This document shows, in pieces, positions 1 to 64,000 of a stretch of 64,000 nt of DNA. Position numbers and translations under genes: made by a program. The notes beneath the pieces were generated by a model. That model ran no database searches and was not told where the DNA came from. It worked only from the letters and a program-made list of their open reading frames with translations. Origin of the DNA: Octopus vulgaris (lineage: Eukaryota); the NCBI GenBank assembly GCA_951406725.2, contig OX597823.1:96844001-96908000 (forward strand), given 5' to 3'. Within the stretch, counting starts at the first letter, position 1. Each line of letters opens with the position of its first letter.

Positions 1-438
1 TGTGTCATAAAACCAGGGTTGCCTCAGGTGGGTTGTTACCAAATGGTTTGAGGAATCTTTGTCTTTTTTTTTTTGCTGTTGTTAATTGTGTATTTGGTTC
101 AAGATGGAGTTTTTGTATCTACAATTTGAAACTTAGTTTTATGGAATTTATTTGGAAATGGAAATGTTTTGTAAACTCTTTAAAAGCCTTGGGTTTATGC
201 ACCAATGGCAACTTAGTCTGATGGAGCTTATAAGGCACCTTCACAAGGTAGAACTTTCTGAAAGCCGTTAACCTGTATGTAGATATGAAGAACTTTCTTT
301 TCTCTTAATTACTAAACTACTAACACTCTATGAAGGGAAAAAAATAAAACATTTTATGAATTTCTGCCAGACTGAAATTATTTTCCATCAAAAGAAACAG
401 TTCCACAAAATGTTTAATCAATAAACCTTAGGTTATGC

Positions 439-600
439 CAGTGGTTCCCTGGGATCCACGGACCCCTGGTAGTCTGCAAACGTAGTACTGGGGGTCCGTG
501 AACTAAATTCAAAATTTCATGTATATATATAGATAAGGATAAACATATTAAAAGGGGTCCATGTGAAAGCTCATTTGAATAAAAGGGTTGAGAACTACTG
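439..600. mobile_element. hAT-type MITE
   Basis: Termini CAGTGGTTC...GAACTACTG and an exact 8-bp TSD GGTTATGC at 431-438 and 601-608. Confidence 0.85.
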
Positions 601-607
601 GGTTATG

Positions 608-652
608 CCATGCTGATGATTTCTAAAAGGAATGAAATAGTGCTTTACATGG
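608..652 (+). ncRNA. Minimal type I hammerhead ribozyme motif (Penelope remnant)
   Basis: CCATG-CTGATGA-T TTC taaaag GAA T-GAAA-TAGTGCTT-TA^-CATGG. Stem I is 5 bp, the core is intact and stem III is decayed. Confidence 0.6.
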
Positions 653-733
653 TTGGCACTGACTAGAAATTTTAAGAACTTTATGATAAAAAACAGAAAA
701 TGTGTATTTTTTGTGCATCTTTTTCTTTATCCC

Positions 734-1190
734 TTAACCCTATCACACCATGTTCCTGATTTACCAGGATTAGCATAAATTTAATCTCTACTGGATTCCC
801 AGCAAAGTGCTAATGGATAACATATGCAAATTAAGAAGATAAAATACTAAAAATAGACAACTGGTCATGATGCAGCTTTGTAGTCATGTGACGTGTTTAT
901 GATTCGTTGTTAATGGTGTCCCCCCCCCATGGCTGTTGTTTACTTTTGTTTTTAATTTAATAAAAAGAAAACAATTTTGCCACGAAACAACTGTGTAATG
1001 AATTCAGCATTTTGTCTTGTAAATGAGTAAAGCCTAAACTCTTTGCATTTGAGGAAATTATTGATGATATTTACTCTTTAGATGAAGAGTTTACATTTAT
1101 GGTGGCAATGAGAGTGATTCAGACAATCAAACTTTTGAAAGTGAAGAAGAAAATAGCGATTCTAGTGAACAAATATGGTGGTTGAGGAAG
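734..1190 (+). mobile_element. Possible piggyBac-like 5' remnant
   Basis: TTAA|CCCT at 734 and a degenerate acidic reading (EEIIDDIYSLDEE...ESDSDNQTFESEEENSDSSE) at ~1050-1170, like a piggyBac transposase N-terminus. No right end found. Confidence 0.3.
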
Positions 1191-1904
1191 AGACCTATTA
1201 TTGTTATTCTCCTGAATTTATTTGTGATTCTGTCTGCTTGTTTGCCTGCAATCATTACTTTTGAGCTGTATATGCTACTATTTATTTATTTTTTTTTGCT
1301 CAGGAGCCCAGTTGGAGAGTAAAGTTAGATTTAGGGTCCCAGGTCTGAGAGTCAGTTTCTAACTTCTTATCCATCTAGATACTGTGAAGAGATGATTACG
1401 TTCCTTGTATTAACTGTTCACTAGAGAAGACCTCATGCTTGATGTTTCAGTGTCTAAATGAAATATCTAAACAAGGATTGTACCCTACATCTTGAACTTT
1501 AATTATTTGGTACTTAATAACACCTCTCCATGGTGTTTTTTCTCAGTGTATGATGCTTAGACATCCACCCCATAAGGGAGGTTGTTGGAGTTGAATATAT
1601 CTTACATGACAAGCAAATTCTGCAGAATAGCTGTATGTGATCTCTTTGTTAATATGGCTACAAGAGCTAAGATACCACACATTCTTGCTTCTTCTTCATA
1701 ATCCAGTATTTTTATACCTCATTAAGAATCCTTTTGTTTTGTTTCTGCTTTTTTTGTTTATTTTTATTAGGTATTTAGTTTTGGGTAATTTTGGTTTTAA
1801 TTTTCACTTTGGATCACTACAACATGAACACCACAACTTCCCAAAACCTTTACTCCCAAAATTCTCAGGCAATATTCTTAGTGTTTCCTTTCCATAATTA
1901 AGCC

Positions 1905-1948
<44 letters not shown>

Positions 1949-3046
1949 TGTGTGTGTGTGTGTTAGACTAAGATGAATTACTTTTATCTAACAGCACATA
2001 TTGAGAGGAAGTGTGTGAGTAACATACTCTTTTTATAAAGCCAGGCTTCGTTAAGTGCTTTTAATTGCAAGACTGGATATTGAAGATATATTTTTGGCCT
2101 TTAGCATTAACCTTTCTCTAATGATTATAGAACAATAAAGACTTGGTTGGTAGGAGACTGGACTTCCAGCTGAGAAGTCAGTGGTTTGTATCCTCGTGGG
2201 CCTTGTGTTGTGTCACTCACTAAAACATTTAGCTGTCAACAGCTAAGTCTACCTACCTCCATGTAAGTTAAAGGTACTGAAACAAGTACCCAAGATATGT
2301 TGTTCATTTATTCATTATCATCATCATCATCATCATCGTCATTCATCATCACCATCATTAACATCACCATCATCAATAACATCTTTTTAACTTCCATGCT
2401 TTCACGTGGGTCACATGTGTGTTTGAGGATACATGTGTTTGTGTGTGTGTGTGTGTGTGGTTAAGAAGTTTGGTTCCCAATCTCGTGGTTTCTGGTTCAG
2501 TCCCACTATGTAGTACCTTGGGCAAGTGTCTTTTACTACAGTTCTGGGCCAACCAAAGCCTTGTGAGTGGATTTGGTAGATAGAAGCTGAAAGAAGCAAA
2601 TCATTATGTACGTCATCATCATCATCATCATTTAGTTGTCCATGCTGGCATGGGTTGGACAGTTTGGCCAAGGCTGGCAATCTGGAAGGCCACACCAGAC
2701 TCCAATCTGATTTGGCATGGTTTCTACTGCTGGATGCACTTCCTAATGCCAACCACTCCGAAAGTGTAATGGATGTTTTTATGTGCCACCAGCACAGGTG
2801 CTATTTATGTGACACCAGTATCTGCTACGACTGTGATTTTACTTGGCTCAATGGGTCTTCTTTTCAGGCACAACATAATGCCAACGGTCTCTGTCATTGG
2901 AATCTTATATGTATACCATTCTGCCTAAATAATGGATCTACAAATGCAATATTCCTGCACATCTCACATCTATTTTCATTCCTCCTCTTCACTCCCTATT
3001 TCATATCTTATCCAAATTAACTATTGCTTAACTATTTTCTCGCACC

Positions 3047-3094
3047 GTCTCCGATGAAGGGATATAAAAAATATCCCAGAAACAGCTGTAAGAC
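3047..3094 (+). ncRNA. Minimal hammerhead ribozyme motif (U4C variant)
   Basis: GTCT-CCGATGA-A-GGGATAT aaaaa ATATCCC-A-GAAA-CAGCTG-TA^-AGAC. Stem II is 7 bp and the stem III loop is palindromic. Followed by an AT-rich tail running into (TA)n. Confidence 0.75.
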
Positions 3095-3151
3095 CTATTT
3101 ATAAATGTTCTAAAATCTTCACAGCCTTGATTTTTTATCTTGTTCTGAAAA

Positions 3152-3189
<38 letters not shown>

Positions 3190-4344
3190 CATACAAGCAC
3201 ACACACACACGCACACACACACACACACACACATACACATATATGTGTTACTTGATGACTCTGTCAGTGCAGGTGCCACTTAAAAAGCATCCAGCGCACA
3301 CTGTAAAGTGGTTGGCAATTGAAAGGGCATACAGCTGTAAAAATCTTGCCAAAACAGCCATAGAAGTCTTGTGCAGGCTTCTGCCTGGCCAGCCCCTGTG
3401 AAACCATCCCACCCATGCCAGCATGGAAGGTGAGCATTAAACAATGATGATGATGTAAAGAGCTTCAAATAGTTTCATGCTGTAGAAATACAATGATTTG
3501 GTAGATTCATACAATACATTGTTAGTATCTATAATGGAACGGTAAACACACACACACACACACATTTTCACATTATAAGAATTTTATAAACTTTCAAGAA
3601 AATTTGAAATAATATGTAAATATTGTGTTGCAAGGCCTTTTGGGATGGAAAGACTTTCTCAAGGTGTCACATAATGGGATTGAACCCAAAGTGATGTGAG
3701 CAAGAAGCAAACTTCTTAACCAAGCAGGAACCGTATTGTGAACAGTATGGAATAAAAGTGAAGTTCTTGAGAAACTAATACTTCACCAAAGTTCTGCTTC
3801 CTTATTGCAGACCTTTCGTTTCATGTATGTTACTAATTAGCCAGCAAAGAACTTGAACATCACAGAATCATGTTTCTCATTTCCCTTATAAATTTGAGAG
3901 TGTGGTTATAGGTGAAAACGCTTTCTGAAGAACTACGAATGGAAATGTCTCTTGAAAGGAGAAATAGGTCGTTCTTGAATCATACAATCTGTTTCCTGTA
4001 AATAATGTGTGTGTGTGTATGTGTGTGTGTGTGTGTGTATGTGTGTGTGTGTATGTGTGTGCGTGTGTGTGTGTATGTGTGTGCGTGTGTGTGTGTGTGA
4101 TTATGTGGTAAGGTTTCAACAAGTAGATCAGCTAAGAGAGTAAAGATAATGTTGTGATAAAAACCACAAATCTTGTCAAATTACCCAGGGTTTTCTGGCT
4201 GAAATTATAATTTATTTCACTATTTTTCAAACTGAAAATAAGACCATGTTGTCTTTTGAGCAGATGATATTTAAACAAGAGATGTTAGTAACGAAGAAGA
4301 CAAGAAGAAAAATACAAGGGAGATAATCAATAATTTCATGTCAA

Positions 4345-4388
<44 letters not shown>

Positions 4389-7125
4389 TCTATGCATATA
4401 TAAATATGATATTCTATATAAATATATACGTTTTTATTATTACTTTGCAATTTACGTAATCATCTGTATATTATTGTTATTTTATTTTTAATTTTTCTTT
4501 TATATGTAATTTTCTAGATGGTGTAATTTAATTGTTTCATTTTGATTTGATAAAAGGTGTTTTTTTCTAATTTTTATATATATATTATATTTTGTGAAAT
4601 TTGATTTAGTATTTCTAAATTGAATTTTTCCCTGTTAGGATTAATATTCCCTCAAATAATAATAATAATAATTATTATTATTATTATTATTATATATATC
4701 ATGCATCATCATTATTTTAACATCTACATTTCCTTGCTTGTATGAACCAAACAATGTAAAATCTGCCTCAAATTCATTGAGGCGGGGTTTTCTTTGCAGT
4801 TAGGTTCTCTTTCTGTGGCTAACTTTTGCCTGTTCCCGGGTGAGGTACTATTTTCCCCTACTTTGTCAAACATGAGCTGCACAATGGTCAGGCATGTTTT
4901 TGCGGAAGATTGCAAATGAACAACACCTGTTGAGCAATGCTTGGTATGACAAGGGGACGTAAACTTACACACACACACACATGTACTCATGCGCATGCAC
5001 ACGCACATACACACACACACACACACACTCATGCATAGAATGTACTTCTTTGGATTCCCATCTATCAAATCAATTCCTTGTACCTTCACATCAATATAAA
5101 TATTTCTCCTTCTTCTTTCACTGGCAGGGAAGGCATATACTCACCTCTTCATCAAAACACCTGCTCCAGTCCCTCTAACTTATTTTCTTATCCTTCAATA
5201 TTATACCCTAATTAGTTGAGGTGACTTGTCTTACAGGTAACTGATATGATGAAAAATGTACCCAGTACACTCTGTGAAGTGGTCAACGTTAGGCAGGACA
5301 TCCGCCCATAGAAACCATGTCAAAACAGGCATTGGAGCTTAGTGCAGCTCTTTGGCAAGTCTGTTCATATTAAATTGTCCAACCCATGCCAGCATGGAAA
5401 AAAAGGATGTTAAATGATAATGACTATGATGGTAGATACATGTACACAGGAATATGTGTATTCATATATATACAGTTTATATTTTTGTTTATGTTTATAT
5501 ATATACAGTTTATATTTATTTTTATAATAAAAAAATAAGCAGATATGATAACAGATAATAACTTTATTTATAAAAAAATGCTATTAGGGATATATATATA
5601 TATAATATATGCACACAAAAATATTTATCTATATCTATACACACACACACACTTAAAATGTATGTACATGTGAACGTGCTTGTGAATGTATATTCGTTTA
5701 CAATTAATTGTAAATGCTTTTACAATACTATAAGGGTTCTTCTACTTAATCTCCATTACTTAAGCCACAAGTCATTGAGAGGTTAAACTTTACATGTAAT
5801 TAATTATAGGTGGAGCTCTGGGTGCATGCGTGTGCATGCTTTGTATCTGTGTATGTACTCATGAACGCGAGTGAGTGGTTATCTAGCTAATCTGTCTATC
5901 TATCTATATATATATATGTATATATATAATATATACACATACACACACACACACACACATGTATGTATATATGTATATAAATACATATTTATATACACAC
6001 ACACGCACACATATATATGTATGTATGTATGTGCATGTAGGCATGTGGTTTAGTGGTTAGGGTGTTACTCTCACAATCGTGAGATTGTAGGTTCAATTCT
6101 CAGACCGAGGGTTGCGTTGTGTTTTTGAGCAAAGCACTTCATTTTATGTTGCTCTGCGATCATTTCGTCATCTGACATGTGGCACACGCTGCACCTGTAG
6201 AGGTAATATCGATTTGATGGAGGGCGTGAGCATATGTGTACACAAACCCTTGATCACTATAAACAAATCCTCTGAGCAGTTGTTCGGCAGGAAATTGCTG
6301 AACCCTCAGATGTTGTCTAATGAGAGGAGAGTCCATGATGTGTGTGGAAATGCATGTATGATATCTTTTACCTTCTTTCTTTTACTTGTTTTCAATCATT
6401 CGACTGTGGCCATGCTGGGGCATCGCTTAAAGAATTTTTTATCTCATGAGGCAAAGTGTTTGAGTTCCTTTCAAGTGTTGGATGATCTCACAGAGGCAAT
6501 GACTGAGACCTTTGGCATTATGTCATGCTTGAGAAGAAGATCCATCAAGCGGAGCAAAATCGCAGTCGTGGCAGATACCAGTGTCACGCAAATGGCACGT
6601 AAACGCACCCCGGTATCACGCAAATGACTCCTGTGCCAGTGGCACATAAAAGCATCCATTACACTCTTGGAGTGGTTGGCATTAGGAAGGACATCCAGCT
6701 GTAGAAACCATGCCAAATCAGACTGGAGTCTGGTGCAGCCTTGTAGTGTGCCAGCCCAGTCAACTGTCCAACCCAAGCCAGCATGGACAATAGACATTAA
6801 ACGATGATGATGATGATGAATCGACTCCACTACTTCAATTTTCTTAAACTGGGTACTTAATCTATTGTGTTTGTTGTTAAACACCTAAGTTATGAGGGTG
6901 TAAACCCACCAGCCCTGGTTGTCAAGCAGTGGCGGAGACAGTTGCAAACACACACTCGCATACATATACACAATCGTATATTTTTTCTGTAAAACACATG
7001 TAATAAAAACACACACACACACATACATAAATACAACCTTTCAAGCTTATATATAAACATGCAGTTAGCTTTCAATATTTTGTGCTTATACTTATTCACC
7101 CTTCATTTTCTTTCAATTAAGATAT

Positions 7126-7288
7126 AAATATATATATGCGTATATATATATACACATATATGTATAGGCATATGTATGTATGTATATATATATATATGTA
7201 TGTGTGTATATATATATGTATGTATATGTATGTATGTATATATATATGTGTGTGTGTGTATATATACATATTTGTATGTATATATATA

Positions 7289-7369
<81 letters not shown>

Positions 7370-7478
7370 AGAGAGAGAGAGGGTGGGGAATGTTAAATAG
7401 ATATGAAGATAGATAACTAGACAGAGCAATAGATATTAATAAATACATACATGCACATATAGATATATATAGGATAGA

Positions 7479-7510
<32 letters not shown>
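7126..7510. repeat. Compound (TA)n/(TATG)n microsatellite (representative of dozens of TA, CA, AAT, CAT and GGT tracts)
   Basis: Directly visible. Other large tracts at 18830-19005, 19920-20130, 23320-23990, 31420-31474, 35988-36100 and 55577-55680. Confidence 0.98.
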
Positions 7511-7514
<4 letters not shown>

Positions 7515-8573
7515 TAGACGAGAGAGATTACAAAGAGAAGCAGCTAGACTTTTCTTATTAGACCTAATTTGGGCTATGTCACTTGGTCTGAATCAGATGA
7601 GTGACCTTTCTTCGGCTTTCTTATGACCTCATGATGTCAGTAACAAAACAATGGATATCTTCTTGATTTTTTTTTTTTTTCTGTTCCCACTACTTTAGAT
7701 CCTTCCTGAGAATAGTTGACTGACTTCCACATTTTGAAGTAAGAATGTGACCTATAGAACTATAACATGGTCACTAGGTCTCTAGAAGTGTTGTCATGAC
7801 AACAACAAGACTTCCTTGCAAAGAATGAGTGGTGGTGGAATGTTGGGATTTGCAGAAGAGTGGGAAGTCTTCTAAACTTGATTCAAACCCATTACATGTA
7901 TTGTCTGCCTTTTTTACATGGTCCAGTCATTGGACTGTGGTCATTCTGGAGCGCTGTCTTGTACATTACTGCATATGCTTTATAAGCACTTTTGACAATT
8001 TGCGGTGCACCTGAGCACTGTATACAATAATTTCATTATTATTATAAATCAATCCAATCTTTTTCTTTTTTTTGTCCTAGTCTTGTAGTCTCATGCTTAT
8101 TTTCTTTCACTCCTTTACCAAACTGGTAAGTTACAGAAATATAAACAAACCAATACTGGTTACTAAGACATGCATAAACGTGTGTGTGTGTGTGTGTGTG
8201 TAGATGAGTGTAAGTTTACACATGCATGCATAATTACATGTGTGTGTGTGTGTATCTATTTGTGTATGTGTCAGTTCATTTTGCTTGAGAACCTATGTTG
8301 GTTTGTTTATGTTTTTGCAACTTAGCCGTGAAGCAATGGAAATTGTTGGAATAAGTACCAGCCTTAGAATTATGTACTGGGTGTAGGCTAGTTTCAGCTA
8401 AAACCCTTCTGTGTGGTGTCTCAGCATGGCTGCAGTCCAATGACTTAAACAATTAAAAGAAAAAAGAATGATTAAAAGAAAGAATTAAGGGCAGGATCCT
8501 GTGACCCTTTTTTTCATGGCCTCTGAGACCAAAGATCTGGACAAAATACTTGCAGCAATATCATGCATTTACT

Positions 8574-9190
8574 AAGGTGGCGAGCTGGCAGAAACATTAG
8601 CATGCCAGGTGAAATGCTTAGCGGTATTTTGTCTGCCGTTACGTTCTGAGTTCAAATTCCGCCGAGGTCGACTTTGCCTTTCATCCTTTCGGGGTCAATT
8701 AAATAAGTACCAGTTCCGCAGTGTGGATCGATATAATCGACTTAATCAGTTTGTCTGTCCTTGTTTGTCCTCTCTATGTTTAGCCCCTTCTGGGTAGTAA
8801 AGAAATAGATATTTTGTCTGTCCTTACGTTCTGAGCTCAAATTCCACCGAGGTCAACTTTACCTTTCATCCTTTCGGGGTCGATAAATAAAGTACCAGTT
8901 TCGCACTGGGGTCGATATAATCGACTTAATCCGTTTGTCTGTCCTTGTTTGTCCCCATGTTTAGCCCCTTGTGGGCAATAAAGAAATAAGAAACGCTAGC
9001 ATGTCAGGCAAAATGCTTAGTGGTATTTCTTCTGTCTTTATGTTCTGAGTTCAAATTCTGCCGAGGTTGGCTTTGCCTTTCATCCTTTTGGGGTTGATAA
9101 ATTAAGTACCAGTTGCATACTGGGGTTGATCTAATTGACTGGCCCCCCTCCCCCAAAATTTCAGGCCTTGTGCCTAGAGTAGAAAAGAAT
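8574..9190 (+). mobile_element. Tandem/nested tRNA-derived SINEs with Meta-like central domain (SINE family A)
   Basis: Head GGCGAGCTGGCAGAA..., B-box GAGTTCAAATTCC, and central GGTCGACTTTGCCTTTCATCCTTTCGGGGTCGATAAA..AAGTACCAG repeated three times here. Many other copies, e.g. 14863-15100, 20796-21027(-), 37563-37790, 54020-54255. Confidence 0.85.
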
Positions 9191-9734
9191 ATCAAGCATT
9201 AACTCAGCCCTGCAAGGATGAAAAAGCAAAGTTGGTGCCAGTAAAACTTGAGCCATGAAGGAACTTAATACCCCAGGGAATTAAAATTTTCTTCAGCTCC
9301 CTATTGTTCCTGTCATTCTACTTAATCTTTTTCTCAAATAAATGAATTAGCAAAAACTGGCTGAGCCTTAAATTTAACCCTTTGAAACCTTAACGGTTGC
9401 TCCTCATTTTTGTTTTATGTATTCATATGGTGGAATGATTAACCCCTTTTTAATACCAAGTTGCCTGAGGTTATCCTTGGTTCTGTGATACAAACTATTT
9501 TAACCCTTTAGCATTCAGATTATTTATCAAATGTAAAACGTGTTTATTCATATTCTTTTGAATTAATCATGCATTATCTTGTAGCTTTGATATTTCAGTT
9601 ATGTGACTGTTTATTTTTAGAATAACATTGTAGGATAGGTATGAGGGCCTGGATCTGATCATCATCATCATCATCATCATTGTTTAACGTCCACCTTCCA
9701 TGCTGGCATGTTTGAATATAAAGCAAGTAGAATA

Positions 9735-10313
9735 TCAGGTCATCCCATAAGTTCTGTCCGAATTTTGAATAAAGAAAACAAGTGATCAAATATTATGTTT
9801 AATTGGAATTTAATCATCAATGTACTTTCCCTGATTATCTATGACTTCCTTCCATCTATTTATAAGCTTTTTAATCCCATCAATGTAAAACTCTTTTGGT
9901 TTCAAAGCGACCTCCTCCTGGCTTGTGAAAGTTATGTCCCCAAATGATTCTGTAGACTACGAAACAAGTGGTAGTCTGAAGGAGGAAGGTCGGGAGAATA
10001 AGGGGGATGAGGAATTTTTTCCCAACCAAGCTCTTCGATCTTCTGTGATGTGATCTTACAGTGTAGGGTTGCGCATTGTCCTGATGAAACATAACTCCTT
10101 TTCGATTTACAAAGGTGGGTCTTTTTTCTTCAAAACTTGGTTCAAAAGCTCTAATTGCTGACAGTAGACTTGAGCATTAATTGTTATATTAGGTGGTAAC
10201 AATTCAAAGTGAAATACTCGTTTGCAATCCCACCAGATAGAGAGAAGAACATTTTTTCCATGAAGTTCCTTTCTCGGTTGTGGTTGAGATTTTTCCCTTT
10301 TACCAAGCCACTG
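9735..10313 (-). mobile_element. Mariner transposon remnant (3' half of transposase plus TIR)
   Basis: Minus-strand [47 protein letters not shown] and a frameshifted PYSPDL..SDYHLF. TA followed by TIR-like TCAGGTCATCCCATAAGTTCTGTCCG at 9733. Confidence 0.88.
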
Positions 10314-11614
10314 TATATATATATGTATATATATATATGTTTGTCCCTCAAGCATCACTTGACAACCGATACTGGTGTGTTTACATCCCCGTAACTTAGC
10401 GGTTCGGTGAAAGAGACCTATAGAATAAGTCCTGGGATTGATTTGCTTGACTAAAGGTGGTGCTCCAGCATAACCACAGTCAAATGACTGAAACAAGTAA
10501 AAGAGTAAAAGAGAAGTATGGTGGCAAAAGGGTTAATAAGGACAAAGTTATTTTATTAAATTTTTCATAATTTTCAAAAAGAGTTGAAACAAAAACAGTG
10601 TATTTCAAGAGAAATATAGTGACAAAAGGGTTAAATTGTTGTTTTTAAGAACTAGATGTGGTGGAACTGGAAAATAATTGATAAAACATTAAATAGTTAA
10701 TAGTGTAACAAGCTAGTCTTTTAAGTGTTTTAGCTGACTGCTTTTATTTTATTCAGAGTTTAGGTCTTAAGTATTACACAAACTGTACTAACATGAATAT
10801 TTTGAAAGTATTAAATTTAGTTATGGATAATTGCCAATATCAGAACAAAATCAGAAATGAAATGCTTTTTTTTTTTTTTTAATGACTAATTTTTTATTAT
10901 TATTAGTAAGTGAAAAGTAATAAGTAAAGAATAATAAAACTAACAATTGCAGAATAAATTTTATTGTTTTAATATCTTTTTTTATTAAATTTTGTTCATG
11001 TTTGTTCACAGTTGTGGTTGACATTTTGTATGTCTTTGTGTACTGGAACAATCTTAACTGACCCCATGGTGGGATGTACTTTTTCACACTTTCACACACA
11101 TTATCACACTCTTGGATGTTTTCACATACACACATACAGACACATGCACACACATGCAGATACACATTTTCATATAGAAACACATACACACACAGAAACA
11201 CATACATATACATATGTATGGTTTCACACATTTGTATAGTCACATCCCCATGCACACAGCTCCATACCTGCCTTCACATAACCACACACATGGATTCACA
11301 TTTTCATATTGCCACATAACACACACAGTTTCATGCTTATATTCACACACATACATTCATATAAACACACACACGGCTTCATACTCTCACATAAATGCAC
11401 ACAAATCCACACTGACTGTCTCATGCAGACTTGGAAAAAATATCTCTTACCATCACCAACCATCACTACCACTGCTACCACCACTCCTACCACGACCACC
11501 ACTACTACCACCACTGCCACATACATTCATATATACATGCTGCCTTCCTGTCGTGTTCTTTCTCTCACTTTCCTCAGAAAATAAGTGTTGCCTTACTATT
11601 TTCATACTCCTTTT

Positions 11615-12870
11615 TTAGGGGTCGATAAATTAAGTACCAGTGAAACACTTGGATTGATGTAATCGAGTAGACTCCTCCCCTAAAATTTCAGGCCTTGTAG
11701 TAGAAAGGATTATTATTATTATTATTACTAAAGCAGTGCGCTGGCAGAATTGTTAGCACTTTCATCCTTTCGGGGTCGATAAATTAAGTACCTATTTCTT
11801 TATTACCCACAAGGGACAAACAGAAAGGACAAACTACCCACAGAAAGGACAAACAAACGGATTAAGTCGATTACATCAACCCCAGTGCGTAACTGGTACT
11901 TAATTTATCGACCCCAAAAGGATGAAAGGCAAAGTCGACCTCGGCGGAATTTGAACTCAAAACGTAACGGCAGACTAAATACGGCTACGCATTTCGCTCG
12001 CCGCCTTTTAAGTACCAGTTACGCACTGGGGTCGATGTAATCAACTTAATACCTGTTTGTCCTCTCTATGTTTAGCCCCTTGTGGGCAATAAAGAAATAA
12101 GAATTGTTAGCACCCAGACAAATTGTTTAGTGGCATTTCATCTGTCCTTATGTCCTGAGTTCAAATTCAGCTGTGGCCGACTTTGCCTTTCATCCTTTCA
12201 GGGTCGATAAAATAAATACCTGTCATGAACTGGGGCTGATGTAATCAATTTATTGCCTCCTCCAAAATTTCAGGCCTTGTGCTTATAGTTGAAAGGACTG
12301 TGGCAGAATGATTAGCATGCTGGGTGATAAGTTTAGTGGCATTTCGTCAGTCCTTATGTTGTGAGTTCAAATTCCACAAGGTTGACTTTGCCTTTTGCCC
12401 CTTCAGGGTCAATAAAATAAGTACCAGTTGAGTACTGAAGTCGAATTAATCAACATAGCCCCTCCTCCGATTTTGCTGGCCTTGTGCCAAAATTTAAAAT
12501 CATAAGGCAGCAAGCTGGCAGAATTGTTAGCAGGCCAAGCAAAATGTTCAGTTGCATTTCATCTGTCTTTACATTCTGAGTTCAAGTTCTTCCAAGGTCA
12601 TCTTTGCCTTTCATTCTTTCAGGGTCGATAAAATAGTACCAGTTGAGCACTGGGGTTGATGCAATCGACTATCCCCCTCCAACAAAATTTCAGGCCTTGT
12701 GCCTTTAGTAGAAAGGATTATTTTTATGTTTATTGCACTGAGGTCAACTTGACCTTCCATCTTTTTGGGGTCAATAAATCAAGTACCATTTGAGCCCTGA
12801 GGTTGATATAATTGACTTAATCCCACCTGGAATTACTGGCTTTGTGCCAAAATTTGAAACCATTATTATA
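11615..12870. mobile_element. Dense cluster of family A SINE copies, with one inverted copy (~11792-12000) nested inside
   Basis: Repeated Meta-like domain and B-box motifs on both strands. Confidence 0.8.
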
Positions 12871-12880
12871 ATTATTATTA

Positions 12881-12915
<35 letters not shown>

Positions 12916-13309
12916 GAGTGAGAGAGCAGTGCATGTCATCAAAGTAACACTGGGGTACAAATATATGAAGCCCAATATACCCATCATAACAACCCGCCTG
13001 ATTAGGGTACACCAGACATGCATCACAACCATATGTGCACAACATAGTTATCTCCTGTCAAGATAAACAGCACATCACCTTGCAGGTGGGGCCCAGTTAA
13101 AATGTTCTTCTGATCAAGTAGCCCATCCTGCTCAAAAAGTCCCTGAATAAGGGTTGTTTAAGGATGTTGAACATAATACCCATGTTTCCAGAGGTGAATT
13201 ATTCAAACCCCAAAGAATTCTCCTCAACACATGGCCATAATGCTCCCTCATTACTTCTGCTTGTGATCAGAGATGCACATATAATCAGCCATTAAGGGAC
13301 ATACTCTCA

Positions 13310-13585
13310 TCTTTTGTCACTTTTCCCAAGGCTCCAATAATAATCAGTAGTGTCATGATCTTGTTAATTTCTCCTTCCAGCACTTGAGTATTTCATACTT
13401 CAAGCAGGCATAATACACTGCTTTTTCATTTCCTTTCTGTTTACTCTAGTGTCAAATGGCTATGCTATGTCAATTACAATGCATAATGTCTCCTTTTTGA
13501 CTGCTACAATATCTGGTCTGTTACATTTTATTCTCTTAATTTGTATAGAAAAATCCCACTACAGTCTCATTTCCTCATTCACAAG
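13310..13585 (-). mobile_element. Dong/R4-like non-LTR retrotransposon remnant (REL endonuclease)
   Basis: Minus-strand VNEEMRL*WDFSIQIKRIKCNRPDIVAVKKETLCIVIDIA/PFDTRVNRKE, i.e. the 'RPDIV...IDIAxP' REL motif. Confidence 0.75.
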
Positions 13586-14639
13586 GGTGAGCCATCAGAA
13601 TTGATTGAGACTGGATAAATTGCTTTGCAGCATTGATTCCAGCCTTTATGTTCTTAGTTGAAATCCTGCTGAGGTGAACTTTGTCTTTCATCCTATCAGA
13701 GTTAATTAAATAAGTACCAGTCATGTACTATGGTCAATGTAATTGAGTAACCCACTTCCTCTAAAAATGTTGGCCTTTTGCTTAAATTAGAAATAATTGA
13801 TTTCAAATTTTGGCACAAGGCCAGCAATTTTGGGGGAGAGGATAAGTCAATTTGATTGACCCCAGCACTCAACTGGTATTTATTTGAATGCATCTGAAAG
13901 AATAAAAGGTAAAGTCGACCTCTGTGGAATTTGAACTCAGACCCCAAAAGCAGATGAAGCACTGCTAAGCATTTTGCCCAGCATGCAACCATTTTGCCAG
14001 CTCACCACCTTCCTGATAATGATCAATATTATTGAATGTAGTCAGGTGGTGGCCTGACAGACTTGTTAGAAGGCTGGGCAAAATGCTGAGTAGCATTTTG
14101 TCCGTCTTTACATTCTGAGTTCAAACTCTGCTGAGGTTAACTTTGTCCTTCACCCTTTTGAGCTCCATAAAATAAGTACCAGTTGAGCTCTGGGGTTGAT
14201 GTAATCAACTAACTCACAGTAAAATTGCTGGCCTTGTGCCTAAATCAGAAACAATTACTATTATCATATTTTACTTCTCAAACCTCTTGACTTTACTTGC
14301 TCCAGTTAATTCTGTGAGAGTGGTCAGCAGCCTGTTGCCAAAGGTCTTACTGGATGTCTTTCCACATTGCTTATCACCTGAGTACCAATCACAAAACCCT
14401 TGCAGTCCCCAATAAAGCAGCTTTTGAGCATGTTTTCTCCTCATGTCAATCCCAATTTCTCTGACGGGTTCTCAAACCTGGTTGTTAGTGCTTGCAGTGC
14501 TCCTACAACTAATGAGATGACAGTTGTTCTCTTCATTTTCCACATTCTTGTAATTTCATATTATCATCATTGTCATCATCATCATCATTATTGTTGTTGT
14601 TGTTGTTAACTTTTATTTTTTATTTTTATTTTTATTTAG

Positions 14640-14770
14640 TGTACTAATCGGTGCTCCTAAAGATAATTATGACCAGTGTAAAAACTCAGGCTTTAGCAAG
14701 ACAGGTGTCATCTTTTCCTGTTCATCAACTACTGATGACTCCTGCTCAAAATTCTGTGTCCATAATTTAG
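14640..14770 (+). CDS. Integrin alpha subunit, internal exon A (first FG-GAP blade)
   Basis: T-rich tract and AG at 14638-39, GTAAG at 14771. Translates VLIGAPKDNYDQCKNSGFSKTGVIFSCSSTTDDSCSKFCVHNL, matching the integrin 'LLVGAP...GAVYxC...C' pattern. Phase 2 in, phase 1 out. Confidence 0.9.
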
Positions 14771-15511
14771 GTAAGAAAAGTTTTATATCATATATAAATA
14801 AATTTTTAAAAAAACATGAAAATATACAATGACATTAAAACTTAAACATATTAAATCAATGAGGCAGTGAGCTGGCACAATTGTTAGTACGCTGGACGAA
14901 ATGCTTAGCGGTATTTCGTCTGCTGCTGTGTTCTGAGTTCAAATTCTGCTGAGGTTGACCTTGCCTTTCATCCTTTCGGGTTTGATTAAATAAGTACCAG
15001 TTACGCACTGGGGTCAATATAATCGACTTAATCCATTTGTCTGTCCTTGTTTGTCCTCTCTCTGTGTTTAGCCCCTTGTGGGTAGTAAAGAAATACATAT
15101 TAAATCATTGTATCTTACATTTAAACAGAGTTACGCCTTTCAGAGGGAGATGCTCTTCAGAGGAAAATGAGAAATGTAGATATAGTACTTGTTGAGGTTA
15201 TCTCTACAGTTATTCTATAGAAATTAGATGGGTGCTGGCAGACTCATTTACATACCAGGTGAAACGCTTAGCAGTATTTCATCTGTCTTTACATTCAAAG
15301 TTCAAATTCTGCTGGGGTCATCTTTGACATTCATCCTTTCAGAGTCAATAAAATAATTACCAGTTGATGTAATTGATTTATTGGGGTTGATGTAATTGAT
15401 TTATTCCCTTCTCTGAAATTGCTGGCAGATGAAGGGGTAGAAACTCTTGAAGTATGGCATGTATGCCTATTACCCTTTTTTTCATCATCAATCTCATTGT
15501 TTGTTTACCAG

Positions 15512-15915
15512 CAGTGGCTGTGTGGTAAGTAGCTTGCTTACCAACCACATGGTTCCTGGTTCATTCCCACTGCATGGCACCTTGGGCAAGTGTCTTCTAC
15601 TATAACCTCAGGCTGACCAAAGCCTTGTGAGTGGATTTGGTAGACGGAAACTGAAAGAAACCCTTCGTATATATGTATATAAGTGTGTGTGTGTGTGTGT
15701 GTGTATGCTTGTGTGTCTGTGTTTGTCCCCCCCCCCAGCATCACTTGACAACTGATGCTGGTGTGTTTACGTCCCCATAACGTAGCGGTTCGGCAAAAGA
15801 GATCGATAGAATAAGTAATAGGCTTACAAAGAATACGTCCTGGGGTTGATTTGCTCAACTAAAGGCGGTGCTCCAGCATGGCCACGGTCAAATGACTGAA
15901 ACAAGTAAAAGAGTA
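15512..15915 (+). mobile_element. tRNA-derived SINE with CORE-like segment (SINE family B), near full length
   Basis: A-box-like TGGCTGTGTGG, B-box-like GGTTCATTCCC, CCTTGGGCAAGTGTC core, internal (TG)n and a 3' GACTGAAACAAGTAAAAGAGTA end. Other copies at 29520-29900(-), 39550-39905(-), 39996-40435, 58395-58783(-), 63160-63330. Confidence 0.85.
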
Positions 15916-16171
15916 TCTGATGTCTTGGATACAAAAATCCTTCATTGATGTGATAGCACTGCTAACACAGTAGAACATGGTATTGACTAATAAAAATGCT
16001 TGATATACTTTATAGCACATTGTGGTTGCATAATGAAATACCGTTTCCCCACAAGTCATCAATATTTACTTACCAACTTCCAGGAATGTTTTTAAGATAT
16101 AAAACTTAGAAATCCAATAATGTTACACTGCCGTATTTGGTGACTATTTAAACGATGTATTCGTGGATGAT

Positions 16172-16225
16172 TAATGGGTGCTGATGAAGTGGGAGGACCC
16201 CAAAATATGGCATATACACCTATTA
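16172..16225 (+). ncRNA. Hammerhead ribozyme motif with G12>A
   Basis: TAATGGGTG-CTGATGA-A-GTGGG agga CCCC-AAAA-TATG G CATA-TA^-CACCTATTA. Stem I is 9 bp. GAAA reads AAAA. A more decayed copy lies at 15424-15467. Confidence 0.7.
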
Positions 16226-16359
16226 CCCCTTCCTCATTAATATGTACTGATAGTATCAAGAGTATAGAGGGAGAGGTGAAATTGTTGTAGGGGGATGGAG
16301 AATGAGGGTATCAGAGTATGACCAGACACACACACACACACACACACACACATAAAGTG

Positions 16360-16495
16360 TGTAGAGATGAAAAGGTGGAGAATGCATAGGAGAAAGGAAA
16401 CCTTCCTAACATGGATCCAGTGAATGGACCAGTTATCTTAGTTAACAGTAGTATGGTAGATGAAACAATTAAGGATATGAAGACTAGAAAAGCCA
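16360..16495 (+). mobile_element. Old internal RTE fragment
   Basis: EKGNLPNMDPVNGPVILVNSSMVDETIKDMKTRKA matches EEESLPNVDPVEGPAIRIDSSLVVKAIKGMKPGKA in the RTE at ~56190. Confidence 0.75.
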
Positions 16496-17372
16496 TTTCC
16501 TACAAAAATTACAATGTGTGCCATTCTCATGTCTTGTGGAAAACCAGGAACTATTTGGCACCAGAATATTTTCTGGTCCTAAAGAGCCTTGGCTATAAGG
16601 CACCATTTGATGAGTGGTTGGGAAGAGACATGTCAGGGGCAGATACGATCAGGAGCAGATTGCGTCAAGGGCATAGACATAAAGGGTTTACTTTTAGGGC
16701 CTTATTTGTGCTGAGGTAGACAGCATAGGTGGTGTAGTGTTTGGATGGTGTGATCTCTTTATATTCTTAGTTTGAATTCTGCCGAAGTTAACTTTGCTTT
16801 TCATCCTTTTGAGGTCAATAAGATAAGTACCAGTTGAGTACCGGGGTTGATATAATTGGATAGTCCCCTTCCCCCAAACTTTCTGGCCTTGTGTCAAAAT
16901 TTGAAACCTTTATTATTATTGTGCATGCTATCAAAGTGACACTGGGGTAAAATATACAAAGCCCATCATGACTACCCGTCTGATAAGGGTACACTAGGCA
17001 CATGCATCACAACCATATGTGCACAACATGGTGATCTCATATCAAGATAAACAGCACATCAACTTGCAGGTGGGACCCAGTTAAAATGTTCTACAGGTTG
17101 AGTAGCCCATCCCACTGAAAAGGTCCCTGAATAAGGATTGTTTAAGGATGTTGAACGAACCACCCATGTTTCCAGAGGTGAATTATCCAAACCCCTAAGG
17201 ATTCCTCTCAAGACATGGTTATGATACTCTCCCACAACTTCTGCTCGTGATTAGAGATGCACATATCGTCAGCCACTGAGGGACATGGTCAACTGGTTAA
17301 GATCAGAAACCACAATCACCATTGCCTGGTACTGCATCAGGGCATTCATCATCATCATCGTCATCGTCATCG

Positions 17373-17409
<37 letters not shown>

Positions 17410-18496
17410 TATTATTATTATTATTATTTTGGTTGGAAACATGTGTAGGTTTGCAAGAGGAAAGGCATCCTGCCATAGAAAAACCTCTAGCTTGTGATTT
17501 GACCCATGCAAGAATGGAAAAATAGACACTAAAGCCCAAAGACTCATAAACCTGGAGATTCACCTGATTTCTGTGGGTTTTCTTGTGCGTGGATTTGATA
17601 GACAGAAACTGAAAGAAGTTTATTGTGTGTGTGTGTGTGTGTGTATGTGTATCTGTGTGTCTGTGTGATTGTGTCATCCACCAACACATGACAAATTATG
17701 TTGGTGTGTTTACGTCCCCATAACTTAGCAGTTTTGCAAAAGAGACTGATAGAATAAGGAGCAGGCTTTTAAAAGAAAATACGCATCAGATTTGATTCAT
17801 TTGATGGAAAATTCTTCAAGGCTGTGCCCCAGCATGGTCACAGTCTAATAACTGAAACAAGTAATAGATAAAAGATAAGAAACAGGGGTGGCTCCTTTAA
17901 TCCCTTAAAAGCCACAATTTCATCTCATTTACTTCTACCACATCTTGTTACTAGTTTTATGGATGGAGTCATTGCTCTGATCAAGTTTCAATAATTTGAG
18001 AACTTTTATGGATTTTTTTTGTTGTTGTTATTTGTTTTAGATTATAACAGAAAGTTAATTAGTGTTAAGTGCTTACGAGTATAATTAGTAATTTAGCAGC
18101 CTTCTTGTATTAAATTTTAGCTTGTCATGTGTTTCTGAGTTTTAGCTGCTGAATAATTAGACTGCCTTGTGATATTTGTTCTGGTTTCAAATCCAGCTGT
18201 GGTCAGCCTTGCCTTTCATCTTGTCAGGTTTCATAAAGTACAGTACCAGTCACATAGTAGGGACGATGTTATTTATGAATCAGCTCCCTTCAGAATTGTT
18301 GGTGTTGTGCCTAACTCAGAAGTCATTAAAGGCAGTGAACTAGCATAGTTGTTAGAATAACAGAAACAATACGTTGCAGTATTTCTTCTGACTCTTGAAG
18401 TCTTGAGTTCAAATCCCACTGAGCTTAACTTTGCCTTTCATCCCTCCAGAGGTCAATGTAACCCAAAATTTCAGGCCTTGTGCTTATAACAGAAAG

Positions 18497-18545
<49 letters not shown>

Positions 18546-18707
18546 GTCATTATTATTATTATTGAGTAAGAGAGCTTTACATTTTGAGTTCAAATTGTGG
18601 CAAGGTCAATTTTGACTTTTATCCCACTGACAAAATCATGTACCAGATTTATATGTCTATGGTATTGGGATCTATAAATAATACCAATTAATGCCTGCTC
18701 TCTCTCA

Positions 18708-18748
<41 letters not shown>

Positions 18749-19741
18749 ACTGTGGCCATGCTGGGGCACCACCTTGAACATTAGTTGAGTTTTAGTTTAC
18801 CAAATTAACCTCGGTACTTATTTTACTTCAGTCATCATCTTCTTCATCATCATCACCATCACCATCATTACCATCACCATCATCATCATCATCATCATCA
18901 CCATCACCATCATCATCATCACCATCATCATCACCATCACCATCACCACCACCACCACCGCGATCACCACCACTGCCACCACCATCACCATCATCATCAT
19001 CATTATTACTTTAATCAATCTTGAATTAATCAAAGTTGGATTATTTTCACCTTTCAACTTCGAAAGAAATGTGGCAGCATTTTGCTTGAACCTCTTAAAT
19101 CTGTGACTAGAATTCCTGTTATGCATTTAATGACATTAGAATGATATCCGAAGAAATGCTGATGCTAAGAGAACTCTTTTGATCTATTGGATATTAAACA
19201 TGAGGCCAGTTCCTCAGAAAACTGATATTATTAAGCACTAGCAAGGGCAGAAGAATGACACTGAGTTGAAAATCATTTCTAGTAAGAACTGGATTTGCTT
19301 TCGTTCTTCCAAAGTTGATGCAGCAAATTAGCAGAATTGTTAGAGCAGTGGTAAAGTGCTTTACAGTAATTTTTCCAAGATCTTTACATTTTGAGTTCAA
19401 ATCGTGGCAAGGTCAATTTTGCCTTTTATCCCTATGAGATTGATAAAATTATGTACCAGATTCACATGTCTATGGTATTGGAATCTATAAATAATATAAA
19501 TTAATGCCTGCTCTCTCTTACTCTCTCTCTCTCTCTCTCTTTTAAACTGTGGCCATGCTGGGGCACCACCTTGAATTTTAGTCTACCAAATCAACCTCCG
19601 TACTTATTTTACTTCTATTGTTTTAAGCCTGGTTCTTATTCTATCAGTATCTTTTGCTGAACTGCTAAGTAACAGGAGTGTAAACAAACCAACGGTGGTT
19701 GTCAAGCACTGGTGGGGAACAAACACGCACACACAGACGAG

Positions 19742-19773
<32 letters not shown>

Positions 19774-20055
19774 TGACAGGTTTATTTCAATTTCTGTCTA
19801 CTAAATCCACTCACAAGGCTTTGGTTGGCCAGAAGCTATAGTAGAAGACAAGGTGCCATACAGTGGGACTGAACTCGGAATTATATGGTTGCAAGCAAAT
19901 TTCTTACCACACTGCCACATATATATGTATGAATGTATGTGTGTATGTATGTATGTATATATATATGTACGTTTGTATGTATGTATGTATGTATGTATGT
20001 ATGTATATATGTATCTATATATATATATGTATATATATATTTGTATGTATGTATG

Positions 20056-20102
<47 letters not shown>

Positions 20103-21206
20103 GTACGTATGTATGAATGTATGTATGTACATCTCGTACCCCCACCACCATTCTTATACCCTGTGCATCATTTCCTTACTTTCTGATTTATCTTTGGGTT
20201 GCTGCTTGTCACCCGAATTCTTTTTGAGCCTCTTCCATCATTCTCACCTGTCTACTTCCACACCCTGGCACCTTGTCAACTGCATCTTTGTCTTCTTTCC
20301 ACCTTCGGTTATCCTCTCTTACATAATGTGTGGTAGCCATGCATTTCCTCAGTAGCAAGACACCTGTGCTTATCCCTCTATCACGTAGACGTAGCCGCGA
20401 CCGATGCCGGAAGTCGCCGGGAGGCTGTCGCGAGAACCACGTGGTCGATACCGCAATGTGGTCCAATCCGTAAATTCGCGTAAAATTACAGTGCCACCGC
20501 CTTCCGTTCCCCGCATTCAACACCTGGCATTAACCCACCACACACACTCTCAAATGTACTCCTATTCAGTCAAGTAGGGTTTTCTCCTTTCGGTTTTCAT
20601 CTTTGTCTTGTAAGTTACTTGCCAACCTTACTAGAGCTGGTGTGAAGAAAAAAGGAGCACCCGGTACATACTGTAAGTTTGTTGGCATGGGCTTCTTTCA
20701 GTTTCCAACCAATAAATCCACTCACAATGCTTTGGTCAGCTCAGGACTATAGTAGAAGGCACTTGTCCATGGTACAGTGTGACTAAACCTGAAACCTATT
20801 TCTTTATTACCCACAAGGGGCTAAACACTGAGAGGACAAACAAGGACAGACATAGGTATTAAGTCGATTACATCAACCCCAGTGCATAACTGGTACTTAA
20901 TTTATCGACCTCGAAAGGATGAAAGGCAAAGTCGATCTCGGCGGAATTTGAACTCAGAACGTAACGGCAGATGGAATACGGTTAAGCATTTCGCCCGGCG
21001 CGCTAACATTTCTGCCAGCTCGCCGTCTTATAACCTGAAACCATGGGATTAGGAAGTGAACTACCCAACTGCCCAGCCATGTGTACGAACACATGTGCAC
21101 ATGCATGTGCATGCACTCACACACACACACATACACACATACACACACTATGATTCTATAATGGATATATATGTTTTATACAATACGATGTTCATTATCA
21201 TTACAG

Positions 21207-21295
21207 AATCCACTTTAGGTAGAGACATTCAGAATGTAAGCAATGCCTGGCTTGGAGTGAATATAGACATCAATCCACGGAAGGAAGAGTTTGTG
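21207..21295 (+). CDS. Integrin alpha exon B
   Basis: ttacAG acceptor, GTAAG donor. (E)STLGRDIQNVSNAWLGVNIDINPRKEEFV contains the 'WLGV' blade-2 motif. Phase 1 in, phase 0 out, compatible with both neighbours. Confidence 0.9.
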
Positions 21296-21496
21296 GTAAG
21301 AGTTTCACTTTATAACGAGTTTGATTTTCCTGAATTATAATTGATGATGAGAGAAGAAGATTTACTTTTTAATGTCAGAAGTGAGATGCTGCAAAGTTGT
21401 GAAACTTAGGCACCAAATAGAGGTTTGCTGAGACTGGAGTGAAAGGGGGAAGAGTTGAGCATAGTATGATTGAATATGTAAGGTCCCTTGTATTAA

Positions 21497-22442
21497 CCCT
21501 TTCGTTACTGTATTTATTTTTGCTTTAAATCATCATCATCATCATCATCGTTTAATGTCCGCTTTCCATGCTAGCATGGGTTGGACAATTTTGACTGAGG
21601 GCTGGCGAACCAGATGGCTGCACCAGGCTCCAATCTTGATTTGGCAGAGTTTCTACAGCTGGATGCCCTTCCTAATGCCAACCACTCCGAGAGTGTAGTA
21701 GGTGCTTTTACATGCCACCGGCACGGGGGCCAGTCAGGCAGTACTGGCAACGACCTCGCTTGAATCCTTTTACATATGCCATTAACACAGGTGCCAGTAA
21801 GGCAACGTTGGTAACGAACACACTCGAATGGTGCCCTTTTATGTGCCACTGGCACGGAAGCCAGTTGGCTGCTCTGGCAACGATCACGCTCGGATGGTGC
21901 TTTTGGAACCCTACTAGCATGGGCACAAGTACCAGTAAGGCGATGCTGGTAACAACCACGCTCCAATGATGCCCTTTAAGTGCCACTGGCACGGAAGCCG
22001 GTTAGCCGCTCTGTCAATGATCACACTCGTATGGTGCTCTTTGCACCCTGCTAGCACGGACGCCAATCATCGAATTTGATTTGAATTTAGTAAAATAACT
22101 TAGTTATCATTAAGCTAGTGTTAGGAACATAAATTGTAAGTAAGGTTTGGTGGAAGATTTTAATTCAAAACTTATGAAAACAAGACATTTGTACTACAAA
22201 GCCCAGAGGCAGTCTCAGCCAGGTTGGTAATGAAAGGGTTAATGCATTATCACTGAAAGACTTTGAGTTCCAGTGCTTAAGAGTTGCTCGTTTCCAATTC
22301 TCAGCTGGTAAACTGAGCCATATTTTCTTTTGAATATCCAATGTCTGAGTATTTTTTGAAATATAAAATGGAAATTTGAAGAAAATACTTGTCTTTATGT
22401 TCTGTGTGTGTGTGTGTTTCAGCCAGGTTGGTAACGAAAGGG
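21497..22442. mobile_element. piggyBac-type MITE interrupted by an RTE 3'-end fragment, with two right ends
   Basis: TTAA|CCCTTTCGTTAC at 21493, GTAATGAAAGGG|TTAA ending 22238 and GTAACGAAAGGG|TTAA ending 22442. Related fragments at 9374-9650, 10520-10635, 27290-27510, 50580-50750, 52529-52760. Confidence 0.75.
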
Positions 22443-25400
22443 TTAAAGGTGTCAGCTGATTCCTGCAGAAGATGTATTTGCTTTTGTGCGAACATGCAAT
22501 GCAAGTCGTTGAGATTGTTGAGTGAAAGAATGCAGTGTGTGCACAGAAGTGTAGGATGTGCATTAGAAGTGTTGATGTGTATGGAAGTGCGTTGGAATGT
22601 GCGTCAGAAGTGTTGTGCATGCCTTGGAAGTGTGGTAAATGGATTGGAAACAAGTGAGGGTTGGTGACAGGAAGGGCGTCCAGCCTTAGAAAATCTGCTT
22701 CATTGATTTCCATCTGGTCCGTACATCATCATCATCGTTTAGCGTCCGCTTTCCATGCTAGCATGGGTTGGACGGTTCAACTGGGGTCTGGGAAGCCAGG
22801 AGACTGCACCAGGCCCAGTCTGATCTGGCAATGTTTCTACGGCTGGATGCCCTTCCTAACGCCAACCACTCCGTGAGTGTAGTGGGTGCTTTTATGTGCC
22901 ACTGGCACAGGTGCCAGACGAGGCTGGCAAATGGTCATGATCGGATGGTGCTTTTTATGTGCCATCGGCACGGGGCCAGGCGAGGCTGGCAACAGCCAAA
23001 CATGGGAAAGTAGTCATGGAAATGATGATGATGAAGAGGAGGCGGGGTGGTGGTGGTGGTGGTTTAGGAGGAGGAGGACACTGCTTTTGCTAATACCTTG
23101 CTGGTATACTTTTGTGATAGTTGCAGTGGGGCAAGACCGAATGGGTATCTACCTGCTGCAACCAAAGGGCCACTGGTTTATACTCCATCATTGTCACAGC
23201 TTTGTGCATTACTCAAAGACAATAATTAGACCTTGCAATTGCTCAAAATCCACCTAATTGCAATTAGGTTAATTAAGTTCCGTGGAGAGATTATTGTTTG
23301 GTGGCAATGATGTGAATTGGTGGTGGCGTTGGCGGTGGTGGCGGTAATGTTAATAACATTGATGATGATGATGATGATGGTGATGGTGGTGTTTGAAAGA
23401 CATCAATGAAATATTTGTTTTGTTAAATTATTGATACTATGTGTAACTAACTAGACCTTAGGTATTAATTATATGTACATATTTAATTAACATGTATGCA
23501 GGCAAACAGGCGTACAGGCAGATTTCGTGAGGCATCGGTTAATGTTAAGAGTCAGAAGAGTCAGGAGAATGGATGCATTATGTGATGCTTGCGTTGGTGA
23601 TGGTGGTGGTTGTGGTGATGATGGTTGTTGCAATGGTAGTGGTTGTGCAGATGGTAGTTGGGGTATTAGTGGTTCTAGTGGTGGCTGTGATGGTGGTGGT
23701 GGCTGGGGTTGTAGTTGTGGTTTTCATTGTGGTGATGGCTGTGATGGTGTTGGTAGTGGTTGTGGTGATTATGATGATAGTTTTGGTGGTGGTGGTAAAG
23801 TTTGTGGTGACAGTGGTGGTGGTGGTGGTGGTGGTTATTGGTATCACTACGATTTGATGATGATGATGATGATGATGATGGTAGTGGTTGTGATATATGA
23901 TATGATATGATAAGAATATTACAATTGTCTTTGTGATGGTGGTTACAGTGATGATCTTGGTGGTGGTGGTGGTGGTGGTGGTAGTAGTAGTTGGCGGCAG
24001 CAGTACGAGTTAAGAGATTGTTGTCTAAATTGCTTTCACATAGAACAAATTATTGATTTGATAAGCTATTTGTGTTTAGACTCCCACCAACGTGGACAGT
24101 GCATTGCAGTTCAGCTGAGGCAATGAATGAATGCTTGAAATAAAATTAATTAATAAAATAAATTAATAAAACATTGCTACTACAAATTGTATTCCTGATA
24201 ATATAGCTTGAGTTGGGTTCTACTATAATAGAAATATATTTTTTGTGTGGTTGAATGCATTTTCCTAGGCAGATCTGTTCAAGGAGCTCTACAATATGGT
24301 CTACAGTTGTGCAAGTTTGAATATCAAGAGGCAATTTTAAGCTTTGCTTCCATATATGTCAAGTTTCCATTTGGGCTGGGCTGGGCTGGGCTGGGACTAT
24401 CCGGTACCTTCCATCAAGCACTGATTGGTTGTTGTGTAGGAATGTAGTCAAGAAAGCAGGGCAGGGTACATGTTTGTGTGCGGATGTGAGGTACTATTCA
24501 TTGTGGTAGTGAAGGCATGCTGTATTGCAAATGTAGAGTGGAAAAGGAGACTGGTTCTGTGGTAGCTGTTGTGTGGAAAGAAGCTACGTGCGTGCGGCAG
24601 CGTTTTGCTTGAACCTCTTAAATCTGTGACTAGAATTCCTGATATGCATTTAATGACATTAGAATGATATCTGAAGAAATGCTGATGCTAAGAGAACCCT
24701 TTTGATCTATTGGATATTAAACATGAGGCCAGTTCCTCAGAAAACTGATATTATTAAGCACTAACAGGGGCAGAAGAATGACAGCTATGGCAGAATTCTG
24801 GATTAAATGCCTAACTTAAATTAGTTTCTTTCTCCTAGACACTGAGTTAAAATTCATTTCTAGTAAGAACTGGATTTGCTTTCGTTCTTCCAAAGTTGAT
24901 GCAGCAAATTAGCAGAATTGTTAGAGCAGTGGTAAAGTGCTTTACCAATTGTGTAGTGTTGAAGTGGGGGCTCATTGTGTGCAAGAGCAAGTACATGGAA
25001 TGTACATTGTGAGGAAAAGAAGGCTAATTCTGTGGAGTTGTTGTGTGGCAAGTGCAGTGTGGAAATGATAAGAAGGGTAATTGTGAAATGTGGATGTGCA
25101 GTAGCTCTAATGTGGAAATGAAGACTTGTGTGGCAAGTGCAGTGTGGAAATAAAGGCATGAGTGGAAATGACAATTTATTTAGGTGTGGCTCTTGTATGA
25201 TTGGTGCAATGTGGAAATGGATGTATTATGGAAGCTTGTGGTCGTTGTGTAGTGGATGCTGTTTGGAAGTGATGGCATCAGTTGTTAGTTTCCGGGATAT
25301 TGCATCCTTTAAAACCTCCATGCTTCCTGAAATTCACCAACACTACACCTGATATCCCCACCCCCTCCATACACATGCACACATGTATATCATGACTCAT

Positions 25401-25521
25401 ACACTGTTCACTTTCCTGGCATTTGTACATAATTCCATGTTCTGTACATGCACCTTTGATGAGTTGTAGTGTACCTGAGCACTATACACAAAAATTTCAT
25501 TATTATTATTATTATTATTAT

Positions 25522-26080
25522 TGAGTGAGAGAGCAGTGCATGCCATCAAAGTGACACTGGGGTAAAATATACGAAGCCCAGTATACCCATCATGACTACC
25601 CATCTGATAAGGGTACACCAGGCACATGCATCACAACCATATGTGCACGACATGGGATTCTCATAACAAGATAAACGGCGCATGACCTTACGGGTGGGGC
25701 CCAGTTAGAATTTTCTTCTGGTCGAGTAACCCATCCCACTCAAAAGGTCCCTGATTAAGGGTTGTTTAAGGATGTTCAATGAAACACCTATGTTTCCAGA
25801 GGTGAGTCATTCAAACCCCAAAGAATCCCTCTCAACACATGGCTATGATGCTTCCCCACTACTTCTGCTCGTGATCAGAGATGCACATATCGTCAGCCAC
25901 TAAGGGACATGCTCAACTGTTTAAGGTCAAACAACTGACAAGCAAATCTGTGGTATTGAGCTGAATATTTGCTGTAGCCCATCTTTTATACCAAGACAAA
26001 ACAATGTACATGATAACGCTTCCAACCAGTTAAGATGAGAAGCCATGAGAGCCACTGCTTGGTACTGCATCAGGGCATTT
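25522..26080 (+). repeat. ~560-bp non-coding interspersed repeat that sits in (AAT)n tracts
   Basis: Begins GAGTGAGAGAGCAGTGCATGCCATCAAAG and ends GGTACTGCATCAGGGCAT. Copies at 12916-13300, 16921-17345, 44247-46228(-, interrupted) and 48130-48604(-). Confidence 0.85.
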
Positions 26081-26099
26081 ATTATTATTATTACATTAA

Positions 26100-26530
26100 A
26101 GAGAAATCACTAAAGCATCTTTGATGTCTCCTGCATTTCTTTGTCACTGCTATTACTTATGATTCTTCCAAAGTAAACATCTCACAATGTAGAGAACTGA
26201 ATGAAATGCCAAGAGTTAATGGAGAACTACCACAAGAATGGGTAGAGAGCAAAGTGTTTGCCATTGGAGGTTGGCAGTGGAGGGTTTGGGAGTCTGTTTT
26301 GAGTAAGGCCTATGAAACTTTGGTGTATGCAGAGGAAGAGCCAACAAGAACAATGTAGAATCTACTGAGAAATCGTCTCAATGGCTCTGGGTGAAAAGAG
26401 GTGATTGGTGGGAGTCAGGAGAATGTCATTTGGACATGGGCCAAAGCTAGATCTACCTAGGTAGGGCCACCTAGATGAGGTTGTATATTGTAAGAGTTGA
26501 AAGAGTTGTGTTCCCAGATACAACGCTGAT
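26100..26530 (+). mobile_element. Degenerate Hero/NeSL-like REL retrotransposon 3' end
   Basis: KNG*RAKCLPLEVGSGGFG...TEKSSQWLWVKR resembles REL C-termini of the 'GWRAxCLPxEVGxRGF...WLWxKR' type. Confidence 0.5.
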
Positions 26531-27659
26531 CCAATACAAACACACTTGGCCTGCTGGAGAGAGTAGCTAAACCATCCTCAACTCCCACTCCACAATCATA
26601 GAATAAAAAAGAATACAATACACACCATCGTTCTGGGTGCATTGTGTCTGAGAAGAGAAAAAGATGCATGGTCAAGGCTGGAATGCCTTTCATTATAGAG
26701 CTGCTGTTTTAATCAGAGTTGAACTGGAGCTAAACAACAACGTATGTTAGAATATTTGAGTTTCAATCATTTTGAGATCATCCATTTGAGGAAAAAGGTC
26801 ATTAGAATAAGTGACACTAGCTAATAACCTTTAATTACTTTCTTACCACCTTTAATAATTAGCTTTAGACATCAGCAAAAAATCTACCACAATCCTAGTT
26901 CTTTTTCTTTTGAATATTTTAATTACAGAAAATTTTTTACCTTCAATTTTTCAATGTTTGTGTGGGATGGGAGGAAGGTCATGGTTTATTTGTCAAAGCA
27001 ATACGTTTTACTGTTGAATGCTTTTGTACTTAATGCTAACAAATCAGCCATGACATAGACCTCCCCCACAACACTTTTATTCAGGTTAGGGTTATGAATC
27101 TTGCTTAAGGGTACAACACAATTATAATAGTGGTAAATAGTCCAGGATTTACAGCCATCAAGTTCAAACTCCAACAGAGGAAGGAGAAGAGCCAACATGA
27201 ACTTTCATCCTTGGCTGTCCTTAAGATATTAAGCATGTACCAAAGATACAATGCAAACAGTTTACTTGGCGAGTCCACCTTGTCTCTTATCATAGTTCTT
27301 TTGAGATTCAGTACTTTTGTTTTAATTATTTTTGAAACTAAGGAAGAATTTAATCAAATATCTTTGTCTTTATTAAGCTAGTGTTTAGAACATAAGTTGT
27401 ATTATTTTGATGAAAGGTTTAAATTTAGATCACTATAAAATGAGGAGTTTCTATCATAGAAACAGGGGCAGTTTCTATGATTTGGGTGTGTTAGTATCAA
27501 CAGGGTTTAAAGATTATCCCAGATTGTGCTGTCAAGTGAGACAAGGTGTAACCAATAATGGCCAAAACCTATCTGTTACCTAAATACAGCACCCACTTCT
27601 TCCTTTTGTGGCTGTAACTATTTTCCTAAATGTGATATTTTACCTTCATTCTATTGTAG

Positions 27660-27830
27660 ACATGTGGACATCGCTGGAAATCCGTTTACGTTGATGATCA
27701 GTATGTTAAAACATTTTACATGAAAGGGTTCTGTGTGGTCACTACGTTAAATGGATCAAAAAGCCGCAGACTTCTTCTCATGAAATCAGACAATATTACA
27801 GCTGGTGGAACATCAGTGAAATATACCCAG
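27660..27830 (+). CDS. Integrin alpha exon C
   Basis: ttgtAG acceptor, CAG|GTAAGT donor, 57 codons: TCGHRWKSVYVDDQYVKTFYMKGFCVVTTLNGSKSRRLLLMKSDNITAGGTSVKYTQ. TCGHRW is alpha4/alpha9-like. Confidence 0.92.
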
Positions 27831-28158
27831 GTAAGTACAACTATTGAACAGGAGTATTAATTCTGTTGATCTCATTGGACTCATGGAGGCTACTCCTTAC
27901 CTCAGACCGAACAACAACAACAACAAATAAAGATTGATCAACATTGAAATTGTGAATAGCTCTCATCGTCGTTATCATTGACATCATCATCATCATCATC
28001 ATCATCAGATGTATGGATAGAGAAGCTTGCTTCCCAACCATTAGTCTTGGGTTTAGTTTCACTTTATGGCGCCTTGGTCAAGTGTCTTCTACAATGATGT
28101 TGAGCCAACCAAAAGCCTTGTGAGTGGATTTGGTAGATGGAAACTGAAAGAAGCCCAT

Positions 28159-28210
<52 letters not shown>

Positions 28211-28609
28211 TTACTGCATGGCACCTTGTGCAAGTGTCTTCGACTATAGCCTCAGGCTGACCAAAACCTTGTGAGTGGATTTGGTCGACGGAAACTGAAA
28301 GAAGACCGTCGTATATATATATTTGTGTGTATGTGTCTCTGTGTTTGTCCCCCTGCCATCACTTGACAACCAATGCTGATGTGTGTATGTCCCCATAACT
28401 TAGCAGTTTGGCAAAAGAGGCTGATAGAATAAGTACTAGGTTTACAAAGAATAAGTTCTGGGGTCGATTCCTTCGACTAACACCATTTAAGGAAGAGCTC
28501 GAGCATGGCCACAGTAAAATGACTGAAACAAGTAAAAGAATACAAGAATGTATACACAAAAGAAAATTTGCCGTTTTACCCTTTCTTTTTTTTTCCCGTT
28601 TCCCCACTT

Positions 28610-28990
28610 TCTTCCTGAGAAAACAAAGCACCAGAATGCAGGACCTGGCGCCAGTCCTGCTTTTCCTCAATCCAAAGATTTGAGCAAAGTTGATTCCAAC
28701 ACCGGGATCAACTTCATGAAAGCATGGAGGCCTGCTGGTAAAATGCTGCTCCTCTAAATAGAAACCTTACCTGTCATTGTGGTGTTGTGGCACGAAGCAA
28801 AGCAGGCCTTGCCGTCCACTCAAGAAAACACAGAGTAAATGATCCTGAAGCACTCAAGCAAACTGAGTCCTCAACTTGTTCCATTTGCCAAAATGTTTGC
28901 AAGGAACCAGCAGACTTCAAGAGACACCTTCATGTCCAGAGAACATGATCAATGCTTTATTTTATTAAGCTCTCTTTTGTCGTTCATGAC
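28610..28990 (+). mobile_element. 3' end of an RTE-like LINE with two C2H2-like zinc fingers
   Basis: 28763-28948 reads NLTCHCGVVARSKAGLAVHSRKHRVNDPEALKQTESSTCSICQNVCKEPADFKRHLHVQRT*. Upstream 'CRTWRQSC' resembles the RTE 'DRxxWR' motif. Confidence 0.6.
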
Positions 28991-30322
28991 AAGAGAACCC
29001 ATCCATATATCATCATCATCATCATCGTTTAACGTCCGCTTTCCATGCTAGCATGGGTTGGACCATTTGATTGAGGTCTGGCGAACCAGATGGTTGCACC
29101 AGGCTCCAATCTGATCTGGCTATGTTTCTACAGCTAGATTCCCTTCCTAACGCCAACCACTCCAAGAGTGTAGTGGGTGCTTTTATGTGCCACTGACATG
29201 GGGCCCAGTCAGGCAGTACTGGCAACGATCTCACTTGAATGTTTTTACACGTGCCACCAGCACAAGTGCCAGTAAGGCAACGCTGGTAAAATATAAATTA
29301 GAGTTAAAACCACTATTATGCAACTCAAACAGTGATAGACATAAACCAAAACATAAATAACAATTAAAATATATTTTTATAAAACATAACTAGATCTCAA
29401 AAAGTATAAAAATGAATAATCAATATATAATAAGTAAAAAAAACTACGTATGTTTTTCACGGCTACAATTAAATTTGAATTACAATTAAATTTAAATTTA
29501 ATATATATATATATACTTTTATTCTTTTGCTTCAGTCATCCAACTGCAACCATGCTGGAGCACTGCCTTTAGTTGAGCAAATCGATCCCAGGACGACTTA
29601 TTCTTTGTAAGCCTAGTACTTACTCTATCGGTCTCATTTGCCGAACCACTAAGTTACAGGGATGTAAACACAGAAGCATCGGTTGTCAAGTGATGTTGGC
29701 GGGGGACAAACATTTACACACACACACACACACACACATATATGTATAGGACGAGCTTCTTTTAGTTTCTGTCTACCAAATCCACTCACAAGGCTTTGGT
29801 CGGCTTGAGGCTACAGTAAAAGACATTTGCCCAAGGTGCCACGCAGTGGAACTGAACCCAGAATCATGTGGTTGGTAAGCAAATTACTTACCACACAGCC
29901 TATATGTATCATCATCATCATTGTGTAATGTCCGTTTTCCATGCTGGCATGGGTTGGATGGCTCAACTGGGGTCTGGGAAGCCAGGAGGCTGCACCAGGC
30001 GCCAGTCTGATCTAGCAGTGTTTCTACAGCTGGATGCCCTTCTTAACATCAACCATTCTGTGAGTGCAGTGGGTGCATTTTATGTGCCACTGGCACAGGG
30101 GCTAGAGGGGGCTGGCAGCAACCATGATCGGTTGGTGATTTTTACAGGCCACTGGCACAGAAGCCAGTCAAGGCAGCACAGGCATCGACCACATTTGGAC
30201 GGTGCTTTTTATGTGCTACCGGCACAGCGATCACAACTACAATTTCCATTTCAATTTGATTTTGATGTTCTTGACTCATCAGGCCTCCTCAAGCACAGCA
30301 TGTCGCCCTACGATCCAAGGTA

Positions 30323-30369
<47 letters not shown>

Positions 30370-31418
30370 TGTTACGAATACCTGCCGTCGCTCAAACTCT
30401 TCGGAAAACCCAGGACTACCAAGCCGAGCGACGACAATCGACCGGCTCGATCGAACGGTGAATTTGCCACGGACTCAGAGAAAGAATTCGGAGGGGGAAG
30501 ACGACAGCGAACTCGGCAACCAGCGACTGGAATTAACACAACAACTGCAGCAGAAAGAGACAGAGAGACACGGCGGAAAGCAGTAGTTTATAACAATTAT
30601 TACGACATCAAATACAATGTAAAATACATCAGGTACATCAAAGAAAATACATGCAAAAAAACAAGAAAACAACAAATCAAAGCATGCAGATACAATATAC
30701 AGTTCAGAGACAAATCAGTTCAGATCAATTGATGTTCACGATACAGTTCAAAGTTCAAATAATGTCTACATTAAAGTCTTTCTCTTTCTTTTTTCAACAA
30801 TTCTGTAATACAGTTCTTTTCACAATCTCTTTTCCTTAATTCAGTACTTCTTCCTCCTTTTTTTTAACACATCAATTCTTTTTCCTTCTTTAACACATCA
30901 AAACATAAACAACACATACTGTTACATTTTCTAGTTACAACTCCTACTACAAATAGCCAAATGCCTTCATGCCGTAGTCCCTCTCTCTCGCTCTTCTTAA
31001 TCCTATGTGTATGTCCCTCTCATCGTTGTCGTTGCCTCTCGCCGTAATCTCTCCCAGCTCCTTCTCAGCTCCTTAATTCTATCTGCCTGTCCTCCTCTTT
31101 CACATTCACTATCATTCTCTCATTTGTCATCCCTCACATTGTCTGCCTGTCTTCCTCTACACTGTCATTCCTCTCGCTTGTCTGTTACCAATTCACTGTC
31201 TCCGGCCGAACTGTCCACAAACTCACAGCTCGTCGCTTTTTAAAGGGTAGCTTCCTCGACCCTTTGACCGGAAAAAGGGCAGAGGTCTCTCCGAAAGTCA
31301 TTACTCTTTCATGAATCTGGCAGAACAAAGGACAATAACTTTATATCCCAGACTTTCAGACTACAAACCAGCAAAGTAGGTCATAGCATTGTTTCCGAAC
31401 TGACCCCCCCCCCCATAT

Positions 31419-31420
<2 letters not shown>
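30370..31420. mobile_element. Probable solo LTR inserted in (TA)n
   Basis: ~1.05 kb block with TG...CA termini (TGTTACG...CATATCA, imperfect inverted ends), CpG-richer than its flanks, and (TA)n on both sides. Confidence 0.65.
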
Positions 31421-31478
<58 letters not shown>

Positions 31479-32096
31479 AAGAATAAGTTCAAGTAGAACA
31501 AATCAAACTTTTTGGGGAGTCCAAAAAAGAGAAAATATTTCTAATAAATATTCATCATATCAAAATGATAGCCTGCTAAAGCAAGCAATTAAAATATGAT
31601 AATAATAAGTAAAAGTCGATAATGTGGACCCTACTTATTTTACCAGTCACTATTTATTGAATGGGTAAATCTGTCAATAGTGGAAAGAGACATACCTCAA
31701 TATCTAAATATCATCCTCATCATCATCATTTAATGTCTGCCTTCCATGCATACATAGGCAGGATGGTTGACAGGAATCAGCCAGGTAGAAGGCTACTGTA
31801 TCTGTTTTGGCAGGGTTTTTATGGCTGGATGCCCTTCCTAGCACCTACCACTCCACAGAGTGGACTGAATGCATTTTACAGGTGAGGTCAGTTTTGACAT
31901 GGTTTTTTTACAGTTGGATACCCTTCCGAATGCAAACCATTTTACAGTGTGGACTGGATACTTTTTACATAGCACCAGCACTGGCAGGGTTACCAAGTAA
32001 CTTGCACAACAAAGAATTTTGAGAGGGGAGGGAGCATTGGAGGAGGTGGTCTTGTGTTAGAAATTGATTTTGTTTTTACTGATTTTACTGATTTGA

Positions 32097-33724
32097 GCAA
32101 CGAGTACAGTGAAGAATTCCGGGTAGAGGTAGGGGTCCACCAAGGCTCAGTCCTCAGCCCCCTCCTATTTATCATAGTCCTCCAGGCAATAACGGAGGAA
32201 TTCAAGACAGGATGCCCCTGGGAGCTCCTCTATACTGATGACCTTGCTCTAATTGCTGAGTCACTATCAGAACTGGAGGAGAAGTTTCAGGTGTGGAAGC
32301 AAGGATTAGAATCGAAGGGCCTTAGAGTCAATCTAGCTAAAACCAAAGTCCCAATAAGTAGGAAGGTAGACAAATCACAAACGCCTTCAGGTAGATGGCC
32401 CTGCTCGATCTGTAGAAAAGGTGTAGGTAGAAACTCTATAAGACGCACCAAGTGCAAGCTATGGACACATAAGAGGTGCAGCAATGTCAAAGGAAGGCTA
32501 ACTAGGAAGATAGTTTTTGTATGTGGCAGATGCTCAGGAGCAATAAACACTGAAAATGCTCTGAGACCAACTTCTGCCACTTTCCAGGGAGAAAAACTAG
32601 AAATAGTTGATAACTTCCGTTACCTAGGTGACCAAGTCAGTAGCGGAGGTGGGTGTGCTGAAAGTGTAACTGCTAGAGTAAGAATAGCTTGGGCAAAGTT
32701 CAGAGAGCTCTTACCTCTGCTGGTGACAAAAGGCCTCTCGCTCAGAGTAAAAGGCAGACTGTATGACGCGTGTGTACGAACAGCCATGCTACATGGCAGT
32801 GAAACATGGGCCGTGACTGCTGAGGATATGCGTAAGCTCGCAAGAAATGAAGCCAGTATGCTCCGATGGATGTGTAATGTCAGTGTTCATACTTGACAGA
32901 GTGTAAGTACCTTGAGAGAAAAGCTGGACCTAAGAAGCATCAGTTGTGGTGTGCAAGAGTGACGTTTGCACTGGTATGGTCATGTGGCGAGAATGGATGA
33001 AGATAGTTGTGTGCAAAAGTGCTACACCCTAGCGGTTGAGGGAACCTGTGGAAGAGGCAGACCCAGGAAAACCTGGGACGATGTGGTGAAGCACGACCTT
33101 CGAACTTTAGGTCTCACTGAGGAAATAACTAGAGGCCGAAACCTCTGGAAGTATGCCGTACGTGAGAAGACCCAGCAGGACAAGTGAGACCATAACCCGT
33201 GGCCTTCTACATGGGATATAGCCAGTCCACTTATGCATACCTTCCCTTCTTGGGACACAAAACTCTACTTGTGAAGACGTGTTGAGGCAAGTGAGAATCA
33301 GAATCAAAATCGATCAATGGAAATTGCAGCTGAGATACCAGTGCCGGTGGCACGTAAGAGAACCATCCGAATGTGGCCGTAGCCAGCGCCGCCCCGACTG
33401 GCCTCGTACTGGTGGCACGTAAAAAGCACCATCCATTCGTGGCCATTGCCAGCCCCACCTGGCCCCCGTGCCGGTTGCACATAAAAAGCACCATCCGATC
33501 GTGGCCGTTTGCCAGACTTGTCTGGCACCTGTGCCAGTGGCACGTAAAAAGCACCCACTACACTCATGGAGTGGTTGGCGTTAGGAAGGGCATCCAGCCG
33601 TAGAAACATTGCCAGATCAGACTGGGCCTGGTGCAGCCTTCTGGCTTCCCAGACCCCAGTTAAACTGTCCAACCCATGCTAGCATGGAAAGCGGATGCTA
33701 AACGATGATGATGATGATGATGAT
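32097..33724 (+). mobile_element. 5'-truncated RTE-clade LINE, copy 1
   Basis: GVHQGSVLSPLLF, LLYTDDL, FRYLG and GRGRPRKTW motifs. In-frame TGA at 32894 and 32960. 3' UTR with hairpin repeats and a (GAT)n tail. Confidence 0.95.
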
Positions 33725-33986
33725 ATTGTCATATCAATGTATTTGATCTTCATATTTAGACTTGATGTGAACGCAACCTAATTACACACACATACACATA
33801 TGCATTATATATATACGTAACTAAATAGGGTTAAGCAACAAGTTGCTTAGCCACATACCGAAAATTTAGAAATAGCAGTCAAAGACTGCTTATTCCTATT
33901 TTCTACAAATATAGCTCCACATATAACATATACCTGTAACATATGCAAAAAGAAGGAAAAATAACAAAAACAAACAGTCTTCGGTT

Positions 33987-34047
33987 AGTTGTGGATGCAT
34001 TTCTGGGTTAGAATTATAAAGAACTCATTCCCATCTTCAGCACAACT
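33987..34047 (-). ncRNA. Minimal type I hammerhead ribozyme with intact core, in a Penelope pLTR remnant (~33815-34075)
   Basis: Reverse complement AGTTGTG-CTGAAGA-TGGG...CCCA-GAAA-TGCA-TC^-CACAACT. Perfect 7-bp stem I, 4-bp stem II and palindromic A-TGCA-T stem III. Confidence 0.85.
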
Positions 34048-34134
34048 TTCCATTAAGTTATAGATTTGCAAATGCTATATATATATACACACATTTACGT
34101 ATATGTACATGTATGTATATATATATATATATAT

Positions 34135-35968
34135 ACGCCAACTCTGTAATGGGATACTTAGAAGAACAACTCTACCAAGAGGTGGAGGTAAACTATGGCA
34201 CTGGATTTAGAAAGTATATTGAAAAGGCATGGAAGAGATACCTAGACGACTGTTTCATAATCTGGACAGAATCTCTAAATACTCTGGAAGAGTTCAATAT
34301 CCTCCTGAACAACCTACACCCATCTCTCAAATTTACAAAGGAGATGAGTAGTACCAAATTACCATTCCTGGATATAATGGTAATTAAAAAAGACACCACC
34401 ATCACCACAGATATATACTATAAACACACAGACACACATCAATACCTAAATTTTAAGTCGTGCCATCCACCACATACAAAACGTAACATCCCATACTGCC
34501 TAGCCAGAAGAATTTGTACTATTGTAGAAGATGCAAATATCAGGAACAAACGCCTAATAGAACTAAGAGAATTTTTGCTCAAACAAAAATACCCATCTCT
34601 ACTTATAGAAAATGGCATACAGCGGGCTATAAAAATACCTATACAACAACTTAGGACAACCCAAGGAAGAGGAAAACAAGAACAAGTCATACCATTCATA
34701 GTGACACACAACCCATGTCACCAGAATATCTTCAACATTGCCAAAGCAAACCTACCAATCATTGCCCAAAGTAATGAATTAAAAGACATAATCAAGGATC
34801 GAGCTATGGTGCTTAGTAAAAGACAGCCTAAAAACTTGAAAACATTACTAACAAAGGCAAAATTTGACCTCAGCAACAAAGACCAAACATTCACGGTATC
34901 TAAATGCAATGATAGCCGATGTGGCACATGCCAATTCATACATACCGGTCAATATATAAACACAAAAACCGGGAAAATATTCACAAACGCGAATATGAAC
35001 TGCAAAAGCAGAAATTTAATTTACTGCATCAAATGCCCAAATTGTGAAGAAATATATGTAGGTCAGACGGGAAACGCACTATTAGAACGCTCACGTGTAC
35101 ACCGGCAACAGATTAGAGACCCAGAGGTCCGTCAGATACCTTTGAGTAACCACCTAGCAACATGTGGTCGGAAAATATATATAATATTTCCATTCTACAA
35201 ATTACACAGCCCAAGTGAAATCGAGAGGAAAATCAGAGAAAAGAATTTTATTGATAAATTCGAACCCAAGCTAAATAAGCAATAATAATAATACTTAGAG
35301 GTATTACTTCCACTGCTACGACCATGACCACTAACAACAACAACAATACTAAAGGTGATCAAGACGAAGATAGCAGGAAAATTATCTTATTTAGGGTTAA
35401 AAGTTCTATTGCCACCACCATCACCACTAGCAACAATAATTAAGGTGCTGACAATGATGATGATGACAATTGAAATATAAAAATATAAAAATCTCTGACA
35501 AAGGATATTTACAACATTTCTAAAAATAACCCAACAATTGCTGCTTCGGCCAGGGTCAAGATACAGGACTCTTGACCTGTCCAACAAAGCGTGATGCCTA
35601 AACCAATCAGCTCAACCAACCAATCAGCTTAAGTAATTGAGTGATACTACACACTGATTGGTCAGAATACAGTTTGCAAAACCTAGCACTCTGGAGCCTA
35701 CCCAGCTGTATTTATAGCACAGAATCACTCATCTTGCTACAGTCAAAAATTGTGAAGCATGACTGTCAACACTACTACATGAACCCGAAGATTGCAGAAT
35801 TCAATGCATGAAAGTACTAGTTCAATCAGAATGAATATTTAACATTCTACTATTTCATTTTATTTTATTCAATTATAATATATTATCTTATAATATATCA
35901 TTATAAGATTGTAAATAAAACGTGAAAATCAGACAAGGTTGGAATTCTTTTTATTAATATATTCTTCT
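34135..35968 (+). mobile_element. 5'-truncated Penelope-like element (Neptune-type) with RT C-terminus and GIY-YIG endonuclease
   Basis: Open ORF to 35285: YAN..MG, WKRYLDD, LPFLDI, YLNFKSCHP, Cys linker CNDSRCGTC and NLIYCIKCPNCEEIYVGQT. 3' UTR carries a hammerhead. Flanked by TA-rich repeats. Confidence 0.95.
35780..35824 (+). ncRNA. Minimal hammerhead motif (U4C variant) in Penelope 3' pLTR
   Basis: TGAAC-CCGAAGA-T-TGCA gaattcaa TGCA-T-GAAA-GTAC-TA^-GTTCA, with palindromic A-GTAC-T stem III. Confidence 0.8.
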
Positions 35969-35986
35969 ATACACAATCACACACAC

Positions 35987-36080
<94 letters not shown>

Positions 36081-36654
36081 GTATATATATGTATACATAT
36101 ATATGCGTGTGTGTCTGTGTGTACATACAGGTGTGGCTGTATGGTAAGATGTTTGCTTCACATTCACATAGTTCAGGGTTCAGTCCCACTGCTTGGCACA
36201 TTAGGCAAGTGTCTTCTACCATAGCCTTGGGCCAATCAAAGATGTGTGAGTGGATTTGGTAGATAGAAACTGATAAAATAAGTACCTGACTTAAAAATAA
36301 AAGTACTGGGATCAATGCATTCAACTGAAATTTTTCATGGTGATGCCCCAGCATGGCCACAGCCAAATAGCTGATATAGGTAAAATGTGAAATACATGTG
36401 TGTACAGAAGTTAATATGTATAGGATGTCTTCTTCACAGTTTCTTCTGAGCAAATTTAACCTCCCAGAGACTGTAGTTGATGGTACATATTCATGGTGCC
36501 CTATAGTGGAATGGAACATGGAACCATGTGATTGCAAATCAAACTTCTTAACCGCTTGGCCATGGCAGGGTAAAAAAGCAAAAGTTTATTTCATATCTCG
36601 TTGAAAGAAATAATATTCTTTGGTATTTATTTATTTATTTACTTTTACCTGCAG

Positions 36655-36703
36655 GATGGTCAGAAGATTATTGTCGGTGTTCTTGGGAGAGATAAATATC
36701 CAG
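36655..36703 (+). CDS. Integrin alpha exon D
   Basis: ctgcAG acceptor, CAG|GTAAGA donor. DGQKIIVGVLGRDKYP(G) aligns to the 'xxxLIxGAPGxxxWxG' blade. Phase 0 in, phase 1 out. Confidence 0.85.
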
Positions 36704-39700
36704 GTAAGAGTCTTTCTTCTTCAGACAATATAAACCACTTCCATTTTCAGTTTAAATTAAAGGCTTCTATTAGCAACAGGAATTTTAGTTAATTAATGAA
36801 AATAAAAAACAAAAAAAATTGGATGGAAAATACCAAAAAGGCACCAGTGGGGCTGTGTGGTAAGAAGTTTGCTTCCAATCCACATGGTTCTGGGTTCTGT
36901 TCCATTGTTTGGTACCTTGAGAAAGTGTCTTCTGCTATAACCACAGGCCAATCAAAACCTTGTGAGTAGATTCAACAAATGGAAACTGAAAGAAGCCTGT
37001 TGTGTATAGCTATACCCCGTTCAAAATTTGCATTAGTTTTTGTATGAAACAAAACAAAAAAAAAATAATAAAAGGAAGGGATTGGGGGGTGCTTGTTTGT
37101 AGTTTGTAGAGGAAATGTTAAACATGGCTGGAAAAAACATGGCTGGAATGAAAACCTGAACATCTAAAAGACTTTGCCTCTGGTCATTGCTAAATCTCTA
37201 TCCCTCTTCATTGTTAAAACTGAAGAAGCTAGAAAAGACCGATCGTATTTCAGTCTAATTGTCATTTTAAATGACTGAGGCTTTCCTTTCTCTGTCTCTA
37301 TCGCTCCACTTCTTTTCTCAATGATTAAGAGAGTAAAGGTGTGTAGCTCAGTGGTTAGGGGTATTCCGGCCATGATCATAAAGTCATGAGCACGATTCCC
37401 AGTGGCACGCTGTGTTCTTGAGCAAGGCACTCTACTTCACTTTGCTGCAATCCACTCAACTGACGAAAATGAGTTGTAGATGTAATTCAATGGAGCCAGC
37501 CTTGTCACATTCTGTGTGAAGCTGAATCTCCTTGAGAACTACGTTAATGGTATGCATGTCTGCGAGCTGGAAGAAATGTTAGCACACCGGGCGAAATGCT
37601 TAGCAGTATTTCATCTGTCGTTACGTTCCAAGTTCAAATTCCGCCGAGATCGACTTTGGCTTTCATCCTTTCGGGGTTGATAAATTAAGTACCAGTTATG
37701 TATTGGGGTCGATATAATCGACTTAATCCGTTCGTCTGTCCTTGTTTGACCTCTCTGTGTTTAGCCCCTTGTGGGTAGTAAAGAAATAGGTATACATGTC
37801 TGTGGATTACTCAGCCACTTGCGAGTTAATTTTACAAGCAGACTGTTCCCTCGATCAGGTAAACAGGAACCTCATCGTCATAACCAATGGAGAGCCATTC
37901 TTTAAAAAGAGTGAAAGAAAAGGAAATGTTTCATATTGTAAGGCAAAAATGTCAAGTGTTCAGTATAAGCAGTGAAAGCCAAGACGAAATAATTGCTATT
38001 CTGTCGTGTATTCACCCTCGACTCATGCTCAGTTTCATAACAACAGCCTGTGCATTGGTGTTTATCTGGGGACTTGGCTTCCATATCTGTGAGACCCACA
38101 AATTCCACTGTTAGGACCTGATTAACACCCATAGTGATCCTAACAACTAAAAAGATTTTCCTGCCCCATCGATCAACATCAATGGAATTTGTAGTTTGTG
38201 GCACATAAGAGAACCATACGAATGTCTCCATAGCCAGCACCGCATCAACTGGCCTCCGTGCTGGTGGCATGTAAAAAGCACCATCCGATCGTGGCCGTGC
38301 CAGCCTCGCCTGGCCTCCATGCCGGTGGCACGTAAAAAGCACCATCCGAGCGTGGCTGTTCGCCAGCCTCGTCTGGCACCTGTGTCGGTGGCACATAAAA
38401 AGCACCCACTACACTCACGGAGTGGTTGGCATTAAGAGGGGCATCCAGCTGTAGAAACACCGCCAGATCTGACTGGCCTGGTGCAGCCTTCGGGCTTCAC
38501 AGACCCCAGTTGAACCGTCCAACCCATGCTAGCATGGAAAGCGGACGTTAAACGTTGATGATGATGATGATGATGATGATGTATAGGATCTTTTTTCATT
38601 TTCTTCCAACTGCTTGAAGGTTTACCTTGCTCCAATCCACTCAGCTGGCCAAAATGAGTTGTAGCTATAATTCAAAGGGACCAGCTTTGTCACATTCTGT
38701 GTGAGGCTAAATGCCCCTGAGAACTTTGTTAATGGTATGCATGTCTGTGGAGTACTCAGCCACTTGCACGTTAATTTTATCCTTGTGTGGTAATGAAAAG
38801 TGAAAGTGACATCCTGTATTTGCTGTAGTTATTTGTCTTTGTACTTATGTACTTTTGTTTGGATCTGTGTATCTACTTTTCTTTCAATGTATGTATCAGT
38901 GTACTCTGAAAATACTGGTAAATATTTAAAAACTCAATATTTAAAAGCAAAAAAAGGAGAGCCACCTTCCTTTCAGTCACTACTCACTGTCTCTCTCACT
39001 TTTTCCCTTTCTCTCCCACTTCCTTTCTGTCCATCTCTCTCGCTTTTAATTTAACAACGTGTGTATGTATCTATGTATCTACTTTTCTTTCGATCTATGC
39101 ATCAGACTACTCTGAAAATACTGATAAACATTTAAAACCCCAAAAAGGAATACCACTCACTACTCGCTCACTCTCTGTCTTTCTCTCTCACTTCCTCTCT
39201 GCCCCTCCCCACACTCCCACTTTGCCACTCACTTCAACTATACCTCCTCTGCTTAAGACCTTTTATTTCTCTTTTTCTTTGTACCTCGCCCTTCAACCTT
39301 TTTAGCTCTTCCTTTGGAGTAAGTGTGACACACACCACAGGTACATACATATCAGAGATGCTGCAACTCATTTTTATAACAGAGGGAATTGGAGCAATGT
39401 GAAATAAAGTTTCTTGCTCAAGAACACAACACACAGCCTGGTCTGGGAATTGAGCTCACTACCTCATGATTGGGAGACTGATGCTCTAACCACTGAGCCA
39501 TGCACCTTCATGCATACACACACACATACACACACACACACATATATATTCTTTTATTCTTTTATTTGTTTTAGTCATTTCACAGCAGCCATGCTGGAGC
39601 ACTGCCTTTAGTCGAAGAAATCAACTCCAGGACTTATTCTTTGTAAGACTAGTACTTACTCTATCGGTCTCTTTTGCTGAACTGCTAAGTTACAGAGAGG

Positions 39701-39745
39701 TAAATACACCAACATCGGTTGTCAAGTGATGGTGGGGGGACAAAC

Positions 39746-39790
<45 letters not shown>

Positions 39791-40156
39791 TATACAACAG
39801 GCTTCTTTCAGTTTCTATCTATCAAATCCACTCACAAAGCTTTGGTTGGTCTGAGGCCATAGTAGAAGACACTTGCCCAAGGTGCCACGCAGTGAGACTG
39901 AACCAGGGTTGGTTTGTTTATGTCCTCAGAGCTGAGCAGTTTCACATAAGTGACCAATTAGAATAAGTACAAGGCTTAAAAAAATAAGATGAAATAGGTG
40001 CAGGAGTGGCTGTGTGGTAAGAAGCTTGCTTCACAACTACATGGTTCCAGGTTCAGTCCCACTGCATGGCACCTTGGGCAAGTGTCTTCTACTATAGCCT
40101 TGGGCCAACCAAAGCCTTGTGAATGGATTTGTTAGATGGAAACTGAAAGACGCCTG

Positions 40157-40189
<33 letters not shown>

Positions 40190-43100
40190 TAGATAGATAG
40201 ATATAGATATGTAGATATATGTATGTGTGTCTGTGTTTGTCCCCCCCACCATTGCTTGACAACTGATGTTAGTGTGTTTACATCACCGTAACTTAGTGGT
40301 TCGGCAAAAGAGACTCGTTGAATAAGTACTATGCTTACAAAGAATAAGTCCTGGGGTCGATTTGTTTTGACTAAAAGGTGGTGCTCCAGCATGGTCGCAG
40401 TCAAATGACTGAAACAGGTAAAAGATAAAAGATAATAAACAGCAATATTTTCTTTTTTTTTATATATATATTTTATTTACTATATTTGATGGTGTGAAAG
40501 ATTCGCTTTTTTCCAAATAAAAATACCTCAGAAAAATCACCCCTGGTCCTATATGCAAAGCAGAGCTTAGATTGCTTTAAGTATTCATGTTATAATACAC
40601 TAAAGCATTTTTTCTTGAATATATGCTGCTGAAATGGGGATGCTGTAATATGCCCATGTGTCTTTTATGCAGCCAAATATGGTATTTTTCAATTCTTTTT
40701 GCATGAAATTTCAAATTAATAAACCAGCTGTTGTAATTCTAAAATCTAGGAGAGTACAAAAATCTGAAATGGATATTAAGATGTTGAATGGAAATTTTGT
40801 TAGAAATTCAAATATTGAATAATATTCCTTCAGTATTTCAAATAAACTGGTGCAAGCATGGCTGTGCAGTTAAGTTTCCTTCCCAACCATGTGGTTTTGA
40901 GTTCAGTCCCAGTTCACAGGTTGGTCAAAGCCTTGCGAGTGAATTTGGTAGGCAGAAACTGAAAGGCAGCAAGATGGCAGATACATTAGCAAGCCAGGTG
41001 AAATGCTTAGCAGTATTTCGTCCAACTTTTTGTTCTGAGTTCAAATTCTGCCAAAGTTGACTTTGCCTTTCATCCTTTCAGAGTCAATTAAATAAGTAGC
41101 AATTACGCACTGGGGTCAATATAATCAACTTAATCTGTTTGTCTGTCCTTGTTTGTCCCCTTGGTATGTAACCCCTTGTAGGCAGTAAAGAAATAAGAAA
41201 CTGAAAGAAGCCTGTTGTGTGTATGTATATATATTTATGTGTGTGTGTCCTTGTCTTGACATCATATACTGCTTGTAAAGTGTTGTTCATTCCCAATTTT
41301 CCATGAAGAAAAGCCTGACCATTAGAAAATATTGCTAGAAAACAGGTGAGGATTGTTTCAAGACAGGCATCTGACCAAGAAATCTGCCTCAACAAGTTTC
41401 ATCCAACCCATGCAAGAATGGAAGAGGGATGTTAAAATGATGCTGGTTGTAATGCCATGCCACTGGTGTCACTACTGTTTTACTCTCTATGCTTACGTGG
41501 ATCGGATGAAATTCATTGATGCAGATTTTCTATGGCTGGATGCTCCTTGCTATCACCAACACTTACTTGTTCCCAGGTAAGGTAATATTTCTATCATAAG
41601 CAGACACGTTTTTCATAGAAAACTGGAAACAAAGAACTCCATTTGTATGATGGTGATATCTGTTTACAGGTATTACACGATGTCAAAACAAGGCATCACT
41701 TTCAGCCAAGTTTGACTTTGCCTTTCATCCGTTTGGAGTCGATAAATTAAGTATCAGTTTCATACTGAGGTTGATCTAATCGACTGGCCCCCTCCCCAAA
41801 AATTTCAGGCCTTGTACCTAGAGTAGAAAAGAATGTCTGCTCACATCTTCTCAATCAGTCGTTGCAAAATTTTGGGCCTTGTGCCTAGAGTAGAAAAGAC
41901 AAGGCGTCACAAACATGCATGTACAGACACTTACACATACATATGTATGTGTGTTGTGTGTGTATGTGTGTGTGTGTGTGTGTGCATGTGTGTCTGTACA
42001 TCCTTGTGTGTTATGTGTGTGTGTGATTATTTGTGTTATGTACACACACACACACACACAAAATCAGCTTCTTTCAGTTTTCATCTACGAAATCCATTCA
42101 GAAGGCTTTTCTTGGCCCAGGGCTTTAGTAAGAGATACTTGCCCAAGGTGCCATGCAGTGGAACAGAACCTAAAATCAACTGCAGAATGACCTTCTTAAA
42201 CAGACAGCACTGCCTGCATCCAACCACATAACCTCTGACTGCATCAATAGAAGACGGGGGCCAAACATGAAACCTGTATGGTACTAAGTTCAGAGTAATT
42301 TGGCTGTTTATACATCTAGGATCATTTCCTTTACCCTCAGTCAGTTTTCCTTACTAAATTTTGATGAGATATCTCATTTGGTAATTCCTTAGAATGGTAA
42401 TCAGTTCCAAGTCTTTTCTGGGTCAAAATCATCATTAATAGAATAACATCCCCGATTAAGCTAACCTAATCTTGGAATAAATATGTCAGATTTGGTTCAA
42501 TTATAGAAATTGATGAAGTCTGACCTATAAACATTATATTGACCTATAAATATATTCTTAGATGAGGTGGGGGATTTAAGAAAGATTCGTATCTGCCCTA
42601 CTTTAAACGAATAATTTTTGTAAAATTGGTGCAGACATGGAGAAGTTTGTCTCCCAATCCCTTAGTCTCAGGCTCATTCCCACTGCATGGCACTTTTCGT
42701 GATGTCATCATCATCATCATCATCATTTAACGTTTGCTTTCCATGCTAGCATGGGTTGGACGATTTGACTGAGGTCTGGCGAACCAGACTCCAATCTGAT
42801 CTGGCAGAGTTTCTACAGCTGGATGCCCTTCCTAACGCCAACCACTCTGAGAGTGTAGTGGGAGCTTTTATGTGCCACCGGCACGAGGGCTAGTTTGGTG
42901 GTACTGGCAACGGCCACGCCCACTTGTAAATGAGTGCCACTCTCATGCAAGCAGTGTTCCTCCTTTCCTTCATTTCCAATATTCTACATGAACAACATCT
43001 GGCCATGGAGAAATATTGCCTTGCTTAGAAACAAGTGAGGTTTGGTGACAGGATGGGCATCTGATGAAAAAAAATCTAATTGTAAGTAGTGGTGGTGGTG

Positions 43101-44511
43101 GTGGTGGTGGTGCTGCTGCTGCTGCTGTATTTGATGTTGTTGTTGTTGTTGAGCTGTCAGAATCATTACTACTTCAGGCAAAATGCTTACCAACATTTCG
43201 TCCATTTTTACATTCTGAGTTCAAATTCCTCTAAGGTTGTCTTTATCTTTCATCCTGTCAGGGTCAGTAGAATAAGTACCAGCCAAGTACAAGGGTTGAT
43301 GTAATCGACTTTTCCCTCCCCTCAAATACTGCTGGACTCATGCCAAAGTACGTCAGAGAATACTGTGACTTCTGTGGGTCAAATTATTAAAGAAAATCTA
43401 TGGATATCCGTTTGTTCAGCAGCAGAACGTAGGCAGAGCCTCTCAAAGACATCTAAGCATAACATATTATTATTTGCAGATTTTACATGATTCACTAAGA
43501 TGACTATTGCTACACTGTCTTCTGTATTCATTGATCCTAAAAATCTGCAAAAAAGAAATATATAATTTGAGCTGCTTTTATTAAAACTGTAACTGACTTT
43601 ACGTCCACCCTGTACGCTGTAAAATTCTATGTAACTAGCAAAGGAATTCTTGTCTTATTTTAATTTTACTTTTTGTTGTTGCTGATATTTAGTTTGTGCT
43701 GAAGGCAGGAATATGAATGCATTCCTCTATCAAGATATGGCCTTCCTTGAAATTAAAGATTACTTTAGGTTACAAAATATCTTTGTTTTTCTTTCTTTGA
43801 CAAATTAGTTAAACTGAGAAATCTTTGATAAGCTCTCTCTCTCTCTCTTTCACTTATGGCTATATGTCTATTTTAACATTTATGTATCTGTGTTCCCAAT
43901 TACATAACGAGAGATTGATGTTATTTTAAATAACAACAACAATAATAATGGTTTTTAATTTTGGCACAAAGCCTGAGCAATAATAAAGGCCAGCGATTTT
44001 AGGGGAGAGGGTAAGTCGATTACATTAACGTCAGTGCTTAATTAGTACTATATTCTTTTGACCCTAAAAGGATGAGAGGCAAAGTTGACCTCTACGGGAT
44101 TTGAGCTCAGAACATAAAGAGGCGGAAGAAATGCTGTTCAGCATTTTTTCTAATGTACCAACAATTCTGCCATCTCATTGCCTTAATAATAATAATAATC
44201 ATAATAATAATAATAATAATAATAATAAATTATAATAATGATAATAAACGCCCTGATGCAGTACCAGGCAGTGGCTCTCATGGCTTCTCATCTTAACTGA
44301 TTGGAAGTGTTATCATGTACATTGTTTTGTCTTGGTATAAAAGATGGGCTACAGCAAATATTCTGCTCAATACCACAGATTTGCTTGTCAGCTGTTTGAC
44401 CGTAACCAGTTGAGCATGTCCCTTAGTGGCTGATGATATGTGCATCTCTGATCACGAGCAGATGTAGTGGGGGAGCATCATAGCCATGTGTTGAGAGGGA
44501 TTCTTTGGGGT

Positions 44512-45938
44512 TAGTTAAGTTAAGTTAAGTTAATTTTTTGGCTCAAAAAGCAAAAAGCAAGGCCATGTAGGGGGACATGGAGTTATGTACAGGGTGGTGT
44601 TCATGCAAAGAGTTCAGGCCATTTGTGGTCAAGGGAGACTTTGAACCGAGCGGTCGTCGGCATCTTCACTCTCTTGTCCGGCAGCTTATTCCATGGATCC
44701 GCAACCCAGACGGAGAAAGCCCCTCTCCTTTGATTGAGATGAAATCGTCGCAGATAGAGCTTTTCGGAGTGACCCCGCAGCCGACGTTCTGGAGCAGGAG
44801 TGAAGAACAGCTCTTTCGAGAGGTTACACTTTCCGCTTATGATGTTGTGAGCAAGAATGAGATCACCACGGCGTCGTCGTTTTTCTAGAGAATAAAGGTC
44901 GAGTGTCTTCAGCCTTTCTTCATAAGACAAATGCTTGAGACCAAGAACCATGCGGGTAGCCAGCTTCTGGACCATTTCGAGATGATGTATGACTTTGAGG
45001 AGATAGGGAGAAGAGGCTTGAATCCCTTACTCCAATATGGGTCTCACCAGCGTGACATAGAGCGGTAGGAATATGGCTGCTGTGAGCATTCCGAATGACC
45101 GTCGAATCAAAAACAGAACTCCGCGTGCTTTGTTGGCAGCATGGACGCACTGTGCCAAAGGTGAAAAGGAAGTATCCACCAAGATACCTAGGTCCTTTAC
45201 CTGGTCGGTCCTCTCCAGCAGCAGACGACCTAGCTCGAAATCAAGTTGAGTTGCAGGAGAAGAGCCAACAGGCAGATGACAGCACTTTGACTCGTTCAGA
45301 CACAGGTCCCATTCGTTAGACCATCTCCAAACTTGGTGGAGGTATCAACAAAGATCCTCTATATCACCGCGAGGAGCGACCAGTTTGACATCATCGGCAA
45401 ATAGAAGGGTGTGTTGCGTGAGGTCGTCGGGCAAGTCATTTATGAAGACTAAGAACAATAAGGGCCCAAGCACTGAACCTTGAGGCACACCACTGCTCGC
45501 ACTGGAGACGTCGGACAGCGAACCATTAACTTGGACTTGGAAGGAGCGATCTGAGAGGAAGGCACCAACCCATCGTACAATATCCGGATGAAAACTATAT
45601 GCTTTAAGCTTGACAAGTAATAGGCGGTGGTTTACCGAGTCAAAAGCTTTGGCAAAGTCCAATAAAACGATGTCAACAGCATCACCATCATCGAGGATAC
45701 GCGTCACCAATTCTTCCATTACCAGTAAGTTGGTCAAGCATGATCTCTTCGGCACGAAGCCGTGTTGGGAATCAGAGATAGAGGCTGTGTTTTGGAGGTG
45801 GAGCAACATACTTTTCTTGAGGATGGTTTCGAACATCTTGCTGATTATTGAAGTAAGGGAAACCGGTCGGTAGTTAAGCGAGACTTCACGGCTCCCTTTC
45901 TTGAAAATTGGGCAGATTATCGCTGTTCTCCAGTCCGT
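44512..45938 (-). mobile_element. 5'-truncated CR1-clade LINE
   Basis: PIFKKG..NYRPVSLTS, QHGF..RSCLTNL, LDFAKAFDSV, SGVPQGSVLGPLLF, LFADD and C-terminal LERVQ-like/RRRGDLI motifs, with frameshifts. Short (TAACT)n-type tail at ~44512-44533. Confidence 0.93.
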
Positions 45939-46228
45939 GAATAATTCATCTCTGGAAACATGGATGTTTTGTTCAACATCCTTAAACAACCCTTATTCAG
46001 GGACCTTTTGAGTGGGATAGGCTACTCGACCAGAAGAAAATTCTAACTGGGCCCCACCTGCAAGGTCATGTGCTGTTTATCTTGATATGAGATCACCATG
46101 TTGTGCTCATATGGTTGTGATGCATGTGCCTGGTGTACCCTTATCAGATGGGTAGTCATAATGGGTATATTGGACTTTGTATATTTTACCCCTGTGTCAC
46201 TTTGATAGCATGCACTGCTCTCTCACTC

Positions 46229-46275
<47 letters not shown>

Positions 46276-46279
46276 AATA

Positions 46280-46830
46280 CATAGCACAAATAGGGGCTTC
46301 AATAAGAGTGGAGCATTTGCAGAAAACAGCACTGCTTGGAACCACTCGAATACTCCGGATGGTGCTCGAAAAATAAGAGGTGTTACCTTAGTTCACTGGT
46401 AGTGAACAGCTGACACTGTAGTACATCTCCAGCATTAGAAGCTGTGCAAAGGCAATAAATAATAATAATAATAATAATCCTTTGTACTATAGGCACAAGG
46501 CCTGAAATTTGGGGGAGCGAGATAGTCAATTACTTTGACCCCAGTACTCCAATGGTACTTATTCTATTGACCCCCCAAGAGAATGAAAAGCAAAGTTGAC
46601 TTCATCAGAGTTTGAACTCAGACCATAAAGAGAGATGAAATGCTGCTAAGCATTTTGCCTGGTGTGCTATCAATTCTACCAGCTTGTCAGCTTAATAATA
46701 ATAATAATAATAAGAAGAAGAAGAAACATCTTGAAAACATCCCAGGAGGCCCATGTCCCAGAAAGATCCAAAAGATTATGCTGACAAGTATTGCCCACAT
46801 CCTTAGAAAAACCCCATCAGTTTAAATGTT
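46280..46830 (+). mobile_element. Two Dong/R4-like 3' terminal fragments in (AAT)n
   Basis: EHLQKTALLGTTRILRMVLEK* (~46311-46376) and KHLENIPGGPCPRKIQKIMLTSIAHILRKTPSV* (~46724-46825), typical R4-clade C-termini. SINE sequence lies between them. Confidence 0.7.
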
Positions 46831-48683
46831 TGTGTTGTATTAGATGAAAATATTTCACTACTGCCCTTGCCACTTCCCCTCCCCAAGCTTTTGGTCATAC
46901 TGTAACATCTCTTATCCTTCATTTGGGTGCTAGGCATGTCTTGGCAAGTGATTGTAATAAACATGCAGATTAAAAGTAAACAACAACAACAATAATAATA
47001 ATGTTGTTTTTTTTTCTTTATTACTTACTGAGCAACTTAATCCTTCCTTCCATCAGCTCCTTACAACACTTTTGGATGGCACGGACCTCTCTCTCTATAT
47101 ATATGTCAAACAGTAGGCCTACTGACTTTCATTAGTTGATTTTTGCTCCTGTTACTGTCTCATAGTTCCTTATAGCCAAGCCAATTATCACAGTGTCCTT
47201 GGTCTCCATCCACTTTGTGACCCCATTAATCTTCTCACCACTGCTGAATGGACTCAAAGAGAAACAATTGTTGCGAAATGAAACAAAAGCAAATGAACAA
47301 CATATTGTTTAAGTTAATTAGATGCCAAACAATGTAATTAGAAATTGTATTATTATTACTGATTAGATTTAAAATAAAAGAATTTTTAAACAGTCAATAT
47401 ATATTCTTAAATGAATCATACAGCCACATGCACTGTTTAAACAGAAACTAAAATTTAATACTGTAGTCTATCTACGGTATCTTATTTTATTTTTTGATGC
47501 CTGCATATCTCATCTTGTTTAAATGTAAATGCATACGGCCATTTTTCTGTTCATAGCTATTAGGTTAACCAACAATTAGTTAAATGTAAGACAAATGATA
47601 GATGGGTCTGTGTGTGGGATATTTCTTTTATTTATTCTGTAGAGATTTTTACGCCAATGTAAAATATATGTTCATACATTTGTATAACACATGTTATTTC
47701 TTGTTTATCAGATTTCTTTTTTCTTTACCATGTTACAAGGTTGTTTCCTGTTTTGCTCATACAGCAAATAATGAAGAAATAAAACAGTTATTTGTTTATG
47801 AATTCGGTTACTGTCTTACTTTTCCATCCAGAGGGCTGCGGCCATACTGGGGCAGTGACAGTTATAATAATAATAATAATGATTTCAAATTTGGTACAGG
47901 GCCAGCAATTCTGGGAGAGGGGTTAAGTAGATTCCATGCCCCCCCTCCCCAACACACACACAGTGCTCAACTGGTACTTAATCTATCAATTCCAAAAGAA
48001 TGAAAAGCAAAGCTGACCCCCATGAAATTTAAACTCAGAACATAAAGACAAATGAAATGCTACTGAGCATTTTGCCCACAGTGCTAACGATTCTGCCATT
48101 ATGATGACAATGACGCCGCCGACGACGACTGATTGGAAGTGTTATCATGTACATTGTTTTGTCTTGGTATAAAAGATGGGCTACAGCAAATATTCTGCTC
48201 AATACCACAGATTTGCTTGTCAGTTGTTTGACCGTAACCAGTTGAGCGTGTCCCTTATGTGCATCTCTGATCACAAGCAGAAGTAGCTGAGGAGCAAAAT
48301 AGCCATGTCTTGAGAGGAATTCTTTGGGATTTAGTTAATTCACCTCTGGAGACATGGGTGTTTTGTTCAACATCCTTAAATAACCCTTATTCAGGGACCT
48401 TTTGAGTGGAATGGGTTACTTGACCAGAAGAAAAATCTAACTGGGCCCCACCTGTAAGGTCATGTGCTGTTTATCTTGAAATGAGATCACCACGTCGCAC
48501 ACATATGGTTGTGATGCATGTGCCTAGTGTACCCTTATCCGACGGGTAGTCATGATGGGTATACCCCAGTGTCACATTGATGGCATGCACTGCTCTCTCC
48601 CTCAATGATGATGATGATGATGACGATGATGATGTTGATGAGGAGTTAACTAATTAAGCATTCATTTTTTTTTTTCTATCTAG

Positions 48684-48770
48684 GTGGAATAATTTTGTTT
48701 CCCAATGTAGGACCAAACCCTGATGGAAAGCCTATGTTACTGTCGTCTAACATTGATAACAATTATGCTG
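48684..48770 (+). CDS. Integrin alpha exon E
   Basis: Poly-T and ctAG acceptor, G|GTAAGT donor. (G)GIILFPNVGPNPDGKPMLLSSNIDNNYA(G) ends at the 'SYLG|Y' equivalent. Phase 1 in and out. Confidence 0.87.
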
Positions 48771-48842
48771 GTAAGTCTACTTGTTTTCCTGTTTCACTTT
48801 CATTCATTTCACTCTTCTTTTCAAGAGGACAATTTTCTTAAT

Positions 48843-49188
48843 TACAGAGATGTACTTGCATAGCAAGTGACCTGATCTGAGATCGTGTGCTGAAACAAAA
48901 ATAATTGCAGCGTGGAAAGGTGTTTATAAGCAATTTAAGAAATACACAAAAATCGTTAGATTCACTCCAACATTTAAATTTAATTTGCCAAAATATTTTC
49001 AGCGCTTTGAAACCACGACCTATTCACTGACAAAATTTTGTGCTGCACAGAATTTTGTCAGTGAATAGGTCGTGGTTTTAAATTGACGGAAATATTTTGG
49101 CAAATTAAATTTAAATGTTGAAGTGAATCTAACGATTTTTGTGTATTTCTTAAATTGTTTATAAACACCTTCCATGTGGCAATTATTT
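48843..49188. mobile_element. Short Penelope-like insertion forming a long inverted repeat, with a 12-bp TSD
   Basis: AATTTTCTTAAT at 48831-48842 and 49189-49200. Arms 48899-49043 and 49045-49188. Each arm has a hammerhead-like layout. Confidence 0.75.
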
Positions 49189-52129
49189 AATTTTCTTAAT
49201 ATATTCTATATAATTCTATTGGTGCAAGCATGGCTGTGTGGTTTAGTAGTTTGCTTCCCAATCATATGGTTTCAGGTTCATGCCCACTGTATGACACCTC
49301 AGGCAAATGTCTTCTGCTATTGCCCCTGGCTGACCAAAACCTTGTGAGCAGATTTGACAGATGGAATACAAACTCATCTACCCATACTGCTAGTACCTCT
49401 GCTACCCACCTTGTACCTTAAGATCCCACCTGAACTTGCAGCTTCTACTGATCATTGCAGGCTGCAAGGCAACCTCACTAGTGCTGGTAGCGCAGAAAAA
49501 GTACTCAATACAAGCTGTGAAGTGGTTGGCATTAGAAAGTGTATCCAGCCATAGAAACCATGCCAAAGCAAACACTGGAACATGATGCATTCATGGGACT
49601 TGTTGGATTCAGTCAATCCTGTCAAATCATCCAACCCATGCCAGTATGGATCATGGATGTTAAAAATGAGGATGACAACAATGCTGATGACAATGATGGT
49701 GATGGTGGTGGTGATCATCATCATCATCATGGTCATCATCATCATGTCTTTTTTGTGTATTGTTGTTCTTGTTCTTGTTGTTTAGGAACAAATCAGTCTT
49801 GATCAATCTGACTTAAGGTCAAAGGTATCTCTTTTTATTCACTTTATTCAAAATCATAGTGTATCTAAGATTCCATTGTTCTTTTTGCAGTTATTTTAGA
49901 ATTAATAAAGTATGTTTGAGAAAGGTTTAGCTGTTGTCTTTAGCAAGCCAAATGACCACAGAAGGGCATTCAAGAGCGTTCATATATACATGGTTGTAGT
50001 GGCTGCTGTTGCTGTTGTTGTAATAGTTGTTGTTATTTAACCCCGTGTCAGAAGCCCTGAATGAGCAACCTATGATGAAGTGTAATCTAGCCATGACCAT
50101 CCTGTCTGCATTTTTTTCAGCAATTTTAAACATCATGTGACACTGACACCAATGGGAAAGCCTCTTAATGGCCATTTAGATTACTAGAAACAGCAGGCTG
50201 AAAAATAGACTAGCAGATGGTACATTCATGGCTGGATTACTCATAGTTACATCATCATCATCATCATCATCACCATTTAACGCCTGTTTTCTATACTGGC
50301 ATGGTTGGATGGTTTGACAGGAGGTGGTGATCTAGAAAGCTGCACCAGCCTCCAGTTGTCTGTTTTGGTATGGTTTCTATGGCTGGATGCCCTTCCTAAT
50401 GCCAACCACTTTACAGAGCGTAGTGGGGGAATTTTACAGAGTGCCAGCATGGGTGCCTTTTATGTGGCACTGGAACAGGTGCTTCCTTCCATGACACTAG
50501 CATAGATGCCTTTTATGGGGTGCCAACGTGAGCGCTCTGTATGTAGTGCTGGCACATATACTTTTTACATAGGTTCTTATTTCAATTAATTGTGAAAATA
50601 ATGAAGAATTTAATTGAATAACTATCGTTAAGGTCGTGTTTGTAAGAAATTAATATGAAATTTTGATGGAAGATTCCAATTCAAATTCCTTTAAAACAGG
50701 AAGTTTGCATCATAGAATCATAGAATCAGACGGGTTGGCATCAAAAATGTTGCAGTCTGGTTGTTTAGGCTTTTAATGTTGATGTATTTTTGTTGTGCTT
50801 CTTGTGTTTCAAGTGTTTTGAACAATGGAATGCATAATAAAACTAGCACATATGGAAATAGCTGCCCTGACATTAGAACTGCTATTTATCTGTATATTTT
50901 AATTAACACACATTCACACACATACATACATAATTACTTTAAAGAAGGTAGTTGTGTTAAGCCGGAACAATGTGAGAATGTACAAATTAAACAACAAAAT
51001 GAAAAGAAAACAGAACAAAGTTGCAGTTTTATCTTGTATTTCTATATTTCGGGATGAAGAGCCCTTCTTCAGGACATTTAGAAAAGCAGAGGCTGGAAAA
51101 AATTTGTTGTTCAGATGTGTGTGGGTGGAGGAGAGGGACAAAGGAGGAAGGTGATATGCGCAGGCTGTTGTTGCATACATACACATGCATATATATACAT
51201 CTGGTACTCTGTTAGTTATGACAGTGAGGGTTCCAGTTTATCTGATTGACAGAACAGCCTGCTCGGGAAATTAACATGCAAATGGCTGAACATTCCACAG
51301 ACAAATGTACTATTAACGTAGTTCTCAGAGAGATTCAGTGTAACACAAACTGTGACAAGGCTGGCCTCTTTGAAATACAGGTACTACTCATTTTTGCCAG
51401 CTGAGTGGACCGGAGCAACGTGAAATAAAGTGTCTTACTCAGGGACACAATGCATCGCCAGGAATTGAACTCACGACCTTATGATCATGAGTCGAATTCC
51501 TCTAACCACTAAGCCACGCATCTTCACTGCTGGCACACATATATATATATTGACATACATGTACACACACACACACAAATTCCACCAAAGTCAATTCTAT
51601 TTATCACCCCTCCAGGGGTACCAGTCACATACTGGTATCAACTTGCCCCCTCTTCTCAAGATTGTTATCCTTGGATCTAAATCAGAAACTGTTATCTATA
51701 ATTAATAGTTTGTGGGTGCAGATGTGGCTGTGTGGTGAAAGTTTGCTGTATAATCATATGGTTCCAGGTTCAGTCCCACCACATGGCACCTTGGGCACAT
51801 GTCTTCTGCTATAGCCAAGGGTCGACCAAAGCCTTGTGGAAGGATTTTGTAAACGGAAACTGAAAGAAATCTGTATTGTTGTGTGTGTGTATGTGTTGGT
51901 TTGATTATATCCCCATAACACTGTGGTTCAGAAAAAGAGGTCTTAGAATAAGTACTAAGCTCTAAAAACAAGTAGTAGGGTTGATTCATTTGACTAAAAC
52001 CCTTCCAGGTGGTGCTCCAGCATGGCTGCAGTCCTGTACTAAAACAAGTGGAAGATCTCAAAGATAGTAGCCATATACTTACTACATGCTCTCATTGCAC
52101 AACAAAATTCAATTCTATGTTCTTGTGTT

Positions 52130-52460
52130 AAGTGGACTATTTGGTTTTAGTTCTGCCCCTTCCATTGTATTGGAAATACCCAATGTGAACGTGTAGGCTG
52201 TACTTAGCAGCACACTTTTCTCTATGATGTTGATATTTGAACATCCTGGGGTTTCACTTATGCATTCACCTGCTTTAATTTTTATCAGACCCAAGACATT
52301 TTATTATCCAAGGGATTGTTTATGTCTTCAATCCTTACATTCCAGTTATCTATTTCCAGATCTTTTTATTTGGATAGCATCTTGATTTCTTTTGGTGATA
52401 CCTCGATGTCTGTAGGGACTGAAACTTCAATTAGAAGCCACTTTACTTATCTTGATAGTC
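52130..52460 (-). mobile_element. Dong/R4-like REL C-terminal remnant
   Basis: Minus-strand LLIEVSVPTDIEVSPKEIKML..KDLEI...LGLIK...ETPGCSNINIIEKSVLLSTAY, with frameshifts. Confidence 0.65.
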
Positions 52461-53154
52461 CTTAGAAAACCTTCGTGCTGCTGCTGCTGCTGCTGCTGTC
52501 ATTATTATTAGCAGGGGTTGCAGCCCTGTTAACCCTTTTTTTGTTATTAATATTTCTCTTGAAATGTGTTACCTTGTTTTAATTAATTTTGAAGATAATG
52601 AGGAATTTTGTAAAATAACAATGTTTTTATTAGTTTGGTATTTGGAACAAAAATTAACATAAAATTTTGGTGGGAAGTTTTGATTTAGATTCTTTCAAAC
52701 ATGAAATGTTTTTTAATCATAGAGCCAGGTGTTGTGTTGGGTGGATTGGTATCAAAAGTAGGCAAGGGAATTGGTTGACAGAATCTGTAGGGATGTATAA
52801 AATAAATCTTTATTGTTTGGAGAGTAGAATTACAGTAATGGTTGAACACTAGGGTGATATACATAGGAGTGTCTAAACATGAACCAACCAACAAAAGTCT
52901 TTATTTGGCCATGCAACCTGCTAGAAATATCAGGTAAAATTACTTCATATTAATCCCTGCAATCTTAAAAAATAATGGCTCATTGGATAATGTAGTCCTG
53001 GATAAATAAGAGGTTGTGTGTGTTGTCACAACGAAGATATTCAAACTTCTTGTAGGGATATTTATCCAAGATACACTGGTTTGATATTTTAAATTTTGAA
53101 GATATAATCCTTCAATGAATATATTATATTGAATATTGTAAGATATCAGACAAT

Positions 53155-53318
53155 TTTATTGAGTTAGAAAAGAGAGAGAGAGCTAACGGATACAAATTGA
53201 TTTATTAATTAATCAGCACATTCACCAACAATTGTTTCATTTCGTTTTGGTGAATATGTTGATTAATTAATAAATCAATTTGTATCCATTTGATCTCTCT
53301 CTTTTCTAACTCAATAAA
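53155..53318. repeat. Inverted repeat (~73-bp arms, ~18-nt spacer)
   Basis: TTTATTGAGTTAGAAAAGAGAGA...TTCACCAA pairs with TTGGTGAA...TCTCTCTTTTCTAACTCAATAAA. Confidence 0.9.
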
Positions 53319-54273
53319 TATATCTTCTCCTCCTCCTCCTCTTCTTCTTGAGTTGGAGGGCGCTAGTCAATTACATTGACCCCAGTATGTAACTGGTACT
53401 TATTTCATTGACCCTCAAAGGACAAAAGATGAAGTCACCTTGGTGGAATTTGAACTTAGACCATAAGGATGGACGAAATGCCGTTGAGCATTTCACCTGG
53501 CATGCTAATGACTCACCACCTTCTTTACTAATAATAATAATAACCTTTCTATTATATGTACAAGGCCTGAAATTTGTTGGGGGGACTAGTCGATCATATC
53601 GACCTCATTACTCGACTAGTACTTAATTTATCAACCCCAAAAGGATGAAAGGCAAAGTCAACCTTGGCGGAATTTGAACTCAGAACGTAACAGCAGACGA
53701 AATACTGCTAAGCATTTCGCCCGGTGTGCTAACGATTCTAACAATATGCTTATTACATACAGAGCCCTGATACACTTTGACTCATTGGAAAATGGCAAAA
53801 GAGGGAATAGAAGAAAAAACAGTAAAGAAAGACAGCAATGAAAGCTTGAAGTGCATACGTAATACACAGAATAAAGCACAAAAAGATAGAAAAGGGAACA
53901 TTTAAAGACCCCTAAAGAGGAGCACGTTAACGCTGAAGTGATTGTTCTTTTACCACCACCACAGCTATTACAGCTATTGTTACTGCAGCTACTACTACCA
54001 CCACCACATGGTAGTTGTTAAGGCGGCGAGCTGGCAGAAATGTTAGCACACCGGGTGAAATGCTCACTGGTATTTCACCTGCCGTTATGTTGTGAGTTCA
54101 AATTCCACCGAGGTCGACTTTGCCTTTCATCCTTTCAGGGTCAATAAATTAAGTACCAGTTGGGCACTGTGGTCGATGTAATCGACTTAATCCCTTTGTC
54201 TGTCCTTGTTTGTCCACTCTATGTTTAGCCCCTTGTGGGTAATAAAGAAATAAGTAGTGTTTGTAGTAATAGT

Positions 54274-54615
54274 GAAGGTGCATGGCTCAGTGGTTAGAGC
54301 GTCAGACTTACAATCATGAGGTTGTGAGTTCAATTCGCAGACCAGGCTGTGTTGTGTTCTTGAGCAAGACACTTTATTTCACGTTGCTCCAGTTCACTCC
54401 GCTGTAGAAATGAGTTGTGATGTCATTGGTGCCAAGCTGTATCGGCCCCTTTGCCTTTCCTTTTTATAACATTGGTGGCGTGTAGAGGGGGAGGCTGGTA
54501 TGCATGGGCGACTTCTGGTCTTCCACAAAAATAACCTTGCCCAAACTTGTGCCTTGAGGGGGGAACTTTCTAGGCACAATCCCTTGGTCATTTGTCACTG
54601 AAGGGGTTCTTTTGC
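54274..54615 (+). mobile_element. tRNA-derived SINE (family C) with clear Pol III boxes
   Basis: TGGCTCAGTGGTTAGAGCG A-box, GAGTTCAATTC B-box, then TGTGTTCTTGAGCAAGACACTT. Relatives at 6040-6340, 37335-37560+, 39360-39510(-), 51210-51530(-). Confidence 0.8.
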
Positions 54616-55641
54616 TACCACAGACACCATCACCACCACCACCACTACTACTGCAACTACTTTGCTCAATCATTACCACCACCACCCCTACTACTACTAC
54701 TACTACTATACCAATCACTGTATTTTCTTGTCTGGCTTCCAATTAATTAACTCTGATTAGGATGGATGGTTTTCTCATGAAGGTTTATAAATGATAAAAC
54801 ACTGATGAGATCTGATTAGGCTCAAGGCCAATTCTTTCTGTGTCTGTTGAGTGGACAACAGTATATTACTGGTATCTATTTTCTCTCTTTCCCTTTTTTG
54901 CTTATTGGAAAGTTGAAAAGCATTGTTGTATCACATGAGCTACACACACACACACACATGCTCACACACTCATATACACATACATGTACCCACACACGTA
55001 TGCACTCACACAGACACACACATGTTTACATAGACACACATGCACATGCTCTCTCTCACACACACACACATATACAATTACATGTACTCAGACACACACA
55101 CACATGCTCACATACCCAGGCTCACACACACACACACACATGCTCACATACCCAGGCTCACACACACACACACACACATGCTCACATACTCAGGCTCACA
55201 CACACTCTCAGCTCTGCCTCTTATCCTTTCAGTCTTAAAGAAATAAATACTCCTTATATACTGGACTCAGATTCTATTAAAAATATCCCGGCTTCACAAT
55301 ATACAGCATTATACTAATGTGCGAAATACTAATTGAGTTACTGTTATTATTGTAATTAGGAAAAAGGAGGTGAGCTGACAGAATTGTTGGCACACTAGGC
55401 AGAATGCTTTGTGGTATTTCATCTATCTTTACGTTCTGAGTTCAAATTCCACCAAGGTTGACTTTGTCTTTCATCTTTTCGAGGTTGATAAATTAAGTAC
55501 TAGTTGAGTACTGGGGTGGATGTAACTAACTTATCCACACCTCCGAAATTGCTGGCCTTGTGCTAAAATTTAAAATTATTATTATTATTATTATCATTAT
55601 TATTATTGTTATTATTATTGTTATTGTTATTATTATTGTTA

Positions 55642-55681
<40 letters not shown>

Positions 55682-55708
55682 CAATCGTTTCTTTTTGTTT
55701 GTTTTTAG

Positions 55709-55791
55709 GTTATGCTGTAGCTTCTGGAAAATTCTTTAATAATAAATATGAATACTCTGTCATGGGTGTACCCCGAGATGGCAGTGGAGCT
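55709..55791 (+). CDS. Integrin alpha exon F
   Basis: tttttAG acceptor, GTAAGT donor. (G)YAVASGKFFNNKYEYSVMGVPRDGSGA is an FG-GAP blade ('GYSVxxGxF...GAPR'). Confidence 0.92.
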
Positions 55792-55981
55792 GTAAGTTGC
55801 TTATTTTGTGGCATTCATCCCTCTCTTTTCTCCTGCTTGTGTGGTAAGAAATTTCTCTCTCAACCATAGTGTCAGGTCTAATCCCAGTACATGGGCAAAT
55901 GTCTTCTACTATAGCCCAGGGCCTACTAAAGCCTTGTGAATGCATTTGATAGATGCAAACCAAAAGAAGTCTGCAGATTGT

Positions 55982-58386
55982 CAGACAGTAACTGGGGTAT
56001 TTCGGATTGCCAGACAATAACTGAGGTATTTCGGATTGCCAGACAGTGTGTGAGAGAAAATAGTGATGTTACAGGAGAGAAATGTGTCTGCATGGATGAT
56101 GAGGCACTTGCTTTTAATGTTGGTGAAAAGAAAGAGGCTTGGAGAAGCCATTATGAAAGACTGCTGAATGTGGAGAATGAATGGGAGGAGGAGAGCCTGC
56201 CAAATGTTGACCCAGTAGAGGGACCAGCTATCCGAATAGACAGCTCCCTTGTAGTTAAAGCAATTAAGGGTATGAAACCAGGTAAAGCCCCTGGCCCATC
56301 AGGAATCACTGCTGAGATGCTTAAAACAGCTGGTTATGTGGGTTATGGCCTAGTCACCCGCATTGTAAACCAGGTAGTTCATAATGGAGTCATACCCAAT
56401 GACTGGCGTAGCAGCACCATAGTCAACTGCTACAAGGGTAAGGGTGATGCTCTAGATAGAAATAACTACAGGGGTATTAAACTGTTGGATCAGGTGATGA
56501 AGGTCACGGAGAGGGTCATAACCCATCTCATTAGGGAGAGAATTTTCTTAGATGAGATGCAGTTCAGTTTTGAGCCGGGTAGAAGCACCACTGATGCTAT
56601 ATTCCTGGTCCGACAACTGCAGGAGAAGTACCTAGCTAAAGATAAACCCCTCTACATAGCTTTTGTGGACTTGGAGAAAGCCTTTGACAGGGTCCTCCGA
56701 TCCCTTATCTGGTGGTCGATGCGGAAACTGGAGATTGATGAATGGCTAATAAGGGCTGTACAGGCCCTATATAGAGAGGCTGTCAGCAAGGTTAGGATTG
56801 GCAACGAATATAGTGAAGAATTCCGGGTAGAAGTAGGTGTACACCAAGGCTTAGCCCTCAGTCCCCTTTTATTCATCATAGTCCTCCAGGCAATAACAGA
56901 GGAATTCAAAATAGGTTGCCCCTGGGAGCTCCTCTATGCTGATGACCTGGCTCTCATAGCAGAATCACTACCGAAACTAGAAAAGAAATTTCGGGTGTGG
57001 AAGCAAGGGTTAGAATCAAAGGGCCTTAGAGTAAATGTAGCAAAGACCAAAGTTATAGTAAGCAGAAAGGCGAACTCAGCACACACCCCCTCGGGCAGGT
57101 GGCCCTGCTCAATCTGTAGGAAAGGTGTAGGTAGAAACTCCATAATATGCACCCAGTGTAAGCTATGGACGCATAAGAGGTGCAGCAACATCAAAGGGAA
57201 ATTAACTGATAAGATAGCTTTCATGTGCGGCAGATGCACAGGGACAATAGACACCACAGATACTCAGAAAACAGATTCCATCACACTCCAGGGGGAGAAA
57301 CTAGAAGTAGTTGATAGTTTCCGCTACCTGGGTGATCAAGTTAGTAGTGGAGGTGGATGCTCAGAGAGTGTCACCACTAGAATACGAATAGCCTGGGCAA
57401 AGTTCAGAAAGCTCCTACCCCTACTGGCAACAAAGGGTCTCTCGCTCAAAGTGAAAGGTAGATTTTATGATGCATGTGTGCGAACTGCCATGCTTCACAG
57501 TTGTGAAACATGGGCTGTGACTGCAGAGGACATGCGTAGACTTGAAAGGAATGAAGCTAGCATGATCAGCTGGATGTGTAATGTCAGTGTGCGTGCACGA
57601 CAGAGGGTAAGCACCCTGAGAGAAATGGTGGACATAAGAAGCATCAGATGTGGTTAGCAAGAGCGATGCTTGCAATGGTATGGTCATGTACTGCGGATGG
57701 ATGAGGAGAGATGTGTGAAGAAGTGCCACTGCCAAACAGTTTAAGGTATCAGGGAGAGAGGTAGACCCAGGAAGACATGGGAAGAGGTAGTCAAGCATGA
57801 CTTCAGAGCGTTGGGCCTCACTGAGGCAATGGCAAAGGACTGAGATCTCTGGAGATATGCTGTGACTGCAAAGATCCGGGCTACTTCCTGCACCAGTTCC
57901 GCATAGCCCCTGCCCATTCAAAGTACCTTGGATTCCAGAACATCCTGCTGTGCTTGAAGAGACCTGTTGAGTCAAGTACATGAACATCGAAACGAATATC
58001 AATGGAAATAGTAGTTGTGACACTTGTGCCGGTGGCACATAAAAAGCACCGTCCGAACATGGCCGTTGCCAGCGCCACCTCGACTGGCTTCTGTGCCGGT
58101 GGCACATAAAAAGCACCATCTGAACGTGGCCGATGCCAGCGCTGCCTTGGCTGGCTTCCGTGCCGGTGGCACATAAAAAGCACCAACCGATCAAGGCCGA
58201 TGCCAGACTCCCCTGGCACCTGTGCAGGTGGTACGTAAAAAGTGGTTGGCGTTAGGAAGGGCATCCAGCTGTAGAAACACTGCCAGATCAGACTGGAGCC
58301 TGGTGCAGCCCCTGGCTTCCCAGACCCCAGTTGAACTGTCCAACCCGTGCTAGCACAGAAAATGGACGTTAAACGATGATGATGAT
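55982..58386 (+). mobile_element. 5'-truncated RTE-clade LINE, copy 2 (full RT domain)
   Basis: KAPGPSGI, YKGKGD..NYRGIKLL, FVDLEKAFDRV, GVHQG.ALSPLLF, YADD, PHD finger and FRYLG. Stops appear after 57657. Repeat-containing 3' UTR and (GAT)n tail. Confidence 0.96.
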
Positions 58387-61300
58387 ATATATACTCTTTT
58401 ACTCTTTTACTTGTTTCAGTCATTTGACTGCGGCCATGCTGGAGCACCACCTTTAGTTGAGTAAATCGACCCCAGGACTTATTCTTTGTAAACCTAGTAC
58501 TTATTCTATCGGTCGCTTCTGCCGAACTGCTAAGTTACGGGGATATGAACACACCAGCATTGGTTGGCAAGCGATGTTGGGGGGACAAACACAGATACAA
58601 ACATATATATACATATACACGACAGGCTTCTTTCAGTTTCCATCTACCAAATCCACTCACAAGGCTTTGGTCGGCCCAAGGCTATAGTAGAAGACACTTG
58701 CACAAAGTGCCACGCAGTGGGACTGAACCCGGAATCATGTGGTTGGCAAGCAAGCTACTTACCACACAGCCACTCCTGCGCCTAACTTCGTAAACTCCAA
58801 TCACTCTTCCATTCCACCCTTACCGACGCCACTACCCCAACTCCTCCACCACCCTTCTCCCCTCCCGATAGGCTCCATCCACCCACACCTAACCCCACTG
58901 CCCCTCCCTACAACCCCTTCTCCCCTCCCGATAGGCTCCATCCACCTACACCTAACCCTACTGCCCCGCCCAACCACCCCCCACACACCTCCCCAATCCC
59001 TCCCCCTCAGACCTCCACGAGACCTACCACCCCTCCTACTTCTATTCCACCCACCCCTTCTCCACTTCCGTCTGTTGTTACCATTCCCCCCGATCTTCCC
59101 CTCTCTGCAGCTGAACGCTCCGTCCTTGGTAGGGGTCTGCGTTTCATCCCCCTCACTCCATCCTGTAAGGAATTCCAGACGCGAGTTGATGTCCACAGCT
59201 TTGTACGCCGTGTCCGGTTGGGTGCGCATTACCACGACTCGCCACCCACACCCAACGAAGAGGACTGCTTCACTGGCCTGGGCCGCCGACCATCCCCGTG
59301 GACGCCTGCCCCTGGCCAGATCCTAGCAGTGGATCTTTTCGCGGGCGCTTGTCAGCGTGCATTGGAGCGGTTCAACTTCTCCAGGCGCCAACGCCGCCTC
59401 AACATCTCCCCGGCTGAGCTCTTGGCTCTTCGTTCCCTCCAACGGCGCGCTGACATTATCATCAAACCGGCTGACAAGGGTGGAGCTGTAGTGGTGTGGC
59501 GCGCGGACCTCTATAGGGCCGAGGCTTTCCGCCAACTCAATGACACCTCCTTCTATTCCCCTCTGCCCTCTAACCCCACACGTAGCTACCAACAGACGGT
59601 ATCCTCTACTGTCCACGACCTCATCTCGTCCTCCCGTCTCCCCTGCACCGCATCCAACCTAATTGTGCGAACCCCACGTACCCCCACCATTTACTTCCTC
59701 CCCAAAATCCACAAACCCAACAACCCTGGCCGCCCCATCGTCTCCGCCTGTAACTGCCCCACGGAGCTCATCTCTAAATACCTCGACCGTGTTCTTGCCC
59801 CTCTAGTGGCATCTCTTCCCTCCCACATCCACGATACCAACCATGCTCTCCGGCTTTTCAACTCTTTCTCCTTTCCTCCCGGCTCCTCCAAAATCCTTTT
59901 TACTATGGACATCCAAAGCCTCTATACTGTTATCCCTCACCACGAAGGACTGCAGGCCCTTTGACACTTTCTTGACCTCCGCTCTAACCCTGTACCTGAC
60001 ACCTCCACACTCATTCGTCTGGCCGAACTTGTCCTTACTCTGAACTGCTTCTCGTTCGCGGGCGAGTTCTACCATCAGGTCTCGGGAGTGGCCATGGGAA
60101 CGCGAATGGGCCCCAACTATGCGAACCTGTTCGTTGGCTATGTTGAGGCCCAAATATTCTCTCATTTCACTGGTCCCACTCCTGAACTATATGGTCGTTA
60201 CATTGACGATATTATCGGTGCCACCTCACTCTTCCGCGAACATCTAGATTCCTTCCTCTCTTTCGTCCAATCTTTCCATCCAGCCCTCCACTTCACTTCC
60301 ACTATCTCCAACACCTCTGTCTCCTTCCTCGACATTTCGGTTAGCATTCTTCACTCCACTCTTACCACCTCCATTCACTACAAACACACAGACTCACACT
60401 CATACCTCAACTTCTCTTCCTCCCACCCAGAACACACCAAGCTTTCCATTCCCTATTCCCAATTCCTCCGTCTACGTAGGCTCTGTAGTGACGACCATGA
60501 CTTTGAGACTCAGTCTCAACGTATGGCTCACCACTTCACCCTACGTGGATACCCCCTCACCACTATCCACACCGCCCTTGCCAGAGCACGGTCCGTGGAC
60601 CGTGTATCTGCTCTCTCTCCCCGAACCCGCCCTGTAGTCTCCCGCCTCCCTTTTCCCCTCACTTACCACCCCACGACCCTACGTCTCCAACGCACCATTC
60701 TTCGAGCTTTCCGTCATCTCCAGTCCGACCCGTCCACTTCACACCTCTTCCCTAACCGACCCCTCCCCTCTTTCAAACGAGCCCACAACCTTCGAGACCT
60801 TTTGGTCCATAGCTCCTTCCCTGACCCTACCTCCCAACCCGGCTCGTTCCCCTGCTCCCGCCCACGTTGCCGCACTTGCCCTTACCTCTCCAACACCACC
60901 CGCCTCACTAGCACCCACCATCGACCCTATCCCATCATCCACTCCTTCACCTGCACCTCCAGCAATATTATCTATTGCATCTCTTGCTCTCTCTGCAATT
61001 CCTTGTACATCGGACAAACGGGACGCCGCTTGGCTGACCGGTTCGCGGAACACCTTCGTGACATCCACCTTGCGAACGACACACCGGTCTCACGCCATTT
61101 CCGCTCCACCGGCCACTCCTTGCAACACCTATCTGTGTTCGGTTTGTCCTTACACAGAGGCCATCCGGATTCCCGTTTGCGCCGTGAACAGGAATTAATC
61201 TTCTCTCTTCGCTCTTATACGCCATTTGGTCTCAACTCTCCCCCCCCCTCCTCATCTAACCTCCTCTCCCCCCTCCTCATCTAACCCCCTCTCCCCCCTC

Positions 61301-61605
61301 CTCACCTATCCTTTCCCCCCCGACCCCTACTTCTTCAGTCCTTCATCCTTTCACCCCTACTCCCCTTCCCTTCTTCCCTCTTTCTCCCTCCCTCCTTCCC
61401 TCTTCCCCTTCCCTCTGCTCCCTCACTCCCTCTCTCCCCTTCTCTCTCCCCCTCTCCCTCTTTCCTCCTTCCTCCTCCCCTTCCTTCTCCCCCTCCTCTC
61501 TCTCCCCCCTCTCCTTCCCCTCCCCTTCTCTCCCCCTCTTCTCCCCCTCCCCCTCTTCTCCTCACTACACCACACGACTTTACACATCACATCATATATG
61601 ATGTG

Positions 61606-61925
61606 CCATACTAATACATACACCAACTAATACATACTAATACGTACTAATACATACTAATACATACACCAACCCTATACATACACACGTCCAGACCCCT
61701 CATACGCACTTATACTCTCTCATACACACACACACACACTTATACATACTAATACGTACTAATACATACTAATACATACTAATACATACACCAACCCCAT
61801 ACATACACACGTCCAGACCAATCCTACGCACTAATACTCTCTCATACACACACACACACCCTTATACATACTAATACATACACCAACCCTATACATACAC
61901 ACGTCCAGACCCTTCCTACGCACTA
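61606..61925 (+). repeat. Hierarchical tandem repeat in Penelope 3' UTR
   Basis: CATACTAATA 10-mers within three ~100-120-bp units ending CCAACCCTATACATACACACGTCCAGACC. Confidence 0.85.
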
Positions 61926-62085
61926 TTAGCTGGTCCTTCAACCCTATTATCTCCCCTTATTTCGCTCTCGCGTCTCATGTTTGATCTTTGACCTCTGGCC
62001 GAAATCAGATCGCCATGTTGATTCGTTAGCTACTGCACGCATTTTTTTTCTCTCCTTCTTTCTGTTTTTTTTTTCTCTCTGTGTA

Positions 62086-62123
62086 TCTTTCTGTTGAAGA
62101 GCGTAGGCTCGAAACATTAAAGA
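62086..62123 (+). ncRNA. Degenerate minimal hammerhead motif in Penelope pLTR
   Basis: TCTTT-CTGTTGA-A-GAGC gtag GCTC-GAAAC-ATT^-AAAGA. A6>U in the core and a non-optimal cleavage triplet. Confidence 0.65.
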
Positions 62124-62221
62124 CTTGTTTTATTTATATTTCCTGAGCGCCATACTAATACAATTGTTCGTTTGTTTTCCACCTGCCTTCGTCTTTTGTC
62201 TATTTTCATAAAGCTTCCCGT

Positions 62222-62259
<38 letters not shown>

Positions 62260-63609
62260 AGTGTGTATAAAACTTAAGCAGAAAATGGAGAAAATGTTTG
62301 ATCAACAAACAATTTGACTACCATTGATTATTATTTTTCTTAATACAAAACTTTAACATTGCTAACAGCCATTTCTGCTACCAATGTCAGTTGGCGCTGT
62401 TTAGGAAAATTATGAGAATAATATTCGTCATATTTTATAGTACATCTGATCTGGTAAATGGAGCTTTATCAGAGCGAAGACAAATGCATAAAATAAAAGA
62501 GAAGTTGAAAAGAGAAGATTGGAGTCTGATGCAGCCATCTGGTTCACCAGTCCTCAGTCAAACTGTCCAACACATGCTAGCATGGAAAGCAGACGTTAAA
62601 CGATGATGATGATGATTATATATATATATATATATACATACATACACACACACCTGTATATATATAAATGACATATAAATATATGTCATTTAATGTCTAG
62701 TGTCTCCAAGCCGGCTTTAATCTGAAATTTGCCTGGAGACACTAGGTGTGTTTTATAAAAACCTTCCTAAACCACGTCTCCAATGCATGAAACTTGTAGT
62801 AGCTCATAACTTTAAACTGTGCACATTAAAAAATATTTATCCCCCTTTGGATGGAATAATTTTTCTGTTGATCTAACCTTAACGGAGAAGTAAACTATAC
62901 ACACACACACACACATGCACTTACCTACATGCAAACATACATTTATATAGAGTTGGCTTCTTTCACTTTCCATCTACCAAATCTAGTCACAAGGATTTGA
63001 TTGACCTTGGGCTATAGTTGAAAGCACTTACTCAAGGTGCCTATCCATACCTGTACATGAATGTGTGTATGTGAGTGAATGTGTGTGCATATATATATAT
63101 GCACACACATACACATGCATATTTATATATACACTGATGCATGTGCATACATATACATATAGGTGCAGGAGTGGCTGTGTGGTAAGTAGCTTGCTTACCA
63201 ACCACATGGTTCCAGGCTCAGTCCCACTGTGTAGCACCTTGGGCAAGTGTCTTCTACTAAAGCCTCGGGACGACCAAAGCCTTGTGAGTGGATTTGATTG
63301 ATGGAAACTGAAAGAAGCCTGTTGTATGTGTATGTGTGTATATATATGTATGTGTGTGCAATGTTTATTGCTCAATCCATTTTCCTTTATTCATATTTTT
63401 GTATAAACTCTATAAATATTCACAGATTTCCTGGTGTATATTTGGTGATATGATTGGTCATCTTTCTGTGTAATAGCATTTGTTGACCAATACCTGTTGG
63501 TGAGCTACCACAAGGTTTATACACAAATTTAATTGACATAATATACATATTTTATATATTTTAATTCATTCTTTTTCATTATTTAAAATTTTAAAAATTA
63601 CTTTTTCAG

Positions 63610-63669
63610 GTGCTAATAATAGACGAAACTAATCATATCGTACAACGTTTGCAGTCAGAATCGAAAGAG
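63610..63669 (+). CDS. Integrin alpha exon G
   Basis: tttttcAG acceptor, GAG|GTGAGT donor, 20 codons VLIIDETNHIVQRLQSESKE, phase 0/0. This is the expected short exon before the next 'GSYFG' blade. Confidence 0.8.
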
Positions 63670-64000
63670 GTGAGTTCCTTTCTGTTTTTTTTGTTTCCCC
63701 AAATATTAATGTTAATACAAAGTAGCCGCTGTGGTGACATTCTATGTGGACATTTACTTTGCTAGAAACAGCAACCAGGGAACAGGTAGTAAATGGATAG
63801 AATCATTAGTGTCAAATAGAATACTTCACAGTATTTATTCCATCTCTCTGCACTCTGAGATCAAATGCTGTTGAGGGCAGCTTTACTTTTTATCCTTTTG
63901 TGGTCAATAAAAAGGGACCAATCTCAGATTGGTGGATTGACAGAACTGTAAGAATGTTAGACCAAGATTCCTTGTGGTATTTGTCCTGGTTCCTTACATT

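Follow-up and report, generated by a model that had tools for sequence, protein, structure and literature searches.

The window analysed here, a 64-kb stretch of the Octopus vulgaris genome, lies inside an integrin alpha gene on the + strand, whose exon 1 is 117 kb upstream (contig position 96726556) and which ends about 35 kb past the window. Its exons were located by tblastn, a motif search of the open reading frames (ORFs) being uninformative. They lie at 14641..14769 (FG-GAP region, approximate tblastn bounds), 21205..21294 and 27659..27827 and, with approximate bounds, at 36646..36705, 48677..48772, 55702..55794 and 63610..63681, all on the + strand. The exons at 21205..21294 and 27659..27827 are joined GT..AG in contigs from three runs that are probably RNA, and such runs also contain spliced integrin contigs 3.3 and 3.9 kb long; the RNA nature of the runs is guessed, and their source animals may be without the young element PLE1 described below. 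Hammerhead motifs are scattered through the window and, as the first-pass annotation had placed them, every one is intronic.

Hammerhead motifs of the window

A type I descriptor (core C[U/C]GANGA, GAAA and UH, with stem I of at least 4 bp and stem II of at least 3 bp) matches the window four times, with C3 at 613+, 3051+, 34040- and 35785+, against a mean of 0.1 (maximum 2) per local dinucleotide shuffle; none of 40 shuffles reached four matches. When one core mismatch is allowed the counts are 6 and 1.0, so that the similar density in shuffled sequence named beforehand as grounds for doubt was not seen. A search with family seeds gives exactly 10 motifs, one per 6.4 kb (about one per 7 kb had been claimed), and recovers all 10 sites listed earlier, each at its position. 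The stem III insert, whose self-complementarity is an independent feature absent from the descriptor, is wholly self-complementary in 22 of 31 real matches in 784 kb but in only 9 of 95 shuffled ones, which bears out the earlier reading of minimal type I hammerheads with a palindromic stem III. Shuffled sequence does yield about 3.8 descriptor matches per 784 kb, and a scan of the window with Rfam gave 142 matches at E ≤ 5, no hammerhead among them; the curated Rfam models do not suit such minimal forms. Nevertheless, the idea that the motifs are chance matches to a short descriptor, to which we give practically no weight, is already refuted by the shuffle counts and the stem III palindromes, and is further opposed by compensatory changes between families, both in stem I (C-G vs G-C) and in the core (U3-A8 and G3-C8).

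Judged by the core C3-U4-G5-A6-N7-G8-A9, G12-A13-A14-A15.1 and U16.1-H17, the motifs at 608 and 33987 are exact and those at 3047 and 35780 differ by U4C, a change found in 8/10 family seeds of the former and 20/20 of the latter. The first (607..653, +; CUGAUGA/GAAA/UA, cut site after 647) lies in integrin intron 1, sense to the gene, within a repeat of an old family (about 599-737), and one U-U mismatch breaks the palindrome of its stem III. The second sits in a solo pLTR-like repeat of about 290 bp between microsatellites (33792..34081, -), antisense to integrin; its hammerhead (33987-34047) reads CUGAAGA, with stem III strand AUGCAU and the cut between 33994 and 33993. It was considered as an inverted 5′ copy of PLE1 and ruled out, being of a different family. 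A similar solo repeat of about 290 bp (2896..3190, +) ends at (TA)n and holds the hammerhead at 3047-3094, with core CCGAUGA, stem III strand ACAGCUGU and cut site after 3090, while the motif at 35780..35824 (+, sense to integrin; CCGAAGA, stem III strand AGUACU) has its cut site after 35819 and belongs to the 3′ pLTR of PLE1. These four cut sites are where the first-pass annotation had predicted them. The motif at 62086..62123 (+), in the 3′ pLTR of PLE2, reads CUGUUGA and has a predicted site after 62118; it carries A6U, its family core being CUGUNGA, and its stem III palindrome is broken by CA in place of CG.

The remaining window copies are more varied. The motifs at 15424..15467 and 16172..16225 (both +) belong to one old family, with about 75% identity in the 16172 family, and depart from the core by U4 to A and A15.1 to G in the former and by G12 to A in the latter, which has a 9-bp stem I and whose family reads GAAA. 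Around 49 kb, a short repeat forms a fold-back pair (48841..49212). Each arm holds a hammerhead (48969-49043, minus; 49045-49119, plus) that reads GUGAAUA, and the two are eroded members of a family with the core GUGAACA (G3-C8). This hairpin was ruled out as a microRNA, scoring 71 bits in Rfam against a cut-off of 140. The motif at 51041..51074 (-, antisense to integrin) has the full core CUGAAGA/GAAA/UA, with a stem I of only about 2 bp beside the core, as in its family. Around stem II, the motifs at 608 and 35780 begin with U-U, those at 3047, 33987 and 51043 carry an additional base on either side of the first G-C pair, and the 62086 family has an extra nucleotide between A9 and G10.1-C11.1. 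The common CUGANGA layout noted earlier stands as minimal type I architecture, but 3047 and 35780 read CCGANGA and 62086 reads CUGUUGA; likewise, 15424 and the 49 kb arms are decayed as had been said, whereas 51043 has its full core and 16172, which had been listed as intact, is decayed.

Penelope-like elements and repeat families

Two of the motifs sit in the pLTRs of Penelope-like elements (PLEs) that encode a reverse transcriptase (RT) and a GIY-YIG domain. PLE1 (34134..35962, +) is 5′-truncated and lies between (TA)n tracts, with an RT thumb, a C-x4-C-x2-C linker and GIY-YIG in an ORF that ends at 35285; it is very young, 821 bp being 100% identical in 40/40 scored candidates of at least 1450. 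PLE2 (58781..62246, +), also 5′-truncated, has an RT region with one in-frame stop (59962-59964), the same type of linker, a GIY-YIG-like C-terminus and a long low-complexity 3′ region that ends at (TA)n. Its two ORF pieces gave no Pfam match, the GIY-YIG cut-off being passed by PLE1 only, and it matches PLE1 by tblastn at E 3e-33. Full-length tandem and inverted copies bear the same hammerheads (35780 and 62086) with periods of 4271 and 4477 bp, so that in the tandem copies an RT plus GIY-YIG gene is followed by the motif once per 4.3-4.5 kb. A PLE2 ORF lies within 1.5 kb at 5/13 other loci of the 62086 family, found with a query that held no ORF; the 12/12 ORF link of the 35780 family is by construction, its query having held 235 nt of ORF. 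Among 30 loci picked by Pfam GIY-YIG only, a same-strand hammerhead lies downstream in 6 and upstream in 0, and a downstream descriptor match is absent at 24/30. The linker (CX2-5CxxC), the (TA)n flanks and the tandem and inverted arrays of PLE1 and PLE2 are features of Neptune-type PLEs, which share a C-terminal GIY-YIG with this linker, (TA)n targets and tandem and inverted 5′-truncated copies (Craig et al. 2021, PMC8557442); by these features the two are putative members of that type. The arrangement of PLE1 in two ORFs is not considered new, an ORF1 separable by frameshift being noted for such elements in the legend to Fig. 1 of PMC8557442; a literature search found no paper on ribosomal frameshifting in Penelope-like GIY-YIG elements.

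All the motifs belong to high-copy, genome-wide repeat families, with DNA searches giving, as lower bounds, from at least 323 to at least 3054 candidates per family: at least 2407 for 3047 (the best 93-96% identical), 424 for 33987, 413 for 51043 and 3054 for the 49 kb hairpin, the last with 488 exact copies of a 45-mer. The picture of a locus specially seeded with hammerheads is not supported by comparison with the genome, intact density here being near background: evenly picked stretches totalling 400 kb hold 16 intact motifs, or 2.6 per 64 kb, against 5 in the window. With decayed copies counted, the window has 10 against 4.8 expected, about twice background (Poisson p = 0.025, with seeds partly derived from the window and inverted pairs not independent); for canonical cores the counts are 4 in 64 kb and 5 in 400 kb. 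Genome-wide, intact minimal hammerheads are estimated at about 100,000.

For the other six families (608, 3047, 15424/16172, 33987, 49 kb and 51043), architecture suggests a PLE origin, so that the earlier attribution to several Penelope families holds for 35780 and 62086 and is inferred for the rest. Their copies would be PLE ends, either 5′-truncated or non-autonomous, that inserted at (TA)n and in many cases are paired with an inverted copy. Within ±1.5 kb, a PLE ORF was found at 0/14 loci of the 608 family, 0/14 of 16172 and 0/12 of 51043, at 1/10 of 33987 (the window's own neighbour), at 1/44 of the 49 kb hairpin family (a weak PLE2 fragment) and at 2/12 of the 3047 family (PLE2, probably nested; the 3047 family was itself ruled out as the pLTR of PLE2, which has its own A6U motif). 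This near absence of an upstream ORF would also fit elements of a retrozyme-like or SINE-like kind that encode no protein and move by means of PLE enzymes, as would lengths that are short and vary little (about 200-290 bp) and, in G3-C8 copies, the loss of homology or fold-back some 20-25 nt 5′ of stem I. We regard such elements as a possible but less favoured source than broken autonomous PLEs: heavy 5′ truncation is described as usual for PLEs (PMC8557442), the sample covers only 10-44 loci per family, and short tandem arrays are absent from the window. The choice alters the label of the solo families and leaves their status as passengers unchanged.

Folding and the host transcript

The A15.1-U16.1 pair has a predicted probability of at most 0.001 in the monomer in context, and the minimum-energy cofold predicted for 3047 and for 35780 is a homodimer double hammerhead. 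Stem III is thus predicted to form only between two copies of the same family, so that cutting would occur in the element's own tandem transcripts, where it would be slow and probably helped by the protein that the element encodes. Such behaviour would accord with the reported inactivity of PLE minimal hammerheads as monomers and their weak activity as dimers (PMC4209133); an Anolis PLE hammerhead is described as cleaving only with protein and as dispensable for insertion in vitro, with no RNA-seq ends at its site in the data presented (PMC11167929). A lone copy in a pre-mRNA would be partnerless, be removed with its intron by splicing and decay neutrally. We consider it very likely, taking these points together, that the motifs are minimal type I hammerheads on high-copy repeats, the two in PLE1 and PLE2 being PLE terminal repeats and the six other families probably so, and that they are inert passengers in the integrin introns.

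The first-pass annotation had proposed that the motifs could cut the integrin pre-mRNA or give rise to small linear or circular RNAs. Cutting is unsupported, because stem III is predicted to stay open in the monomer, the window holds no intact compatible sense-strand partner pair, sense copies are not depleted in the integrin gene (15 sense vs 9 antisense, p = 0.31, from 24 copies only) and the published PLE hammerhead needs protein. The release of small RNAs lacks the same pair and also a short tandem array with a hammerhead per unit, of which the window has none. Sense motifs of different families share at most 3 contiguous stem I pairs, and the only close same-family sense pair, 15424/16172, is without some core bases in both members.

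Sense copies might still cut the pre-mRNA through trans pairing with transcripts of their own family or through PLE protein, tuning splicing or releasing small RNAs. The integrin gene does have four sense motifs whose cores are intact or nearly so, and probable RNA runs contain PLE1-family sequence, including a 3885-nt contig, but folding predictions with ±30-100 nt of flank leave stem I unformed at 608 and 3047 (P ≤ 0.07), and the undepleted sense copies, the want of a cis partner or circle-yielding array and the defective 15424/16172 pair all weigh against the proposal. Cleavage with the aid of protein has been published for a PLE hammerhead (PMC11167929) and Xenopus retrozymes are reported to be under-represented in introns (bioRxiv 10.64898/2026.07.22.740005), as would suit it; on balance it appears highly improbable. 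One contig crosses 35819 unbroken, as the passenger reading would have it, though contigs are unable to reveal RNA ends; a splice across the PLE1 intron (27828-36645) was not among the joints observed. On a wider scale, we would give very little credence to the notion that some 100,000 dispersed hammerheads, many in sense introns, are latent sites switched on in trans by PLE transcripts or protein and cleave host pre-mRNAs such as integrin, with A6U and G3-C8 as selected slow versions. If trans or protein-assisted cutting of host introns were true, it would be a new transposon route to affecting host RNA. The window also supplies material for testing the function of PLE hammerheads, and PLE1, being near-invariant over many copies and present in probable RNA runs, is apt for cleavage and end-mapping tests.

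Known hammerheads and the variant cores

What is seen here falls within known PLE hammerhead biology (PMC4209133), and the impression of unusual density is corrected to one near the genome background. The PLE minimal hammerheads of Cervera and de la Pena (2014, PMC4209133) are alike in their type I layout with 4-7 bp stem I and palindromic, reduced stem III, in their many unrelated families per genome, mostly solo and with a few in pLTRs, and in their nearby inverted pairs and U3-A8 variant. They number 2,000-9,000 per genome, against about 100,000 estimated in octopus, and the passages of that paper considered here mention no octopus and no family-wide A6U or G3-C8 core. The hammerhead of the Anolis Poseidon element PAc likewise lies in a PLE pLTR (Frangieh et al. 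2024, PMC11167929), whereas PLE1 and PLE2, known here from sequence alone, have a Cys linker of the Neptune/Nematis type. Non-LTR retrozymes also carry type I hammerheads in abundant, PLE-linked animal repeats but are arranged as short tandem units and yield circular RNA (Cervera and de la Pena 2020, PMC7229834; bioRxiv 10.64898/2026.07.22.740005); the window has only solo or inverted copies and no intact same-strand pair of one family. The amniote hammerheads of RECK and C10orf118, like several described here, occupy host introns in the sense orientation, but are reported to be conserved in mammals and to cleave themselves while being transcribed in vitro (Perreault et al. 2011, PMC3088659), whereas the octopus motifs are multi-copy, decaying and predicted to be inactive alone. 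Hundreds to thousands of copies, neutral-looking decay and no predicted monomer stem III set them apart from domesticated intronic hammerheads. Lunse, Weinberg and Breaker (RNA Biol 14:1499), to go by the title, reportedly treat small dimer-cleaving PLE hammerhead variants, the same RNA class and dimer mechanism, and may describe A6U and G3-C8. Our search by title and abstract found no paper on octopus or cephalopod hammerheads; for an A6U hammerhead it gave only a twister paper and for C3G/G8C only engineered mutants.

Only two family-wide core variants, A6U and G3-C8, are out of the ordinary here, and any activity of theirs is conjectural. A6U occurs in 14,429 exact copies, as compared with 500 that have a different base there, in a young and very abundant family (93-99% identical) in which the free position 7 is occupied by all four bases and has changed at least three times. 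In 100 copies chosen by their flanks only, the other core positions are at least 93% constant beside a variable N7 (A44/G21/U19/C16). The G3-C8 core GUGAACA, that of the 49 kb family, has 488 exact copies and corresponds to the engineered C3G/G8C change that partly restores cleavage in PAc (PMC11167929). A tentative proposal, which we would not yet favour, is that A6U and G3-C8 are natural cores that work. It is rather unlikely, on the other hand, that the hammerhead shape is kept in the successful families for folding or protein binding and not for cutting, with the A6U family catalytically dead yet transposing. The fixation of A6U in so young and abundant a family would suit such a role, as would the weak activity of CUGA-turn mutants, rescued by the C-G swap only (PMC9901934), the slowness of a natural A6C (PMC3088659) and the persistence of insertion in vitro in hammerhead mutants (PMC11167929); a whole uncut motif is present at all 30 G3-C8 loci listed, by construction of the pattern. 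Constancy of the A6U core beside a variable N7 is, however, the pattern of a catalytic core, and the stem III palindrome, of use solely in dimer cleavage, is maintained across families. With at least 14,000 identical motifs bearing an altered 'invariant' base, the A6U family could separate selection to cut slowly from selection for shape.

Hammerhead motifs and the repeats that carry them

All of the hammerhead sites named in the first-pass annotation are present in the window, and the predicted cut sites (647, 3090, 35819 and 33994/33993) proved correct. A type I descriptor returns four matches with no core mismatch beyond U4/C4, with C3 at 613+, 3051+, 34040- and 35785+. Local dinucleotide shuffles average 0.1 +/- 0.37 matches and none of the 40 reaches four; allowing one core mismatch gives six matches against 1.0 in shuffles. 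Seeds drawn from all hammerhead families found recover exactly the 10 annotated motifs and no others. An Rfam search of the window reported no hammerhead. The descriptor leaves the stem III insert unconstrained, yet 22 of 31 real matches have one that pairs with itself along its full length, compared with 9 of 95 matches from 25 shuffles; the real matches come from 784 kb comprising the window, the flanks of the gene and stretches picked evenly.

Every window motif is a member of a dispersed repeat family. With 40 places scored for each, candidates number 424 for the 33987 family, 2407 for 3047, 1450 for 35780 (query including the ORF end), 961 for 62086, 1039 for the 608 region (an adjacent repeat makes up part of it), 323 for 16172, 3054 for the 49 kb hairpin and 413 for 51043. 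The proposed Penelope origin holds for 35780 and 62086, which end the Penelope-like elements (PLEs) PLE1 (34134..35962, +) and PLE2 (58781..62246, +). PLE1 is truncated and retains a Pfam GIY-YIG domain; its last 821 bp (35050-35870) show 100% identity at all 40 scored places, of 1450 candidates. Judged by sequence identity PLE1 is extremely young, and its insertion in the integrin intron may be polymorphic among animals. Full PLE1 copies occur in tandem arrays, where hammerheads recur every 4271 bp, and also as inverted pairs. PLE2 (30% identity to PLE1; tandem unit 4477 bp) has its ORF at 5 of 13 other loci picked by the ORF-free 62086 motif. Both elements possess a C-x4-C-x2-C linker and (TA)n flanks, like the Neptune-type PLEs described in PMC8557442.

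Copies of the other six families stop abruptly on the 5′ side, occur as inverted pairs set back to back and are flanked by microsatellites, features that would fit PLE ends and so suggest a Penelope origin. No PLE ORF of their own was found within +/-1.5 kb of 608 (0/14), 16172 (0/14) or 51043 (0/12) family loci, and the ORFs near 33987 (1/10), 3047 (2/12) and 49 kb hairpin (1/44) copies belong to PLE1/PLE2 neighbours. Among 30 Pfam GIY-YIG loci, a same-strand hammerhead lies downstream in six, all with a U3-A8 core, and upstream in none; three of the 30 have an opposite-strand hammerhead, and a worn U3-A8 motif was seen by eye at three more. PLE families with a natural U3-A8 core behind GIY-YIG ORFs occur outside the window at L140, L142, L143, L146, L151, L157 and L216, and there is a related 781-codon family present in many copies. 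Full-length PLE1 (L177, host genome G000:C1:27840500-27850499; L179; L180) has two overlapping ORFs that measure 454 and 775 codons between stops. RT-EN is encoded in the -1 frame relative to the first ORF, and the 90-nt overlap contains a U-UUU-UUU-A run, a candidate programmed frameshift site; a frameshifted ORF1 is mentioned in Fig. 1 of PMC8557442.

Density and the integrin pre-mRNA

The ORF at 14641 matches proteins that are named as integrin-alpha in Octopus sinensis and O. bimaculoides. Seven integrin-alpha exons lie in the window on the + strand, exon 1 is 117 kb upstream and the last exon is ~35 kb downstream, which makes every motif intronic. Those sense to the gene are 608, 3047, 15424, 16172, 35780, 62086 and one hairpin arm. 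Position 21294 is joined to 27659 with GT..AG ends in contigs of three of four probable RNA runs, and two of these joints sit in records 3.3 and 3.9 kb long, which would suit the whole integrin mRNA. The O. bimaculoides model P0002 begins with 11 residues that match inside a SINE-like repeat at 2642-2674; this is probably a false first exon of the model, the true one being 117 kb upstream.

The suggestion that the locus is specially seeded is not supported. A broad descriptor, additionally admitting U at core position 6 (A6U) and swapped 3-8 pairs, finds five matches in the 64-kb window and 16 in 400 kb (40 evenly picked 10-kb stretches; shuffles 0-2). The window's five, where 2.6 would be expected, do not stand out (Poisson about 0.12). 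There are six matches in the upstream intron (120 kb) and four in the 200 kb downstream. Pointing the other way, the window exceeds the background when decayed copies are included (10 versus 4.8 expected, p=0.025) or canonical cores alone are taken (four in 64 kb versus five in 400 kb), two comparisons affected by the window having been picked for its motifs and having supplied some seeds. In the genome of 2.8 Gb, 16 minus 1.4 per 400 kb corresponds to roughly 100,000 intact motifs, although copies cluster. This compares with 2,000-9,000 in other genomes (PMC4209133) and up to 120,000 in axolotl (PMC7229834).

Nor do the results favour cutting of the integrin pre-mRNA by the motifs. In predicted folds of monomers with flanks, the A15.1-U16.1 pair has a probability of <=0.001, making stem III improbable. 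Two copies of 3047 are predicted to pair into the double hammerhead (-13.7 kcal/mol relative to the separate monomers), as are two of 35780 (-6.4). For 608 and 16172 this dimer fold is imperfect, and for 33987 and 62086 the minimum-energy cofold is not the double hammerhead. Compatible sense partners are lacking: stem I forms <=3 contiguous pairs between different sense families (five motifs tested), and in the only close same-family sense pair, 15424 is without U4/A15.1 and 16172 without G12. Sense copies are not depleted in the 216-kb gene (15 versus 9 antisense; intact 7 versus 4; p=0.31), giving no sign of selection against them, at low power. One contig covers 35596-35962 unbroken over the 35819 cut site, with any PLE1 copy a possible source and contigs blind to RNA ends. 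The fold, pairing and strand results point the same way as published data, in which minimal PLE hammerheads do not cleave as monomers and do so at low levels as dimers (PMC4209133), and a PLE hammerhead cleaves only with PLE protein, its cleavage is unneeded for insertion and no RNA-seq ends fall at its cut site (PMC11167929). Protein-assisted or trans cutting of the integrin pre-mRNA might still occur, at low probability. With good confidence, the motifs are real, of known kind and near background density, and are most likely passengers in host introns. Their value lies mainly in the A6U and G3-C8 families and in PLE1, a very young element that offers material for tests.

Variant cores

U6 is characteristic of the 62086 family as a whole: a 30-mer carrying it has 14,429 exact copies, and the same 30-mer with another base at position 6 has 500 copies, mostly C. 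In the first 100 of 8,673 copies chosen by flanking bases only, all on one chromosome arm, the free position N7 varies (A44, G21, U19, C16), whereas U6 is kept in 93 and every other core position in 93-100. The master lineages thus varied the free position repeatedly while keeping the others, including U6. A sister clade has canonical A6, a different loop II and G-C in place of C-G in stem I. Since CUGA-turn mutants have low activity (PMC9901934) and a natural A6C hammerhead is slow (PMC3088659), A6U may mark a slow core under selection or else a shape retained for another reason. A further core of the A6U type, at L019:1301, has a long stem III.

In the 49 kb hairpin family the core GUGAACA is accompanied by both stems (I and II) and by an AAUAUU palindrome, and a 45-mer of the family has 488 exact occurrences. 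This natural G3-C8 core equals an engineered double swap that partly restores cleavage (PMC11167929). The window arms carry U8 and are predicted to be dead. Neither A6U nor G3-C8 was found as a natural core in the literature searches made or in the passages of papers examined.

Other families and repeats

Further hammerhead families occur at L022:203 and 762 (minus), L216:7050 and 8385, L108:1131 and L019:1301. In two of these families the hammerheads form direct repeats, spaced by 559 and 1335 bp, possibly retrozyme-like or non-autonomous units. Another family, with a long stem II and inverted pairs (L172:8893-9781, L181:9789-9879), lies in the first intron and in a later one of the same integrin gene. 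Within the window, a second long hairpin (53161-53312) has microRNA-like Rfam matches below cut-off, and descriptor scans of it found no hammerhead. Fragments of non-LTR retrotransposons carrying RVT_1 lie at 31973-32896 (+), 55930-57657 (+) and 44601-45992 (-); one of them has a PHD-like finger, and the minus-strand one looks CR1-like. A Transposase_1 fragment (mariner-type partial DDE domain, E 1e-20) lies at 10107-10532 (-). The sole non-PLE match of a GIY-YIG search, L150 (G000:C30:5221180), presumably resembles the host SLX1 nuclease.
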